The notes beneath the pieces are model-generated. The model searched no databases, was not told the DNA's origin, and saw nothing but the letters and a program-made list of their open reading frames with translations. Source: Dethiobacter sp. (GTDB taxonomy: Bacteria; Bacillota; Dethiobacteria; DTU022; UBA8154). From it: a stretch of 64,000 bases of DNA. Location of the stretch: the NCBI GenBank assembly GCA_020725665.1, contig DYEO01000037.1, positions 9,558 through 73,557 on the forward strand, given 5' to 3'. Below, piece by piece: positions 1 through 64,000 of this stretch. The position numbers and the translations under genes were made by a program. The first letter of the stretch is position 1. Every line of letters begins with the position of its first letter.

Positions 1-46
1 CATACCAATTATGTAATAAATAAATTAAGTATTATTAAGATTAGTC

Positions 47-96
47 TTGACATGTATGAATTATCATGTTATTTTGAAATTAAGGCACTCTTAATA
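47..96 (+). promoter_or_regulatory. sigma-A-type promoter P1 (TTGACA-17-TATTTT, extended TG) followed by palindromic operator AATTAAG-N5-CTTAATA (78-96)
   Basis: Read directly; near-identical architecture at 2711-2760. Confidence 0.75.
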
Positions 97-275
97 GAAT
101 GCAAATAATGGTTAAATAAATTATTAATGTTAAATTGCTTCTAGTATTAGGGACATACTTTTTTAATTAAGGGTGCTTTAAAAGAAGAGGGAGGATGGTG
201 AGCAATAAAAAAGATATTGGCCAATATTATGTTATCGTCGTAATTTGTTTGAGGGATTTGAAAGGAGGGTAATAG

Positions 276-1559
276 ATGAGTGAACCCGTGGTGCAGACTG
301 GACGAAAAATTCCTCCAAAGACGTGGTTGGGTTTTCTGGCCGCACTCGGTCCAGGATTATTCATTGCCGCTTTTCACCTCGGTCCCGGTGATGTTGCCAC
401 ACATGCCGTGATCGGGTCATTGCATGGTCTAGAAATTGTATGGGCACTGGTCGTTGGTGTAGTTTTACTGGGATTCTTAACCGAGATGGTGGGTCGTTAT
501 GTGGCGGTTACCGGAAATTCCATTTTTGATGGTTTTCGCTCTATCGGCAGTTGGGCTTCAACATTTATGTTTATTGGAATGTTGGGCATCTGGGCAACTT
601 TTGGCAGTGCCACTTCCCTGGCAGCGGGGCTTGGATGGCAGGCTGTTTTCCCCTTTCCCGGCGTTGATTTTTTAATCGGTGTGCGTATTTGGGGTACAAT
701 TATGCTTTTTGTCTGCTTTTTGCTGGTTTTCTTCAATAAATATCTCATGTTGGAAAACATTATCAAAGTGCTTGTTGTATTTATGACTCTTTCGTTTCTT
801 ATTACCGCCGTTATTGTCGGGTTCGACTGGAGGTCAATATTCAGCGGCTTGACGCCTCCCTTTATGCCCCAGGGAGCGGCCTGGTTGGTCGTAGCACAAA
901 TAGCCGTAGTAGTGGGCGGGGTTACCTCCATAATGTACGGTTATGCCTCCTATGCCAAGGGATGGACTCACTCAGGCTGGATCAAGCCGATACGTTTTGA
1001 TATTACATTCTCTTATATTCTGCTATTCATCATTGACCTGTGTATCATGATGGCGGCTTTTAAAGTGCTTATGCCGGCGGGAGTTGAACCGCGCACGGGT
1101 ATTGATCTTGCCTTTATGCTGGAGCCTCTGTTTGGCAAATATGCTCTCTATATTTTTTCCCTGGGTTTGTGGGGAGCGGCAACTACTACGCTTTTTGGGG
1201 CATTCCTGGGCAGTTACGGATTTTTAGATTTTCTGAACCCCAAGGAGTACCACAAAGGTGAGGATGAATTCCGGAAGAGTGGATATTTCAAATCCTTACT
1301 GGTAATGGTTTTGGTTCTCTGCGGCATGTTTCTTTGGGTGTATCTCGGACCTCCTATCTGGATGATGATGATCCTGTACATTACGGGCGCTGTATGGATG
1401 CCGGTAATGGCGATTGTGCTCGTGATTTTGACAAACAGCCGCAAAGTGATGGGGGATTACGCTAATGCCCCCTGGATGAGGTATGTAGTTTGCCCCATAC
1501 TTATTGCCCTCTCTTTTATCTCTGCGTATACAGGAATTAAAGAAGTATTCTTCAGCTAG
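276..1559 (+). CDS. NRAMP-like (YcsG-type) secondary transporter
   Basis: About 11 hydrophobic segments; LGPG...HLGPGD in TM1 lacks the metal-binding DPGN; SBP-free permease; RBS GGAGG. Confidence 0.75.
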   Translation: MSEPVVQTGRKIPPKTWLGFLAALGPGLFIAAFHLGPGDVATHAVIGSLHGLEIVWALVVGVVLLGFLTEMVGRYVAVTGNSIFDGFRSIGSWASTFMFIGMLGIWATFGSATSLAAGLGWQAVFPFPGVDFLIGVRIWGTIMLFVCFLLVFFNKYLMLENIIKVLVVFMTLSFLITAVIVGFDWRSIFSGLTPPFMPQGAAWLVVAQIAVVVGGVTSIMYGYASYAKGWTHSGWIKPIRFDITFSYILLFIIDLCIMMAAFKVLMPAGVEPRTGIDLAFMLEPLFGKYALYIFSLGLWGAATTTLFGAFLGSYGFLDFLNPKEYHKGEDEFRKSGYFKSLLVMVLVLCGMFLWVYLGPPIWMMMILYITGAVWMPVMAIVLVILTNSRKVMGDYANAPWMRYVVCPILIALSFISAYTGIKEVFFS

Positions 1560-1698
1560 ACAACGGCTTATGAAGAGCAATGATGCAGGGTGTTCCCGGT
1601 TTTCCATAACGATAGTGCCGGGGCACCCGGGCGTTGCTTGATCTGTAAACCGGATAATGCACGCACAAGGCAGGTTGCAAAGGGAGCGGGTCCGTCAA

Positions 1699-2670
1699 AT
1701 GAATGCACTAATGGACGTTTTAATGTTTGTTATCAGTGTATGCATTATTTTAAAAGGGGCTGACTGGTTTATTGATGCAGCTGTATGGATGGCGCGCAAA
1801 ACGGGTATACCAAAGATCCTCATCGGTGCAACACTTGTAAGCCTGGCCACGACTTTACCTGAGCTTGCCGTATCGGCAAGCGCTTCTTTGCGGGGTCATC
1901 CGCAGGTTGCGCTGGGTAATGTGTTGGGTTCCTGTATAGCCAACGTGGGTTTGATTGCTGCCTTGGTTTTAATCATACGGCCGATCAATGTGCTGCGCCA
2001 AATTCTTTTGGATAAAGGAATATTTCTATTTATTGTCAGTGGATTGGCTTTGCTAATCAGTTCTTATAAGGGAATGCTTGGAGACTTTGAGGGTTTGCTT
2101 CTGCTAGTGTCTTTTTTTACCTATATCCTTTACCTGGTAAGTAAAACCTTTGGCAAAAATTCGCGGACCGGAAATTTATTGTTTGAAGAAAAAGAAAATC
2201 ACGGGAACGGTGAGACCTGGATAAATATTGCTATGTTTACCGGCGGGGCTTTACTGGTTGCAGGGGGAAGCCGCCTGCTGGTTGATTCAGGAGTAAGAAT
2301 AGCTTATTTATTGGGAATTCCGGAATTGGTAATTGCCGTCCTGTTAATAGCTGTTGGCACGTCGCTTCCGGAGCTGTGCACTGCTGTGGTAGCCTACTTA
2401 AAAAAGCATCAGGATTTATCCCTCGGCAACCTCCTTGGAGCCAATATTATCAATCTATCCCTGGTTTTACCGGTTTCTGCGATTATTAACCCCATTGTCC
2501 TGACGCAAGGCAACATTTCTTACCATTTCCCCGCTGTTTTTCTTGTTAATGCGCTGATTTTTCTGATCATAGCTTTTTGCCGCAACCGCCTGACACGTTA
2601 TCATGGGTTCCTTTTGCTAACCAGTTATATTATGTATATTACTGGCATGATTATCTTTTTCCGGGAATGA
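1699..2670 (+). CDS. Ca2+/Na+ (K+) antiporter, YrbG/CaCA family
   Basis: Alpha repeats ATTLPE...GNVLGS and GTSLPE...GNLLGAN; start placed at ATG 1699 after AGGGAG. Confidence 0.88.
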   Translation: MNALMDVLMFVISVCIILKGADWFIDAAVWMARKTGIPKILIGATLVSLATTLPELAVSASASLRGHPQVALGNVLGSCIANVGLIAALVLIIRPINVLRQILLDKGIFLFIVSGLALLISSYKGMLGDFEGLLLLVSFFTYILYLVSKTFGKNSRTGNLLFEEKENHGNGETWINIAMFTGGALLVAGGSRLLVDSGVRIAYLLGIPELVIAVLLIAVGTSLPELCTAVVAYLKKHQDLSLGNLLGANIINLSLVLPVSAIINPIVLTQGNISYHFPAVFLVNALIFLIIAFCRNRLTRYHGFLLLTSYIMYITGMIIFFRE

Positions 2671-2710
2671 TTTTTTTGAATCATAAATATACTGATTTTT
2701 CCGGGACATA

Positions 2711-2800
2711 TTGACATTTTGAAATAATCATGTTACTTTCTAATTTAGTAGAGCTAAATTTTTGTTATATATTATATAGTAAATTGAGTGGCGCTTAATT
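2711..2800 (+). promoter_or_regulatory. sigma-A-type promoter P2 (TTGACA-17-TACTTT) with two palindromic operators (2742-2760, 2782-2800)
   Basis: AATTTAG-TAGAG-CTAAATT and AATTGAG-TGGCG-CTTAATT; same spacing from the -10 box as in P1. Confidence 0.78.
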
Positions 2801-2870
2801 AGCAGGGCCAGGGGGTGGAAGCATAAAATTAGCTGCCGCATAAAAATAAAAACTTAGGGAGGTTTCGGCC

Positions 2871-4256
2871 ATGAGTAAGGACCTGAGAAGCTTTATACAG
2901 CAGATGGAACAAACAATGCCTCAAGATTTTTTAAAAATAAAAAAAGAAGTGAATCCACGTTTCGAACTCTGCGCTGTGCTGCGCAAATTTCAGGAGAGCA
3001 ACCAGTTTCCGGCCGTTTTTTACGAGAACGTAAAAGGAACAAAAATGCCTGTTATCGCCAATACGCTGGCTGCGCGGGAGCGGTTGGCCCTGGCCCTGGA
3101 GACTACTTCCCACGCTTTAACTAAAGAATATGCCGGAAGGCAGCACGATCTAAAACCGGTGATGCGAGTGGATCATGGCCCGGTAAAAGAGATAGTTTTA
3201 TCAGGGGGAGCAGTCGACGTTACCTCACTCCCCCAGGTTGTGCATTGTGAAAAGGATGGCGGCCCCTATATTTCCTCTGGCATAATGATCCTCAAAGATC
3301 CGGACTCCGGAGTTTACAATATGGGAATTTACCGCATCCAAATCAAGAGTAAAAACAAGCTGGGTATCTACTTTGGTGCTTACTCGCATGCGGCACATAT
3401 TTTTCGCAAGTTTGAAGAACGGGGCGAAGTAATGGAACTGGCCATTGCCATCGGGCACCATCCGGCTGTTTACTTGGGGGCTCAGTACCGCGGTCCCTTT
3501 GAAATTAGTGAACTCGAGGTAACCGGCGGGCTGCTCGGCGAACCGCTGCGCATGGTTAAGGGGGAAACAGTTGATCTGGATGTGCCGGCTGATGCGGAAA
3601 TTGTGATTGAAGGGCGCATTCCGCCCGGTGTCAGGGAGATGGAGGGGCCTTTCGGTGAGTATACCTGGTATATGGGTGATGCGCTTGAAAATCCAATCAT
3701 AGAAGTCACTGCTGTTACCCATCGCCGCGATGCCATTTATTATGATATCTTCAGTGCTCACCCGGAACATAACCTTACCGGTCTGCTGGGACGGGAGGCG
3801 ATTCTCTGGGAAAGGCTGAAGGCCAGTATCCCTACGGTAAAGCAGGTAGTGTTGCCCTTTTCCGGAACCTGCCGTCACACCGTCTATGTTTCGATCAAGA
3901 AAGAATATGACGGCTTGGGGAAAAACGCGGCACTTGCCGCACTCGCCGGCGACCCCTTCATGAAGATGGCTGTGGTTGTAGATGACGACATAGATGTTTT
4001 AAACGAGTCGGAGGTTTTGTGGGCCATTTGCACAAGAGTGCAAGCGGATCGTGATGTTTTTATTATTCCCGATGCCTATGTGTGTGAGCTTGACCCCTCT
4101 GCCTACGATATAAAGGGCAAGGAAATTCGCGGTTACCTCAACTGCAAATGGGCAATTGACGCGACAAAGCCGGTTGAAATCCCCTTCCAGGAAAGGGCGG
4201 AAGTTCCGGAAGATATGTGGAAAAATCTCGATTTAAAATACTACCTGGAAAGCTAA
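2871..4256 (+). CDS. UbiD-family prFMN-dependent (de)carboxylase, copy 1
   Basis: DLRSF N-terminus, DGGPY, GIYR, EGPFGE, VVVDDDID, AIDAT motifs. Confidence 0.93.
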   Translation: MSKDLRSFIQQMEQTMPQDFLKIKKEVNPRFELCAVLRKFQESNQFPAVFYENVKGTKMPVIANTLAARERLALALETTSHALTKEYAGRQHDLKPVMRVDHGPVKEIVLSGGAVDVTSLPQVVHCEKDGGPYISSGIMILKDPDSGVYNMGIYRIQIKSKNKLGIYFGAYSHAAHIFRKFEERGEVMELAIAIGHHPAVYLGAQYRGPFEISELEVTGGLLGEPLRMVKGETVDLDVPADAEIVIEGRIPPGVREMEGPFGEYTWYMGDALENPIIEVTAVTHRRDAIYYDIFSAHPEHNLTGLLGREAILWERLKASIPTVKQVVLPFSGTCRHTVYVSIKKEYDGLGKNAALAALAGDPFMKMAVVVDDDIDVLNESEVLWAICTRVQADRDVFIIPDAYVCELDPSAYDIKGKEIRGYLNCKWAIDATKPVEIPFQERAEVPEDMWKNLDLKYYLES

Positions 4257-4274
4257 AAGAGGGGAGGAGAGACA

Positions 4275-5603
4275 GTGCAAGAGGATTTAAGGAGCTTTCT
4301 TGCCAAAGCGGAACGGTCCGGGAAACTGCAACGGATCAGACGCGAGGTGGATCCCAAATTTGAGTTGGCCGCCGTGTTAAAGAAAATCCAAACAACCTCA
4401 GGGAAAGTGGCATTGTTTGAAAAGGTAAAGGGTTATGAGATGCCCGTGGTAAGTAACGTTTTCGGTTCCCGGGAAATCCTGGCACTGATCTTTGATACGG
4501 TGCCGGAAGATGTAGTCAGGGAATTTGTTTCCCGACGGGAGCGGCAGATCAAACCGGTTCTGGTACGGGATTCTCCGGTTAAAGAAGTGATTAAAACGGG
4601 GGAGGAAGCAAGCATCCAGGCTCTCCCCCTGGTTACCCACTGCGAAAAGGATAACGGGCCTTTTGTAACCGCAGGCATTATTATCACCAGGGATCCACAG
4701 ACAGGCATACGTAATGTTTCCATCAACCGCATGATGTACAAAAACGAAAATACGCTGGGCTGCCGCATGATGCCGCCGCAGCACCTGGGGATCATTCAGG
4801 TCAAGGCGGAGGAAATGGGCAAGCCTCTGGAAGTTGCTGTGGCCATTGGCAATCACCCTATTGAATTACTGGTGGCCTCTACCACTCTGCCTTTTGGTTA
4901 TGACGAATTTGATTTGGCCGGCGCCTTGCGGGGCGAGCCCCTGGAACTGGTTAAATGTGAAACGATTGATCTGGAAGTGCCGGCCGGCTCGGAAATTGTG
5001 CTGGAAGGTGAAATTTTGCCCAATGTCCGGGAAGCGGAAGGTCCTTTTGGCGACTTCATGCAGTGCTATATTCCCGTTATGGAAAATCACGTGTTTAAGT
5101 TAAAGGCAATTTCGCGTCGCAAAGATGCCATTTATCAGACTATACAGGCCAGTTCCCTCGAAGACATGCATCTGCTTGGTCTCTCACGGGAGGCGGATGT
5201 CTACAAAGCGGTAATAAACACCGGGGCTAAGATAAAGGCGGTAAGCCTTATCCCCACGATTCTCAGTTGTGCCATTTCCATAGAAAAGCAGTTTACCGGA
5301 GAGCCCAAAAACGTGGCTGCGGCTGCTTTTGGCTGTTACTCCTGGTTAAAGTACTGTGTTGTGGTCGATCATGATGTAAATGTTTTTGATATCAACGATG
5401 TATGGTGGGCGATGGCTTCGCGGAGTGATATTAACAAGGGTCTTTTTGTCATGGAACATGCCCGGGGGTTCCCCCGTGATCCCTTTAATATTCACAGCGG
5501 CAAATTGGCTATTGACGCCACAGCCCCGCTGAACTGCTGGGGAGAGTTTGAACGTAAGCGTATTCCCGGTGAGGAAAGTATAAATCTGCAGGATTATCTT
5601 TAA
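4275..5603 (+). CDS. UbiD-family prFMN-dependent (de)carboxylase, copy 2
   Basis: DLRSF, SINR, EGPFGD, VVVDHDV, AIDAT motifs; GTG start with RBS. Confidence 0.92.
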   Translation: MQEDLRSFLAKAERSGKLQRIRREVDPKFELAAVLKKIQTTSGKVALFEKVKGYEMPVVSNVFGSREILALIFDTVPEDVVREFVSRRERQIKPVLVRDSPVKEVIKTGEEASIQALPLVTHCEKDNGPFVTAGIIITRDPQTGIRNVSINRMMYKNENTLGCRMMPPQHLGIIQVKAEEMGKPLEVAVAIGNHPIELLVASTTLPFGYDEFDLAGALRGEPLELVKCETIDLEVPAGSEIVLEGEILPNVREAEGPFGDFMQCYIPVMENHVFKLKAISRRKDAIYQTIQASSLEDMHLLGLSREADVYKAVINTGAKIKAVSLIPTILSCAISIEKQFTGEPKNVAAAAFGCYSWLKYCVVVDHDVNVFDINDVWWAMASRSDINKGLFVMEHARGFPRDPFNIHSGKLAIDATAPLNCWGEFERKRIPGEESINLQDYL

Positions 5604-5638
5604 AACAACGTCCTGATGAAAAGTGGGAGGTTATTTAG

Positions 5639-6739
5639 ATGTTAAGCGAGGATGAATTAAAAAACATTGGTGAGATTATTGACCGGTTGATGACCGTGCC
5701 TGTCTATACCGGTTCTTCCCTGACGCGCCGGCCTGTATTGTTGGAGTTGTACGAAGCGGCCAGGAAAAAATTTGGAGCGCCCTTGACGTATCTGGCAGCA
5801 GATCTGATTAGTAAGAGCCTTCAGCCGGGGGATACGGTTTTGCTCACCACGGGTTTCATCGTGCCTCCGTGGATGAGGGCGGAGAATGACGGCCCTGTTG
5901 GTGCGGTTAACCTGGCCCGTGCTTTAAACCTGGCTTTCGATATTACCCCGGTGATTGTTGCGGAAAAAGCCGTAACTTCTATGATGGCCCCGCTTTGCGG
6001 TGCTGCCGGTTTGGCCGTAACGGATTATGAGAAAGCAAAAGCATATTACCGCCGTGTTGCCCTGGAGCAATTTACAACAGACTCCGCCAGGGCAAAAGCC
6101 GAGGCGGAAGAGTTACTGGAACGTACCAAACCATCATTGCTGGTAGCCATTGAAAAAGCATCGGCCAACGAAAAGGGCGTATACCATAGCGGCGTGGGAT
6201 ATGATATCAGCCCCATGGCGGCCAAGGTGGATGTTCTCTTCAACATGGCCAGGGAGAGAGGCATTCCGACAATTGGCATCGGCGATGGTGGTAACGAGTT
6301 GGGCATGGGCTGTATAAAAGAGACGGTTAAGCAGGTGGTCCACACCGGTGGAAAATGCGGGTGTCCCTGTGGTGCCGGTACTCACTCGGGTACGGAGACG
6401 GATCTGCTGCTGGTGGTCATGGTTTCAAATTGGGGTGCCACGGCAATCGCCGCCAATTTAGCGGCCAGGCTGGGAAAACCGGAGATCCTGCACAAGCGCA
6501 GCATGGAGGAGAAACTCCTGGAAGTGGGTGCGACGGCCGGCTTTATTGACCCGGCAGCAGGCCTCAGCCTCTCCAGCGGCGATGCTATCGATAAGGATGT
6601 GCATCTTGCCATGGTGGACATCCTCAACTTTATTGTAAATTCCCGTTTAAAAGACAGCTTCTATATCGAGAAATACCGTTGGTATGTAAGCGAACGGCGG
6701 GAGCAGATCCAGAATCTGATCAGCCAGTGGACAGAGTAG
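5639..6739 (+). CDS. DUF4392 / D-glutamate cyclase-like protein
   Basis: TTGF...ENDGPVG, GIGDGGNELGMG, CGCPCG and SNWG motifs. Confidence 0.85.
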   Translation: MLSEDELKNIGEIIDRLMTVPVYTGSSLTRRPVLLELYEAARKKFGAPLTYLAADLISKSLQPGDTVLLTTGFIVPPWMRAENDGPVGAVNLARALNLAFDITPVIVAEKAVTSMMAPLCGAAGLAVTDYEKAKAYYRRVALEQFTTDSARAKAEAEELLERTKPSLLVAIEKASANEKGVYHSGVGYDISPMAAKVDVLFNMARERGIPTIGIGDGGNELGMGCIKETVKQVVHTGGKCGCPCGAGTHSGTETDLLLVVMVSNWGATAIAANLAARLGKPEILHKRSMEEKLLEVGATAGFIDPAAGLSLSSGDAIDKDVHLAMVDILNFIVNSRLKDSFYIEKYRWYVSERREQIQNLISQWTE

Positions 6740-6753
6740 GGTTTGATGTTTTT

Positions 6754-6787
6754 GGAGCAGGCTTACGTGGGGAGTAGGCTTACGTGG
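6754..6787 (+). repeat. 17-bp tandem duplication GGAG(C/T)AGGCTTACGTGG x2
   Basis: Read directly in the intergenic region. Confidence 0.8.
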
Positions 6788-6826
6788 ATAGCCTGGATAA
6801 ATACAATACCGGAGGTGGATAGCTAA

Positions 6827-8560
6827 ATGAGTAATATCGTAACTCAGATCGAAACGGATGTCCTTGTCGTCGGCAGTGAAGGAACAGGGGCGCGGGCCGC
6901 GATTGAAGCAGACAATTATGGGGCGCGCACCATTCTTGCCAGCAAGGGTATTTTTGGCGGCAGCGGAGTGACGCTGATGGCTCCCTATTCCTGTTGTGTG
7001 GCTTTCGGCCATGAGGACCCCCGGGATAACCCCAGGGAACATGAGAAGGATACGATCATGGGAGGGCAATTTCTGGGCAACCAAAGGCTTATTCGTGTAT
7101 ATACAGAAAATGCTCCGCAGCGTATGCTCGACCTGGAAAGCTACGGGGCACGGTTTAATAAAAAGGAAGACGGTAAATTTGAACAGGTGCTCATGCCCGG
7201 GCACCGTTTCCCCCGGGCCATACATTATAAATTTGCCACGGGAAAGCAATTTCGCAAAGGCCTGATGAACGAGGTAGGCAGGCGTCCCAATATTAAGGTA
7301 TATGAAGACTTCTTTGTCCTTGACCTGCTCGTGGAAAGTGGCAAAATTAGCGGTGCCCTGGCCCTGGATTTGCGCACCGGCGAACTTGTCCTGGTTAAAA
7401 CCGGTGCCGTTATATTAGCTACCGGTGGAGCCATGGAAATGTTTTACCCCCGCAGTGATGCTTCCTGTGACCTGACGGGAGACAGCCATGCCATGGCATT
7501 ACGGGCCGGGGCACAGTTACGGGATCTGGAATTCATGCAATTTTTCCCCACGGGGATGGTCCACCCACCGGCCCTGAATGGTGTGATCTGGATCGGTCAG
7601 CTACGTTACAAGTGCGGCGGCCTTCTTTATAACCGCTATGGCGAACGCTTTATGAAGAAATACGATCCTGTGAACATGGAACTTTCTACACGTGACCTTG
7701 TTTCACGGGCTATGGCAACCGAAATCATCGAAGGTCGCGGTACCCCCCATGGCGGCGTCTGGCTCGATGTTTCCTATCTAGGAGACAACATTGTGGAAGC
7801 TTATGCTGCCGAAGTTTTCCCCAACTTCTCTTTCCGCGGCTACAACCTCCTGGAGGCCGGAGTGGATATTCGCAAGGATGCCATAGAGGTAGCTCCGATG
7901 GCACATTTCTACATGGGCGGCATTACCATTAACGAGTTTTGTGAAACGGGGATCGAAGGCCTTTATGCGGCGGGAGAAGTAACTGCGGGTATTAACGGGG
8001 CAAACCGCATTGAAGGGAACGCCCTTTCGGAGATCCAGGTTTTCGGTGCCATTGCCGGGCAGGTGGCGGCCCAATATGCCGGACAACAGGCTAAAAGCGA
8101 ACCGAACAGGGAACAGGTCGAGGAGAAGTGTGCAGCTCTCCTGGCACCCCTGGAGCGAAACGAAGGTGTCTCCTATTTTGGATTACGCCGCCAGGCGCAG
8201 GAGATTATGTGGACGCAGGTTGGTCTTGTGCGCGATGGTGAAAAACTGGAGAAAGCAGCTGCTGCACTTACCTCGTTGCGCGAGCAATCCTCCCGGATTT
8301 GTGTGCGTAATAAAACACGGGAATGCAATCGTGAGTGGATGGAGGCCCTGGAAACACAAAACATGTTGTTGCTGGCGGAAGCGATGGCCCGTTCAGCCCT
8401 TTATCGCAAGGAAACCAGGGGAGCCCATTATCGCCGTGATTATCCCGAAAAAAATAATGACCAGTGGCTTGTCAATGTAGTGGCTACCCTGGAGGGGGAA
8501 AAGCTTAACATTAACCAAGCGCCTGTTGAGTTTACTTATCTGAAGCCGGAGGAGGTTTAA
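6827..8560 (+). CDS. Succinate dehydrogenase/fumarate reductase (TfrA-like) flavoprotein with atypical active site
   Basis: GSEGTG dinucleotide fold, LATGG, ELSTRD, AHFYMGG, GANR, ETRGAHYR. Confidence 0.88.
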   Translation: MSNIVTQIETDVLVVGSEGTGARAAIEADNYGARTILASKGIFGGSGVTLMAPYSCCVAFGHEDPRDNPREHEKDTIMGGQFLGNQRLIRVYTENAPQRMLDLESYGARFNKKEDGKFEQVLMPGHRFPRAIHYKFATGKQFRKGLMNEVGRRPNIKVYEDFFVLDLLVESGKISGALALDLRTGELVLVKTGAVILATGGAMEMFYPRSDASCDLTGDSHAMALRAGAQLRDLEFMQFFPTGMVHPPALNGVIWIGQLRYKCGGLLYNRYGERFMKKYDPVNMELSTRDLVSRAMATEIIEGRGTPHGGVWLDVSYLGDNIVEAYAAEVFPNFSFRGYNLLEAGVDIRKDAIEVAPMAHFYMGGITINEFCETGIEGLYAAGEVTAGINGANRIEGNALSEIQVFGAIAGQVAAQYAGQQAKSEPNREQVEEKCAALLAPLERNEGVSYFGLRRQAQEIMWTQVGLVRDGEKLEKAAAALTSLREQSSRICVRNKTRECNREWMEALETQNMLLLAEAMARSALYRKETRGAHYRRDYPEKNNDQWLVNVVATLEGEKLNINQAPVEFTYLKPEEV

Positions 8561-8562
8561 TT

Positions 8563-8901
8563 ATGAGTGAGCAGGCATTAGCAAAAGTTAAGATTTACCG
8601 TTACAATCCCAAGGTTGACCGGGAACCGTACTATGATGAGTACGACGGTATACCTTTCGAAGGCCGTACCGTTCTCGATGTCCTTAAATATGTATACGAA
8701 AAACACGACACGTCCCTTGCCTTTCGCTATTCCTGCCGGGGAGGACTTTGCAACGTATGCCTGTTGATGCTGAACGGTAAGAATGTCATGTCCTGTAAAA
8801 AACTTGCTGAAAAAGAAATGATTATTGAACCGGCGAAAAATAAAAAAGTGATCAAAGACCTCATGGTGGATCTCAGTGAAAAGGTAGAGGCAGGAGTTTA
8901 A
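8563..8901 (+). CDS. SdhB/FrdB-like 2Fe-2S protein (N-terminal domain only)
   Basis: FRYSCRGGLCNVC...SC and VIKDL; no 4Fe-4S domain. Confidence 0.85.
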   Translation: MSEQALAKVKIYRYNPKVDREPYYDEYDGIPFEGRTVLDVLKYVYEKHDTSLAFRYSCRGGLCNVCLLMLNGKNVMSCKKLAEKEMIIEPAKNKKVIKDLMVDLSEKVEAGV

Positions 8902-8922
8902 AAATGCCTGAATAGGGAGGGA

Positions 8923-9645
8923 TTGTTTTCCGTGTATGGTTGGAGAAAACGGATCGGTCTGATTATCCCCTCGCTCAATGTAACCATTGAGCCGGAATTC
9001 AATAGATTGCTTGCCCCCGGCCTTTCTGTCCATGTTACGCGTACTCTCCTGGAGGAGGGAAGTCCGGAAAACCTGGGTAAGATGGCCGACGATTGTGTTG
9101 CCGCAGCAAAACTCCTGGCCACGGCGCATGTCGACATTATTGTCTATGCCTGTACCAGCGGCAGCCTGATTAAAGGGGTTGGCTGGGATCGGGAAATTAT
9201 CCGTAACATCGAAGCGGAAACGGGAATTATCGCCACAACAACGTCCACGGCAGTCATCGAAGCATTCCAGGAATTGGGCGTTAAGAAAGTGGCGGTAGCA
9301 ACGCCTTACATTGATGAGGTTAACCGCATTGAGAAAGAGTTTTTCGAAGGGCATGGGGTGGATGTAGTCAATATTGAGGGCCTGGGTTTTACCAAGGGGG
9401 AGCAGTTGCACGCCATCCCGATTGGTACTGCTTACAGCTTTGGGAAAAAAGTGGATCGGCCTGAAGCGGATTGTGTGTTTATCAGTTGCACCGATTTTCG
9501 AGCTATCGAGGAAATTGATTCCCTGGAGCAGGATCTCGGCAAACCCGTAATGTGCAGTAATACAGCGACATTCTGGTCAACCCTGAAAGAAACAGGAGTA
9601 CGCCACGTCTACCGGCAATATGGTGAAATTCTGCGCCGCTTGTAA
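8923..9645 (+). CDS. Maleate cis-trans isomerase / arylmalonate decarboxylase-like (Asp/Glu racemase superfamily)
   Basis: RIGLIIPSLN, YACTSGS, ATPY, ISCTDF; both catalytic Cys present. Confidence 0.87.
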   Translation: MFSVYGWRKRIGLIIPSLNVTIEPEFNRLLAPGLSVHVTRTLLEEGSPENLGKMADDCVAAAKLLATAHVDIIVYACTSGSLIKGVGWDREIIRNIEAETGIIATTTSTAVIEAFQELGVKKVAVATPYIDEVNRIEKEFFEGHGVDVVNIEGLGFTKGEQLHAIPIGTAYSFGKKVDRPEADCVFISCTDFRAIEEIDSLEQDLGKPVMCSNTATFWSTLKETGVRHVYRQYGEILRRL

Positions 9646-9754
9646 TTATCCTAAAAAAAAGAAGAAAGAGGGTGGAAATGCAGATTATCGGATCCGGTGG
9701 CCGGCATCAAAAGGGTGTTTTAGGGCAAAATCGTACAAAGGGGAGGGTCTGTTA

Positions 9755-10915
9755 ATGAAAATGAAAAGGTTAAAACGAATTTGTTTCCTGTTGATTGCTT
9801 TGTTATTGATGGTTGTTTTGGTTGCTTCCTGTGCGCCGGCCAAGCAAACAGCGGGTGATAAAAAAGAGTCAATCAAAATCGGCGCTATTCTGCCACTTTC
9901 CGGGTGGGGAGCAGATTATGGCGATGAGGCGCAAAAAGGGATTAACCTTGCTGTTGCCGAGTTTAATAATGCCGGTGGGATTAACGGTAAAGAGGTCGTC
10001 GTTCTTTTCGAGGACAGCGCTGCGGATGCGAAGCAGGCTGTATCCGGGGCCAAGAAGTTAATTGAAATCGATAAGGTCAGAGCCATTGTGGGGGTTATGT
10101 TCAGCCATGAGGCGCTGGCGATTGCCCCCATGACGGAACAGAATAAAGTTCCGCTGATCTGCGGTATGGCCAATCATCCCGATATTGCCCTTAGCGGGGA
10201 ATACAATTTCGTGATTAACGAGTCGTCTCCGGGGATGGTTATAAAATTGGTAGACTTTCTTTACGAAAAAAGAGGAATGAAAAAACTTGGTGTTCTCGCT
10301 TTTGACACGGACTACGGCCACTCAGTGGCAAAGACCATGGATGGGAGGCTAAAGGAAATTGGCGGTGAACTGGTAATTACCGAACTGTACCCGCCGGGGA
10401 CAAGCGACTTCAAGTCGCTGCTGCTTAAGGTTAAAAGTGCGGAACCGGATGTTCTTATGCTTGTGGGAAGCCCACCGGACACGATCCAGATTATCAGGCA
10501 GATGTCGGAACTGGGCTTAAAGATACCCGTAGCCGGTTCGGATATGATCAGGGAAAAAGCAATTCTGGATGCTGTTGGAAAGTTGATGGATGGAGTTCTT
10601 TATTATAACCGCGGCCCTGAAACTGCAGAAGGCAAGGAAGCCGCAGCACAATTTCTGGCGAATTACAGCTCCGCCTATGGAGAAGAACCCCGTACTGTTA
10701 CCCCATTTTTGGCATATGAAGGAGCGAAGTTGGCCTTAACTGCCATTGCGGAAGGAGGAGAAACGGGCCCGGAAATGCAGCAGTGGTTGGCGTCTATAAA
10801 AAACTTTATTGGAGCTAATGGGGAGATCACTATGGATGAAAACGGCGCCGCACGCCGTCCCATCGTCATACAGGAAGTTCGTGATGGAAAATTTGATGTC
10901 CGGGTGGAGAAGTAG
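9755..10915 (+). CDS. Branched-chain amino acid-type ABC substrate-binding lipoprotein (LivK-like)
   Basis: Lipobox LVASC, IKIGAILPLSG, GGING; start at ATG 9755 after GGGAGG. Confidence 0.88.
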   Translation: MKMKRLKRICFLLIALLLMVVLVASCAPAKQTAGDKKESIKIGAILPLSGWGADYGDEAQKGINLAVAEFNNAGGINGKEVVVLFEDSAADAKQAVSGAKKLIEIDKVRAIVGVMFSHEALAIAPMTEQNKVPLICGMANHPDIALSGEYNFVINESSPGMVIKLVDFLYEKRGMKKLGVLAFDTDYGHSVAKTMDGRLKEIGGELVITELYPPGTSDFKSLLLKVKSAEPDVLMLVGSPPDTIQIIRQMSELGLKIPVAGSDMIREKAILDAVGKLMDGVLYYNRGPETAEGKEAAAQFLANYSSAYGEEPRTVTPFLAYEGAKLALTAIAEGGETGPEMQQWLASIKNFIGANGEITMDENGAARRPIVIQEVRDGKFDVRVEK

Positions 10916-10958
10916 TAAACAGCGGTAGTAAACAGGATTATTTTGGAGGAGGCCTGTC

Positions 10959-11825
10959 ATGATTGGTCAAATGATCGTGAACGGTTTAATTACCGGAAGT
11001 ATATTTGTGATGATGGCAATAGGATTCAGTATTATGTACAACGCCATGCGTTTTTTTAACCTGGCTCACGGAGCGATCTTTCTCTCTGGAGCTTATTGTT
11101 CCTTTATCATGCACAATACTTTCGGTGTAGGATTGATAGGGGCTCTGCTGCTCGGAACTGTTGTGGCTGCGGTTATTCATATTGCCGTTGCCAAAGTTGT
11201 TTACTTTCCCATGCGCCTGCGCGGAGCAGGTCACTGGATTGTAGCCATTGCTTCCATGGGGATAGCTTTTATATTTGAAGCAGTTGTCGGGCTCTTTATC
11301 GGCACCCGGCCGTTAAGTATGCAAAAAAATTATCTGCCAAGCATGTTCCAATTCCAGGGAATCTATATCAGTTCCGTAGAGATTGCCATCGTCCTGACTT
11401 CGTTTATCGTGATCGGCCTCCTCGCCCTCTTTTTGAACAGGGCCAAGTTTGGCAAAGCCATGCGGGCTACCGTATGTGACCGGGATATGGCTCAGGTGTT
11501 GGGCATAAACGCCAGTAGCATTGACCTGTTGGTTTATTCTATTGGAACGTTTATGGCAGCGGGTGCCGGAGCACTGATGAGCCTACAGGTACAGTTGACG
11601 CATACCATGGGTCATTCCGCCCTGTTTAAAAGCATTGTCGTGTCTATTCTTGGGATCAGCGGGGGGTTTGTGGGTACATTGATGGGTGGGCTTTTCCTGG
11701 GTTTTGTTGAAAATTGTGTGGTTTACTTTTTAAATATTGGCTGGCGGGACGGCATCAGCCTGCTCATATTAATTGTTTATATTTTACTCACGCAGATTAA
11801 AAAAAGAGAACGGGAAATCTGTTAA
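10959..11825 (+). CDS. Liv-type ABC permease (LivH-like)
   Basis: NLAHG and KFGKAMRA motifs; hydrophobic. Confidence 0.88.
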   Translation: MIGQMIVNGLITGSIFVMMAIGFSIMYNAMRFFNLAHGAIFLSGAYCSFIMHNTFGVGLIGALLLGTVVAAVIHIAVAKVVYFPMRLRGAGHWIVAIASMGIAFIFEAVVGLFIGTRPLSMQKNYLPSMFQFQGIYISSVEIAIVLTSFIVIGLLALFLNRAKFGKAMRATVCDRDMAQVLGINASSIDLLVYSIGTFMAAGAGALMSLQVQLTHTMGHSALFKSIVVSILGISGGFVGTLMGGLFLGFVENCVVYFLNIGWRDGISLLILIVYILLTQIKKREREIC

Positions 11826-11844
11826 CAAAAAGGGGTGCCCGGTT

Positions 11845-12756
11845 GTGTATGAATTTATTCTGCATCTGCTCATCTTTACGGGTATATTTATTATCCTGGC
11901 AGCGAGTTGTGACCTGATCCTGGGATACGCCGGTATGTATCAAATGGGGCACGGCGCTTTTTATGCCATCGGGGCTTACAGCGCCGCACTTATTGCCTTG
12001 CACTGGCACTGGCCTTTTTACCTTGAATTTTTAGCGAGCGGCTTATTTGCCGGTATCGTGGGGGCGCTTTTTGCTGCTTCGATGGTCCGGGCCAACGCCG
12101 ATTATTTTTCCCTGGCCACCTTTGGACTGGCCGTGGTAACCTTTACGGTGTTGATGACCTGGGACAGTGTTACACGGGGTCCCCTGGGAATTACGGGAAT
12201 ACCCGGCATAAATATCTTCGGCCTGAGCATTGTTACAGGTTTGAAATTTTTAATCTTGACGGCGCTTATCACCGCAGCCACCATTTACCTTTTATATCTT
12301 TTAGTCCATTCCCCTTTTGGCCGTGCCCTAAAGGCAATGCGCGAAGATGAAATTGCTACCCTTGCCTCCGGCAGAAACACGCCCATGATGAAAGTAGTCG
12401 CTTACGGGATTGGTACAATGTTCGCCGGTTTTGCCGGTAACCTCTATGCCCACTATATTTCGTTTATCGATCCCACCACATTTTCCATTAATATTTCCAT
12501 TCTGGTACTTTGCATGGTTGTTATTGGTGGAATGGGCACTCTAAAAGGTCCGGTTATCGGGGCGTTTCTCTTGTTTATTATCCCGGAGTTGTTGCGTTTT
12601 CTTGGCCTCCCTGCAACGACAGGGGGCTTAATCAGGCAGTTGATTTACGGCGTCGTGTTGGTTGTGATGCAGGCGTGGAACCCGCGCGGGCTGATGGGCA
12701 TTAAGCTGCCCTTATCCTTTACAAAAATACGGCCAGGGCACAAGGAGATAGCTTAA
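11845..12756 (+). CDS. Liv-type ABC permease (LivM-like)
   Basis: GYAG...GHGAFYAIGAY, SPFGRALKAMREDE; start approximate. Confidence 0.88.
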   Translation: MYEFILHLLIFTGIFIILAASCDLILGYAGMYQMGHGAFYAIGAYSAALIALHWHWPFYLEFLASGLFAGIVGALFAASMVRANADYFSLATFGLAVVTFTVLMTWDSVTRGPLGITGIPGINIFGLSIVTGLKFLILTALITAATIYLLYLLVHSPFGRALKAMREDEIATLASGRNTPMMKVVAYGIGTMFAGFAGNLYAHYISFIDPTTFSINISILVLCMVVIGGMGTLKGPVIGAFLLFIIPELLRFLGLPATTGGLIRQLIYGVVLVVMQAWNPRGLMGIKLPLSFTKIRPGHKEIA

Positions 12757-13526
12757 TGAAAAATCAGATGATCATGAAAATTGAAGGAATCAGCAAAAAT
12801 TTTGGAGGACTAAAAGCTCTGCATGATGTTTCGCTGGAAATTGAAAACAACAGAGTGGTTTCGCTTATTGGACCAAACGGAGCCGGTAAGAGTACTCTGT
12901 TTAATACATTGACCGGTTACATCAGGGCCTCGGCAGGACGGGTTTTTTTTAAGGGAGAGGATATATCCGGTGCGCCGCCCAATATCATTGCGGCAAAAGG
13001 TGTAGCCCGCAGTTTCCAGATCACGAGGGTGTTTCCTGCTTTAACCGTCCTGGAAAATGCCGTGCTGGGATGCTATCCCCAGGCAGGGGAAAACCCGTTC
13101 GTGGCAACCCTTTTGCGGAAACGTTGGCAAAAGGAAGAAAAGGAGAACTCTCGCAAAGCGATGGCCAACTTGGAAGTTGTTGGTCTCGCCCAGCACCGGG
13201 ATCAGCTTGCCGAATCATTGGGTTATGCCCAGCGAAAATTGCTGGAGATTGCCCGTGTACTCACTACCGATGCCGACCTGATTCTCCTGGACGAACCCTT
13301 TTCCGGAATATTTGGGGATACAGCGCGGCAGATGATGAATGTTATTACCAGTTTGCCTGCTCGCGGTAAAACGGTCTGTCTGATTGAACACAATATGGAT
13401 ATCGTGATGGAAATTTCTGAATGGATTTATGTGTTCAATTTTGGTGAATTGATTGCCAGTGGGAAGCCAAAAGATATTCGCACTAATGAAAGGGTCATAG
13501 AAGCCTATCTGGGGAAACCCGCTTAG
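12756..13526 (+). CDS. Liv-type ABC ATPase (LivG-like)
   Basis: GPNGAGKST, ARSFQ, LLDEP, IEHNM, EAYLG. Confidence 0.92.
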   Translation: MKNQMIMKIEGISKNFGGLKALHDVSLEIENNRVVSLIGPNGAGKSTLFNTLTGYIRASAGRVFFKGEDISGAPPNIIAAKGVARSFQITRVFPALTVLENAVLGCYPQAGENPFVATLLRKRWQKEEKENSRKAMANLEVVGLAQHRDQLAESLGYAQRKLLEIARVLTTDADLILLDEPFSGIFGDTARQMMNVITSLPARGKTVCLIEHNMDIVMEISEWIYVFNFGELIASGKPKDIRTNERVIEAYLGKPA

Positions 13527-13543
13527 GAAGGTGGTCGATTATA

Positions 13544-14257
13544 TTGCTGGCTTTACAAATGAGTCAGGTAGAAACAGGTTATGGCAAAATTTCTGTTTTC
13601 CAAAACGTCAACCTGAAGGTGCACAAGGCGGAAATCGTTACCGTAGTGGGACCCAACGGTGCGGGGAAGACGACCCTTTTGAAAGCGATTTGCGGGTTGC
13701 TTCCCCTCTGGCACGGGGAGATTTATCTCTGGGCAGAAAAGGTGAATGATAAGCCTGCACACAAACGTGCTACGCATGGTGTTACGCTGGTTCCGGAAGG
13801 CGCCCGGGTATTCGGCGATCTTACTGTGGCTGAAAATCTTGAAATGGGGGCATTTATCCGGAATGATAGTGCGGAAGTGCAGAGAGACCTGGAGATGGTT
13901 TTGGGCTTGTTTCCGGTGCTGAAGGAACGGTTTAAATATAAAGCCAGGCAACTGAGCGGTGGCCAACGGCAGATGCTGGCCATCGGCAGGGGCTTAATGT
14001 CAAAGGCCGGTTTAATCCTGCTTGACGAGCCTTCCCTGGGGTTATCGCCAATACTGGTGGAAGAGGTCTACGAAAAGCTAATGGCGATCCGAAGTATGGG
14101 AACCACAATTCTACTGGTTGAGCAAGCAGTGAAGAAAGCTTTTGAAGTGGCAGACAGGGGTTATGTCATGGCCCATGGCAAAATAATGGCAGAGGGTACC
14201 GTCGAAAAATTGGCTAAAGAAGAGCAATTATTACAAGCTTATTTCGGCGCCATCTAG
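13544..14257 (+). CDS. Liv-type ABC ATPase (LivF-like)
   Basis: GPNGAGKTT, VPEGAR, LSGGQRQM, LLDEPSLGL. Confidence 0.92.
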   Translation: MLALQMSQVETGYGKISVFQNVNLKVHKAEIVTVVGPNGAGKTTLLKAICGLLPLWHGEIYLWAEKVNDKPAHKRATHGVTLVPEGARVFGDLTVAENLEMGAFIRNDSAEVQRDLEMVLGLFPVLKERFKYKARQLSGGQRQMLAIGRGLMSKAGLILLDEPSLGLSPILVEEVYEKLMAIRSMGTTILLVEQAVKKAFEVADRGYVMAHGKIMAEGTVEKLAKEEQLLQAYFGAI

Positions 14258-14277
14258 CTTGGACAGGAGAAAGGGCT

Positions 14278-14592
14278 ATGCGAGTTATACAACATCCTAT
14301 TCTCCACTTTCAGCGGGGAAGGGAGATCAAATTTACTTTTAACGGCCGGGAGTTGACGGGGTATGAAGGAGAAACTATTGCAGCCGCCCTACATGCATCC
14401 GGGGTGAGGGCCTTGGGCCACAGTCCCAGGCTGAACCGGCCAAGAGGCTTTTTTTGCGCCACTGGCAATTGCTCTTCCTGCTTGATGAAGGTGAACGGAA
14501 TCGCCAATGTGCGGGTTTGTATCACTCCTTTGCAGGAGGGTGCTGTAGTTGAGGTGCAAAAGGGAAAGGGTGATATTCTTGCAACAGACTGA
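14278..14592 (+). CDS. 2Fe-2S subunit of sarcosine oxidase/proline dehydrogenase/opine oxidase-like complex (HcnA-like)
   Basis: GETIAAAL, RPRGFFCATGNCSSC...RVC. Confidence 0.85.
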   Translation: MRVIQHPILHFQRGREIKFTFNGRELTGYEGETIAAALHASGVRALGHSPRLNRPRGFFCATGNCSSCLMKVNGIANVRVCITPLQEGAVVEVQKGKGDILATD

Positions 14593-15712
14593 GATCGCCG
14601 TGGTTGGCGGTGGCCCGGCCGGTCTGGCTGCAGCTCTGGAAGCGGTGAAAATGGGTTGCCAGGTGACCCTTATAGATCGCCATGCTTTTTTGGGCGGCCA
14701 GTTGGTCAAACAGACCCACAAGTTTTTTGGTTCCAGCAAACAGTATGCCGGCATACGGGGCATTGATATTGCAAAAAGACTTGCAGGCGACCTTGACAGT
14801 GGGCCGGGGAAGGTTTCGCTTGAGCTTAATACGACTGTATTGGGTTATTATGATGACGGCGTTCTGCTCGTAGAGAAAGATGAACGGGTCAGCCCGCTCT
14901 TTCCCGAACGCATTATTGTGGCAACGGGGGCTATGGAAAAGATGCTGCTTTTCCGTAATAATGATCTGCCTGGCGTTTACGGGGCGGGAGCTGTGCAGAC
15001 CTTAATGAACCTGTATGGGGTAGTGCCCGGTTGCAGGGTCTTGATGATCGGGGCCGGGAATATCGGCCTCATTGTAAGCTATCAACTGCTGCAGGCCGGT
15101 GTGGAGGTGGCGGCCATCGTTGAAGGAGATACCCGTATCGGTGGATATCTGGTCCATGCTGCCAAGGTTCAACGGTCCGGAATCCCCATCTATACTTCCC
15201 ATACGATATTGGAGGCTACCGGTGAAAATTGCGTGGAAGGTGCTGTAATCTGCCAGGTCGATGAAAAATGGCAACCGCTGGCAGGTACGGAAAGGGAAAT
15301 TGCCGTGGATGTTATTTGCCTGGCGGTAGGGCTTACTCCGCTTACAGAACTGCTCCGGCAGGCGGGCTGTGAGATGTATTATGTCCCTGAACTGGGTGGT
15401 TATGTGCCTTTGCGGGATGAAAATATGCAAACTACCCTTCCCCATATTTTTGTTGCCGGTGATGCAGCCGGAGTGGAGGAAGCAAGTATTGCCATGGTCG
15501 AAGGGAAGATCGCGGGTATATCCGCTGCCGGCAGTCTGCGAAGCTGTACCAAAATAGATGGCTTGCTTGAGGCCTGCCGGCAAGAATTGCATGAACTGCG
15601 TGCAGGTGATACGGGAGATAAAAGCAGGAGGGGTCTGGAGAAATTAAGAAAAACAATGGAGAAGAGAAAATATGCTGAAAAAGACGAAAGTACCGGCCTT
15701 TTACGAGCATAA
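14579..15712 (+). CDS. NAD(P)/FAD oxidoreductase, alpha-like subunit of the same complex
   Basis: GGGPAG, GGQLVKQTHKFFG, ATGA, GAGNIG, AGD; start approximate. Confidence 0.85.
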   Translation: MQQTEIAVVGGGPAGLAAALEAVKMGCQVTLIDRHAFLGGQLVKQTHKFFGSSKQYAGIRGIDIAKRLAGDLDSGPGKVSLELNTTVLGYYDDGVLLVEKDERVSPLFPERIIVATGAMEKMLLFRNNDLPGVYGAGAVQTLMNLYGVVPGCRVLMIGAGNIGLIVSYQLLQAGVEVAAIVEGDTRIGGYLVHAAKVQRSGIPIYTSHTILEATGENCVEGAVICQVDEKWQPLAGTEREIAVDVICLAVGLTPLTELLRQAGCEMYYVPELGGYVPLRDENMQTTLPHIFVAGDAAGVEEASIAMVEGKIAGISAAGSLRSCTKIDGLLEACRQELHELRAGDTGDKSRRGLEKLRKTMEKRKYAEKDESTGLLRA

Positions 15713-16202
15713 AAACGGTCTCCCGCATGCAGAGAGGATGCTGCAAGGGCCGTTTGCGTTAATCGAATGTTATCAAAGAATTCCCTGTGATCCCTGCCAG
15801 TACGCTTGTCCCCGGGAAGCGATTAAAACGTTTCAGGATATTAACGACTTGCCGGAGATCGATTATGACAGGTGTAATGGATGCGGTCGCTGCCTGAGCA
15901 AGTGCCCCGGACTGGCTATTGTGATCATTGATTCTACATTTAGCCTGCAGGAAGGGCTTGTCAAGATTCCTTTTGAATTTCTCCCTTTACCGGTTGCGGG
16001 AGATGTGGTCGAGGCCCTCAACCGGGAAGGACGAGTGGTGTGCAGGGCCAGGGTATTAAAGGTCGAGAATGCCCAGTGGCAGGATAGAACGCCGGTGATC
16101 TGGTTAACCGTTCCGAAAGAGCATGTGTTGGATGTGCGCAACCTGCGTTTAATACAGGGGGATGAAAGAGATGGAGGAAGATACAATTGTCTGCCGCTGT
16201 GA
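15672..16202 (+). CDS. 4Fe-4S ferredoxin subunit of the same complex
   Basis: CYQRIPCDPCQYACP and CNGCGRCLSKCP. Confidence 0.85.
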   Translation: MLKKTKVPAFYEHKNGLPHAERMLQGPFALIECYQRIPCDPCQYACPREAIKTFQDINDLPEIDYDRCNGCGRCLSKCPGLAIVIIDSTFSLQEGLVKIPFEFLPLPVAGDVVEALNREGRVVCRARVLKVENAQWQDRTPVIWLTVPKEHVLDVRNLRLIQGDERDGGRYNCLPL

Positions 16203-16446
16203 AGACCTGACCCTCGCTGACATCCGGTCGGTATTGCAGCGTGGTTATACGTCGTTGGAAGAGATCAAAAGAATTACACGTTGCTGTATGGGGCCCTGCC
16301 AGGGCCGGACGTGCCGGGATCTGGTTGTAAAGGAAATTGCCCGTAGCAGTGGGAAAAAAATTGAGGATATTGGCCTGACGGTTTTCCGGCCTCCGGTCAA
16401 GCCAATCAAAATAAAATGCCTGCTGGGAGTATGGGAGCATGAATGA
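16171..16446 (+). CDS. BFD-like 2Fe-2S subunit of the same complex
   Basis: VCRCED...MGPCQGRTC, RPP. Confidence 0.85.
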   Translation: MEEDTIVCRCEDLTLADIRSVLQRGYTSLEEIKRITRCCMGPCQGRTCRDLVVKEIARSSGKKIEDIGLTVFRPPVKPIKIKCLLGVWEHE

Positions 16447-17596
16447 GCTTGTTGATGCCGTAATCATTGGAGGCGGGATTCACGGGTGTGCTATTGCCTG
16501 TTCCCTGGCACAAAAAAGCCGGCAAAAAATTCTGCTTTTAGAAAAAAAATACCTTGCTGCCGGGGCAACAGGCCGTTGTGCTGCCGGGATTCGCCAACAG
16601 TTTGGCACGGAAATAAACATTCGCCTGGCAACGGCCAGCATAAAAAAATTTGAACAGCTGCAGGATGAACTGGATTATCACCGGAACGTTGGTTTGTTGC
16701 AGCATGGGTATCTCATGCTGGCCTATTCTCAGTCCGAATTAAAACAGTATCAGGAAAATGCACTCCTCCAGAAACAAATCGACGCTAACAACCAAACCTC
16801 GCTGCTGGGTGTTGATGAAATAAGTGAGATGGTTCCCCAACTCAACCTCAAAGGAGTTGTTGGCGCTTCCTACAATCCCAAGGATGGCCACGTCGATCCC
16901 TTTCTGGCTACGGATGCTTATGCCACTGCAGCCCGTAGAAGGGGAGTGGAGATTCGCACGGATACCGAGGTTACGGACATTTTGCTGCAGGGCGAAAGGG
17001 TATGTGGTGTGGTTACACATAAGGGAGAAATTATCCATACACCTGTGGTTGTTAACGCCGCGGGGGCGTTCGGCAGTATCCTGGGAAAGAAGGTGGGGAT
17101 TGACCTGCCCCTTTATCCGGAACGTCACCAGTTGCTGGTAAGCGAGCCCCTGGAAATGTTTCTGGGTCCTACAATTATTTCTTTTTTTCACGGTGCCTGT
17201 TTCAAACAAACTCCCCAGGGCAGTCTTATCCTGGGCGTGGGAGACCCGCAGCACGAAATAAAGGCATTAAATGAACGGTCAAGCTGGCAGTTTTTGGGCG
17301 ATGTGGCACGTAAGCTGACCTACCATATGCCTTTGCTGGAAAATATCAGTGTTATCCGGCAGTGGGCCGGATTGTATGATATGACTCCCGATGCACAGGG
17401 GATAGTGGGAGAAACGGGAATAGAAGGCTTTTACCTGGATTTGGGCTGGAGCGGCCATGGGTTCCAACTGGCTCCGGCAATCGGCCAGATTATGGCGGAG
17501 ATTATTTGTGGGGAAAAACCGTTTATCGATGTGCGTGTTTTATCACTGGAACGCTTTGCGCGGGGCGAACTGATCCCGGAGCCATACTGTGTGTAA
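16439..17596 (+). CDS. FAD-dependent amine oxidase (DAO/DadA, sarcosine oxidase beta-like) catalytic subunit
   Basis: GGGIHG, GATGRCAAGIRQQF, WAGLYDMTPD, GWSGHGF. Confidence 0.88.
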   Translation: MNELVDAVIIGGGIHGCAIACSLAQKSRQKILLLEKKYLAAGATGRCAAGIRQQFGTEINIRLATASIKKFEQLQDELDYHRNVGLLQHGYLMLAYSQSELKQYQENALLQKQIDANNQTSLLGVDEISEMVPQLNLKGVVGASYNPKDGHVDPFLATDAYATAARRRGVEIRTDTEVTDILLQGERVCGVVTHKGEIIHTPVVVNAAGAFGSILGKKVGIDLPLYPERHQLLVSEPLEMFLGPTIISFFHGACFKQTPQGSLILGVGDPQHEIKALNERSSWQFLGDVARKLTYHMPLLENISVIRQWAGLYDMTPDAQGIVGETGIEGFYLDLGWSGHGFQLAPAIGQIMAEIICGEKPFIDVRVLSLERFARGELIPEPYCV

Positions 17597-17621
17597 TATG
17601 AACATCATGGGAGTGAGAAAT

Positions 17622-18479
17622 ATGCATTGGGAAGCCTATCATTGTGTGGAGAGTATTGAGGAAGCGCTGCAATTACTGGATGAATATGCAGGTGCATCAC
17701 GTGTGATTGCCGGGGGAACCGACCTGGTTATTCAGTTGAAGAATCACCAGCGGAGGGTTAAGGCGTTAGTATCTCTGTCTTCAATAAAGGCTTTAAGGTA
17801 CATTGAACAGGATGGTGAAACAATCAGGATAGGAGCTTTAAGTACGCACAATGAATTGGCGAAATCAGATCTGCTCATGGAAAAGGCAAAAGCCCTTTCC
17901 CTTGCTGCGCGCGCGGTAGGCTCACCGCAAATTCGTAATATTGGAACCGTAGGCGGTAATATTGTTAACGCCCAACCAGCGGCTGATACAGCTATAGCTT
18001 TGCTGGCCCTGGGAGCAAAAGCGAAAATAGTTTCTTCTACCGGAGAAAGAGTGGAAGTTCTGGAAAATCTTTTTAAAGGTATTGGGGAATCATCAGTTAA
18101 TCCGGCTAAAGAGATTGTAACAGAGTTTATTTTTCCTGCATTTTTTAGAAGTGCGTTCCAAAGGTTAGCACTCAGGAAAGCTTTTACTCTGCCAATTATT
18201 AATGTTGCAGTGGCTTTACTGATTGATCAAAAAAACATTTGCCGGGAAGCGAGGATTGCCATTGGTCCTGTATCTACTGTTCCATTCAGGGCAAAAAAAG
18301 CGGAAGCGATATTAAATAATGAAATAATATCGGAGAAAAAATTGGTTTTGGCTGCTGCAGAAGCAATGCGTGAAATTAATCCCCGGGATAGTTTGCTACG
18401 GGGTAGTGCGATGTATAGACGTGCAATGGTAAAGGTGCTTTTAGAACGTGCTTTACGTGATGCGGTTGTGGTTAAATAA
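17622..18479 (+). CDS. Xanthine dehydrogenase-family FAD subunit
   Basis: IAGGTD, SPQIRNIGTVGGN, AAD. Confidence 0.9.
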   Translation: MHWEAYHCVESIEEALQLLDEYAGASRVIAGGTDLVIQLKNHQRRVKALVSLSSIKALRYIEQDGETIRIGALSTHNELAKSDLLMEKAKALSLAARAVGSPQIRNIGTVGGNIVNAQPAADTAIALLALGAKAKIVSSTGERVEVLENLFKGIGESSVNPAKEIVTEFIFPAFFRSAFQRLALRKAFTLPIINVAVALLIDQKNICREARIAIGPVSTVPFRAKKAEAILNNEIISEKKLVLAAAEAMREINPRDSLLRGSAMYRRAMVKVLLERALRDAVVVK

Positions 18480-18510
18480 ACAAAAGATTTAAATAAAGGA
18501 GTCAACATTT

Positions 18511-18975
18511 ATGGAAAAACTGGAATTAACAGTTAATGGTTATCATTACCAGGTACAGGTTGAGCCTGATGAAACGCTTTTGGATATGCTCAGGGAGCAG
18601 CTTAAGCTGACCGGGACAAAGAGTGGTTGTAATAAGGGGGAATGTGGTGCCTGTACTGTAATTATGAATGGCATGGCTGTCAATTCCTGTCTCGTTCCGG
18701 CTTTGCAAGCCCGGCATGCCGAGATACTGACGATAGAAGGATTGAGCAAAGGAGAGGAGTTGCACCCCATTCAAGAGGCCTTCCTTGCATCCGGAGCCGT
18801 TCAGTGCGGATACTGTACCCCTGGCATGATCCTGTCAGTTAAAGCCTTGTTGGACAATAACCCCAAGCCCACAGTAGCGGAAATTCAGGAAGGAATTTCC
18901 GGCAATCTGTGCCGCTGTACCGGTTATGAGCAAATAGTGCAAGCTGTACAGTCATTGGCTGGTAAAAAGGTTTAA
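18511..18975 (+). CDS. Xanthine dehydrogenase-family 2x(2Fe-2S) subunit
   Basis: GCNKGECGAC, QCGYCTPG, NLCRCTGY. Confidence 0.93.
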   Translation: MEKLELTVNGYHYQVQVEPDETLLDMLREQLKLTGTKSGCNKGECGACTVIMNGMAVNSCLVPALQARHAEILTIEGLSKGEELHPIQEAFLASGAVQCGYCTPGMILSVKALLDNNPKPTVAEIQEGISGNLCRCTGYEQIVQAVQSLAGKKV

Positions 18976-18993
18976 TTTAAGGGGGTGATCCTG

Positions 18994-21249
18994 ATGGAAA
19001 AAAAATATTGGTGTGTTGGCCAAAATTTTCGTAAGGACGGAAAAGAAAAAGTAAAAGGTGAAACTAAATACGCCGGCGATATCTTTTTACCAGACATGTT
19101 ATTTGCAAAACCCCTTTTGGCGCCGGTTTCCCATGGCAGGCTCAAAACTATCGATACCAGTTTGGCAAAATCTTTGCCTGGTGTGGTAGCAGTGGTAACT
19201 GCTGAGGACATTAAGGGCAGCAACCGCTTCGGCCCCGTAATGCAGGACCAACCGGTGCTGGTGGGTGTTGGGGAAGATTTTAAATTTTTAGGCGATACGC
19301 TTGCCCTGGTTGCTGCTGAAAATAAAAAAATTGCTGAAGAGGCTATCCGGTTGATTAAGGTGGATTATGAAGAACTGCCGGGACTCTATAATTTTAACGA
19401 AGCTTTGGCCGATGGCGCCTTTCGCCTTCACCAGAACATGGAAAAGAATATCTGCAGTAGCGGGGAAATCGTTATCGGTGATATAACCAGTGGTTTTAAT
19501 GAGTCAGATATTATCCTGGAAGAAATTATTCAGACGCCCCGCCAGGAGCATGCCTACCTGGAAACGGAGGCTGCCGTTTCCTTTTTCGATAACCAGGGCA
19601 GGGTAAATCTTTATTCCTGTCTTCAGGACCCCTACTACTTTAATTACGACATTGCCCAGGCTTTAGGGTTGCCGGCCAACCGTATCAGAACGGTGGCAAC
19701 CACCGCTGGTGGTGCTTTCGGCGGGAAAGATGATATAACCCTACAGGCCCATGCCATTCTTTTAACATTGGTAACAGGCAGACCCGTCAAAATGGTTTAC
19801 AGCCGGGAAGAATCCATTTTAATTCATCCCAAAAGGCACCCGTCGGAAATACGTATTAAAATCGGCGCCACAAAAAACGGCAGGATTACTGCTTTTGAAG
19901 GCAGGGTCTTGATTGATGCCGGGGCATATACAGGGCGCTCGCCTGTGGTGTTAACCGTTGCCCTGAACAGCTTTGTGGGTCCGTATTACATTCCCCATAT
20001 TAAGCTTTATGGACATGCCGTCTATACGAACAATCTTGTGGCAGGCGCCTGCAGGGGGTACGGGCAACCTCAGAGCAATACTGCCAGGGAATTGGTTTTG
20101 GATATGCTGGCGGATCGCTTGAACATTAACCCAGTTACTCTTAGGAAGATAAACGCCCTGAAACAGGGCCAACAAGCGGGAACCAGGTTGGTTAACCTGG
20201 ATACTCCCCCAACCCTTGACTCATTATTGGATCAAACAATGGCGGTACTGGAAAAAAGCCCTCACGACGACACTCCGGCTTATTGCAAAAGGGGAACGGG
20301 AGTAGCCTGTGCCATGCCGTTATTTGATATTTCAGCGTTGCCCTCCTTGGGACTTGCAGGAACAGGTGTGGCCATACAAATGCATCCCGATGGTTCCCTC
20401 GTAGTTTATGCAAGTGCGGTGGAATGCGGGCAGGGCGTAATTTCTGTACTGGCCCAGATTGCTGCGGAAGAATTTTCAGTAAATCCCGGGGATGTTGAAG
20501 TGATTTTAGCCGATACGGACAGTACACCAAAATCCGGTCCCACCACAGCTTCCCGTCAAACATATACTTCGGGAAATGCCCTGAAGATTGCTTCAGAACA
20601 TCTTAAAAAAAGGCTTATTTCCTTCGGGAGCAGACTTCTAAACGTGGCAGAGGAAAAACTGTATTTTTACGGAGGCAAAATGCTTGTAAAAGACGGTGAG
20701 GGAGAAGTCCCTTTATCAAAATTAGCAAAGGAGTGTTATTACGCCGGCGTTAATCTGAAGGAGGAAGCCTGGTTTCGTTCCAATCACGCAACCATAGGTC
20801 ATACATTTATTGCTACAGCAGCGGATGTTGAAGTTGATACTTTAACCGGAAGCGTTAAGGTTCTCAAATTGGTAACGGCACATGATATTGGTAAGGCCAT
20901 TAACCCTCTTGCCGCAGCCGGTCAGATTATCGGTGGTGGTATGCAAAGCCTGGGGTGGGCGATGACAGAAGACCTTATGCAAAAGGACGGCATGGTGGTA
21001 ACCCCTTCCCTCGCGGAATACTTAATTCCCACAGCGCTTGATCTGCCTGCAATGGAAACAATTTTAATGGAAAACCCCTATCCAACAGGACCTTATGGAG
21101 CAAAGGGGGTGGGAGAACATGCCAGCATGACAGCGGCGGCTGCTATTTTGAATGCAATTTACCAGGCAACAGGAAAGATGGTAACAAATTTTCCGGCAAC
21201 CCCTGAAAAGGTATTTAATTTAGTCACCGGCATACCTGAAAGCAGTTAA
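18994..21249 (+). CDS. Xanthine dehydrogenase-family molybdopterin-binding subunit
   Basis: HAYLETE, GGAFGGK, RGYGQPQ, ASRQT, AKGVGE (catalytic Glu). Confidence 0.92.
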   Translation: MEKKYWCVGQNFRKDGKEKVKGETKYAGDIFLPDMLFAKPLLAPVSHGRLKTIDTSLAKSLPGVVAVVTAEDIKGSNRFGPVMQDQPVLVGVGEDFKFLGDTLALVAAENKKIAEEAIRLIKVDYEELPGLYNFNEALADGAFRLHQNMEKNICSSGEIVIGDITSGFNESDIILEEIIQTPRQEHAYLETEAAVSFFDNQGRVNLYSCLQDPYYFNYDIAQALGLPANRIRTVATTAGGAFGGKDDITLQAHAILLTLVTGRPVKMVYSREESILIHPKRHPSEIRIKIGATKNGRITAFEGRVLIDAGAYTGRSPVVLTVALNSFVGPYYIPHIKLYGHAVYTNNLVAGACRGYGQPQSNTARELVLDMLADRLNINPVTLRKINALKQGQQAGTRLVNLDTPPTLDSLLDQTMAVLEKSPHDDTPAYCKRGTGVACAMPLFDISALPSLGLAGTGVAIQMHPDGSLVVYASAVECGQGVISVLAQIAAEEFSVNPGDVEVILADTDSTPKSGPTTASRQTYTSGNALKIASEHLKKRLISFGSRLLNVAEEKLYFYGGKMLVKDGEGEVPLSKLAKECYYAGVNLKEEAWFRSNHATIGHTFIATAADVEVDTLTGSVKVLKLVTAHDIGKAINPLAAAGQIIGGGMQSLGWAMTEDLMQKDGMVVTPSLAEYLIPTALDLPAMETILMENPYPTGPYGAKGVGEHASMTAAAAILNAIYQATGKMVTNFPATPEKVFNLVTGIPESS

Positions 21250-21305
21250 AATAAAGTATTTATTTTTACCCAACATTAACAACATAAAATTAGCGGGAGG
21301 TCAAG

Positions 21306-22391
21306 ATGATGCAAATCGATACCATCGCCATTTTGGGAGCAGGCAACGGAGGCCGGGCTATGGCTGCCGACTTAACACTGGCCGGGTTTAAGGTTAATCT
21401 ATACGAGTTGCCGCAATTTGCAGGCAGTATAGAACATATTTTAAAAAGCGGGGAAATTGTCATATCAGGCGTTGCCAGGGAAGGTAAGGCAAAGATAAAT
21501 CTGGTTACCACGGATATAGCTGAGGCATTGTATGGTGTGGAGTTAGTTTTGCTTTGCGTGCCCTCTTTCGGACAAAAAATGATGGCTGAAATTTGTGCCC
21601 CGGTATTGCGTGACGGCATGACAGTTGTTCTTATACCGGGAGGGTTCGGCAGCTTTGTTTTCTACCGGGTGCTCCAGGATTTAGGCATAAATAAAAACAT
21701 AACACTTGCAGAAGTAGCCACACTTCCTTATGGAGCGAGAATTATATCGCCGGAAGAGGTAATAGTACACATAAATGCTATTAATTTACCCACCGGCGTT
21801 TTCCCTTCAACAAGGACAGCTGAAGTCATAAAAACATTACAAAATTTATATCCGGCCATCACCGCTGCGGAAGATATCCTCGATGTAGCGTTGAATAACG
21901 TAAATCCATGTGTTCATCCTGCTCCTTCAATTCTTAATACGGGACGCATTGAATATGCCGATGATTTTTATCTTTACCGTGAAGCGATGACACCATCCGT
22001 GCGGCGTGTTATGGTGGCAGTGGACAGGGAACGGCAGGCGGTAAGAGAGGCCTGGGGCTATAAGCCTCCCCATTTTGGCCTTGATCCTGATACTTACGAA
22101 GTTTTCGAGGATTATTTCGGACGTGGCGGTGTCGACCAGGCAGGTAAAAAGATGCGCGGGCCTCTTTCCATGAAAGATCGCTACATTACCGAAGATATAC
22201 CTTATGGGCTTGTTCTATATGCATCTGCAGGAGATGTGGTAGGCGTTGACACTCCTGCCTGTGACGCCCTGATTAACCTGGCTTCAATTATTAACAAAGA
22301 AGATTACTGGCAGACGGGGCGGACCTTTGCCAGTCTTGGACTGGAAAATATAGTTCCAGCAAAGCTTAAGGAACTGTTACACAATGGTTAA
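21306..22391 (+). CDS. NAD/NADP octopine/nopaline (opine) dehydrogenase family protein
   Basis: GAGNGG, TLPYGAR, NVNPCVHP, RYITEDIPYGL. Confidence 0.88.
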   Translation: MMQIDTIAILGAGNGGRAMAADLTLAGFKVNLYELPQFAGSIEHILKSGEIVISGVAREGKAKINLVTTDIAEALYGVELVLLCVPSFGQKMMAEICAPVLRDGMTVVLIPGGFGSFVFYRVLQDLGINKNITLAEVATLPYGARIISPEEVIVHINAINLPTGVFPSTRTAEVIKTLQNLYPAITAAEDILDVALNNVNPCVHPAPSILNTGRIEYADDFYLYREAMTPSVRRVMVAVDRERQAVREAWGYKPPHFGLDPDTYEVFEDYFGRGGVDQAGKKMRGPLSMKDRYITEDIPYGLVLYASAGDVVGVDTPACDALINLASIINKEDYWQTGRTFASLGLENIVPAKLKELLHNG

Positions 22392-22441
22392 AACATTTGA
22401 ACCGGATTTTCAGGTCAGTAATACTTTTTAAAACAAAATAG

Positions 22442-22470
22442 TTGCAATAATTAAGTATTTCCTCTAATAT
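22442..22470 (+). promoter_or_regulatory. Probable promoter of the XRE regulator (TTGCAA-17-TAATAT) containing an AATTAAG half-site
   Basis: Read directly. Confidence 0.55.
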
Positions 22471-22561
22471 TTATATGATTAAAAGATGCTATACATTTTA
22501 GGCTGATCAAAGAAAAAAAGTATTTTGTTGTTGACAGGTAAAGGATAAAGGGAGTGTATTA

Positions 22562-23098
22562 ATGATTGGTGACCGTTTCAGGATGTTACGTCAAAGTAAA
22601 AAAATGAGTATTAAAGAAGTGGCAGAAAAATCAGGACTGACTTCGAGTTTTATAAGCCAGATAGAAAGGGGGTTATCAGGGGTTTCTCTTTATAATTTGA
22701 GGGATCTATGCAAGGCAATTGATGTTCCTTTTTATTATCTCTTTCTTGAGGAAACCACTGGACATATTGTAAGGAAGAACGAACGGGTTAAATATGAACT
22801 GCCTAACTCTCCTGTTAAATATGAGATTCTTTCCCCGCGCAGAGCGGATATTAAGATTGAACAACTATTGTTAAATCTTGAAGCAGGTAATGAAAATTCA
22901 ATGCAACCAATGGCTCACTTTGGAGAAGAAATTGCCCTGATATTAAATGGAACAGTGGGTGTTGAACTTAATGGCAATGTCAATGAGTTAAACAGTGGAG
23001 ACTGTATACAATTTCAAAGTGAAATTCCTCATCGCTATATTAATCTCGGTCAATCAGAAGCACAAATTTTGATTACAGTAACGCCGCCCAGTTATTAA
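22562..23098 (+). CDS. XRE-family HTH + cupin transcriptional regulator (PuuR-like)
   Basis: SQIERG HTH; HFGEE...GDCIQF...PHRY cupin. Confidence 0.9.
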   Translation: MIGDRFRMLRQSKKMSIKEVAEKSGLTSSFISQIERGLSGVSLYNLRDLCKAIDVPFYYLFLEETTGHIVRKNERVKYELPNSPVKYEILSPRRADIKIEQLLLNLEAGNENSMQPMAHFGEEIALILNGTVGVELNGNVNELNSGDCIQFQSEIPHRYINLGQSEAQILITVTPPSY

Positions 23099-23247
23099 AA
23101 GTCATATGCCTTAAATCTGTATACCTAAAGTAAAAGTTTCCGGATTAGTGTTCGTCAGACTTTATGCCCGTTTCGGCTCCTATATTCTTTTTTGGATGAG
23201 CATATCTTTACTCGGGGTTGCTTTAATTTTAACTGCTTGTCCCATAA

Positions 23248-24507
23248 TTAGATAAAGCGGAGGGCTTCGGCCGGGTCAAGCTTCGCCGCCTGCTGGGCCG
23301 GATAGAGGCTTGCCAGCAAGCCCATGACCAAAGCCAGCAGCAGGGCCGTCAGGAAAAGATCCAGGCGCCAGGGAATTGCCGACTCCATGCCCAGGAGAAA
23401 CGGCCCCAGCAAACGGGTCAGCAGCACCCCCGTAGTATAGCCCAGCAGGCCGCCACACAAGCTGATGAAAACCCCCTCCAGGAGGATCATTTTAAACACG
23501 TGCATTTTGCGGAAACCGATAGCGCGAAAGACACCTATTTCTCGTGTCCGTTCCCGTACCGCCGCTCCTATGGTTAGCGTTACTACCAGGAGCCCGGCAA
23601 AGAGTGCCAGCAGCGATAAGGTAAGGCCAAGGCGGGAAAGCCTGTTCAATAACTTGTCCCTGCCCAGCAAGGCCTGGCGCAGGCTAATTGCCCGGGCATG
23701 GGGCAGGGCGACGGAGATCTCATCCAGCAACTTCCCTTCATTTCCGGTGCTGTCTAAGGCCAGTTGGATGGTGCTCACCTCACCGGGCCTTCCCAGCAGA
23801 CCCTGGGCCACCGGCAGGTTCATGAAGACAAAATTATCTTCGCTGCTGCCGTTTGTTTCGAGCAGGGAAAAAACCTGAAATACCCGGCCTTCCAGGAGTA
23901 AAACGTCACCGGCGTAGCTCCCCAGGGTTGCTGCAACGGCAGAGCCCAGGATAACCTGGTCATCGGCGAGGAAAAGCTGCTGCAGATCCTCCCTTCCCAG
24001 GTCCAGCAGTTGCATGCCTTCGTTCCCCTCCCCATTTTCATGGCTAAATTGCAGCCCGGTATCGGGACCGCTGCCTTCTTCCCGTTGCAGGTTGAGCCAT
24101 GGCTTTGTCATGAACTCACTCTGCAGATCAGTGCCGGCGATGATCACTTTTTGCTCACCTGTGGCAGCGATACCCAGCAGGGTGGGCGCTACAGCCCGGA
24201 CAAGGCTGCGCGAGGGCAGGTTTTTAATCGTTTCCACATCAGAGGTGGTGAGTTTTTTCCCCGAACCAATCACTACTTCAGGGATGGCAATGCCGCCGTA
24301 GGTAAAGGTAAGTCCCCCCGTATCCGGCAGGATTACCAGGTTGGCTCCGATACTGGCTTGCTGCCGGGCCAGCTCTGTTTTCATGGCCTCCACCAGGCTG
24401 TTGGTGGAAACCACGGTGGCAATGCCGATAACCAACCCCAGCATAACGAGTAGGATTTTTACTTTGCGCCGGCGCAGGCTGCTTAAAACAATGTGATAGA
24501 GATTCAT
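23248..24507 (-). CDS. FtsX/MacB-type ABC permease
   Basis: VRERTREIGVFRAIGF, LDPAEALR. Confidence 0.9.
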   Translation of the reverse strand: MNLYHIVLSSLRRRKVKILLVMLGLVIGIATVVSTNSLVEAMKTELARQQASIGANLVILPDTGGLTFTYGGIAIPEVVIGSGKKLTTSDVETIKNLPSRSLVRAVAPTLLGIAATGEQKVIIAGTDLQSEFMTKPWLNLQREEGSGPDTGLQFSHENGEGNEGMQLLDLGREDLQQLFLADDQVILGSAVAATLGSYAGDVLLLEGRVFQVFSLLETNGSSEDNFVFMNLPVAQGLLGRPGEVSTIQLALDSTGNEGKLLDEISVALPHARAISLRQALLGRDKLLNRLSRLGLTLSLLALFAGLLVVTLTIGAAVRERTREIGVFRAIGFRKMHVFKMILLEGVFISLCGGLLGYTTGVLLTRLLGPFLLGMESAIPWRLDLFLTALLLALVMGLLASLYPAQQAAKLDPAEALRFI

Positions 24508-24520
24508 GCCCCTTTACCCC

Positions 24521-25261
24521 CTATTTCCCCGTTCCCGATTTTTGCAGGCCGCAAGCTGCAGCAAACGCTTTGGGCTCTTGCGTCTCCACGCGGCCGTCCT
24601 GAATGAAGACGGCGCGGCTTACATGGTGCATATTATCTCTGTTATGGGTAACCATCAGAATGGTCAGGCCGTCGGCATTGAGTTTCTGAAACAGGTCTAT
24701 TATATCATTTCCCGTAAGCGTATCCAGGCTGCCGGTGGGTTCATCGGCAAGGATGAGGGGGGGATCGTTGACGATGGCCCGGGCGATGGCCACCCGCTCC
24801 TGTTCACCCACGGAGAGCTGGTGGGGCAGGCGATTTATTTTTCTACCCAGGCCGACGCGCTGCAGGGCCTCCCCGGCCTTCTCCCGCTTATGCCGGCTAC
24901 TCCAGTTAATCGTCACCAGGGGCAGCATGACGTTTTCCAAAGCCGTAAGGTAGGGGATAAGCTGAAACTGCTGGAAGACAAAACCCAGGTATTCTCTCCT
25001 GAAGTCGGCCCTGCGCTCTGCAGAAAGGGCATAAATGTCCAGATCATCGATAATCACCACACCGGAGGAAGGGGGGATCAGCCCCCCCAAAACGCTCAGC
25101 AGGGTGCTCTTACCTGAACCGGAGTGTCCCATAATAGCAAGGAACTCACCCCGGCATACGTCCAGGCTCACCCCCCGCAGGGCCCATACTTCTTCTTCAG
25201 CCGATTGATACTTTTTCGTCACGTTCTCAACATTAATCAGGCTATGAGACATCTGAGGCAT
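24521..25261 (-). CDS. LolD/MacB-type ABC ATPase
   Basis: [30 protein letters not shown]; start after GGAGG. Confidence 0.92.
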
Positions 25262-25291
25262 TGTTTTTCCTCCCATATTCAATTATTAAAA

Positions 25292-26491
25292 TTAGTAAAA
25301 GCGCAGGGCTTCAGCTGGTTCCAACGCCGCCGCTTTCAGGGCGGCAACGGAACTTGATACCAGGGCCAGCACCACCGCAAGGAGCATGGCCGGCAGCGCC
25401 AGCTCCAGGCGCCAGGGAACCTGGAGTTGCATCTGTGCCAGGAAAGGGCCGGCCAGGCGGGAGATGAGTATTCCGGCCGTATAGCCGGCTGCGCCTCCGG
25501 GGATGCTCACAAAGAGCGCCTCTAAAAAGATGATCTGCAGCAGGTGACTGCGGCGAAAACCGATAGCCCGCAGAATGCCGATCTCCCGCGTCCTTTCACG
25601 CACAAAAGAGAGCATGGTGTTAAAGATTCCCAGGCCCGTCACCAAAAGGACAATTCCCGAGAGGATATAACCAAAAGCCGCGTAGCGATCCATGGTTTCC
25701 TTGCGCAGCAGGGCTGATTGCCGCAGGGCCGTAACCTGGGAACCGGGTAACACTTCCTGGAGCTGGGCCACTATCTCCTCAATGGGACAGAAATTACAGT
25801 AGGCCGAGATCTCCACCATGGAAAACTCTCCGGGACGCCCCAGCAGGGCCTGGGCCGCTCCCAGGTCGGCAAAGATAAGGCCGTCTTCCTCGCCGCCTGT
25901 CTCCGCAAGCACACCCGCCACCTGGAATGCTTTCCCGTTTAGCTGGAGCAGCTCACCGGCGCTCTTCCCCAAGGCCCGGGCTGCAGAAAAGCCCAGCAGT
26001 ACGCCGTTCGGCGGCAGCTCAAGAAGGGCCAGGTCTTTGCCTGTTTCCCCTGCAATAATGCCTGTCTCCTGGTGCAGGGAAAGCCAGGGCTTCATACTGA
26101 ACTCAAGCCGGGTGTCCATACTTACGAGCAGGGCTTTTTGCCCAACCACATCAACATCTGCAATTATCTTGGGAGAGATAATGTTGATGCTGCGCCGTTC
26201 CTCGATATCATCGATTCGTTCCAGGTCCGTAACAGTTAAATTTTCCATTTCGAAAATTACCTGGCCCATGTGTGTATCGCCATAATTCAGCTCGACGCCC
26301 TCGGCCCGGGGCGTAATCACAATATTGGCGCCGAATTCGTCCAGATAATCTCCCAGTTCCAGCTGCATCGTCTGCATAATGTTATATACGGCCAATACGG
26401 TGGCCACACCAACTGCCAGGCTGAAGATGAGGAAAGCTGTTTTCCATTTATGTCTTTTTAAATTTTTTAAGGCGATGGTCCATGTTTTCAT
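25292..26491 (-). CDS. FtsX/MacB-type ABC permease with extracellular CNFC motif
   Basis: VRERTREIGILRAIGF, LEPAEALR. Confidence 0.9.
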   Translation of the reverse strand: MKTWTIALKNLKRHKWKTAFLIFSLAVGVATVLAVYNIMQTMQLELGDYLDEFGANIVITPRAEGVELNYGDTHMGQVIFEMENLTVTDLERIDDIEERRSINIISPKIIADVDVVGQKALLVSMDTRLEFSMKPWLSLHQETGIIAGETGKDLALLELPPNGVLLGFSAARALGKSAGELLQLNGKAFQVAGVLAETGGEEDGLIFADLGAAQALLGRPGEFSMVEISAYCNFCPIEEIVAQLQEVLPGSQVTALRQSALLRKETMDRYAAFGYILSGIVLLVTGLGIFNTMLSFVRERTREIGILRAIGFRRSHLLQIIFLEALFVSIPGGAAGYTAGILISRLAGPFLAQMQLQVPWRLELALPAMLLAVVLALVSSSVAALKAAALEPAEALRFY

Positions 26492-26521
26492 CTTTTCACC
26501 TCTCCCAGGTTGTGCCGGGCT

Positions 26522-26854
26522 TTAAATTTCAAATAACCTGCCATTCGCATATGCGAGACGCATTACCAGTTCGCCGTCCTTGTAGATAAAAATCTCCTGG
26601 TGGCAACCGAAGTTCTTCACGACCGCATCTTCGGCTGTTTCACCGGTACTGGAGGCATAATATGCCAGACCCTGCTGTTGCAGCTGCTCGCTTGTTGCAC
26701 CCGGGGAGCCTCCTACCCTGCAGCAGGAGCCGCCGGAAAAGAAACTGTTGCTGTTACCGTTCACGGGGCGGGCCAGGATATAGTTGTTAAAGACATTAAA
26801 GAGGAGCAGGACAACGACTGCAATAAGCAAATAGTTTTTCAGGGAACTGTTCAC
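26522..26854 (-). CDS. Small exported/membrane-anchored Cys-containing hypothetical protein
   Basis: N-terminal hydrophobic segment, SCC and GCH motifs, RBS GAGGTG, in-operon position. Confidence 0.7.
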   Translation of the reverse strand: MNSSLKNYLLIAVVVLLLFNVFNNYILARPVNGNSNSFFSGGSCCRVGGSPGATSEQLQQQGLAYYASSTGETAEDAVVKNFGCHQEIFIYKDGELVMRLAYANGRLFEI

Positions 26855-26929
26855 CGTAATTCACCTCGCGTTTTTGATTTTTGTAAAAGGAGAGTGTCCC
26901 TGGTTTTATAACAGATAGTGCCCCTGGGC

Positions 26930-27525
26930 TTAATAGGCGCGGATGCGCCAGTTCAGAACTTTTTCCAGGGCGATGTTTACCGTGCCGTCTTCCAACAGCG
27001 GTTCCATATAGACGGGTGGGTACGCGCCGCAAACCTGTGCGCCGGCGATAAATTGATGGTCTTCAATCGTATAGGTGGTGCGGCAGGTATCACAGACCAG
27101 TGTCTCGCCGGCCAGGGAGTACGTCCCCTGCAGGGCTCGCACATGCTGCTGCCGGCGAAAAGACGTCCCGAAGGCGTGATGTAAGCCATCAGCGGTACGG
27201 CGAAACCCTCATCATTTTCCACGGTAAAGCTGACGATGTCGTTGCCATCCACCGCTGCCAGGGGTATTTTGATCATTTCATTTTCGATGAGCGGTTCCAC
27301 CTCCGTCATGGAAATTAATTTCCCCACATAGGAACGGGGCTCAACTACAGGCTCACCAAAAGCAAAAGCACTGGCCCCGGTCTCCGGGGGGCGGGTTACT
27401 TTGAAGGCAAACAGGGTGATTGCCAGCACCGCCATCGCCAGCATTACCCATTTCTTATAGGGGTTGTGCTTTGCCGCACGGGAAAACTGTTTTCTTTTTT
27501 CTGTTAGCCTCTTGTCACTCAACAA
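26930..27525 (-). pseudogene. DUF2318-like membrane-anchored Fe-S protein, frameshifted near 27120
   Basis: ...SMCEPCRGRT in one frame continues as YSLAGETLVCDTCRTTY...CGAYPP in another. Confidence 0.75.
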
Positions 27526-27577
27526 ATACGCCTCCTTAAAATTCGTTTAATTACGTGCCATCCAGAACTCCTGTAGC

Positions 27578-27594
27578 TACTACATTGTGTAGTA
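27578..27594. promoter_or_regulatory. BlaI-type operator TACTAC-N5-GTAGTA
   Basis: Perfect palindrome TACTACATTGTGTAGTA upstream of the DUF2318-ABC operon. Confidence 0.75.
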
Positions 27595-27650
27595 TATGCT
27601 GGCAAAAATATATAAAAATTTGTATTGCATAAGGGGTATAACTTGGTACT

Positions 27651-28628
27651 TTAACAGATAAGACCCAGCAACAGAATTGTGCCCACCAGCATGGCTGCAG
27701 CGAAGCTGAAAAACAGGTAAGATGGACGGCCGCTGCCTTTCCCCTGCTGTGCCTGCAGCAGGCTGGTTAGCCGCAACTCCATCTCCCGTCCCCTGCCGCC
27801 TGCAAAACTGCTGACCAGTACGGGATTTTTAACGCCTCCTTCCAACAGTAATTTCCAAACTTTGAGCAGGGCAGCGCTATAGCCCCCAAAATCGCCCAGG
27901 TAAAAGGCAGCCTCCCGGTCACAGCGACGCTCGTTTTCCAAAAGGCAACAACGTAGAAGCGAGCTGCTGAACGGACTGAAAAAAACGGCATCCCGAAGAA
28001 TATGCAGCAGGTAGGAAAAGAGGGTATCTTTCCGCCGTATATGAACTAGTTCGTGGGTTAAAACAGCTTTCATTTCCTGCTCCGTCAGCTGGGAGAACAA
28101 CCAGGCGTTTATGACCAGGACAGGTTTCCGCAGCCCGGCTATGAACGCCGAAAAACCCTTATGGCTGCTGTAAATGACCTCGGGGACAGGCAGGGAGAGA
28201 GCGGCGCATTGCCCGTTGAGGATACGCTTAATCCTTTCTTCTTCATGCTGTGACAGCTTCACGGCCTGCCTGCGGGTACGAGCCACAAAGAGGGGTACAG
28301 CCACAGCTTTTGAAATACCCGCACCGATAAAGAGGAGCAGCAGGGGAGACAAATAGCTGTAGGCCAGATAGCCCACATGACAGAGAAGCCCCAGCGTGGC
28401 CCCACCCACGGAGAAGAACCCCGTATGACACTGTTTGGTTAAGAGGGAATGATAAAGAACGAAAGCAATAAAAGGGGCCAGGAGCGCCAAGAGGTAAAGG
28501 GCCATGCGCTGCCCCGGGTTATGTAGCGGAAAATATTTTAAGTAGAGCGCCACTGCCGGATAGGCGAGCAGGTGGCCAAAGATGACATAAAGGAAAAACG
28601 AATGCAGATCAGCCAGTTGCATCGTCAT
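27651..28628 (-). CDS. M56 (BlaR1-type) membrane zinc metallopeptidase lacking a penicillin-binding sensor domain
   Basis: THELVH, ENERRCD; TM segments; overlaps the blaI stop. Confidence 0.85.
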   Translation of the reverse strand: MTMQLADLHSFFLYVIFGHLLAYPAVALYLKYFPLHNPGQRMALYLLALLAPFIAFVLYHSLLTKQCHTGFFSVGGATLGLLCHVGYLAYSYLSPLLLLFIGAGISKAVAVPLFVARTRRQAVKLSQHEEERIKRILNGQCAALSLPVPEVIYSSHKGFSAFIAGLRKPVLVINAWLFSQLTEQEMKAVLTHELVHIRRKDTLFSYLLHILRDAVFFSPFSSSLLRCCLLENERRCDREAAFYLGDFGGYSAALLKVWKLLLEGGVKNPVLVSSFAGGRGREMELRLTSLLQAQQGKGSGRPSYLFFSFAAAMLVGTILLLGLIC

Positions 28629-29067
28629 TATCATCCTTCTGCAGTTCCTCTTCTTTATGGGCGGCCAGTATTGTCTCCAGCCTGTGGATAGTCTCCCGGT
28701 CATCCTTTTGCACGCGCTGGATAAAATGAGCCAGGGTGACATCGGCAAAGTCGTCCAGCAGGCTGTCCATAACCTTGCCTACCACGCTGCGGGTAAATTC
28801 CTCACGTGTAATTGTAGGAAGAAAGTAATGGGTATTTCCCACGGACCATTTTTGCAACAGTTTCTTGGCGGCAAGGCGGCTCATTACGGTCATAACAGTG
28901 GTGTAGGCAATCTTACGGTTGGCCTGAATCTCCTCGTAAACATCGCGGATACTGACCTGGCAACCTTTGCGCCAGACAACCTCCATGATTTCGCTTTCCA
29001 GTTTTCCCAGCACCTTGTCCAGGCCGCGCATACCCAAGCGAAACTCGGCGGGAATCCGGTATTTCAT
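28609..29067 (-). CDS. BlaI/MecI/CopY family repressor
   Basis: LGKLESEIMEVVW, AYTTVMTVMSRL. Confidence 0.92.
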   Translation of the reverse strand: MKYRIPAEFRLGMRGLDKVLGKLESEIMEVVWRKGCQVSIRDVYEEIQANRKIAYTTVMTVMSRLAAKKLLQKWSVGNTHYFLPTITREEFTRSVVGKVMDSLLDDFADVTLAHFIQRVQKDDRETIHRLETILAAHKEEELQKDDNDDATG

Positions 29068-29134
29068 TTACCGGCCCTCCTTTTTTGCTTTAACATGTAA
29101 CTTAAACCTTTGTCAGCATTATACTTCACCCATC

Positions 29135-29151
29135 TACTACGGTCAATAGTA
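29135..29151. promoter_or_regulatory. Second BlaI-type operator TACTAC-N5-ATAGTA upstream of blaI
   Basis: One mismatch to the 27578 palindrome arms; autoregulatory position. Confidence 0.65.
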
Positions 29152-29156
29152 ATTTC

Positions 29157-29186
29157 TGCGACAGAGGACGATTCTCGATCTGTCCC
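29157..29186 (+). repeat. REP-like palindromic repeat (TGCGACAG family)
   Basis: 26/30 identity to the reverse complement of 46131-46161. Confidence 0.65.
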
Positions 29187-29311
29187 TTTCGAGGTAAAGG
29201 GCATCGGTCCTGACGTCCAGGGCATGAATCAGGTTTTGGAAACAATGGGCAGAATGAAAAAGAGTGAAGTATGAAATCTATGCCTAATGCCTAACGGACA
29301 ACCATGTTCAC

Positions 29312-30463
29312 CTAAGTGCTAAAAATATGGATTGTTACAGAACGGGCATCACCATGAAGTTCTCCCCCCATGCAATGAGCCAAACCCACCCTGGCACCCT
29401 TAACCTGCCTCACTCCAGCTTCACCTCTTAACTGCAGAGCAATCTCCAGCACCTGGGCAACCCCGGTAGCACCCAAGGGGTGTCCCCTGGAAAGCAGGCC
29501 TCCGCTGGGGTTGACAGGGATATTCCCGCCAAGAAAAGTAAAACCTTCCTTGACTAGACGGACGCCCTCGCCAACCGTGGCTAAGCCCAGTCCCTCATAG
29601 TGCATAATTTCTGCAATTGTAAAAGCATCATGCAGTTCAACCACATCTAAATCCTCAGGACCAACTCCCGCCATTGCATAGGCTTTTTCGGCAGCCCTGA
29701 AATCCGCCTCCCAGGTGGAAAGAGATGGGGGATTAGCATAACTTCCACTTAGAAGCACTGAAGCAGAAACATAAACGGGACGGCTACGGAAACGCTTTGC
29801 CATGCTGTTGCGGCAAATTACCACTGCAGCAGCACCGTCACTCTGTGGACAGCAGCTTAACCTGGTCAAAGGTTCGGCGATCACGGGAGAGTTCAGCACA
29901 TCTTCTTTGGTGATGGGCTCGCGATACTGAGCAAACGGGTTTAATGACCCATGGCGGCGGTTTTTCACTGCCACCAGTGCCAGGTCTTCAACATTTACCC
30001 CGTATTTGTGCATATAGCGGTTGGCTTTCAGGGCAAAAGCTGCAGGAAGAGAAAAGCCGGCTGCGGCTTCCGGGGCTCCGGTAACTGCATCAAGAATATT
30101 TTTCCTCGGGACAAGCATTTTCTCTACGCCAACAACCAGCGCCACTTCCCCCGCCCCTGCTTGAATAGCAAGACAGGCCAGGTAAAAAGCGCTGGAACTG
30201 CTGCTGCAGGCATTTTCCACATTGATAACCGGGATTTTATTTATACCCAGCTCCCATAATATTTTCTGGCCGATCGTAAACTCATTTTGAAGGTTTGGAG
30301 CAAGAACATTGGCGCAGCAGGCAATCTGTATATCGCCGGGACCTATCCCGGCATCCTTCAGGGCTTTTTTAGCTGCTTCCATACCGAGTTCTTCCAGGCT
30401 AAGATGAGGTAAATGGCCAAACCTGGTTATTCCCAGACCGACAACAGCTACTTCCATTCTCAT
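29312..30463 (-). CDS. Thiolase family protein (SCP2-type)
   Basis: ENACSSSS, ELHDAF, NPSGGLLSRGHPLGATG. Confidence 0.9.
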   Translation of the reverse strand: MRMEVAVVGLGITRFGHLPHLSLEELGMEAAKKALKDAGIGPGDIQIACCANVLAPNLQNEFTIGQKILWELGINKIPVINVENACSSSSSAFYLACLAIQAGAGEVALVVGVEKMLVPRKNILDAVTGAPEAAAGFSLPAAFALKANRYMHKYGVNVEDLALVAVKNRRHGSLNPFAQYREPITKEDVLNSPVIAEPLTRLSCCPQSDGAAAVVICRNSMAKRFRSRPVYVSASVLLSGSYANPPSLSTWEADFRAAEKAYAMAGVGPEDLDVVELHDAFTIAEIMHYEGLGLATVGEGVRLVKEGFTFLGGNIPVNPSGGLLSRGHPLGATGVAQVLEIALQLRGEAGVRQVKGARVGLAHCMGGELHGDARSVTIHIFST

Positions 30464-30861
30464 CCCTCTTTAACCTCAAGTTTGAAAAAATAACCCGGTT
30501 TTTCTTTGCCGTCAGGGAATAATCCGGTAACACCGGCTTCCAAAACAACAGGCGTTCCTACCTTTAGAGATTCCCTGGGACAACAGATACGCGCCGGCAT
30601 GGTAATACCATCTTCCAGTAAAACATAACCAACCGTATAAGGAGTCTCATCATTTTCGTTTTTTTTAAAAAAGACGTTGCAAAAAGCATAAACAGTGCCG
30701 CGCTGTGAAAGGATTATTTTTTCCTGGTCGGTACTGTAACACCGCCAGCATATCTTGCGAGCAGGGAAGTACTTGGCTCCACATTTTCTGCAGCAAGAGC
30801 CAAAGAGTGCCGGAGCTCCAGTATCCTGATTCCAAAGATTCTCCCGAACTGTTTTAACCAT
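30460..30861 (-). CDS. DUF35 Zn-ribbon/OB-fold thiolase partner
   Basis: CxxC...FP..CxxC, PYTVGYV; coupled to the thiolase. Confidence 0.85.
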   Translation of the reverse strand: MVKTVRENLWNQDTGAPALFGSCCRKCGAKYFPARKICWRCYSTDQEKIILSQRGTVYAFCNVFFKKNENDETPYTVGYVLLEDGITMPARICCPRESLKVGTPVVLEAGVTGLFPDGKEKPGYFFKLEVKEG

Positions 30862-30903
30862 GCTTACACCCCCGTACTGTCATCTGTTAAGGAGTAGGTG
30901 CCC

Positions 30904-31512
30904 CTATTTATGATGATCCCTTAGCACTCCGTGAAAAAAAATCTCCGTGATTTCTTTTGACAGTTCTTCGATGGATAGAGGTCCGGCGGGATCGAACCAG
31001 AAGTAGGTCCAGTTAGTCATAGCGACAAGGGAAAAGGAGGCAGCTGTTAAATTGAACGGCTTTAACATTCCATTATTTGCAAGCCGTTTTACTTCTTTTT
31101 CAATCAGCTTTAAAGATTCATGTTTTTTTTTATTAATACTTTTTAACTGTTCGGGACTTAATCTTTGACTTTCTTTAGTAAGCAACCCGATTTCCATCTT
31201 GTCATCCATGACAACCTGTAATAGGTTTCGCGTAATGCGGGTCAAGTTTTTTTGGGGGTCATCGCCTTCTTTAATGGCAGCTTTCAAGGACTGAATAAGT
31301 TTGTCAACCGAGCCATCCAAAATGCTGAAGAGAATATCTTCTTTATCTTTAAAGTGGTAGTAAATCCCAGCATTGCTCAACCCAACTGTTTTTGCCAGTT
31401 CCCTTGTCGAGGCATGATCATAACCAAGCTCATGAAAAAGTCTTGTGGCTGCCTTAATAATTTCCTGCCTGCGGGCGATGGTGCTATCCTGATTTAAGCT
31501 AATATCCATCAT
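30904..31512 (-). CDS. TetR-family regulator (PaaR/KstR2-like)
   Basis: LFHELGY, IYYHFKDKEDIL, NWTYFWFDPAG. Confidence 0.9.
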   Translation of the reverse strand: MMDISLNQDSTIARRQEIIKAATRLFHELGYDHASTRELAKTVGLSNAGIYYHFKDKEDILFSILDGSVDKLIQSLKAAIKEGDDPQKNLTRITRNLLQVVMDDKMEIGLLTKESQRLSPEQLKSINKKKHESLKLIEKEVKRLANNGMLKPFNLTAASFSLVAMTNWTYFWFDPAGPLSIEELSKEITEIFFHGVLRDHHK

Positions 31513-31544
31513 TTAGCCCCCCCTTTTATTCTAGCCTATCCAGG

Positions 31545-32132
31545 TTAGGAGAAGTGAACTGCTTTTCCCTCCAGGTAAGCTTTTTGATTCATCTCTACAA
31601 ACTTTTCCGGTACTAGTCGCTTGATTACTTCCAGCCATATTTCTCCTGTCCCGCCAACTAAATTAGAAAGAGCACCCAGCAAAACAACCCCTGCCATGGC
31701 AGGATTACCCAGAGAGCCGGCTAGGTTAGTAGCATCCAGCCAAAGTACTTTAGAGCCTTTCCTCTTAAGTATACCTTCAATCTCGTCTTGCGTGGGGTAG
31801 GTAGCTTTTCCCAGGTTTACGGAGGGTGGCGGGATACGGTAGCTGTTTGACAGTACAACTGACTCTTTGTTCAGATACATCGGCCACCGTGCTGCTTCAA
31901 GCATTTCAAAGCCTATCAGGTAATCAGTTTTCCCTTGCTCTACCAGGGGGGAGAAAACTTTCTCACCCCAGCGGACATGGCTTTCTACTGTCCCCCCTCT
32001 TTGCGCCATACCATGCACTTCGGCTGTTTTTACATCATAACCTAGCTCCATACCCACACCTGCCAGGATATTACTTGCCAAAATTGTACCTTGTCCACCA
32101 ACCCCGGCCATTAAAAAGTCAATTTTTCTCAC
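31545..32132 (-). CDS. iorB: Indolepyruvate:ferredoxin oxidoreductase beta subunit
   Basis: GVGGQG, EVHGMAQRGG; GTG start after GGAGG. Confidence 0.9.
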   Translation of the reverse strand: MRKIDFLMAGVGGQGTILASNILAGVGMELGYDVKTAEVHGMAQRGGTVESHVRWGEKVFSPLVEQGKTDYLIGFEMLEAARWPMYLNKESVVLSNSYRIPPPSVNLGKATYPTQDEIEGILKRKGSKVLWLDATNLAGSLGNPAMAGVVLLGALSNLVGGTGEIWLEVIKRLVPEKFVEMNQKAYLEGKAVHFS

Positions 32133-32196
32133 CGAATCATCCTCCACTTCCATTAAGATAATGCTTAAGATATTGTTTTTGCCGAATAACCTTTGA

Positions 32197-33957
32197 CTAC
32201 TGTTGTTTAATTGCTTCTGAAGGACAAACTTGTATACAAAGCCCGCAACCATTGCACAACACCGGATCAATCCTTACATAATCTTCTTCCTGCACAAGAG
32301 GTGAACACCCCAAATCCAGACAGCTTCCACAGTTGCTGCACAGTTCCGGATCGATCTGCGGGGGCGTTTTTTTCTCTTTCATTTGCAGCGCACAGGGTCT
32401 TAAGGCAACAATTACTGACGGCTCCTGGCTGGCCAGGTGATCCTCCAGTATTCTGGAGAACTCGTCCATCAGGTAAGGGTCGACCACATCAACTTTTTTA
32501 TAGCCTATACTGCGAACAAGGTTTATAATGTCGATTCGTGCAGTTTGCTGCATCTGCAAAGTAAATCCGGTCCCGGGATGGTGCTGGTGGCCGGTCATAC
32601 CGGTAGTACGGTTATCTGCTATAATGGTCGTTGTTGTCCCCAGGTTATATAACACATCTATGATAGGATGAATCCCTGCGTGGAAAAAGGTTGAATCTCC
32701 CAGAAGAGCTACAAAACGCTCATTGGTTTTGGCTTTATCAAATCCATGGGCAACCCCTATACTTGCCCCCATGCATCCTGTAAAGTGCATGGCGTTCAGG
32801 GGAGGTGCAACACCCAGCGTATAACATCCGATATCGCCCAGAACCAGCACACCTGCTTCCCTGAGGACATTGAACATGCCGCGGTGGCCGCAGCCAGGGC
32901 ATAAGATAGGGGGCCGAACGGGCAAGGCAGCCGTATCGGAAAGGTACGCTGCTGCCTCGGCTTCATCTTCTGTCATTTGGATCAACCCGGCAGCAGCTGC
33001 GCAGCGCCGTATCAAGGTCGGGCTGAATTCTCCAATCATGGGGAAAATATCTTTTCCCCTGACCTTGATCCCCATACAGCGAATCTGCTCTTCAAAGAAT
33101 GGGTCGAGCTCCTCTATAACGACCACCTCATGGACTCTGGAAGCAAACTCTCGGATAAGCTTCTCGGGCAGGGGATAGACCATCCCTAACTTAAGAAAGG
33201 TGGCATGGGGAAATACCTCCCGGGCATACTGATATACTGATCCGGCAGCAATAATGCCCAGGGTGTCATCTCCACTTTCAATACGGTTGAGAGGAGATGT
33301 CTCAGCATACTGGACTAATCTTTTAATTCTGTCTTCCACCACCGGGTGGCGGAGCCTGGCATAGGCTGGAACCATGGTATATTTTTGCGGATCACGTTTA
33401 AACGGTATAGGTTCTCCGTAAGGGGGAGGTGCTTCATCCGGTGACATTTCTACCAGGGAGGAAGAGTGAGAAGTCCTCGTAACAAAGCGCATTATCACCG
33501 GGGTATCAAAGCTTTCACTTATTTCCAGGGCAACACCGGCAAACTGTTTGGCCTCTTCGCTATCAGCAGGTTCGAGCATGGGAACCTTGGCAAACTTGGC
33601 GTAATTACGGTTATCCTGCTCATTTTGGGAACTGTGCATCCCAGGGTCATCAGCACAAGCGATAATAAGTCCCGCATTTAGCCCGGTATACACGGCATAA
33701 AATAAAGAATCGGCCGCAACGTTCAAACCAACATGTTTTGTGGAAACCAGAGCCCTGGTGCCGGCATAAGCTGCACCTATCGCCACATCCATGGCCACTT
33801 TTTCGTTAGGTGCCCATTCTGCAAATACGCCAGGGTAAAGAGCAAAATGTTCCATGATCTGTGTGCTGGGTGTTCCGGGGTAGGCAGCTCCTACCCTTAC
33901 TCCGTTAAGGTAGGCACCATAGGCAACAGCTTCGTTTCCCGTCATTAATTTTTTCAA
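32197..33957 (-). CDS. iorA: Indolepyruvate:ferredoxin oxidoreductase alpha subunit
   Basis: GNEA, YPGTPST, KHVGLN, SSQNEQD, CPGCGH, GDIGCY, GDSTFFH, two C-terminal 4Fe-4S motifs. Confidence 0.93.
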   Translation of the reverse strand: MKKLMTGNEAVAYGAYLNGVRVGAAYPGTPSTQIMEHFALYPGVFAEWAPNEKVAMDVAIGAAYAGTRALVSTKHVGLNVAADSLFYAVYTGLNAGLIIACADDPGMHSSQNEQDNRNYAKFAKVPMLEPADSEEAKQFAGVALEISESFDTPVIMRFVTRTSHSSSLVEMSPDEAPPPYGEPIPFKRDPQKYTMVPAYARLRHPVVEDRIKRLVQYAETSPLNRIESGDDTLGIIAAGSVYQYAREVFPHATFLKLGMVYPLPEKLIREFASRVHEVVVIEELDPFFEEQIRCMGIKVRGKDIFPMIGEFSPTLIRRCAAAAGLIQMTEDEAEAAAYLSDTAALPVRPPILCPGCGHRGMFNVLREAGVLVLGDIGCYTLGVAPPLNAMHFTGCMGASIGVAHGFDKAKTNERFVALLGDSTFFHAGIHPIIDVLYNLGTTTTIIADNRTTGMTGHQHHPGTGFTLQMQQTARIDIINLVRSIGYKKVDVVDPYLMDEFSRILEDHLASQEPSVIVALRPCALQMKEKKTPPQIDPELCSNCGSCLDLGCSPLVQEEDYVRIDPVLCNGCGLCIQVCPSEAIKQQ

Positions 33958-33978
33958 TGCTTTTTCCTCCTTGTTGTT

Positions 33979-34031
33979 ACTAAGCGAGCGCCCGGTTAGT
34001 TTATTATATAAAATTGCATGACAACTGTCAA
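33979..34031 (-). promoter_or_regulatory. Consensus promoter TTGACA-17-TATAAT for iorA with downstream imperfect palindrome ACTAAGCG-N6-CGGTTAGT (candidate TetR operator)
   Basis: -35 at 34026-34031, -10 at 34003-34008, palindrome at 33979-34000. Confidence 0.72.
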
Positions 34032-34129
34032 TATCCCTAAATTTTAAAATCCCTAAATTTTTAAAGAAATGCGACAGGGGACAATGCGAAAGCGCCGGGA
34101 TAAACCGGTATAGAGGAGGGGATGAAAGA

Positions 34130-34340
34130 GCCCTACCCTGACGTCCAGGGCAGTGGCGGCAACTGCCCTGGCTTCTGCTTCTGTAGAAGAGTTTTGGACG
34201 AGAGCTCCGAGAAGAATCAGTTTATCCGCATAGCCTTCATGGTAAAGCCGGGCCGCATAATAAACCCTTGCCTGCAATGCCGGTCTGGGCCCTGGGGCCA
34301 GACAGCCGCCCCCAGCACGATAATAACATCGGCGTGCCGG
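34130..34340 (-). pseudogene. YdcF/DUF218 family remnant
   Basis: ADVIIVLGAAVWPQGP / frameshift / PALQARVYYAARLYHEGYADKLIL; no start, truncated. Confidence 0.7.
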
Positions 34341-34362
34341 TTATAGATGGATGGGTATAATC

Positions 34363-34396
34363 AATAAATCCCCGGCGTATGTCCCGGGGATTTATT
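34363..34396. terminator. Intrinsic terminator downstream of tRNA-Arg
   Basis: AATAAATCCCCGG-N8-CCGGGGATTTATT hairpin. Confidence 0.7.
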
Positions 34397-34444
34397 TCGA
34401 TCTTATCATAAGTTAATAAGTTAAGTAACAGGCACCAAAAAAGA

Positions 34445-34519
34445 TGGTGCGCCCGCAGGGATTCGAACCCCGACTTCAGGCTCCGGAGGCCTGCGTGATA
34501 TCCCTTTCACCACGGGCGC
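34445..34519 (-). tRNA. tRNA-Arg (anticodon CCG), encoded CCA, discriminator A
   Basis: GCGCCCG acceptor stem, CAGGC-CTCCGGA-GCCTG anticodon arm, GGTTCGAATCC T-loop. Confidence 0.95.
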
Positions 34520-34624
34520 ACTGTATTAGCTTGTTGAACAATCCGACAAGCTAATAATAACATCCTCTCTGTTAAAAGTCAAACACAGCTGCCAGAAACT
34601 GCCTGATCAGCAGTTTGGCGCCCA

Positions 34625-35104
34625 TTACCCGAAGAGCTTAGCGGCCAGTTGTGCCACTCTTTGTCCCAGCAGGCGGCATTCCTGGCGTGCACTTTCGTCA
34701 GGAGCCTTCACAGCCACCACGCCATAATGGTTGCCTTTGCTTTGCCCCTGCACAACCATGCCGTGCACGAGCATGATCTGCAGGATGCTGAGGACGGTGG
34801 TCTCATTGCCGCCGCCCAGGACGCCGGAGCTGGAGAAAGCTCCTCCGACCTTCCCTTCCAGTTTGCCATGATACTTTACGCTGCGGTCAAAAAAATCCTT
34901 GAGGGCACCGGCTACGATACCGTAATAAGTGGGAGAGCCGGCGATAATACCGTCGTACTCCAGTAGTTGCTCCAGCGCGCAATTCTCCACATCAGAGACG
35001 GTTGTCTCAACACCCGCCTGCCTGGCTCCTTCTGCTACCGCTTCGGCCATTTGCCGCGTGTTGTCGGTGCGACTGTAGTAAAGGATCAGGATTTTTGCCA
35101 TCAC
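34625..35104 (-). CDS. Flavodoxin/WrbA-like NAD(P)H-dependent oxidoreductase
   Basis: YYSRTDNT, GSPTYYG, GKVGGAFSS, GGNET. Confidence 0.88.
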   Translation of the reverse strand: MMAKILILYYSRTDNTRQMAEAVAEGARQAGVETTVSDVENCALEQLLEYDGIIAGSPTYYGIVAGALKDFFDRSVKYHGKLEGKVGGAFSSSGVLGGGNETTVLSILQIMLVHGMVVQGQSKGNHYGVVAVKAPDESARQECRLLGQRVAQLAAKLFG

Positions 35105-35164
35105 GTTTATCCTCCCTTCAATTTTTGTCAATGCTTGCCACGCTTAGTATAACACATTAGCACC

Positions 35165-35760
35165 GTAAACATCCACCCGCTAGCCGGCTATTCCGGTGGA
35201 GGGAAGATACTTGTCCCAGGCGTTGCCGGCTTGGCGACCATTTTTGGCCTGCATAATTTGGAAGCAGGCAGCCCCGGGGAAACGGCTACCCCGATGCACC
35301 GTTTTATCGCTGCGGTACTCGCTCAACATCCCATAGAGCTCGGCTTGCAGTTGCTCTCAGATGGTACGGGAGAGGTAGTCGGCCTCTTTGCCGGGCCGCT
35401 GCAGCAGGCCTGGGATGAAGCGATCCAGGCCTTGCATGCGTATATAGCCCGCAGCATTCCCAAAGAGTTTAACCTTTGTCTAGCGGAAGCAGATCCGTAC
35501 GACCTGAATTTGCTGGGGTTTTTTAAAACCCTTCCTGCTCTTGTTGCTGTTATGCCTCCACACGGGCATGGGCTGATCTTAATCAGGGGAACGGCAGGAC
35601 TGGGCCACCATCACGCAGATGGGTTTCTATCATGAACTGCTGAATTTTTACAAGGCAGCGGTTGGGGAAGAGCCTCTTGCAGTTACTCCGGAATTGGAGT
35701 ATGGCGATGCCTTAACCATATTTGCCATACTGGATTCCCTGGAAAAGCGGGAAATAGTTA
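35165..35760 (+). pseudogene. Lactate racemase (LarA) family remnant, 5'-truncated
   Basis: IHPLAGYSGGGKILVPGVAG resembles the LarA catalytic His/Lys region; no start; premature stop at 35635; 3' limit approximate. Confidence 0.65.
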
Positions 35761-35864
35761 AAGTAGCCAGGAAAGTGGAGTATGAACCGGTATATTAAAA
35801 ACATTTTTGGAGCAGGACGGATACGGCTTACATATTAAAATCCCCTTCCGGAAAATATATACAT

Positions 35865-37031
35865 ATGTCTAGGAAAAAAATTCTTTATGTCACAGCTCTG
35901 TATGACGGGGGCATCGGCAGACATGTTGAGGCCCTGCTGGCTTACTTTTCCCGGGAATATGAGGTGGCCCTGGCTTCACCTAACCCTCCTCCCTTGCCAG
36001 ACGGTGAGCGTTACAGAATTGCTTATTATAATCTTCTCCTGGGTGGTCGTAATGTTCCTTTTTGGGATGGAGGAGCCATGCTCCGGCTGGTTCAACTGTG
36101 CCGCGAATTTCAGCCGGCGCTGGTGCATGCCCACGGTTTCAAGGCTTCCATGCTGGCCCTGCCGGCGGCAGCGCTCTGCCGCTGCCCTGCCATTGTCACG
36201 GTGCACAATTTCCCTGCATACCCGGCAAAAAGTTTTCTGCCCGAATCTTTTTTTAACGGCGCACTGCGTCGCTTCGACCCGCTGGTAAGCCGTTATATTA
36301 CCGTATCGGAGGCGTTGCGGCACTTTCTCATAAATTGTGGTATCGATGCGGCGCGGATTAAAACCATTTATAACGGTGTGCCCGGGGTTTTCGGGGAACC
36401 GGGTTTTGTGCCGGCAACGATGAGAACTTTTAGACCGCCTGCCATCATTCATATCGGTACGGCGGGGCGACTGGTACCCCAGAAGGGGATGGATATTTTT
36501 ATCCAGGCGGCAGCCAAACTGGCTTCCAAATACCTTCGCGGCCGCCTGCTCTTTTTTATTGCCGGAGAGGGGCCGGAGCGGGAGAATCTGGAAAAACTGC
36601 GGAATAATCTTGAACTCTGTGACCTGCTTTTTTTTAAGGGAAAGATCCATAATATGGATGCCTTCTTCTCTGGGCTGGACATTTTTGTGCTGGCTTCCCG
36701 CAGTGAGGGACTCTCTTTTTCCCTGCTGGAGGCGGCTGCGGCAAGGCTTCCCCTTGTAGCCGCTGCCAGCGGCGGCATTCCGGAAATCATCAGCCATGGC
36801 AAAACAGGTTTGCTCGTTCCTCCCGAAGACAGCGAAGCGTTGGCGTGGGTCCTGGGCCGGCTGGTGGATGAGCCGCAGACCAGAATTAAACTGGGAACGG
36901 CGGCATTAGAGGAGGTAAAGCGCCGTTTTACAGAGAAGAAGATGCTTGCCCAGACATCTTCTCTTTACAAGGAGATTTTTACTGCGGAGAAAGAAAGGGA
37001 AAAAGGGAAGATTTCTCTTGTTAAACAGTAG
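35865..37031 (+). CDS. Glycosyltransferase family 4
   Basis: GGIGRH, HAHG, GRLVPQKG, SRSEGLSFSLLEA. Confidence 0.9.
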   Translation: MSRKKILYVTALYDGGIGRHVEALLAYFSREYEVALASPNPPPLPDGERYRIAYYNLLLGGRNVPFWDGGAMLRLVQLCREFQPALVHAHGFKASMLALPAAALCRCPAIVTVHNFPAYPAKSFLPESFFNGALRRFDPLVSRYITVSEALRHFLINCGIDAARIKTIYNGVPGVFGEPGFVPATMRTFRPPAIIHIGTAGRLVPQKGMDIFIQAAAKLASKYLRGRLLFFIAGEGPERENLEKLRNNLELCDLLFFKGKIHNMDAFFSGLDIFVLASRSEGLSFSLLEAAAARLPLVAAASGGIPEIISHGKTGLLVPPEDSEALAWVLGRLVDEPQTRIKLGTAALEEVKRRFTEKKMLAQTSSLYKEIFTAEKEREKGKISLVKQ

Positions 37032-39459
37032 GGTATTTCTAGTGATGTTATTTGTATTATTGCCGGTTTTACTGATTGCCGGCTCTCTTTATGTTTTCTG
37101 CCCGTTGCCGGGGATAAATTCAGATAATCCAAGGGTGCCCGGTGTTGCCATCTCCTGCACGGGGGAAAGTTATTTTCCGGGTGAGGCGGAAGACCCGGAG
37201 AATGCGGATCCGTTTGTGGAAAAGCAGGGGCTGCTTGTAACTTTTGGGACAAGGGACCTGTCCCCTTGTCCCACGTTTGTGGAAAAGCGGGTGCTGCTTT
37301 TAACCCTTGACAAGTTGACCTATGAGGATCTCCTCACCTGCAGCGGCCCGCTGCTGCGCTCCCTGCTGGAGCAAAGTGCCGTCGCTCTTATGAATGCCAA
37401 TACCGCTACCATACCGGGAACAGAAGGGGGATACCCCACTCTCGGGAGTGGAGCCAGATTGCAGGGCAACTGGGCCGTACGTCTTGCCTTCAACCGGGAG
37501 GAAAGCTGGCAGGGAAGTACGGCGGAAGGTCTTTACCGCCGTCATACCGGTGCGGAAACAATTCCCCCCGGAGAAATAATCCACCCTTATTGGAATAACC
37601 TGGTTAAGCTGAATGAAGGATTACCCTATCCGGCCCAGGTGGGGGCCCTGGGGGAAACACTGGAGCAACACGGCCTGGCCGCCGCAGTCCTGGGAAATGC
37701 CGACAGTGACGGCCCGGGAAGGCAGGCAGTGAGTATTGCCATGAATGCCTTGGGAACGGTAGCGTATGGATACATCGGCCCTAGTCTGCTACACAAAAAC
37801 GAACTTTTCCCCTTCGGGTTCAGCAGCGACCACAATGCTTATCTGCAGGCTCTGCAGAGCGTTTGGGAGAGAAGTTCTTTTATTGTAATCGATTGGGGCG
37901 ACAGCAGCCGCATCGATGCTTACCACGAACATCTGCCGCGCGGCAGAAGAGAGCAGTTGCTCAAATCCTCACTTGTTGAATTTGATCACTTTCTCGGCGG
38001 GCTCCTTCCTTATCTTGATAATGATACACGTATGCTGTTGCTTTCTCCTTCACCGCCGCAGGCGCTTCCCGGCGCCGCGCAGCGCCTGACCCCGCTGGTT
38101 TTTTATGATCCATCGCGCAAGGAAGGGGGGATGCTCTGTTCCGCCACCACACGCAGGGCGGGCATCATCACCAATATAGATATTGCTCCCGCTGTGCTGG
38201 AACACCTTGGTTTGAGTGCACCTTTCTTTTTCTGGGGTGCGCCGCTGGAGGTTGTCCCTACCCCCGGCCACCTGGCAAAGCTTTCAGACCTTTCCGTCCA
38301 GACAGCCCGGGTTTACCAGCAGCGTCCTCCCATAATCAAAGGATTCATTCTGTCCCTGATCATTGCCGCACTGCTGGTGGGTCTGACGGTTATTGCACGT
38401 ATTAAATACCTGTACGTACTGATCTACCCTCTCTGTATTCTGCTCAATTTCCCTGCGGTCCTTCTCCTTGCCCCTGCCATTCCTTCCTTTCCGGCAGCAG
38501 GGGTTTATCAAAGTGCCTTTTTGCTTATGCTTATTGCTCTTCCTGTGGTCATTCCGGCGTTGTTTTTGATGCGCCGCAACATCATAGGTTGTTTTGCCTG
38601 CAGCGGCCTTGTGGTCTGCACGCTCCTGCTGCTTGACCTCCGGCAGGGTGCCCCATTAAACAGCCGCTCCCTGCTCGGCTATGATCCCATCGGCGGGGCC
38701 CGTTTTTACGGGATAGGCAATGAATTTATGGGTGTGCTGGTGGGGTCATTTATCCTCGGCTCCTTATCCCTCTTCTCCCTGCTGTGGCGCCACGTGTCGC
38801 GGTTGCATTCCACCTTTTACTTCCTGAGCGGCGGCCTTTTTGCCGTTGCCTCTCTGGTACTGGTCTTCTTTATGGCTTCTCCCCTTTATGGAGCCAATTT
38901 TGGTGGAGCTCTTACCGCAGGTGTTGCCCTGGCCGTGACCCTGGGTGGTTTTCTTATTTTATCCAGGGATGAAAATATGACGTGTCTGTTGCACCGTCTG
39001 TCTCCAGGCAAAATGGGGTATAATATGATCGGCATACTGGCAGTGTTTTTATCTGTTACTGTCTTGTTAATATACCTGTTGAATAACCCCGGAAGCGGTG
39101 ATCCCGTTTCCCATCTGGGACGGACCTGGGAACTTGTACGCAGTAACGGCATACCGGAGTTGGGAAATGTGGCGTTGCGCAAAATGGGGATGAATCTGAA
39201 ACTGATCCGTTATTCCCTCTGGACAAGGGTTTTACTTGGTTTTATAGTTTTGCTGGCCGTTCTCTATTACTATCCCGTGGGGCTGATGCGTAATATTTTT
39301 CGCCGGGAACCTTTTTTTAAAGCGGTTTTTGGGGGAACCCTTGTGGGAAGTGCCGTGGCTTTCTGTGTAAACGATTCGGGGGTGGTGGCGGCGGCCACTG
39401 TCATACTTTATGGTGGTCTGCCCCTGTTTATTTTATCTCTGCGTGAAGTATTTTCCTGA
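37018..39459 (+). CDS. Conserved membrane protein (extracellular alkaline-phosphatase-like domain + multi-TM C-terminus)
   Basis: STTRRAGII-like segment, DIAP, GARFYGIGNE, NDSGVVAAA; start approximate. Confidence 0.72.
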   Translation: MLNSRVFLVMLFVLLPVLLIAGSLYVFCPLPGINSDNPRVPGVAISCTGESYFPGEAEDPENADPFVEKQGLLVTFGTRDLSPCPTFVEKRVLLLTLDKLTYEDLLTCSGPLLRSLLEQSAVALMNANTATIPGTEGGYPTLGSGARLQGNWAVRLAFNREESWQGSTAEGLYRRHTGAETIPPGEIIHPYWNNLVKLNEGLPYPAQVGALGETLEQHGLAAAVLGNADSDGPGRQAVSIAMNALGTVAYGYIGPSLLHKNELFPFGFSSDHNAYLQALQSVWERSSFIVIDWGDSSRIDAYHEHLPRGRREQLLKSSLVEFDHFLGGLLPYLDNDTRMLLLSPSPPQALPGAAQRLTPLVFYDPSRKEGGMLCSATTRRAGIITNIDIAPAVLEHLGLSAPFFFWGAPLEVVPTPGHLAKLSDLSVQTARVYQQRPPIIKGFILSLIIAALLVGLTVIARIKYLYVLIYPLCILLNFPAVLLLAPAIPSFPAAGVYQSAFLLMLIALPVVIPALFLMRRNIIGCFACSGLVVCTLLLLDLRQGAPLNSRSLLGYDPIGGARFYGIGNEFMGVLVGSFILGSLSLFSLLWRHVSRLHSTFYFLSGGLFAVASLVLVFFMASPLYGANFGGALTAGVALAVTLGGFLILSRDENMTCLLHRLSPGKMGYNMIGILAVFLSVTVLLIYLLNNPGSGDPVSHLGRTWELVRSNGIPELGNVALRKMGMNLKLIRYSLWTRVLLGFIVLLAVLYYYPVGLMRNIFRREPFFKAVFGGTLVGSAVAFCVNDSGVVAAATVILYGGLPLFILSLREVFS
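37211..37304 (+). repeat. Intragenic 31-bp direct duplication (63-bp period) flanking REP-like hairpin GGGACAAGGG...CCCTTGTCCC
   Basis: CGTTTGTGGAAAAGC(A/G)GG(G/T)GCTGCTT(G/T)TAAC at 37211 and 37274. Confidence 0.8.
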
Positions 39460-39639
39460 ATTAGCATAAATAATTGGCATGCAGCAGGAAAAAAGGATTC
39501 CGTTATGGAAAATATAGTACAGCATAAAAGGATCTTATAAATATCATATCTTGGTATAAAGCGGCTGCTTGAGGAAATTATGTATAGTAATGCTGAGTTA
39601 TGCAGGTGTGGATTCCGCAGCCAGCGCAGAAAGGAAGGC

Positions 39640-40929
39640 ATGAGGTTGTTGCAGGTGGAGAAAAAGACCATACCCGGTCAAATTGATGTATATGTGATTC
39701 CTACGGATAAGTTTAAAACTGTTCTTGTTACGGTCCTGGCACGGCAGTTGCTTTCCAGGGAGTTGGCTTCCAAGACTGCTCTGTTGCCTTCCGTCATGGA
39801 GCGGGGCAGCAGGGACTACCCCACGTACCGTGATTTGATGATCCGCCTGGAGGAGCTTTACGGAGCGGGGTTCAGCTCCGATGTGCTCAAAAAGGGAGAA
39901 AAACAGGTGCTCTCTTTCTCCCTTGAGGTGATAAATGATCTCTACGCGCCGGGTAAAGAACTGCTGCGCCAGGGTACAGCCATGCTGCGCAGTGTTCTGA
40001 ACCGGCCTCTCCTGGAAAATGGTGGGTTTAAGCAGGAGTATGTGGAACAGGAGAAAGAGCAACTGGCCAAGGAGATCAAAGGGCTGGTCAACGACAAGGT
40101 TAATTACGCCCTGGAAAGATGTGTGCAGGAGATGTGTAAAGATGAACCCTTTGGTGTTTATAAATACGGCAGCATTGAGGAGCTTGAGCGGATAACTCCG
40201 GAGAGTCTCTACGAATATTACCGGCAGCTGCTTGCGGAAAATCCTTTGGATATCTATATCGTGGGAGAGGTGGAACCGGAAGCTGCCTTTGCCCTTGCGG
40301 AGGAAACCTTTGCCCGGCCTGATAGGGAAAGACGGCGGGAAATGCCCCCTGACACGGTAAATAATATCCCTGTGCATGTACGCTATCACGAGGAGAAGAT
40401 GCCCGTAAGCCAGGGGAAAATAACCCTTGGCTACCGCACCAATACAGCTTACCGGGATGATGATTATGTGGCGCTCCTTTTTTATAACGGTGTGCTGGGA
40501 GGGTTTCCCCATTCCAAGCTGTTTCAGAATGTGCGGGAAAAAGCCAGTCTGGCCTACTATGCTTTTTCCCGTCTGGAAAAACACAAGGGTATCCAGCTTA
40601 TTGGTTCGGGAATCGAGGTAGAAAATTACCAGCGAGCTCTGGAAATTATTATGGAACAGGTGGAGCTAATTAAAAAAGGCGAAATCAACCACGAGGAGAT
40701 GGAGAATACGCGCCGCGGCCTGATCAACCAGTTCAAAATTATTGCGGATAGCCCCTATAATATGCTTGGTTTATCCCTGGACGGACTGTTGGGTGAAAAA
40801 CAAGAAGGGGTGGATTATTATCTCCGCAAAGTGGAAGAGGTAAAGGTGGATGATGTGGTGGCCGCGGCACACAAGGTCTATCTCGATACCGTCTATTTTC
40901 TGCGTTCGGAAGGGGATGTCAAAGCGTGA
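39640..40929 (+). CDS. ymfF: M16 peptidase-like, non-catalytic (YmfF-like)
   Basis: KFKT, GGFPHSKLFQNVREKASLAYY. Confidence 0.85.
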   Translation: MRLLQVEKKTIPGQIDVYVIPTDKFKTVLVTVLARQLLSRELASKTALLPSVMERGSRDYPTYRDLMIRLEELYGAGFSSDVLKKGEKQVLSFSLEVINDLYAPGKELLRQGTAMLRSVLNRPLLENGGFKQEYVEQEKEQLAKEIKGLVNDKVNYALERCVQEMCKDEPFGVYKYGSIEELERITPESLYEYYRQLLAENPLDIYIVGEVEPEAAFALAEETFARPDRERRREMPPDTVNNIPVHVRYHEEKMPVSQGKITLGYRTNTAYRDDDYVALLFYNGVLGGFPHSKLFQNVREKASLAYYAFSRLEKHKGIQLIGSGIEVENYQRALEIIMEQVELIKKGEINHEEMENTRRGLINQFKIIADSPYNMLGLSLDGLLGEKQEGVDYYLRKVEEVKVDDVVAAAHKVYLDTVYFLRSEGDVKA

Positions 40930-42239
40930 GCAAGCTGATGGATTGGACGATCCTGGAAAATGAATTGTTGCAGGAAAGGATTTTTCACACTACGCTGGAT
41001 CCGGGATTAAACCTCTATATCCTTCCCAAAAAGGGCTATAACAAGAAGTATGCTATTTTTTCCACCCGTTTTGGCTCTATCGACAATCTTTTCCGTATTT
41101 CAGGAAACAAAGGTGAGGAAAAGGTCAGCGTTCCGGATGGCGTAGCACATTTTTTGGAGCATAAGCTGTTTGACGATGAGGAGGGCAACGTTTTCGATCG
41201 TTTTGCCGCATACGGAGCCTCAACCAACGCTTTTACCAGTTTTACGCACACTACTTACCTGTTTTCCTGTACCGATTTTTTCCCGGAAAACTTCGACCTC
41301 CTTTTGGAATTTGTGCAAAATCCTTACTTTACGGACGAAAGTGTTGCCAAGGAACAGGGAATTATTCAACAGGAGATCCGTATGTACGAGGATAACCCCC
41401 AGTGGCGTGTTTACTTTAACCTGCTGAGTATTCTTTACCAGAATCACCCGGTGCGCAATGATATTGCCGGTTCAATTGAAAGCATCAGCAGGATCACGAA
41501 GGAGATCCTGTACAAATGCTACGAAACTTTTTACCATCCCCTTAACATGGCTCTTTTTGTCACCGGGGATATCTCCCCGGAACAGGTTGGCGATCAAGTT
41601 GCCGGGAGCCTGGCTCGCCGTTCTCATGCGCCCATTTACGGGATTGATCGTATTTATCCCCAGGAGCAGGCGTCCGTGGCGGAGCAGAAGATTGTCCAGG
41701 AACTATCTGTATCCCTGCCCCTGGTAAATATCGGTTTTAAAGATCCGTACAACTACCTGGAGGGGCGGGAGCTTCTGTACCGCGAACTTGCGGCGGAACT
41801 CCTGCTGGAAATGATCTTTGGCAGGAGCGAGCCCCTCTATAACAGCCTGTATGAAGAGGGCCTGATCGATGAAAAATTTTCTGCCAGTTATACGGCTGAA
41901 GTAACCTATGGTTACAGCCTGTTGGGCGGGGAAACACGGGATCCGGAAAGACTGCATGCCCGTATCCTGGAAGGGATCGAGGAAGTGAGGAAAAAGGGGC
42001 TTAATCGTGAGTCATTCTACCGGCACCGGCGAAAAATGCAAGGCGAGTTCCTGCGCAGCTTTAATTCCCTGGAATTTATCGCTAATAATTACCTGGCCTA
42101 TCGTTTCCGGGAAATTGATTTCTTCGACATTTTCAGCGTTTTGGGAGATATGTCCCTGTCAGCTGTGGAGGAACTGTTGCAAGATCATTTTCAGGAAAAA
42201 TTGCACGCCATCTCCATTATTAACCCCGTGCAGCGTTAA
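40926..42239 (+). CDS. ymfH: M16 zinc peptidase (YmfH-like)
   Basis: PDGVAHFLEHKLF, NAFTSF, KEQGII. Confidence 0.9.
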   Translation: MSKLMDWTILENELLQERIFHTTLDPGLNLYILPKKGYNKKYAIFSTRFGSIDNLFRISGNKGEEKVSVPDGVAHFLEHKLFDDEEGNVFDRFAAYGASTNAFTSFTHTTYLFSCTDFFPENFDLLLEFVQNPYFTDESVAKEQGIIQQEIRMYEDNPQWRVYFNLLSILYQNHPVRNDIAGSIESISRITKEILYKCYETFYHPLNMALFVTGDISPEQVGDQVAGSLARRSHAPIYGIDRIYPQEQASVAEQKIVQELSVSLPLVNIGFKDPYNYLEGRELLYRELAAELLLEMIFGRSEPLYNSLYEEGLIDEKFSASYTAEVTYGYSLLGGETRDPERLHARILEGIEEVRKKGLNRESFYRHRRKMQGEFLRSFNSLEFIANNYLAYRFREIDFFDIFSVLGDMSLSAVEELLQDHFQEKLHAISIINPVQR

Positions 42240-42253
42240 ATTTTAAAATCTAT

Positions 42254-42281
42254 CATCCAACATCCAACATCCAACATCCAA
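42254..42281 (+). repeat. Heptamer tandem repeat (CATCCAA)x4
   Basis: Read directly, intergenic. Confidence 0.9.
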
Positions 42282-42313
42282 TATCTGCATTTTGGAGAGG
42301 AGGCCGTAAGAAC

Positions 42314-43168
42314 ATGAAAAAAATTGGTATTGTGACGGACAGTGCCGCCAATCTGCCGGCGGAGATTGTGGAGCATGGGGATATTAAGATCATCCCTATG
42401 CGCATTTCCTTTGCACGCCGCACTTACCTGGACGGTGTTGATCTAACAGCAGGGGATTTTTATGATAAGATTCAGGAGTCTGAACATCTTCCCGTTATTG
42501 AGCCGCCAACTTCAGGGGAATTTTGTGAAATATTTGAATCTATGAAAGAAGAGGGTTATGAAGGAGCCGTCTGCATTCTCATGAGCAACAACATTTTCCC
42601 TTCTTTTAATGCCGCCTGTGAAGCACGAAACCTGGTACGACCCTTCCCCGTGGTGGTGGTTGACAGTCATACCGCTTCCATGAACCAGGGCTTCATGGTC
42701 CTGGAGGCAATGAAGGCGGCAGATGCGGGATTGTCCATTCCGGAGGTGGTGGAGAGTGCCTGGAAATTACGCCCAGGCTTGCACTTTTACGGTATGGTCG
42801 GCATGCTCCATTACTTGGTACGGGCACGGCGTTTGGGTAAATTCTCCGCCTTTCTGCGAGCTCTCTTTAACTATAAACCGGTGGTTACAATCGATGGGGA
42901 TGACGGCAGGATCAAGCCGGTAACCCGGGTGAAATCGCGGGATCAATGTTTTCGGTTTTTTATTCAGGAAATAGAAAAGCTACCGGCGGCGGATGGAAAA
43001 CTGCATGTTGCTGTTCTCCATGCAGACGAGACCGCAGCAGCGCAGGAACTGTTTGGTTTACTGAAGGAAAGATTTAAAGATGGGGAGCTATACCTGCTGG
43101 AACTTACCCCGGCTGTAGGTTTTCATACAGGGCCGGGGTTGATTGGTGTCAGTTTTTACAGGGGGTGA
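42314..43168 (+). CDS. DegV/FakB fatty-acid-binding family protein
   Basis: IVTDS, YLDGVD, VVDS, HTGPG. Confidence 0.88.
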   Translation: MKKIGIVTDSAANLPAEIVEHGDIKIIPMRISFARRTYLDGVDLTAGDFYDKIQESEHLPVIEPPTSGEFCEIFESMKEEGYEGAVCILMSNNIFPSFNAACEARNLVRPFPVVVVDSHTASMNQGFMVLEAMKAADAGLSIPEVVESAWKLRPGLHFYGMVGMLHYLVRARRLGKFSAFLRALFNYKPVVTIDGDDGRIKPVTRVKSRDQCFRFFIQEIEKLPAADGKLHVAVLHADETAAAQELFGLLKERFKDGELYLLELTPAVGFHTGPGLIGVSFYRG

Positions 43169-43175
43169 AAAAGAG

Positions 43176-44576
43176 ATGGGAGAGAAAACGGATATTAAAT
43201 TGCTAACAGTTGATGATGCCCTGAAAATGAACAGGAAAGAGATCCTGGAAACATATAAGAATTATATTCATCAGGGCAGGGCTACATTATCGGCCTTAAT
43301 TGGTATAGATACTAATTTTGTTAAGGCTGAAGGATGTAAGGTCTGGGATGAGGATGGCAAAGAGTATCTTGATTTTGTCGGGGGTTATGGTTCATTAAAC
43401 CTTGGGCACAACCATCCTGCTGTTATTGAAGCTTTGCATAAGGTGGAAAGTGCTCCCGTTATGCTGCAGTCGGCTCTGGCCAAGTTTGCCGCTGTGCTGG
43501 CTCACAACCTTGCCCGCATTACCCCGGGAGACCTGCAAACCTGCTGGTTCTGCAGCACCGGTACGGAAGCTGTGGAAGGCGCCCTCAAACTGGCGCGCAT
43601 GTATACGGGGAAAAAGAATTTCATTTACTGCCTGAACGGCTTTCATGGAAAAACGATGGGCTCCCTTTCCGTAACGGGTAAGAAAAAGTACCAGGAACCC
43701 TTTGAGCCTCTTGTGCCCGGCTGTATCCCCATCCCGTTCGGTGATACGGCAGCCCTGGAAAAGGCCCTGAGGGAAAATGATGCTGCAGCCTTTATCGTGG
43801 AACCGATCCAGGGAGAAGCGGGTGTTATAATGCCTCCTGAAGGTTACTTTAAAGAAGTGCGGCGTTTGTGCAGTAATTACAATACTCTTTTTATTTTGGA
43901 CGAGATTCAGACAGGCTTTGGCCGCACGGGGACCCTTTTTGCCTGCGAGCAGGAGGGCGTTGAACCCGATGTGTTGATTATGGCAAAGTCTCTGGGTGGG
44001 GGCATCGTACCAATTGGCGGTTATATTACCACGTCTCCCATCATGAAAAAGGCCTATGGCAGCAGTATTGACAAGACCACGATGCTTACTTCTACTTTTG
44101 GCGGCAACAGTCACTGCGCGGCTGCGGCGATTGCCGCGGTGGAGACGATTGTGGGTGAAAACCTTGCCCGGCAGGCTGCTGAAAAGGGCACTTACTTTTT
44201 AAATAAACTTAAAGGCCTACAGGAAAAATTTGGTATTATCAAGGAAGTAAGGGGCAGGGGGCTGTTAATCGGGATGGAGCTGGCCGAAAGCGGCGGTTTG
44301 TTGGACTTCCTTTCGGCAGGATCGGTGAAAAAGCTTTCGTCGGAATTTCTCTCTTCCATGATCGGGGGAGAGATGCAGACAAACTACGGGATATTAACCC
44401 TTTTTACCTTGAATAACCCTAATGTGCTCAGGTTGGAACCGCCCCTGACTGTAAGTTATGAACAGCTGGATTACTGTGTGGACGCTTTTGACAAACTTTT
44501 TTCCAGGCATAAAAACTTCTTCAAAATAGCCCTGCAAAGCGGCAAAGGCGTCGTCTCCTCAATTTTTAGGAAGTAA
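43176..44576 (+). CDS. Class III PLP aminotransferase (putrescine/acetylornithine AT-like)
   Basis: GYGSLNLGHNHP, GTEAVE, EPIQGEAG, DEIQTGFGRTG, AKSLGGG, STFGGN. Confidence 0.9.
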   Translation: MGEKTDIKLLTVDDALKMNRKEILETYKNYIHQGRATLSALIGIDTNFVKAEGCKVWDEDGKEYLDFVGGYGSLNLGHNHPAVIEALHKVESAPVMLQSALAKFAAVLAHNLARITPGDLQTCWFCSTGTEAVEGALKLARMYTGKKNFIYCLNGFHGKTMGSLSVTGKKKYQEPFEPLVPGCIPIPFGDTAALEKALRENDAAAFIVEPIQGEAGVIMPPEGYFKEVRRLCSNYNTLFILDEIQTGFGRTGTLFACEQEGVEPDVLIMAKSLGGGIVPIGGYITTSPIMKKAYGSSIDKTTMLTSTFGGNSHCAAAAIAAVETIVGENLARQAAEKGTYFLNKLKGLQEKFGIIKEVRGRGLLIGMELAESGGLLDFLSAGSVKKLSSEFLSSMIGGEMQTNYGILTLFTLNNPNVLRLEPPLTVSYEQLDYCVDAFDKLFSRHKNFFKIALQSGKGVVSSIFRK

Positions 44577-44597
44577 GGAAAGGAGTTAATACTAAAG

Positions 44598-46049
44598 TTG
44601 GTGAATAATGATAAGGAATTTGTCAAAGAAGTAACGCCCCGGGCGGTGGACTTCTCCCAGTGGTACCTGGACGTGGTGCTGAAAGCGGAGCTGATGGATT
44701 ATGCCCCGGTAAAGGGATGTATGGCCATACGCCCTTACGGCTATGCAATCTGGGAGAACATCCAGCGGTTGCTTGACGGGCGCATCAAGGCCACGGGGCA
44801 TAAAAACGCATATTTCCCTCTGTTTATTCCCCAGTCACTGCTGCAAAAAGAAGCGGAGCACGTGGAAGGGTTTGCCCCTGAGGTGGCCCTGGTTACCCGC
44901 GGCGGAGGTGAAGAGCTGGCGGAAAAACTGGTTGTGCGGCCTACCTCGGAGGCGATTATCTGCAGCATGTATGCCAAGTGGGTGCAATCGTGGCGGGATT
45001 TGCCCCTGCTGATCAACCAGTGGTGCAACGTCGTGCGCTGGGAGAAGAACACCCGCCCCTTCCTGCGCACTTCCGAGTTTCTCTGGCAGGAGGGCCATAC
45101 GGTACATGCCACGGAAGAGGAAGCGGAGGCGGAAACGCTGCAGATGCTGGGCGTCTACAAGGACTTCGTGGAAAAAGAGCTGGCCATACCGGTGGTTGCC
45201 GGCCGTAAGACAGAGAAGGAAAAGTTTGCCGGGGCGCTTCGCACCTACACCATTGAAGCGCTGATGAGCGACGGGCGCGCACTGCAGGCCGGGACCTCGC
45301 ACAACCTGGGTCAGCATTTTGCCCGCGTTTTTGATATCCAGTTTCAGGATAAAGACGACGAGCTTAAATACGCCTGGCAGACCTCCTGGGGAGTATCCAC
45401 GCGGCTGATCGGTGCTCTCATTATGGTGCACGGTGACGACCGGGGCCTCAGAATGCCGCCGCAGGTGGCTCCTGTTCAGGTAGTGATCGTTCCCATTATC
45501 ACAAAGAAAATGAAAGACGAGGTGCTGGCGAAAGCAAAAGAACTGGCAGAACGTTTTGGCGGCGCCTTGCGTCTCGAACTGGACGACCGGGACGGATACT
45601 CCCCGGGGTGGAAATTCAACGAGTGGGAGATGAAGGGGGTGCCCCTGCGCCTGGAGCTCGGACCACGGGATTTGGAGCACGGTGGAGTAACGGCGGTGCG
45701 GCGCGATACGGGGGAGAAAACTTTCGTGACAGAGGCGGAGCTGGAATGGCGCCTGCCCATGCTCCTGCAGGAGATCCAGCAGGGTCTCTTCCAGCAGGCC
45801 CTGCAGTTTCGTGAAGCTAATACGCACCAGGCCGGCAGTTTTGCGCAGTTTCGGGATCTCATTGCGGAGAAACGGGGTTTTGTCCTCGCCCATTGGTGCG
45901 GTGAGGCGGTCTGTGAAGAAAAAATCAAGGAGGAGACCAAGGCCACCATCCGCTGCCTGCCCCTGGAAGAGCTGAACGGCGGAGAAGGGCCGTGCATCTG
46001 TTGCCGGGAGGGCAGGGGCAAAAAGGTCTACTTCGCCCGCGCCTATTGA
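44598..46049 (+). CDS. proS: Prolyl-tRNA synthetase (archaeal/eukaryote type)
   Basis: HVEGFAPE, RPTSE, FLRTSEFLWQEGH, C-terminal FARAY. Confidence 0.97.
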   Translation: MVNNDKEFVKEVTPRAVDFSQWYLDVVLKAELMDYAPVKGCMAIRPYGYAIWENIQRLLDGRIKATGHKNAYFPLFIPQSLLQKEAEHVEGFAPEVALVTRGGGEELAEKLVVRPTSEAIICSMYAKWVQSWRDLPLLINQWCNVVRWEKNTRPFLRTSEFLWQEGHTVHATEEEAEAETLQMLGVYKDFVEKELAIPVVAGRKTEKEKFAGALRTYTIEALMSDGRALQAGTSHNLGQHFARVFDIQFQDKDDELKYAWQTSWGVSTRLIGALIMVHGDDRGLRMPPQVAPVQVVIVPIITKKMKDEVLAKAKELAERFGGALRLELDDRDGYSPGWKFNEWEMKGVPLRLELGPRDLEHGGVTAVRRDTGEKTFVTEAELEWRLPMLLQEIQQGLFQQALQFREANTHQAGSFAQFRDLIAEKRGFVLAHWCGEAVCEEKIKEETKATIRCLPLEELNGGEGPCICCREGRGKKVYFARAY

Positions 46050-46078
46050 CCGGGGTCGGGTCTCCGTGCCCGCCCGGT

Positions 46079-46161
46079 GTAGGGGCGGAGCGATACGTCC
46101 ACGTGAAGTATAATAATATAAACTTACAAATGCGACAGAACGAGAACCGTCCCCTGTCGCA
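46079..46161. repeat. REP-like elements: GTAG-GGGCG...CGTCC hairpin (46079-46100) and TGCGACAG...CTGTCGCA palindrome (46131-46161)
   Basis: Read directly; related copies at 29157, 34070 and 62259. Confidence 0.65.
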
Positions 46162-46300
46162 TTGTCAAAAATCATGCTCTCTTAGGGGGCTTTTTTTATC
46201 TGGCAGGCAGGATTATAAACCCGGAAAAGAGAAGTATAAATTGGTTTTAGGCCGGTAATTTGCCGGAATTGTTTGTAAATAGAAGGCTGTAAAGGAGGTT

Positions 46301-46798
46301 ATGGTTTTGTGCCAGTGTTGTCAGGAAGCAAACGCCCGAGAGGACAGCTTTGATGCGGCAAAGGTGGAGGAACTGCTGCAGGAGTTCGCCGGGAAAAAAG
46401 GAGTCATGGTTCCCGTCCTGCAAAAAGTCCAGGATGTTTATGGTTACCTGCCCCGGCCTGCCCTGGAGTACGTGGCAAAGAAACTGCGTATTCCCATAAG
46501 CAAGGTTTACGGGGTGGCCACATTTTATGCCCAGTTTCACCTGCATCCACGGGGCAAGAATATTGTGCGGGTCTGCCGCGGGACAGCATGCCACGTGCGC
46601 GGGGTAACCAAGGTGGCGGAGCGCATGCAGGAACTGCTCGGAGTCGGTGTGGGGGGGACGACCCCCGATTTAAAATTTACTTATGAAGAAGTGGCCTGCA
46701 TCGGGGCCTGCGGTCTCGCTCCGGTGATGATGATCAACGATCGCACTTTTGGTAAGCTTACACCGGAAAAATTAAAAGGCATTATAGAGGATTATTAA
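46301..46798 (+). CDS. NuoE/HydC-like 2Fe-2S subunit
   Basis: YGVATFY, CRGTACH, CIGACGLAP. Confidence 0.93.
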   Translation: MVLCQCCQEANAREDSFDAAKVEELLQEFAGKKGVMVPVLQKVQDVYGYLPRPALEYVAKKLRIPISKVYGVATFYAQFHLHPRGKNIVRVCRGTACHVRGVTKVAERMQELLGVGVGGTTPDLKFTYEEVACIGACGLAPVMMINDRTFGKLTPEKLKGIIEDY

Positions 46799-46826
46799 GC
46801 CAGCTTGGAAGGGGGAGCGAGGGGAG

Positions 46827-47006
46827 ATGGAAAGGTTTTTGGATGCGTGCTGCCGGGAATGTTTTAACAGCAAGGATAACCCCTGCAGCCAGTTTGTGGA
46901 GTGCTGTCTTTCCGGGCCGCTTTGCCATGAGGACGAAGCGTGTGCGGCTAAGCGCAAGGCCATTGTTGACAGACTGGCGCACAGCCATGGTTACTTAAAG
47001 CAGTAA
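46827..47006 (+). CDS. 59-aa Cys-rich protein (MERFLDACCRECFNSKDNPCSQFVECCLSGPLCHEDEAC...), below the ORF-track cutoff
   Basis: Own RBS (GAGGGGAG), 8 Cys, fills the nuoE-nuoF gap. Confidence 0.7.
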   Translation: MERFLDACCRECFNSKDNPCSQFVECCLSGPLCHEDEACAAKRKAIVDRLAHSHGYLKQ

Positions 47007-47037
47007 AAAACGAGCTTCGCTGGAAGGAGGGAAAGAA

Positions 47038-48822
47038 GTGTACGAAAAACAAATCCTCATCTGTGCCGGAACAGGCTGTATTTCTTCCGGCGCCTTGGAT
47101 GTTCATGAAGCTCTGCATAATGAGCTGAAAAAGCACAACCTGGAAGAGAAGGTACGCGTTATTCTTTCCGGGTGCCACGGTTTTTGTGAAAAGGGACCGA
47201 TTTTTATTGTTTACCCGGAAGATATTTTTTATTGCGAAGTTACGGTGGAAGATATGCCCGAACTGGTGGAAGAATACCTGGTCAAGGGCAATGTAGTGGA
47301 ACGGCTCCTCTACAAGGATCCCATCACCAACCAGAGGGTTACCTCGCATGAGGATATTCCCTTTTACAATAAGCAGAAGCGTCTGGTGCTGCGCAACTGC
47401 GGTGTAATCGACCCCGAGAATATCGATGAGTATATTATCCGTGGCGGGTACCAGGGTCTGAGAAACGCCCTACAGTTGGATGCTGTGAAAGTTGTGGAGA
47501 TGATCAAAAATTCGGGGCTGCGGGGTCGGGGCGGCGCCGGTTTTCCCACGGGAGTAAAGTGGGAGTTTGCCCATCGCAGTCAGGGTGATAAAAAATATGT
47601 GGTCTGTAACGCCGACGAGGGCGACCCTGGGGCTTTCATGGACCGCAGCGTGCTGGAGGGAGATCCCCATGCCGTGCTGGAGGGGATCATGATTGCTGGC
47701 AAGGCCATCGGCAGCGATGAAGCCTATATCTACGTGCGGGCGGAGTATCCCCTGGCGGTACGACGGCTGCGCACGGCCATCGCCCAGGCGGAGGAGTATG
47801 GTTTCATCGGCAATAATATCCTTAATTCCGGCTTTAATTTTAAAATTAATATTAAAGAAGGGGCCGGTGCCTTTGTCTGCGGCGAAGAGACGGCTCTTTT
47901 AGCCTCTATTGAAGGAGAGAGGGGGATGCCCCGGCCCCGCCCGCCTTTTCCCGCGGTGAAAGGACTCTGGGGTAAACCCACCTGCATCAATAACGTGGAG
48001 ACGCTGGCCAACGTCCCCCTGATCATGCGTAAGGGTGTGGACTGGTTTACAGCGGTAGGGACGGAACGAAGCAAGGGAACGAAAATATTCGCCCTGACCG
48101 GCAAGGTGAATAACACGGGTCTCTGCGAGGTCCCCATGGGGATGACCATACGGGAGATTGTCTTTGATATCGGCGGGGGCATCCGTGGCGGCAAGAAGTA
48201 TAAGGCGGTGCAGATTGGCGGACCGTCGGGCGGCTGCATTCCTGAGTCGCAGCTTGACCTGCCTGTCGATTTCGATTCCCTGACGGCGGCAGGAGCGATG
48301 ATGGGCTCGGGCGGTTTGGTGGTTATGGACGAGGAAACCTGTATGGTTGACCTGGCCCGTTATTTTCTTACCTTTACACAAAATGAATCATGCGGCAAGT
48401 GTACTCCGTGCCGTGAGGGAACAAAACGCATGCTCGAGACTCTGGAACGCATTACCCAGGGTAAGGGTGAGCCCGAAGATATTCCCCGTCTGGAGAGCCT
48501 GGCCAAATCGATCAAGGACAGCTCCCTCTGCGGCCTGGGACAAACGGCCCCCAACCCCGTTCTGACCACCCTGCGCTATTTCCGGGACGAATACGAAGCC
48601 CATATTTTTGACCGTCGCTGTCCTGCCGGCCTCTGTAAAGACCTCCTGCGCTATTATATCGATGCGGAGGTCTGTAACGGATGCCGGGCCTGCACGAAGG
48701 TCTGCCCGGCCGAGGCGATCAGCGGCGAGAAAAAGGAACCGCACGTCATCGATGATGCGAAATGTGTTAGCTGCGGCGCCTGTTTTGACCGCTGTAAATT
48801 CGGAGCTGTTAAAAAGAAATAA
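47038..48822 (+). CDS. NuoF/HydB-like NADH/FMN subunit (bifurcating-type signature)
   Basis: N-terminal 2Fe-2S, GRGGAGF, NADEGDPGAFMDR, GGPSGG, CGKCTPCR, two C-terminal 4Fe-4S motifs. Confidence 0.94.
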   Translation: MYEKQILICAGTGCISSGALDVHEALHNELKKHNLEEKVRVILSGCHGFCEKGPIFIVYPEDIFYCEVTVEDMPELVEEYLVKGNVVERLLYKDPITNQRVTSHEDIPFYNKQKRLVLRNCGVIDPENIDEYIIRGGYQGLRNALQLDAVKVVEMIKNSGLRGRGGAGFPTGVKWEFAHRSQGDKKYVVCNADEGDPGAFMDRSVLEGDPHAVLEGIMIAGKAIGSDEAYIYVRAEYPLAVRRLRTAIAQAEEYGFIGNNILNSGFNFKINIKEGAGAFVCGEETALLASIEGERGMPRPRPPFPAVKGLWGKPTCINNVETLANVPLIMRKGVDWFTAVGTERSKGTKIFALTGKVNNTGLCEVPMGMTIREIVFDIGGGIRGGKKYKAVQIGGPSGGCIPESQLDLPVDFDSLTAAGAMMGSGGLVVMDEETCMVDLARYFLTFTQNESCGKCTPCREGTKRMLETLERITQGKGEPEDIPRLESLAKSIKDSSLCGLGQTAPNPVLTTLRYFRDEYEAHIFDRRCPAGLCKDLLRYYIDAEVCNGCRACTKVCPAEAISGEKKEPHVIDDAKCVSCGACFDRCKFGAVKKK

Positions 48823-48843
48823 CCCTGCAAAGGAGGGAGAGCA

Positions 48844-51516
48844 ATGGTAACACTGACAATCAACGGCCGCAAAATAGAAGTGGAAGCGGGGACAACCATC
48901 CTGCAGGCAGCGGAAAAGCTGGGTGTTTTTATCCCTACTTTCTGCTATGATCCGCGGCTTTCACTGGTAGGGGCCTGCCGCATGTGCGTAGTGGAGGTGG
49001 AAGGGGCCCGCGCCCTTGTGGCTTCCTGCTGCACGCCGGTGGGCGAGGGTATGATGGTGCAGACGGATACGGAACGGGTTTTAACGGCGCGCCGGGCCAA
49101 CTTAAATCTGCTGCTGGCCAACCATCCCCTTGATTGCCTGACCTGTGAGAAGGCGGGCAATTGCCGCCTGCAGGATTACTGCTATCTTTACGGCATCGAA
49201 AAGAGCGAGTTCGGCGGGGAACAAAAAGATTATGCACCGGATGATACAAATCCCTTTTTTGTCCGGGATATGAACAAGTGTATTCTCTGCGGGCTCTGCG
49301 TGCGCACCTGTCATGAGATCAACGGAGCCGGGGCCATTGAGTTCATCAAAAGGGGTTTTGATTCCAAGGTAACACCGGCCTTCGATGATCCGATGGAGCA
49401 TTCTCCCTGTGTTTTCTGCGGCATGTGTACGGATGTCTGTCCCGTGGGGGCCCTGACCCCCCGGCTGGGCATGGGCAAAGGCCGCAGCTGGGAACTGACA
49501 AAAGTGAAGACGATCTGTCCGTACTGTGGCACAGGTTGCGGGCTGGAGCTTTATGTTAAGGACAATACTGTTGTGGGTGTTAGGGGAGATGCGGACAGCC
49601 CGGTGAACAGGGGACAGACCTGCGTAAAGGGCCATTTCGGCCTTGATTTCCTGAACAGCCCGGATCGCCTGACCACCCCCCTGATCCGCAAAAACGGCGC
49701 ACTGGTGGAGGCTACCTGGGATGAGGCACTGGACCTGGTTGCGTCCAAGCTGAAGGAGGTGAAGGGCACGGAAATTGCCGGGCTTGCCTCGGCGCGCGTC
49801 ACCAGCGAGGACAATTATCTTTTCCAGAAGCTGCTGCGCATGCTTGGTTCCAATAACGTGGACCACTGTGCCCGTCTCTGACACGCTCCCACCGTAGCCG
49901 GTCTGGCTACAGCTTTTGGCAGTGGGGCGATGACCAACAGTGTCGGGGAGATTGAAGACGCTGCAGCCATGCTTGTAATCGGTTCCAACACCACGGAAGC
50001 CCACCCTGTACTCGCGTACCGCATGAGGATGGCAAAGAAAAAGGGAGCCGCCCTCATCGTGGCCGACCCGCGCCGCATCGAACTGGCGGAGGAAGCCGAT
50101 GTTTTCCTGCAACTGCGTCCGGGAACCAATGAGGCCCTGTTAAACGGGCTGATCAATGTGATTATTGCCGAAGAGCTTATGGATCGGGAATTTATTGCCG
50201 CCAGGACGGAGGGCTACGAGGAGATGGCCGCTGCCGTGGCCAGGTACACGCCCGAATATGTTGCGGAGATTACGGGCGTGGCAGCGGGGGATATCCGCAA
50301 GGCGGCCCGGCTCTACGCCGGCGCGGAGCGGGCGGGCATATACTATACCATGGGAATAACCCAACACACCTCCGGTACGAATACGGTGCTCACTATTGCC
50401 AACCTGGCCATGCTTACAGGCAATCTGGGCAAGCCGTCCAGCGGCGTCAATCCTCTGCGGGGGCAGAACAACGTGCAGGGAGCCTGCGATATGGGTGCAT
50501 TGCCCGTTGTCTATACCGCCTACCAGCGGGTGGATGTTGAAGAGAACCGCAACAAATTTTCCCGGGCCTGGGGAGTGGAGCTTAACCCTCAACCGGGATT
50601 GACCGTAACGGAGATGATGGAGGGGGCCTTGGAGGGTAAAGTAAGGTTCCTTTATATCATGGGCGAAAACCCCGCTTTGACCGACGCCAACCTGCATCAC
50701 GTTGAGGAGGCCCTGGAGAAGGTGGAATTCCTGGTAGTGCAGGATATCTTCCTCACGGAAACGGCGGCCAAGGCCCACGTCGTCCTTCCGGCGGCGGCCT
50801 TTGCGGAGAAAGGTGGGACCTTTACCAATACGGAGCGGCGCGTGCAGTTGTTTAAGCAGGCGGTAACACCTCCCGGGAAAGCAAAAGCGGATTGGCAAAT
50901 CCTGCAGGAACTTGCCCGAAGGGTTGGTTTCAACTGGCAGTATAACGGACCCGCGGATATCTTTGCAGAGATAACCACCCTTACCCCCAGCTACGCCGGG
51001 ATCAGTTACGAGCGCCTGGAGCAGGAAGGCGGCCTGCAGTGGCCCTGTCCCTCCCCGGACCATCCCGGCACTCCATACCTGCACGGCGATAAATTTACGC
51101 GGGGCAAAGGAATGTTCAGCGTCGTCGAATACACCCCGGCGGCGGAGATGACGGACGGGGATTACCCGTTAATCCTTACCACGGGGCGCAACCTTTACCA
51201 CTATCACTCCGGTTCCATGACGCATCGCAGCAAGGGGATCGAGGCATACCGTCCGGAAGAGCTGGCACAGGTTAATGTTGATGATGCAGCCCGCATGGGT
51301 ATCTGTGACGGTGACCTGGTAAAGCTGTCCTCGCGCCGGGGTGAATTGGAGACGCGGGTAGAGGTAACGGACGTGGTGCCTCCCGGTGTTGTGTTTATGA
51401 CCTTCCATTTCCCCGCTGCGCCGGTGAATATTCTCACCAACGACAAACTTGATCCGGTGGCTAAAATCCCCGAGCTCAAAGTATGTGCCGTAAAGATGGA
51501 AAAAGTTGCTTCCTAG
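48844..51516 (+). CDS. fdhA: Formate dehydrogenase alpha subunit, selenocysteine at TGA 49879-49881
   Basis: HCARL-U-HAPTV joins two in-frame ORFs; N-terminal Fe-S domains, CPYCGTGC, RGQNNVQG. Confidence 0.94.
49882..49910 (+). promoter_or_regulatory. Bacterial SECIS hairpin GTAGCC-GGTCT-GGCTAC
   Basis: Stem starts 12 nt after UGA; GGUCU loop resembles the fdhF SECIS. Confidence 0.85.
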
Positions 51517-51566
51517 GGGGAAACCGGGATAGTACAGGTAAACATGATCATAATGACAATCATTAC

Positions 51567-51597
51567 AGGGCGAACCTTTACGGTTCGCCTTTTTTTT
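51567..51597 (+). terminator. Intrinsic terminator after fdhA
   Basis: GGGCGAACC-N5-GGTTCGCCT followed by a T run. Confidence 0.85.
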
Positions 51598-52140
51598 ATT
51601 GAGGTTTAAACCCTTTAATGAGATGGGCCAGCGCAGTAAGTGTGCGTGGCGCAGCCGTTTCTTCCGGTAAATATCCCTTTTCTTTTAATAGGAGGAAAAT
51701 TTCCAATAGTAACGGCCGACCCAGTCCCGCCGCTGCTACCAGTTCCTCCGTATGGAAAACCTGTTCAGGAGGGCCTTTACCCAAAAATTTGCCTCCGCCT
51801 AAAACAATTACCTCTTCAGCCCAACTGTGGGCAAGATCGGCATCATGGGTGGAGATGATCACAGTGGTGCCTTTTTTGCTGATCGCATGGAAAAGATCCA
51901 TCACCTTGCGGGCGTGTTCCTGGTCCAGCCAGGCGGTAGCCTTCACTGACGGCAAGGGGAATCTGGGTAACAGCGAAGATGGCGGCGAACTTGACAAAGG
52001 AGGCTGCCACACCACCTGCTTCCATGGAAAAGGCGAGGGCCAGTTGCATTGATGTTACCAGGTAGGTAACCATGCTGGCCATGAAAGCCGCGAGAAAAAT
52101 GGAAAGCCAGCGGGGCAGGGCTGCCTTCTGTCCCAGTATA
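51596..52140 (-). pseudogene. Fused remnants of cobalt ECF transporter cbiM (3' part) and cbiO (3' part)
   Basis: TYLVTSMQLALAF...FAVTQIPLAVSEG abuts TAWLD...TTVIISTHD near 51938. Confidence 0.75.
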
Positions 52141-52239
52141 CTGTTGCCGGCTTCCACTAAGGGAAGAGGTGTCCTGAAACCATGCACATTTTTTCTGTTA
52201 CCCGTTCTCAGAGGATAGAGGTCAGCCTAGGAACTGGTT

Positions 52240-52923
52240 TTAAGGAATCAATGGCTTATGCAGGGTTACTTTGTACAATTTTCTTGGCAATCCCCCTTCT
52301 TCAAAGTCGCTAATATCAATTATATCAAATCCTTTGGCCAGAACTTTAACTTTATCTTTACTAAAAAAATGCACGATAAAACCTCCTGTTTCATACATAT
52401 CTTCTCCCCTGTGGATACCGCTTTTGTAATGCTTGTCACCTGTGTGCCTCACTGTATAGACGATGATGCCTCCCGGTTTTAAAACCCTTTGTAATTCTTG
52501 GAAGATAAAGGTTAATTCCTCAGTTGTAAGGGCCATGCAAAACAACATATGGGAAAAACTGCCGTCGAAAAAGTCATTATCAAAAGGAAAGGGTTTTCTG
52601 ACATCATGTTCCACTGTAATTACAGAGGAAGATAACCCGGATTTCTGAGCCTTTTCTCCAATTGCCCTTAAGCCGGCTTCGCAATAATCCAGGGCATGGA
52701 CCTGAAAACCCTTACGGGCAAAAAAAAGCGTATCACGGCCCTGCCCGCAACCAAGTTCAAGAATTGTTGTTATGTCTTCTTTCCTGAATATTTCTGCTGC
52801 TTTTACAGCAGGGTCGCTGGGAGCTTCACCAAACATATCCGGTTTTTGCAAAAAGGTGTTTTCCCAGTGTGCTTGCTGCAAATCACGCATTTTCTTTAAG
52901 ATATGGGGATTCTTGTTATTCAC
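52240..52923 (-). CDS. Class I SAM-dependent methyltransferase
   Basis: LELGCGQGRD, LKPGG. Confidence 0.9.
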   Translation of the reverse strand: MNNKNPHILKKMRDLQQAHWENTFLQKPDMFGEAPSDPAVKAAEIFRKEDITTILELGCGQGRDTLFFARKGFQVHALDYCEAGLRAIGEKAQKSGLSSSVITVEHDVRKPFPFDNDFFDGSFSHMLFCMALTTEELTFIFQELQRVLKPGGIIVYTVRHTGDKHYKSGIHRGEDMYETGGFIVHFFSKDKVKVLAKGFDIIDISDFEEGGLPRKLYKVTLHKPLIP

Positions 52924-52963
52924 TGCTGTTTACCCCTTTAATAAGATTTTTGGAAAATCACTA

Positions 52964-53506
52964 TTAGTTCAGGAGCAATAAACCGGCAAAGTAGAGATTT
53001 TCTCTGTCCAGCGGCCTAATAGGTACACCGGCGTTTTCACAGGTCTTGTAGATGTTAATGCCCACAGCTTCCATACTGGGACGGGCGCGGAAGGGATGGC
53101 GGCACCTTTCTCCTGATTTTACACCCACGCATACGGGACAAAGGCGGCACTGGGCGGCCCCAAAGCCTGCAACGAAATAATTGCCTGCCATTAAGGCTTT
53201 CGTCTCCAGGTCGCTAATCAGGTTTTGCACGTGTACCTCCGCTGCGATAATCTCTTCTTCACTGCTTCCTTTTGCCCTGACCTGGATCAGGATCGCCTCG
53301 GAATACATGCTTAAAAGTTTTTTAAATTCGTCCACAGTCAGAGTATTGGGTGGGCACATTAAACTCTGATTATACGCATCGCAGATCGGAACCCGGCATT
53401 TCAGGCGCACTCTCTCGTCCACAACCACCTGGCTCGGAGCGATTGGCACCGCACGGTCAGCCCCTCCGTCCAGGGCATCCTGAATGATCTGGTTAACTGT
53501 TTGCAT
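52964..53506 (-). CDS. DUF2284 metal-binding protein
   Basis: RLKC...CPP, CRLCPVC, CRHPFRARPSMEAVGI. Confidence 0.85.
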   Translation of the reverse strand: MQTVNQIIQDALDGGADRAVPIAPSQVVVDERVRLKCRVPICDAYNQSLMCPPNTLTVDEFKKLLSMYSEAILIQVRAKGSSEEEIIAAEVHVQNLISDLETKALMAGNYFVAGFGAAQCRLCPVCVGVKSGERCRHPFRARPSMEAVGINIYKTCENAGVPIRPLDRENLYFAGLLLLN

Positions 53507-53523
53507 TTTTACATTCTCCTTTT

Positions 53524-54276
53524 TTATGTGGTCAGACGACGGTAAATTTCCGGCAGTTTTACCGGCAGCATATTTATTTCATTAATTAAAACGTAGCCTA
53601 CTTTGCTAAAAATCTTATCCATATAGTCTTTGGCATGTTTATTAACCGTAAGACAAAAAGGAGTTATCCCGCTGGCACGGGCTTCCCATAAAGCCATGCG
53701 TGTATCGGCCTGGGGATAAAGGGCTTCATCCTGGCGAAGCCAGTAACTGTAATCCCTTTCTTCTTTCTCCCGGGCACGGTAGTCCATATCAAAAGGGCGT
53801 CCGTCACTGAGAATAATCAGAAGCTTTACTGCGGCCCGGACCTTGTGAATTTTTTGGATTGCATGCCTTATGGCTGCGGCAAGCCTGGTCATTTTTGCAC
53901 TACGCAGGCCGTCGAAACGACGCCTGATCTCATTTGTATAAACTTCATAAAATTCTTTGACTACATAAAAATCAACTTCCAATCTGCCGTCACTGGAAAA
54001 AGCATAAATGGAAAAGTTATCACCAAGCATCTCCAGCGCTTCGGCCATAATGATAACGGCTTCTTTTTCCATATCTAAAATGGTTTTGCCTTCCTTAATT
54101 ATTTCATCGGTAGAGCCACTGCAATCCAGCAGAAAGGCTACGGCAACGTCTCTTGTACGTTTATCCCTCCAGATATAAAGGTTTTCGGCATTGGCAATGC
54201 CCAGACGTCTTTCAACCATAGCCTCTATGGCCGCATCGAGATCGATATGACCACCTTCAGGTTGGCGATTCAGCCT
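53524..54276 (-). pseudogene. NorD/CbbO-like VWA-domain protein, 5'-truncated
   Basis: IDLDAAIE, LLDCSGST (MIDAS), TRLAAAIRH, LSDGRP; the long N-terminus is missing. Confidence 0.72.
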
Positions 54277-54505
54277 TCATCATCCAGCAGTTGGTCTACC
54301 TTTTTTAGCTCTTCATCAAGCTCGAATAACTCTTTGGGTAATATTGCTTTATATATGGTAATCTGGTCGGTCTTTTCATTGCATTGCTTAAGCATGCTAT
54401 CTCTACATCCTCTTTAGACTAGTATATCATAAATAACCATTGAGGAGGAGAGGGTAATACGATTTTTACAGCATTTTTTATGGGTGTTTTTCAGGAGTAA
54501 CTAAG
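54270..54505 (-). mobile_element. IS remnant (ISNCY/IS5-like transposase N-terminus MLKQCNEKTDQITIYKAILPKELFELDEELKKVDQLLDDE plus probable IS end)
   Basis: 41-codon ORF 54270-54395 with RBS, cut at the VWA junction; family assignment recalled from memory. Confidence 0.5.
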
Positions 54506-55292
54506 TAGACTCCTAAAATTAAACTAAACATATTACCATAATTACCATATTTTGGTCTAGTCATCCACATTCCCAGATGCTATAATAGGTATGTTGGGAA
54601 TAAAGGAACTTCAAGGCGAAAGAATAGTTGCCCCTGAACGGCTTAGAAACCCTGGTGGTGGCCGCAAATCTGTAATTGAGAAAGATCCTAAGCTTTTGGA
54701 AAGTCTTGATAAAATACTAGATCCGGCTACACGTGGTAATCCCGAGTCTCCCCTGCGCTGGAGCAGTAAAAACATCGTCAAGCTTGGCAAGGAACTTCGG
54801 GACATGGGACATTCTATCTCTGCTAATACTGTTCAGGTGTTGTTAAAAGAACTGCGCTACAGTCTGCAAAGCAACCTCAAAACACGCGAAGGGGGCAACC
54901 ATGAAGACCGGGATCAGCAGTTTCTGTTCATCAAAGAGCAAGTGGAACAATTTCAGGAAAAGAATCAACCGGTCATCTCCGTAGACGCCAAGAAAAAAGA
55001 ACTGGTCGGTGATTTCAAAAATAACGGCAAAGAATATCGTCCCCAAGGTGACCCTGAAAAAGTAAGAGTGCATGACTTTATGATCAAGGATGAAGACCAC
55101 GGCAGAGTAACCCCTTACGGTGTTTATGACTTAAGCAGTAACACTGGTTGGGTGAATCTCGGCACAGACAGCGATACTTCAGCCTTTGCGGTAGAAAGCA
55201 TCAGGCGCTGGTATTATACCATGGGACAGCAGGCGTACCCGGATGCCAAAGAGCTACTCATCACGGCAGATTCTTACTCCGGCAACACTTAA
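54506..55292 (+). mobile_element. ISAzo13-family transposase, truncated at both ends
   Basis: PGGGRK, RGNPESPLRW, DRDQQF, ISVDAKKKELVG, PYGVYD, LLITAD then breaks. Confidence 0.88.
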
Positions 55293-55376
55293 TGAACTTA
55301 GACTTTTAACCAATACAAAGGCAGGTTTTAGCAAAAAAACGGCGAACAATAGTAGTATCCCGGAAAGAAAGGTGAT

Positions 55377-56168
55377 GTGACGGTGGGGGAAAAAGGATCT
55401 AAAGAGATTGAAATCCGGCGGGTAAAAGACGGTCGCCGCATGGATGAAAAGGACCATGTCGCGGTGGAATCTCCCCTGACCATCTTTTTTAACGAGCAGG
55501 AACTGGTGACCCTACTCTGTTCTCCCCGGGATCTCCAGTACCTGGCCCTTGGCTTTTTGCGCTCGGAGGGGCTGATCAACGGGGTGGATGAGTTGGAGAA
55601 AGTAACGTTAGATCAAGAACGGAGTATTGTTTATGTTTATGCAAAAGAACAAGGGAACCTGGCGGAAAAGCTTTATGGTAAAAGGACGATCACTTCGGGA
55701 TGTGGCAAGGGGACAGTTTTTTTCCATGCCCTTGATTCCCTGCAGAGCAAACCGGTTATCTCCGCGCTGAAGGTAAAAGGGGAGAGCCTTTTTACACTGA
55801 TGCGTGCCCTGCAGGAGAGGTCTCTGCTATTTCATGCCACGGGGGGGGTGCACAGCGCCGCCCTGGCGGAAGAGGGGCAAATCCTCGTATACAGTGAGGA
55901 TATCGGACGACACAATGCCATGGATAAGATCGTGGGTGAATGCCTGGTTAGAGGTATTTCCCTGCATGATAGGATTCTCCTGAGCAGCGGGCGCCTATCT
56001 GTGGAGATTGTGCTGAAGGGGGCGAAGATGGGCTTGCCTCTCATTGTTTCCCGATCCGCTCCCACTTCCCTGGCTGTGGAACTGGCTGACCGGATGGGGA
56101 TTACTCTGGTGGGCTTTGTCCGTGGAAGCCGTTTTAATATATATACCCATGAAGAACGTATTCTTTAG
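55377..56168 (+). CDS. fdhD: Formate dehydrogenase sulfurtransferase
   Basis: SGCGKG, TGGVHSA, EDIGRHNAMDK, SGR, SAPT. Confidence 0.93.
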   Translation: MTVGEKGSKEIEIRRVKDGRRMDEKDHVAVESPLTIFFNEQELVTLLCSPRDLQYLALGFLRSEGLINGVDELEKVTLDQERSIVYVYAKEQGNLAEKLYGKRTITSGCGKGTVFFHALDSLQSKPVISALKVKGESLFTLMRALQERSLLFHATGGVHSAALAEEGQILVYSEDIGRHNAMDKIVGECLVRGISLHDRILLSSGRLSVEIVLKGAKMGLPLIVSRSAPTSLAVELADRMGITLVGFVRGSRFNIYTHEERIL

Positions 56169-56548
56169 GGTCAGACGGAATATAAATTTAGAAAGGGATA
56201 AACTAAAGAAGAGGGCTGATTTTCCGCAGGGATTGGACAGGCAAAAAACGGAGATATCATGAGCTATTTCTCAAAATACTGTGTATCAAGAGATTAAACC
56301 CATCAGAATATTTCTCCAGCTTATAAAATATTAAAATTTTCTAACCAAAGAGCTTGCCCGGTTTTGCTAAGCGGTAACACCCTATGCTATAATCAATTAA
56401 AACTATAGATCACCTTTTATAGGCATGTTCTTGTCTGTAGGATTTATTTCGTGCCAAAAGGAGATGACCTTGATGATGAGGTTATAGCTTTTATTGTGTT
56501 ATTATTAGATATAAATTTTTAAGAAATTTTAAAGGAGGGGATAGTCGG

Positions 56549-57928
56549 ATGGCTTTTGATGCGGTGAAAAAAGTAGCGGCAGGCTATGCCCTGGAGAAGG
56601 CGATTAAGTACATAACCAAGGACCCGGAAAAGAACCTGATTACATTGATGAACTTTGTGGAAAAAGTTGCTGTAGTACCTGACCACAAAATTGCTGTAAG
56701 CAAGCTTAAAAACCACTTTCAAAACAGCCCGCACATCATGGCACAAACCAGGCGCGTAGCCGGTAACCCCAAAATGCTTTATAACCTCTTTAACTCCTGG
56801 GTAATCAACGCCACCCTGCTGGGAAGGCCCAAGCGGGAGAAAATTGCCGAGGAAATCGGGGCATCTGTCCCCATGGTGATTCTCATGGATCCGACGGCTG
56901 CGTGCAACCTGCGCTGTGAAGGCTGCTGGGCCGGGGAATACCGCAAGGCGGATCATCTGGAACCGGAACTTTTCCATCGTATTATTAATGAGGCCAAGGA
57001 ACTGGGCATTTACTGGATTGTTCTCTCCGGAGGGGAGCCGTTCTGCTATCCCTATCTTTATGATGTGATTGCCGAACACCCCGATTCGGTGTTCATGACA
57101 TACACTAACGGAACGCTTATCGATGAAAAGGCTGCCGACCGCCTTGCCGAGCTGGCCAACCTTTCTCCCGCTTTCAGCATGGAGGGATGGCGCGAACAAA
57201 CGGACGGGCGCCGGGGTGCGGGTACTTTTGACAAGGTGACCAGGGCCATGGACTTGCTGCGGGAGCGGGGTGTATTTTTCGGTGTATCGGTAACCTCCAT
57301 GCGCCATAATATTGAGGAATTATTCAGTTACGATTTTATTGATTTCCTGGTGGAAAAAGGGGCTACCTACATGTGGTCCTTCCATTATATTCCCGTAGGC
57401 CGCAACCCCAACCTCGATTTGATGCTCACGCCGGAGCAGCGCCTCTGGATGGTCGACAGGGTTAGAGAACTGCGGGGGACAAGGCCGATTTTTATTGCAG
57501 ATTTCTGGAATGACGGGGAATACACCAAAGGATGCATTGCCGGAGGAAAACAGTATTTCCATATCAATGCCGCAGGAGATGTGGAACCGTGTGCCTTTGT
57601 CCACTTTGCCGTGGATAACATCAAGCATAAATCCCTGCGGGAAGTGCTGCAAAACCCCTTCTTTAAAGCTTACCAGCAAAAACAACCCTTCAATGAAAAT
57701 CACCTTGCGCCCTGTCCCATCATCGATGCACCGGCTGCGCTGCGTGCCATGGTCAAAGAGTGTGGCGCCTATCCCACGCATACGGGGGCGGAGCACGTGC
57801 TACAGGGGGATGTGGCCGACCACCTGGATACAGTTTCCGGTAAATGGCTCTCCCTGGCCAACGGCTATAATATGGAAAAAGAACGCTGTGACGAAAATCC
57901 CAAGGAGGAGGAAGAAGTCAGAGCGTAA
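56549..57928 (+). CDS. Radical SAM/SPASM domain protein
   Basis: CNLRCEGC, GGEP, CIAGG...EPC. Confidence 0.9.
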   Translation: MAFDAVKKVAAGYALEKAIKYITKDPEKNLITLMNFVEKVAVVPDHKIAVSKLKNHFQNSPHIMAQTRRVAGNPKMLYNLFNSWVINATLLGRPKREKIAEEIGASVPMVILMDPTAACNLRCEGCWAGEYRKADHLEPELFHRIINEAKELGIYWIVLSGGEPFCYPYLYDVIAEHPDSVFMTYTNGTLIDEKAADRLAELANLSPAFSMEGWREQTDGRRGAGTFDKVTRAMDLLRERGVFFGVSVTSMRHNIEELFSYDFIDFLVEKGATYMWSFHYIPVGRNPNLDLMLTPEQRLWMVDRVRELRGTRPIFIADFWNDGEYTKGCIAGGKQYFHINAAGDVEPCAFVHFAVDNIKHKSLREVLQNPFFKAYQQKQPFNENHLAPCPIIDAPAALRAMVKECGAYPTHTGAEHVLQGDVADHLDTVSGKWLSLANGYNMEKERCDENPKEEEEVRA

Positions 57929-57978
57929 ACTCAGGAGTCAGGAGACAGAATGAGAGAACCGGCGAAAACATTTGAAGA
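57929..57978 (+). repeat. Heptamer-repeat (CAGGAGT) element end with four-helix-bundle N-terminal remnant (MREPAKTFED)
   Basis: Closely matches 62163-62226. Confidence 0.65.
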
Positions 57979-58006
57979 TAAAAAAGATAAAGTCCCCGTG
58001 TTACTG

Positions 58007-58052
58007 AAAACCCTTAAAACCTTAATTGAGCGAGGAGATAAGGGTTTTTTTA
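58007..58052. terminator. Probable bidirectional terminator between convergent genes
   Basis: AAAACCCTTA...TAAGGGTTTT inverted repeat. Confidence 0.5.
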
Positions 58053-58057
58053 TATGG

Positions 58058-58900
58058 TTAGCGGGGCGCTGCGAGGCGGCGGGCTGTGACATTGACCTGA
58101 AATATCTGCAGTCCGGTCATGCTTTCCAGTTTATTTTTAACCTCAAACTGGAGATTTTTAAGCAGTTGCGGGAAAAAGTGGTTGCCGCTCCCGAAATCCA
58201 GCGTAACTTCAATACTGATAATCATGCCCTTGCGACCGTAGGTAACGTTAACCCTGTTGCAATGGGTGATCCCCTCCATCCGTTCCGTTTCATAAATGGT
58301 TATCTGCTCGAGCACGTGTTCAGAAATATAATAATTGCCGAGAGTGCTGTAGAGGGGTCGGACGATGGAGTGTTCGGACTGGTGCATGTCGTACATATCG
58401 GAAGTATGGCTTTTGCCCCCGCGGAAAAAAGAGCGGATCGAGTCAATCACATAGCCGGGAAAATCCCGCTCCAGGGCAAAGGTGGGGATAGGGATAACGT
58501 GACGATTCTCCTTTTCCCGGATCTCCACGGCCCTGGCTATGGAAGCGGGCGTTGATATCTCCTCGATGTGAATAATTCTCTGTGCGGGGGGTAATTCCAA
58601 GCGGCTGATAATTTTAGCAATCATGCGCCCGGAGGTCCCCAGGACGAGAATGCTTTGGGGCTGAACCTCTTTTATTTTTTCCCGCACCTGCGCTGCGTGT
58701 TCCGGATCCAGAAAAATGGCCCTTTTTGTGGCAGCCATCTTCGTATTTTCCCGTTTGGCGGAGCGGCCGGCCAGGATTTGATTGCCGCCGATAAAGAGAC
58801 CATCATCAATAATATATTCGATTCCCTCCTGGTAGGCAACCAGGGCCGAATGGTGGCTTTTTCCCGTCCCGCTGGGCCCGATCAGGGCATATATTATCAC
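58058..58900 (-). CDS. P-loop NTPase fused to Asp23/Gls24 domain
   Basis: GPSGTGKS, IIDDGL, HVIP, C-terminal MTGL..VNV; GTG start after GGAGG. Confidence 0.85.
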   Translation of the reverse strand: MIIYALIGPSGTGKSHHSALVAYQEGIEYIIDDGLFIGGNQILAGRSAKRENTKMAATKRAIFLDPEHAAQVREKIKEVQPQSILVLGTSGRMIAKIISRLELPPAQRIIHIEEISTPASIARAVEIREKENRHVIPIPTFALERDFPGYVIDSIRSFFRGGKSHTSDMYDMHQSEHSIVRPLYSTLGNYYISEHVLEQITIYETERMEGITHCNRVNVTYGRKGMIISIEVTLDFGSGNHFFPQLLKNLQFEVKNKLESMTGLQIFQVNVTARRLAAPR

Positions 58901-59027
58901 CGCTTCTCCCCCTCCACTATTCCATGCCGAGTATATCACAACATTTGGTATATGTCGACAGAGCAGACCGGAAGAATGCTGCACGGGCCATCTTGGCATA
59001 TTCCCGGTTTCTTGCAGGGAAAGGGGT

Positions 59028-59071
59028 AAAGGGGAAACAAAGGGGAAACAAAGGGGAAACAAAGGGGAAGC
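59028..59071 (+). repeat. 11-bp tandem repeat (AAAGGGGAAAC)x4
   Basis: Read directly, in the divergent promoter region; last copy has one mismatch. Confidence 0.9.
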
Positions 59072-59158
59072 AAAGATATTGAAAAAGCGGTAAAGGATTG
59101 ATATACTGTAAAAGGTTTTAGTACTTAGCCGCATTTATGCCGACGGGAGGTTAGGAAG

Positions 59159-60700
59159 GTGGATGAAAAAATAAATTTTTTAAAACAGAGGCGGGAGATC
59201 ATCCGCAAGGGCGGCGGAGAGAGCAGGATCTCTGAGCAACACGACAAGGGCAAACAGACGGCCCGGGAGCGGTTGGCGCAATTGTTGGATGAGGGCAGTT
59301 TTGTGGAGGTGGGAACTTTTGTACAGGGTAACCTGCAGGATGCCAGCACCCTGGAGATCCCCCTTCCCGGCGAGGGAGTGGTCACCGGATACGGGACCAT
59401 TGACGGCCGCCTCGTCTATGTGTTTGCCCAGGATTTTACCGTATCAGGCGGTTCCCTTGGTGAATACCATGCGGCAAAGATCTGCCGTGTCATGGATCTG
59501 GCGGCTCGCAATGGTGCTCCTTTTATCGGCATCAACGATTCGGGTGGAGCGCGTATTCAGGAGGGAGTCATGTCCCTGGATGGTTATGGCAATATTTTCT
59601 ATCGCAATACGATAAATTCAGGGGTAATTCCCCAGATCTCCGTGATTATGGGGCCAAGCGCCGGTGGAGCTGTCTATTCACCCGCACTCACTGATTTTGT
59701 TTTTATGGTGGACAATACCAGCTACATGTTTATTACCGGTCCCCAGGTTATCAAGGCGGTAACGGGAGAAGATGTGTCTCCTGAAAAACTCGGTGGTGCG
59801 GCCACACACAATGAAACCAGCGGTGTCGCCCATTTCAGGGCCAAGGATGAGCAGGAGTGTTTTGCCAAGCTGCGTAAGCTGCTCAGCTATCTTCCTTCCA
59901 ATAATCTCAACGACCCTCCCGTCGCTGACCCGGTAGAACCCTCCCTGCCCGCGGAAGAATTGTCCAGGTTGGTGCCTGCTGACGCGAATAAGCCTTATGA
60001 TGTGGTGGAGGTAATCGCCCGCATCGTAGACGGCGGTGAAATTTTTCAGGTTCATGAACACTATGCCAAAAACGCAGTGGTCGGTTTCGCCCGCCTGGGT
60101 GGACGGTCGGTGGGTATTATTGCCAACCAGGCGAAGTTCCTGGCCGGCTGCCTGGATATCAACAGTTCCGATAAGATTGCACGTTTTGTCCGTTTCTGTG
60201 ACTGCTTCAACATTCCCCTGATAACCTTCGTGGATGTACCCGGTTACCTGCCGGGTGTGCACCAGGAATACGGGGGCATCATCCGCCACGGCGCCAAGAT
60301 TCTCTATGCTTACTCGGAGGCTACCGTGCCCCAGATCAGTGTGATCCTGCGCAAGGCTTACGGCGGTGCTTATATCGCCATGAACGCCCGCTCCCTGGGG
60401 GCGGATTTCGCTTTCGCTTGGCCGACGGCGGAGATCGCGGTGATGGGGCCGGAGGGCGCAACCAACATTATTTACCGCCGGGAGATCGAGCAGTCGGATA
60501 ACCCGAATGAGGTCAGGGCACAAAAGGTCAGCGAATACCGTGAGCGCTACGCCAACCCCTACATCGCCGCCGCCCGCGGCTGGATCGATGATGTGATCGA
60601 ACCGGCGGAGACGCGCCGGTACCTGCTTGCCGCCCTGGCATCGCTCAAGGACAAGTATGAGGAGCGTCCCCGTAAAAAACACGGTAATTTCCCTGTTTAA
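59159..60700 (+). CDS. Methylmalonyl-CoA decarboxylase alpha / propionyl-CoA carboxylase beta carboxyltransferase
   Basis: QDFTVSGGSLG, DSGGARIQEG, RKAYGGAY, KKHGNFP. Confidence 0.92.
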   Translation: MDEKINFLKQRREIIRKGGGESRISEQHDKGKQTARERLAQLLDEGSFVEVGTFVQGNLQDASTLEIPLPGEGVVTGYGTIDGRLVYVFAQDFTVSGGSLGEYHAAKICRVMDLAARNGAPFIGINDSGGARIQEGVMSLDGYGNIFYRNTINSGVIPQISVIMGPSAGGAVYSPALTDFVFMVDNTSYMFITGPQVIKAVTGEDVSPEKLGGAATHNETSGVAHFRAKDEQECFAKLRKLLSYLPSNNLNDPPVADPVEPSLPAEELSRLVPADANKPYDVVEVIARIVDGGEIFQVHEHYAKNAVVGFARLGGRSVGIIANQAKFLAGCLDINSSDKIARFVRFCDCFNIPLITFVDVPGYLPGVHQEYGGIIRHGAKILYAYSEATVPQISVILRKAYGGAYIAMNARSLGADFAFAWPTAEIAVMGPEGATNIIYRREIEQSDNPNEVRAQKVSEYRERYANPYIAAARGWIDDVIEPAETRRYLLAALASLKDKYEERPRKKHGNFPV

Positions 60701-60784
60701 ACGGAAAATTTTCATGGTAATGCACGCCTTTGTTGACTTTATATCCGGCCGATGATAAGATGGGGAAACAAAGAAAATAACAAA

Positions 60785-61107
60785 ACCAATTGATGGGGAG
60801 AGTACGTGGCAGAGAGCGGGTAAAGCGAGCCGGGGACGGTGTAAGCCCGGCCCAGCGCTGTCCGGAAACGGGCCCCGGAGGTGAAAGCTGAAACGGGAAC
60901 ACTGCTGCCGTGTGCTGTTTTTTTCAGAACGCGGTTCGGAAGTTCTTGCAGTGTGTAAGCTTATCCGGTTAACCTCCGCTAGAGGGTTGCTGCCGTTAGG
61001 ATCAGGTCCGGCGGCAGTTTGAGGTGGGCCTTTGTTGCCAAGGGTCAAAAAAGGTGGTACCGCGAGAAAAGCCTCTCGTCCTTTTAGGAGGGGAGGCTTT
61101 GTTATTT
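60785..61107 (+). ncRNA. T-box riboswitch leader of argCJB (specifier CGG) with antiterminator and terminator
   Basis: GA...AGTA, AGCGAG/GGTGTAAG distal motifs, GAAA-CGG-G-CCCC, AAGGTGGTACCGCG at 61051-61064, AAAGCCTC...GAGGCTTT terminator. Confidence 0.9.
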
Positions 61108-61123
61108 AAGGAGGTGAATTTGT

Positions 61124-62161
61124 GTGAGAGTTGGTATTGTTGGTGTGACCGGCTATACCGGAAGTGAATTGCTGCGCATAATTCATACCCACGGTCGGGT
61201 GGAGCTTACTTATGTTACATCCCATTCCTTTACCGGGAAAAAACTCGCGGAAGTCCACCCCCAGTACAGCGGACTGGTTAATTTGACATGCCGACCTTTT
61301 TCTGTTGCAGAAGCTGTAGAGAAGACGGACCTGGTTTTTTGCGCCCTGCCCCACGGTGAAGCCATGGAAGTGGTTCCCCTGCTCAGTGACGCCGGGGTCA
61401 GGGTGGTGGACTTAAGCGCTGATTTTCGTCTGCTTGACGAGATGCTTTACCGGGAATGGTATCAAAAAGAACACAGTTCCCCCGCTTACCTGGCCAGAGC
61501 TGTTTATGGACTGCCGGAGCTGTACCGGGAAGAAATAAAGCAGGCTTGCCTGGTGGCCAATCCGGGGTGCTACCCCACTTCCGTTATACTGGCCCTGGCT
61601 CCACTGGCCAGCAAAAGGCTGGTCCGTTGGGAGACGCTGGTGGTGGATGCAAAATCGGGCACTTCGGGGGCGGGTCGCAACCCTTCGCAACTTTTACACT
61701 TTCCCGAATGCGCGGAGAACTTTCGTGCTTACCGCGTTGCTGCTCACCAGCATACGCCGGAGATGGAACAGGAACTGGGCCGGCTGGCGGGAGAGAATAT
61801 ATCCATTACTTTTGTGCCACACCTCGTGCCCATGATCCGGGGCATTTTAAGCACCCTTTACCTCAAGTTGACCGTTGATCTGGAGGAAGATGAGTTATGG
61901 ACACTGTATAAAGATTTTTACAACGGGGAGAGGTTTGTCCGGTTGCTTCCGCCTCCCCTTCTTGTGGAGACAAAGTATGTTTATGGCAGCAACTATTGTG
62001 CCCTTTCCCTGAAAAAGGACAGGCGCACGGGAAGGGTGATTATCCTCTCTGCTCTCGATAATCTCGTTAAAGGAGCAGCGGGCCAGGCGGTGCAGAATAT
62101 GAACCTGATGCTTGGCTTTACCGAGGAAAAAGGACTGGAGATGCTGCCCTTAAGGCCGTAA
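61124..62161 (+). CDS. argC: N-acetyl-gamma-glutamyl-phosphate reductase
   Basis: GVTGYTG, ANPGCYPT, DNLVKGAAGQAVQN. Confidence 0.97.
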   Translation: MRVGIVGVTGYTGSELLRIIHTHGRVELTYVTSHSFTGKKLAEVHPQYSGLVNLTCRPFSVAEAVEKTDLVFCALPHGEAMEVVPLLSDAGVRVVDLSADFRLLDEMLYREWYQKEHSSPAYLARAVYGLPELYREEIKQACLVANPGCYPTSVILALAPLASKRLVRWETLVVDAKSGTSGAGRNPSQLLHFPECAENFRAYRVAAHQHTPEMEQELGRLAGENISITFVPHLVPMIRGILSTLYLKLTVDLEEDELWTLYKDFYNGERFVRLLPPPLLVETKYVYGSNYCALSLKKDRRTGRVIILSALDNLVKGAAGQAVQNMNLMLGFTEEKGLEMLPLRP

Positions 62162-62162
62162 T

Positions 62163-62345
62163 ACTCAGGAGACAGCAGACAGGAGTCAGGAGTCAGAATG
62201 GGAGAACCGGTGAAATTATTTGAAGACTTGCAGGCATAAACTGTGTTGTATCACCCGTGTAGGGGCGTGTCTTAAGTGCATGCCCGAGATTGCTGGAAGC
62301 ATATTTTTATGGCATTCTGAATTCTGACTACTGAATTCTGACTAC
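62163..62345 (+). mobile_element. Internally deleted four-helix-bundle element bounded by inverted heptamer arrays, with a GTAG-REP hairpin inside
   Basis: CAGGAGT/CAGAAT left arm, MGEPVKLFEDL start, RLLEAYFYGILNSDY* end, ATTCTGA right arm. Confidence 0.6.
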
Positions 62346-62360
62346 CTTTGAATTGGGGGG

Positions 62361-63584
62361 TTGAAGAAATTGGTTTATCAAATGGAGAATTTATCAGGCG
62401 GTATAACCGCTGTTAATGGGATCGATGCGGCCGGTGTGCATTGCGGCTTAAAAAATAACGGTGACAAAGACCTTGCTCTGATCTACAGCCGGGAACCTGC
62501 CGTCGCGGCCGGTGTGTTTACCACCAACAGGTTCAAGGCGCCGCCATTGCTGGTAACGGAGCAACACCTGGCGGGGACAGTACGGGCGATTGTGATTAAC
62601 AGCGGTATCGCCAATTCCTGCACGGGGGAGCAGGGAATGGCTGATGCCCGGACTATGGCTCTGCTTACAGCCCAAAAACTTGGCCTGCAGGAGGAAGAAG
62701 TGCTGGTAGCCTCGACAGGAGTTATTGGCGTCTATCTACCCATGCAAAAAATTACCGCCGGGGTGGAACAGGCTGCTTCCCTGCTCTCTGCAGCAGGGGG
62801 CAGCGATGCGGCGCGGGCGATTATGACCACGGATAAAGTGGCAAAGGAGAGTGCCGCCCGCTTTACGCTTGAGGGGGATGCCCGCTCCTTTGTAATTGCC
62901 GGCATGGCCAAGGGCTCGGGCATGATCTGCCCGGATATGGCCACAATGCTGGCTTTTCTGGCAACCGACATCAATGTGGAACGGGAACTTTTGCAGGAGG
63001 CATTGCAGGAGGCCGTGGCCCATTCCTTTAATCTTATCAGCGTGGACGGAGATACATCCACCAACGACATGGTGTTGCTCCTGGCACAAGGCGGATCAAC
63101 GCCGCAACTGGAGAAAGACTCTCCCCTCTGGCCGGCCTTTAAAAATGCCCTGCTGCATATCTGCCGGGACCTGGCGTACAAGGTTGTAGCTGACGGCGAG
63201 GGTGTTACCAAGGTTATTAAGCTCACTGTCAGGGGTGCGGTGGATTACGCGATGGGGCGCAGGCTGGCCCGCTCCGTGCTAAATTCCACCCTGGTTAAAA
63301 CTGCTTTTTTCGGCGAAGATGCCAACTGGGGACGTATCATTACCGCCATGGGTTATGCCGGCGTGGACTTTATTCCCGAAAGGGTGGATGTCTATTTAGG
63401 GAATGTGCAGGTTATGGCCGCAGGGAAAGGCCTTGTTTTTAATGAGACAGCGGCCAGGGAGGTACTCATGCAGCAAGAGATACCCGTACTTATTGATTTG
63501 AAACTTGGGACGGAGGAGGTAACCGGCTGGGGAAGCGACCTCAGTTATGAATATGTTACCATCAACAGCGCCTACCGGAGCTAA
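62361..63584 (+). CDS. argJ: Bifunctional ornithine acetyltransferase
   Basis: [40 protein letters not shown]; start approximate. Confidence 0.96.
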
Positions 63585-63590
63585 GCATGA

Positions 63591-64000
<410 letters not shown>

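Follow-up and report, generated by a model that had tools for sequence, protein, structure and literature searches.

A compact gene run in an anaerobic Dethiobacter genome: a candidate operon for the breakdown of an N-heterocyclic carboxylate

INTRODUCTION

Which compound would an anaerobe degrade with two UbiD decarboxylases, a DUF4392 protein, an altered SdhA-like flavoprotein and a molybdenum hydroxylase encoded side by side? The question is raised by a locus in a 64,000-nucleotide stretch of a Dethiobacter sp. contig (DYEO01000037.1; hereafter the window), whose enzyme combination fits no described pathway. Our best reading, to which we give a probability of roughly 0.45, is a single operon whose enzymes attack an N-heterocyclic (di)carboxylate anaerobically, by hydroxylation, reduction and hydrolysis. 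The imported compound would be an amino-acid-like N-heterocyclic (di)carboxylate or a cyclic imino acid. Within this candidate substrate class we favour pyrrole-2-carboxylate or pyrrole-2,5-dicarboxylate and their reduced forms, or the six-ring compounds picolinate and dipicolinate.

LAYOUT OF THE LOCUS AND ITS HOST

Gene families were assigned to the open reading frames (ORFs) of the window with Pfam and NCBIfam (Table 1). The families named in a first-pass annotation were all recovered, on the + strand and where it had placed them, and its description of co-oriented, tightly packed genes holds for 20 of them. By ORF coordinates these genes are never more than 87 nt apart, and some of them overlap. 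Module borders are equally tight: the DAO and XDH FAD genes overlap by 8 nt, LivF is separated from Fer2_4 by 20 nt, and the XDH Mo gene from the opine-dehydrogenase (opine-DH) gene by 56 nt. The annotated range (276-23098) does contain the listed genes, but it also holds unlisted Nramp and Na+/Ca2+ exchanger genes and an AT-rich gap before UbiD1. That leader is a candidate promoter and operator; it contains a TTGACA hexamer, a GGGAGG ribosome-binding site and, at 2761-2783, an imperfect palindrome. The Nramp transporter possibly supplies Mn2+.

An Rfam search of positions 1-27000 returned zero families. Promoter and terminator scans stayed near shuffle level (29 versus 26.1 expected and 24 versus 23.8), as did further scans (7 versus 6.1 expected and 5 versus 4.9), and gene spacing alone suggests that the locus is co-regulated. 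Its DNA is present in groundwater and subsurface metagenomes from five studies, and no RNA run was found to contain it.

A terminal oxidase was not found in the host genome (96% complete), with neither COX1 nor cytochrome bd detected, and the host looks strictly anaerobic. None of the 23 proteins of the locus has a Pfam domain of an oxygenase, a CoA ligase or an enoyl-CoA hydratase. Both results agree with the O2-independent breakdown proposed at first pass.

Table 1. Features of the locus, in window coordinates
Feature	Position	Strand	Evidence
Nramp-family divalent-metal transporter	276-1559	+	PF01566, 138.5 bits
Na+/Ca2+ exchanger-family membrane protein	1657-2670	+	PF01699, 183 bits
AT-rich 200-nt leader between exchanger gene and UbiD1	2671-2870	+	Sequence reading
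Catabolic gene run	2871-22391	+	20 co-oriented genes, gaps at most 87 nt
UbiD1, HmfF-branch prFMN decarboxylase	2871-4256	+	Pfam UbiD_N/UbiD/UbiD_C
UbiD2, paralogue of UbiD1 (37% identity)	4275-5603	+	Pfam
DUF4392 (GLUCM-like_C) protein	5639-6739	+	PF14336, 230.9 bits
SdhA/TfrA-like flavoprotein	6827-8560	+	Pfam; NCBIfam TfrA 529.6 bits (cut-off 718)
112-aa 2Fe-2S protein (Fer2_3)	8563-8901	+	PF13085, 86.3 bits
Two-Cys Amdase/Asp-Glu-racemase-superfamily protein	8923-9645	+	PF17645, 124 bits
Liv-type ABC importer, SBP and LivHMGF	9620-14257	+	Pfam
SBP	9620-10915	+	
LivH	10959-11825	+	
LivM	11773-12756	+	
LivG	12756-13526	+	
LivF	13544-14257	+	
Five-gene heteromeric flavin/Fe-S amine dehydrogenase (L-proline/opine-dehydrogenase-like)	14278-17596	+	Pfam
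Fer2_4	14278-14592	+	Pfam
Pyr_redox_2	14549-15712	+	Pfam
Fer4	15672-16202	+	Pfam
SO_alpha_A3	16162-16446	+	Pfam
DAO	16439-17596	+	Pfam; top PDB match 1Y56_B, 244.5 bits
Three-subunit XDH-family molybdenum enzyme	17589-21249	+	Pfam
XDH FAD subunit	17589-18479	+	Pfam
XDH 2x[2Fe-2S] subunit	18511-18975	+	Pfam
XDH Mo subunit	18985-21249	+	Pfam
NAD(P)-dependent opine-dehydrogenase-family protein (Octopine_DH)	21306-22391	+	PF02317, 122 bits
XRE-HTH and cupin regulator (PuuR-like)	22562-23098	+	PF01381, PF07883

ENZYMES OF THE SIX-GENE CORE

PtHmfF, a furan-2,5-dicarboxylate decarboxylase, is closest to both UbiDs, at 331 bits for UbiD1 (top PDB match 6H6V) and 352 bits for UbiD2. In the alignment, H300, R308 and R335 of UbiD1 retain the H-R-R triad of HmfF positions 296/304/331, the first of which we take to be the specificity position; the triad is kept in the window and at locus L003 of a Thermodesulfobacteriota metagenome-assembled genome (MAG). 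UbiD2 carries D297/R305/I329 there, and D-R-(I/L) is kept in all four UbiD2-type orthologues. An H296N variant of HmfF reportedly shifted preference toward pyrroles. The absence of UbiX from the locus counts against our reading.

The triad of UbiD1 would also suit furan catabolism, in a CoA-independent anaerobic variant of the hmf route running from FDCA through furoate, 5-hydroxyfuroate and a lactone to 2-oxoglutarate. An HmfF-type UbiD beside a three-subunit dehydrogenase likewise resembles the hmfABC...FG cluster layout (PMC8091172). Nonetheless, this alternative is very improbable, as CoA-ligase and hydratase/hydrolase domains equivalent to HmfD and HmfE are absent from the 23 proteins, and five modules are of types associated with C-N chemistry: the amino-acid-type SBP, the DAO complex, the opine DH, the glutamate-cyclase-like protein and the racemase.

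The QFFPT motif that the first pass had noticed in the SdhA-like flavoprotein is real. Aligned to 7D6V and 6LUM, F240 replaces the His of QFHPT, V48 the covalent-FAD His, and I256-G257 a Thr-Glu pair. The RD-motif Arg, HxxMGG His and GANR Arg remain, and the protein keeps its catalytic Arg as well as one site for a carboxylate. QFFPT is kept in L003, L108 and L099 and absent from paralogues in the same genome; the altered pattern is confined to DUF4392-linked orthologues. The adjacent 2Fe-2S protein is equivalent to SdhB/TfrB in the N-terminal domain alone, with NCBIfam matches covering profile positions 1 to 100-115.

Both cysteines of the two-Cys protein, likewise pointed out at first pass, are kept in six of six orthologues. 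Its PDB matches are AMDases and maleate isomerases, and its NCBIfam scores are 153 bits for EutA (cut-off 318) and 118.6 bits for AMDase (cut-off 225). It is probably a racemase, epimerase or cis-trans isomerase. Across the locus, NCBIfam equivalog scores all fall under their cut-offs, a further point against our reading.

THE DUF4392 PROTEIN AND ITS NEIGHBOURS

The DUF4392 profile resembles TON_0340 and homologues (4dwz, 5gkx, 4fc5; E about 5e-35), and a C240-x-C242-x-C244 motif occupies invariant columns. The protein is a candidate metal-dependent lactam hydrolase/cyclase. Hydrolysis of the 5-oxoproline lactam is energetically unfavourable, which weighs against our reading. The mammalian D-glutamate cyclase, which converts D-Glu to 5-oxo-D-proline, has a C-terminal domain of this family (PMC5339696); the family also includes a Mn-binding enzyme (PMC5132392). 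Cyclase activity is reported for the two-domain mammalian protein only, again to the detriment of our reading, and a stand-alone DUF4392 protein has been reported to act in vitro only as a weak, Mn-dependent phosphatase (PMC5132392).

Where DUF4392 identity reaches 44% or more, seven of eight loci carry one or more of this operon's non-transporter partners, as do 24 of the remaining 151 loci. Neighbours on other contigs include opine-DH-like, DAO-type, PDH-complex (proline-dehydrogenase-like), SdhA-like and UbiD genes; in L129 the same five genes as in the amine dehydrogenase complex adjoin DUF4392.

These neighbourhoods bear on another alternative, opine or lactam-opine catabolism. Here DUF4392 would act on a pyronopaline-type lactam, opening its N-substituted 5-oxo-D-proline ring; the opine DH, together with the flavin complex, would then split the secondary amine, and the other enzymes would handle the released heteroaromatic or unsaturated acid. 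CENDH (1BG6, 158 bits) is the nearest solved relative of the opine-DH protein, homologues of which lie directly beside DUF4392 in L004 (49% identity) and L082 (42%). Moreover, the DAO-type complex shares a family with flavin opine dehydrogenases (PMC4575208), and 70 plasmid records, mainly rhizobial, carry a homologue of DUF4392. This scheme is improbable, however, for it leaves the two HmfF-like UbiDs and the XDH without a role, the habitat is groundwater and subsurface, and archaeal loci retain DUF4392, racemase and UbiD with no opine DH. Proteobacterial DUF4392 contexts are unrelated, with a Thr/Ser dehydratase gene on one side and a RidA or ABC-transporter gene on the other, which tells against our reading as well; in the Agrobacterium and Sinorhizobium cases inspected, the flanking genes (Thr/Ser dehydratase and RidA or an ABC-transporter SBP) are not opine genes.

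CONSERVATION IN OTHER GENOMES

The first pass had described a compact unit, and the same-genus genomes bear this out. The locus stretch was not found at the DNA level in three of four (G001, G003, G004), and in the fourth (G002, 69% complete) the sole match is an opine-DH fragment lying in a different context. The Nramp gene has no DNA match in any of the four. Beyond 23248, window DNA aligns with same-genus genomes at 70-85%.

The modules do co-occur elsewhere, contrary to the outcome that the first pass had named as refuting its idea. In the Thermodesulfobacteriota MAG (G041) the six-gene core (both UbiDs, DUF4392, QFFPT flavoprotein, 2Fe-2S protein and racemase) is syntenic at 54-67% identity, adjoined by an Nramp gene, there divergent. 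The MAG also encodes an XDH Mo orthologue (52% identity versus 36-37% for paralogues), followed by Liv genes (42-49%). The end of its core contig and the start of the XDH/Liv contig share an exact 11-nt overlap, and core, XDH and Liv are probably adjacent in this second phylum. In contrast, the Pyr_redox_2 subunit has no homologue there at E<=1e-20, no counterpart of the five-gene PDH-like complex was detected, and an opine-DH-like gene (34-37% identity) lies at a separate locus. Instead of these two modules, the XDH-Liv operon of the MAG encodes an M20 peptidase, an Amidohydro_2 protein and a TRAP transporter. The modules for PDH and opine DH may thus be a separate unit. Given this arrangement, the proposal that all modules serve one pathway draws on the host genome alone. 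The first-pass interpretation is supported in part: a compact anaerobic unit with co-occurring modules stands, whereas linkage of every module outside this genome does not.

The same comparison raises the prospect that two or three independent catabolic units for different substrates became neighbours through chance or island assembly: the six-gene core, an imino-acid/opine unit (Liv ABC, PDH-like complex and opine DH), and the XDH. Modules do separate elsewhere. In L003 the 10 kb upstream of the core contains neither PDH nor opine DH, and at a second G041 locus, which lacks UbiD, a DUF4392 paralogue is grouped with DAO, Liv and an opine-DH-like gene. In Pseudomonas putida, a flavin opine dehydrogenase and the NAD(P) opine-synthase-like gene beside it make up a self-contained opine unit (PMC4575208). 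Since the host has eight UbiD and eight XDH Mo paralogues, adjacency of these families is likelier than in an average genome. We nonetheless consider such an assembly rather unlikely, given the short gaps and the overlap at module borders, terminators no more frequent than chance, three same-genus genomes in which the entire stretch was not found, the probable contiguity of core, XDH and Liv in a second phylum, and the recurrence of DUF4392 beside opine-DH and DAO genes.

PROPOSED PATHWAY

We infer every step of the proposed N-heterocycle pathway. The Liv-type system, whose SBP has amino-acid binders (3TD9, 4GNR) as its nearest solved relatives, would import the compound. UbiD1, with its HmfF triad, would strip one carboxylate from a ring carboxylated on both sides of the heteroatom, and UbiD2, whose specificity position is occupied by Asp, would take a second ring acid with different substitution. 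The XDH-type enzyme, with PDB matches to 4-HBCR alpha (328 bits) and Eubacterium barkeri nicotinate dehydrogenase (L 299 and M 148 bits), would then hydroxylate the carbon beside the ring N with water-derived oxygen, yielding a lactam tautomer. Next, the SdhA-like enzyme, with non-covalent FAD and its 2Fe-2S partner, would reduce (or form) a ring C=C adjoining the single carboxylate that it still binds; its electrons may come from the Mo enzyme. The two-Cys enzyme would isomerise or racemise the intermediate, and DUF4392 would open a 5-oxoproline-type lactam to a D-amino dicarboxylate, for example glutamate or 2-aminoadipate. Finally, the proline-dehydrogenase-like complex and opine-DH-like enzyme would supply saturated ring forms or deaminate the D-amino acid product.

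The proposal shares its logic with the upper section of nicotinate fermentation in E. barkeri, in which a Mo hydroxylase acts before ring reduction and hydrolytic C-N opening; the known anaerobic nicotinate route follows the order hydroxylation, partial reduction and hydrolytic C-N bond opening (PMC9304392). It follows similar logic to the hmf furoate/FDCA pathway, where an HmfF-type UbiD is paired with a three-subunit furoyl-CoA dehydrogenase. These two closest described logics had been missed at first pass.

The XRE-cupin protein, encoded 170 nt downstream of the operon (NCBIfam PuuR 61.9 bits, cut-off 211), is a candidate ligand-sensing regulator. A paralogous regulator and opine-DH pair lies on host contig C16.

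Gene content and layout

The first-pass annotation read the stretch from 276 to 23098 as a co-regulated run of UbiD, DUF4392, flavoprotein, racemase, importer, amine dehydrogenase, molybdenum hydroxylase, opine dehydrogenase and regulator genes. These family assignments hold up in Pfam and NCBIfam searches, which place them within 23 consecutive plus-strand genes (see the table below). From UbiD1 to the opine dehydrogenase-like gene (2871-22391), gaps are at most 87 nt and several genes overlap, with the DAO and XDH FAD genes sharing 8 nt. We infer co-regulation from this gene spacing. UbiD1 is preceded by an AT-rich leader of 200 nt that contains a TTGACA hexamer and an imperfect palindrome at 2761-2783, and the regulator is separated from the operon by a 170-nt gap. 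An Rfam scan of window positions 1-27000 matched neither a riboswitch nor a leader family, and promoter and terminator scans of the window gave counts at the chance level set by shuffling, for which reason they carry no weight here. The listed carriers of locus sequence include no RNA runs.

Genes of the putative catabolic locus and its immediate flanks, with window coordinates
Feature	Position	Strand	Assignment
Nramp	276-1559	+	Pfam/NCBIfam
Na/Ca exchanger	1657-2670	+	Pfam/NCBIfam
UbiD1	2871-4256	+	Pfam/NCBIfam
UbiD2	4275-5603	+	Pfam/NCBIfam
GLUCM-like_C/DUF4392	5639-6739	+	Pfam/NCBIfam
SdhA/TfrA-like flavoprotein	6827-8560	+	Pfam/NCBIfam
Fer2_3 2Fe-2S protein, 112 aa	8563-8901	+	Pfam/NCBIfam
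Amdase/Asp-Glu-racemase-superfamily protein	8923-9645	+	Pfam/NCBIfam
Liv-type SBP + LivHMGF	9620-14257	+	Pfam/NCBIfam
Fer2_4, Pyr_redox_2, Fer4, SO_alpha_A3, DAO proteins	14278-17596	+	Pfam/NCBIfam
XDH FAD, 2Fe-2S, Mo subunits	17589-21249	+	Pfam/NCBIfam
Octopine_DH protein	21306-22391	+	Pfam/NCBIfam
XRE-cupin regulator	22562-23098	+	Pfam/NCBIfam

On the contig, the upstream flank encodes SLH-domain proteins and an ECF transporter, and the downstream flank carries MacB-type ABC genes, a thiolase gene and a gene resembling 2-oxoacid:ferredoxin oxidoreductase. An Nramp transporter gene, at 8414-9745 of locus L003, also flanks the core in a Thermodesulfobacteriota MAG (G041); it is 28% identical to the one in the window (276-1559) and differs in orientation.

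Variant enzymes of the six-gene core

Both UbiD proteins match the UbiD_N, UbiD and UbiD_C domains in Pfam and exceed the TIGR00148 cut-off of 245 bits (359 and 361 bits), with 37% identity between them. The best solved relative of both is 6H6V (331 and 352 bits), identified as PtHmfF, a furan-2,5-dicarboxylate decarboxylase (PMC8988006). In the alignment of 6H6V with the window proteins, its chain carries H at 296, R at 304 and R at 331. UbiD1 keeps this triad (H300/R308/R335), and UbiD2 does not (D297/R305/I329). The UbiD1 pattern is conserved in both UbiD1-type orthologues and the UbiD2 pattern in all four UbiD2-type orthologues; neither pattern occurs in the four other host UbiD paralogues that were aligned. 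H296-R304-R331 is presumably the substrate site of the HmfF branch, and work by Payne et al. in 2019 reportedly found that H296N in HmfF shifts preference to pyrroles.

UbiD enzymes generally bind Mn2+ with prFMN. EPR evidence for this pairing comes from the UbiD enzyme AnInD (PMC8988006). TON_0340, a protein with the same DUF4392 domain as the one in the locus, also depends on Mn. A role of the Nramp transporter in Mn supply is possible. There is no UbiX gene inside the locus, and prFMN supply genes lie elsewhere in the genome, which has three UbiX-size Flavoprotein-family ORFs (195-202 aa; contigs C77, C3 and C84).

The DUF4392 protein (366 aa) matches PF14336 only and has no DUF1445 domain in Pfam. 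PF14336 likewise stands alone in all 120 near-length matches listed. Mouse D-glutamate cyclase (DGLUCY), which converts D-Glu to 5-oxo-D-Pro, joins DUF1445 to a C-terminal DUF4392 domain, and the Thermococcus protein TON_0340 is a 268-aa, Mn-binding protein with weak phosphatase activity (PMC5339696 and PMC5132392, respectively). The DUF4392/GLUCM-like_C domain is common to all three proteins, but the two-domain architecture of DGLUCY is not found in the window protein. A CxCxC motif (C240, C242, C244), invariant in 23 of 23 aligned subfamily members, could be a metal or Fe-S site; the available portion of the TON_0340 paper makes no mention of it (PMC5132392). Forms of at least 642 aa, a length that would cover large racemase fusions, were not found at E<=1e-20, which is weak evidence on the matter. 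A Thermovirga 'racemase' is annotated as holding DUF4392 (PMC5339696), and it was not used as an argument for fusion.

On the rhizobial plasmids pAtCFBP7129b of A. tumefaciens (L191) and pRM41A of S. meliloti (L192), DUF4392 comes after genes for a LysR regulator and a threonine/serine dehydratase. The next gene encodes RidA in L191 and an ABC-transporter SBP in L192, and the S. meliloti locus has a DUF1445-type 'putative hydro-lyase' 3.6 kb upstream.

The flavoprotein scores 212.7 bits against FAD_binding_2 and 116.7 bits against Succ_DH_flav_C in Pfam, with every NCBIfam equivalog score under its cut-off. It has in common with SdhA/FrdA, TfrAB and L-aspartate oxidase the fold, the catalytic Arg, one carboxylate-binding His/Arg pair and a 2Fe-2S partner; retained are the catalytic RD Arg, the HxxMGG His and the GANR Arg. 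Unlike SdhA/FrdA, it lacks the covalent-FAD His, the QFHPT His and the Thr-Glu pair, whose positions in mycobacterial SdhA structures align with V48, F240 and I256-G257. It also lacks a membrane anchor and a three-cluster partner: the 112-aa protein encoded next to it consists of a 2Fe-2S domain alone and is not a three-cluster SdhB. The resulting QFFPT signature is common to the DUF4392-adjoining homologues in three other loci (L003, L108 and L099) and is absent from the host's own SdhA/NadB-like paralogues. We read the flavoprotein as a probable soluble enzyme with non-covalent FAD, which would bind a single carboxylate and hydrogenate or dehydrogenate the bond next to it.

Members of the Asp/Glu racemase superfamily carry a catalytic Cys in each pseudo-symmetric half, and arylmalonate decarboxylase (AMDase) has only one. 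Both Cys are present in six of six orthologues of the window protein, which therefore points to a two-base racemase or isomerase and not an arylmalonate decarboxylase. Since both Cys are kept and the NCBIfam equivalog cut-offs are missed (EutA, 153 versus 318; AMDase, 118.6 versus 225), the protein can be assigned to the superfamily, with no specific function. Every family in the locus is known. Within the non-subscription literature searched, no description was found of the combination or of three conserved variants, namely the flavoprotein with QFFPT, the UbiD2 of Asp type and the DUF4392 protein with CxCxC.

Molybdenum hydroxylase, amine and opine dehydrogenases and importer

The XDH-type enzyme comprises a Mo subunit with hammerhead and two MoCoBD domains, a 2x[2Fe-2S] subunit and an FAD subunit (Pfam). 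It reaches no NCBIfam equivalog cut-off, the best being pucD (532 versus 784), so it can be placed in the XDH/CODH molybdenum hydroxylase family but in no substrate class. In the PDB, the Mo subunit matches 4-hydroxybenzoyl-CoA reductase (328 bits) and the L (299 bits) and M (148 bits) subunits of Eubacterium barkeri nicotinate dehydrogenase. The closest solved relatives of the importer's SBP are amino-acid binders.

The proline/opine dehydrogenase-like complex is encoded by overlapping or abutting genes in tandem, with a DAO beta subunit, a Pyr_redox_2 alpha subunit and small 2Fe-2S and delta-like subunits. The best PDB match of the DAO subunit (244.5 bits) is 1Y56_B, which belongs to the L-proline dehydrogenase complex of Pyrococcus (PMC4575208, its reference 30). 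The same alpha/beta/gamma-like/delta-like set occurs in archaeal L-proline dehydrogenase, bacterial D-hydroxyproline dehydrogenase and the flavin opine dehydrogenase OdhABC. The separate opine dehydrogenase-like protein matches PF02317 (pfam02317; 122 bits), has an Octopine_DH helical domain after its Rossmann domain, and aligns over its full length with CENDH 1BG6 (158 bits), its closest solved relative. P. putida resembles the window in that a gene similar to NAD(P) opine synthases lies beside its flavin opine dehydrogenase (PMC4575208). The window complex differs from these relatives in being split over five genes with a separate Fer4 protein, and in its place within a longer operon that also carries UbiD, XDH and DUF4392 genes. 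We consider opine or lactam-opine catabolism an improbable account of the whole locus.

Co-occurrence of the modules

Whether the modules form one pathway was judged from at least 159 loci centred on DUF4392 homologues, 79 from species-representative genomes and 80 from metagenomes among the matches listed; the metagenome matches listed do not include the closest DUF4392 relatives (72-88% identity). Partner counts took matches with at least 50% coverage. Where DUF4392 is at least 44% identical, a non-transporter operon partner is found at seven of the eight loci listed, the eighth being a 1.7-kb contig; among the remaining loci listed, the proportion is 24 of 151. A helper role for DUF4392 in prFMN supply, as a DMAPP phosphatase, was judged unlikely because most DUF4392 loci lack a UbiD gene, which is present at only three of these 151 loci and four of the eight.

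Four genome loci among the matches listed have a DUF4392 of at least 48% identity. In the Thermodesulfobacteriota MAG, DUF4392, the flavoprotein, its 2Fe-2S partner, the racemase, UbiD1 and UbiD2 recur at 54-67% identity, with the Nramp gene in divergent orientation. This genome also has an XDH Mo orthologue (52% identity, with nine other matches at 32-43%), in an operon of XdhFAD, XdhFeS (60%), XdhMo, a TAXI/TRAP transporter, Amidohydro_2, an M20 peptidase, an SBP (42%) and LivHMGF (42-49%) that begins at a contig end. The ends of the two contigs (C118 and C174, loci L003 and L189) overlap by exactly 11 nt in a G-rich tract, and the 11-mer has no other occurrence in the 75 kb of this genome examined. 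Joining them would put the core directly upstream of the XDH, TRAP, Amidohydro_2, M20 and Liv genes. The exact overlap thus suggests a contiguous run of core, XDH and Liv genes in one orientation in this genome too.

Parts of the set recur elsewhere. Nitrososphaerales loci keep DUF4392, racemase and UbiD2-type genes, with or without a UbiD1-like gene. One locus (L004) combines DAO, DUF4392 (59%), an opine dehydrogenase (49%) and aldehyde:ferredoxin oxidoreductase; another (L082) has an opine dehydrogenase (42%), racemase (59%) and DUF4392 (55%). At L129, all five proline dehydrogenase-like genes adjoin a 34%-identical DUF4392, and L108 holds the flavoprotein, its 2Fe-2S partner, an aminotransferase and DUF4392. 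Against a single pathway, and in favour of a mosaic of independent units, the MAG has no Pyr_redox_2 homologue at E<=1e-20, and its opine dehydrogenase-like gene (34-37%) lies at a second locus with DAO, Liv and a 38% DUF4392 paralogue. Also against a single pathway, DUF4392 on the rhizobial plasmids follows a Thr/Ser dehydratase and precedes RidA (Agrobacterium) or an ABC-transporter SBP (Sinorhizobium). A mosaic is an alternative that we hold to be somewhat unlikely.

Comparison with known pathways and a proposed route

HmfABC belongs to the XDH Mo family. In the hmf route of Cupriavidus basilensis HMF14 (hmfABCDE plus hmfFG), furan-2,5-dicarboxylate loses one carboxylate to a UbiD of the HmfF type, a furoyl-CoA dehydrogenase of three subunits acts on the ring carbon beside the heteroatom, and 2-oxoglutarate is the end product (PMC8091172). 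The window locus resembles it in having a three-subunit dehydrogenase and UbiDs with PtHmfF as best solved relative, of which UbiD1 keeps the H-R-R triad. However, it lacks the CoA ligase (HmfD), an HmfE-type hydrolase and UbiX/HmfG; among the 23 locus proteins, no AMP-binding or enoyl-CoA hydratase/hydrolase domain was found in Pfam. It further differs in its two UbiDs, DUF4392, QFFPT flavoprotein, racemase, amine dehydrogenase complex and opine dehydrogenase, and in an importer of amino-acid type. As the hmf route requires HmfD and HmfE beside the dehydrogenase and the locus has neither, furan catabolism is a very improbable reading.

Another parallel in step logic is the upper part of anaerobic nicotinate fermentation in E. 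barkeri, where a Mo hydroxylase acts first, the ring is then partly reduced, and hydrolysis finally opens it at a C-N bond (PMC9304392). The Mo subunit of the window enzyme matches nicotinate dehydrogenase L and M, but the candidate reductase is SdhA-like, and DUF4392 stands in place of an enamidase-type amidohydrolase as the candidate ring opener. To our knowledge, UbiDs and amine dehydrogenases are absent from the E. barkeri pathway. The aerobic dip cluster for dipicolinate was rejected as a match: its first enzyme is an O2-dependent monooxygenase, and it does not rely on the Mo cofactor (PMC11472048). Searches of the non-subscription literature found nothing describing this gene combination or a prokaryotic DUF4392 function, and no UbiD-dependent route for dipicolinate or pyrrole acids. 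Nor did they turn up an anaerobic pathway for pyrrole carboxylates, picolinate or dipicolinate.

The reading we favour, at a probability a little under one half, is a route that degrades, with neither CoA nor O2, a (di)carboxylate of the pyrrole or pyridine type or its cyclic imino acid counterpart. It is drawn from the lack of a CoA-dependent step, the several C-N enzymes and the amino-acid-type importer, the last two of which point to a nitrogen ring. About half of that weight falls on a five-membered ring. In such a route, the UbiDs are the candidates for decarboxylation, the XDH-type enzyme for hydroxylation and the QFFPT flavoprotein with its 2Fe-2S partner for reduction; isomerisation or racemisation would fall to the two-Cys enzyme and lactam opening to DUF4392. 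A D-amino dicarboxylate would result, and the DAO-type complex could deaminate it. More broadly, we put the locus forward as a probable cluster for anaerobic heterocycle catabolism built on a Mo hydroxylase, a hypothesis with a sound basis that can be tested, rather than a demonstrated pathway. If true, it would give the divergent SdhA-family flavoprotein a new substrate class, provide HmfF-type UbiDs, a group that attracts interest for biocatalytic carboxylation, with natural partners and possible natural substrates, and explain the mineralisation of N-heterocyclic acids by strictly anaerobic organisms in groundwater. With its conserved residue patterns and a core of only six genes, it lends itself directly to tests with recombinant enzymes.

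A more specific and distinctly speculative version makes the locus an undescribed CoA- and O2-independent route in which the core and a nicotinate dehydrogenase-like Mo hydroxylase would take a pyrrole or pyridine (di)carboxylate to glutamate or 2-aminoadipate. Here, DUF4392 would be an ATP-independent lactam hydrolase and the flavoprotein a new type of SdhA-family ene-reductase, with dipicolinate from spores in the subsurface as a candidate substrate. If true, this would be the first physiological role for the widespread DUF4392 family in prokaryotes.

Host, habitat and distribution

The host genome (2.99 Mb in 90 contigs; estimated completeness, 96.4%), whose contig C32 carries the window at 9558-73557, yielded neither COX1 nor cytochrome bd, and the host is most likely a strict anaerobe. 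Locus DNA is present in groundwater and subsurface metagenomes from five studies. Contigs of four DNA runs cover 30/30, 29/30, 28/30 and 19/30 of the locus bins at 99% identity or higher; they are short pieces that bridge some gene junctions, and none spans the full locus. This coverage shows the same sequence in independent samples.

Nearer relatives mostly lack the locus. Window positions 1-20000 have no DNA-level counterpart in the four same-genus genomes except for short matches to conserved XDH and ABC segments, and from 23248 on these genomes align at about 70-85%. One congener (G002, 69% complete) has a frameshifted opine dehydrogenase fragment only, at 84-88% identity and in another context: it covers the first ~157 codons at a contig start (L169, G002:C79:1-513) and neighbours TrkH, HlyD and FtsX-type genes, with XDH not adjacent. 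The DUF4392 protein as query matched in 0 of 24 genomes of the host's family; in other families of the order, paralogues at 34-40% identity occur in 2 of 16 genomes. A search for DUF4392 orthologues in a phylum-wide sample around the Thermodesulfobacteriota MAG found 1 of 401 genomes, the MAG itself. Horizontal transfer inferred from composition was rejected, as the GC content (48.3% for the locus versus 50.6% for the genome) and the tetranucleotide distance (42nd percentile among 175 windows) are unremarkable. Thus, the locus is accessory, given its lack of counterparts in the genus and family, and its ordinary composition gives no sign of recent import. The host is unusually well endowed with the two key families, having eight UbiD and eight XDH Mo subunit paralogues, and seems to be a specialist in the anaerobic metabolism of (hetero)aromatic acids.

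These paralogues lie on host contigs C77 (54219-63173), C24, C3 (26136-32035), C72 and C63. On C77, XdhFAD, XdhFeS, XdhMo and UbiD genes share one strand, with a UbiX-like gene ~3 kb off, and on C3 a UbiX-like gene adjoins three UbiD genes. A second XRE-cupin regulator (34% identity) and an opine dehydrogenase-like gene (29% identity) are found together at C16:28899-32209. Farther along the window, 29-43 nt of positions 37241-37291 form a short dispersed repeat that recurs at over 20 sites across many contigs in one congener (G004), at 85-100% identity and on both strands; in the window it falls inside an ORF (36946-39459) without a Pfam match.
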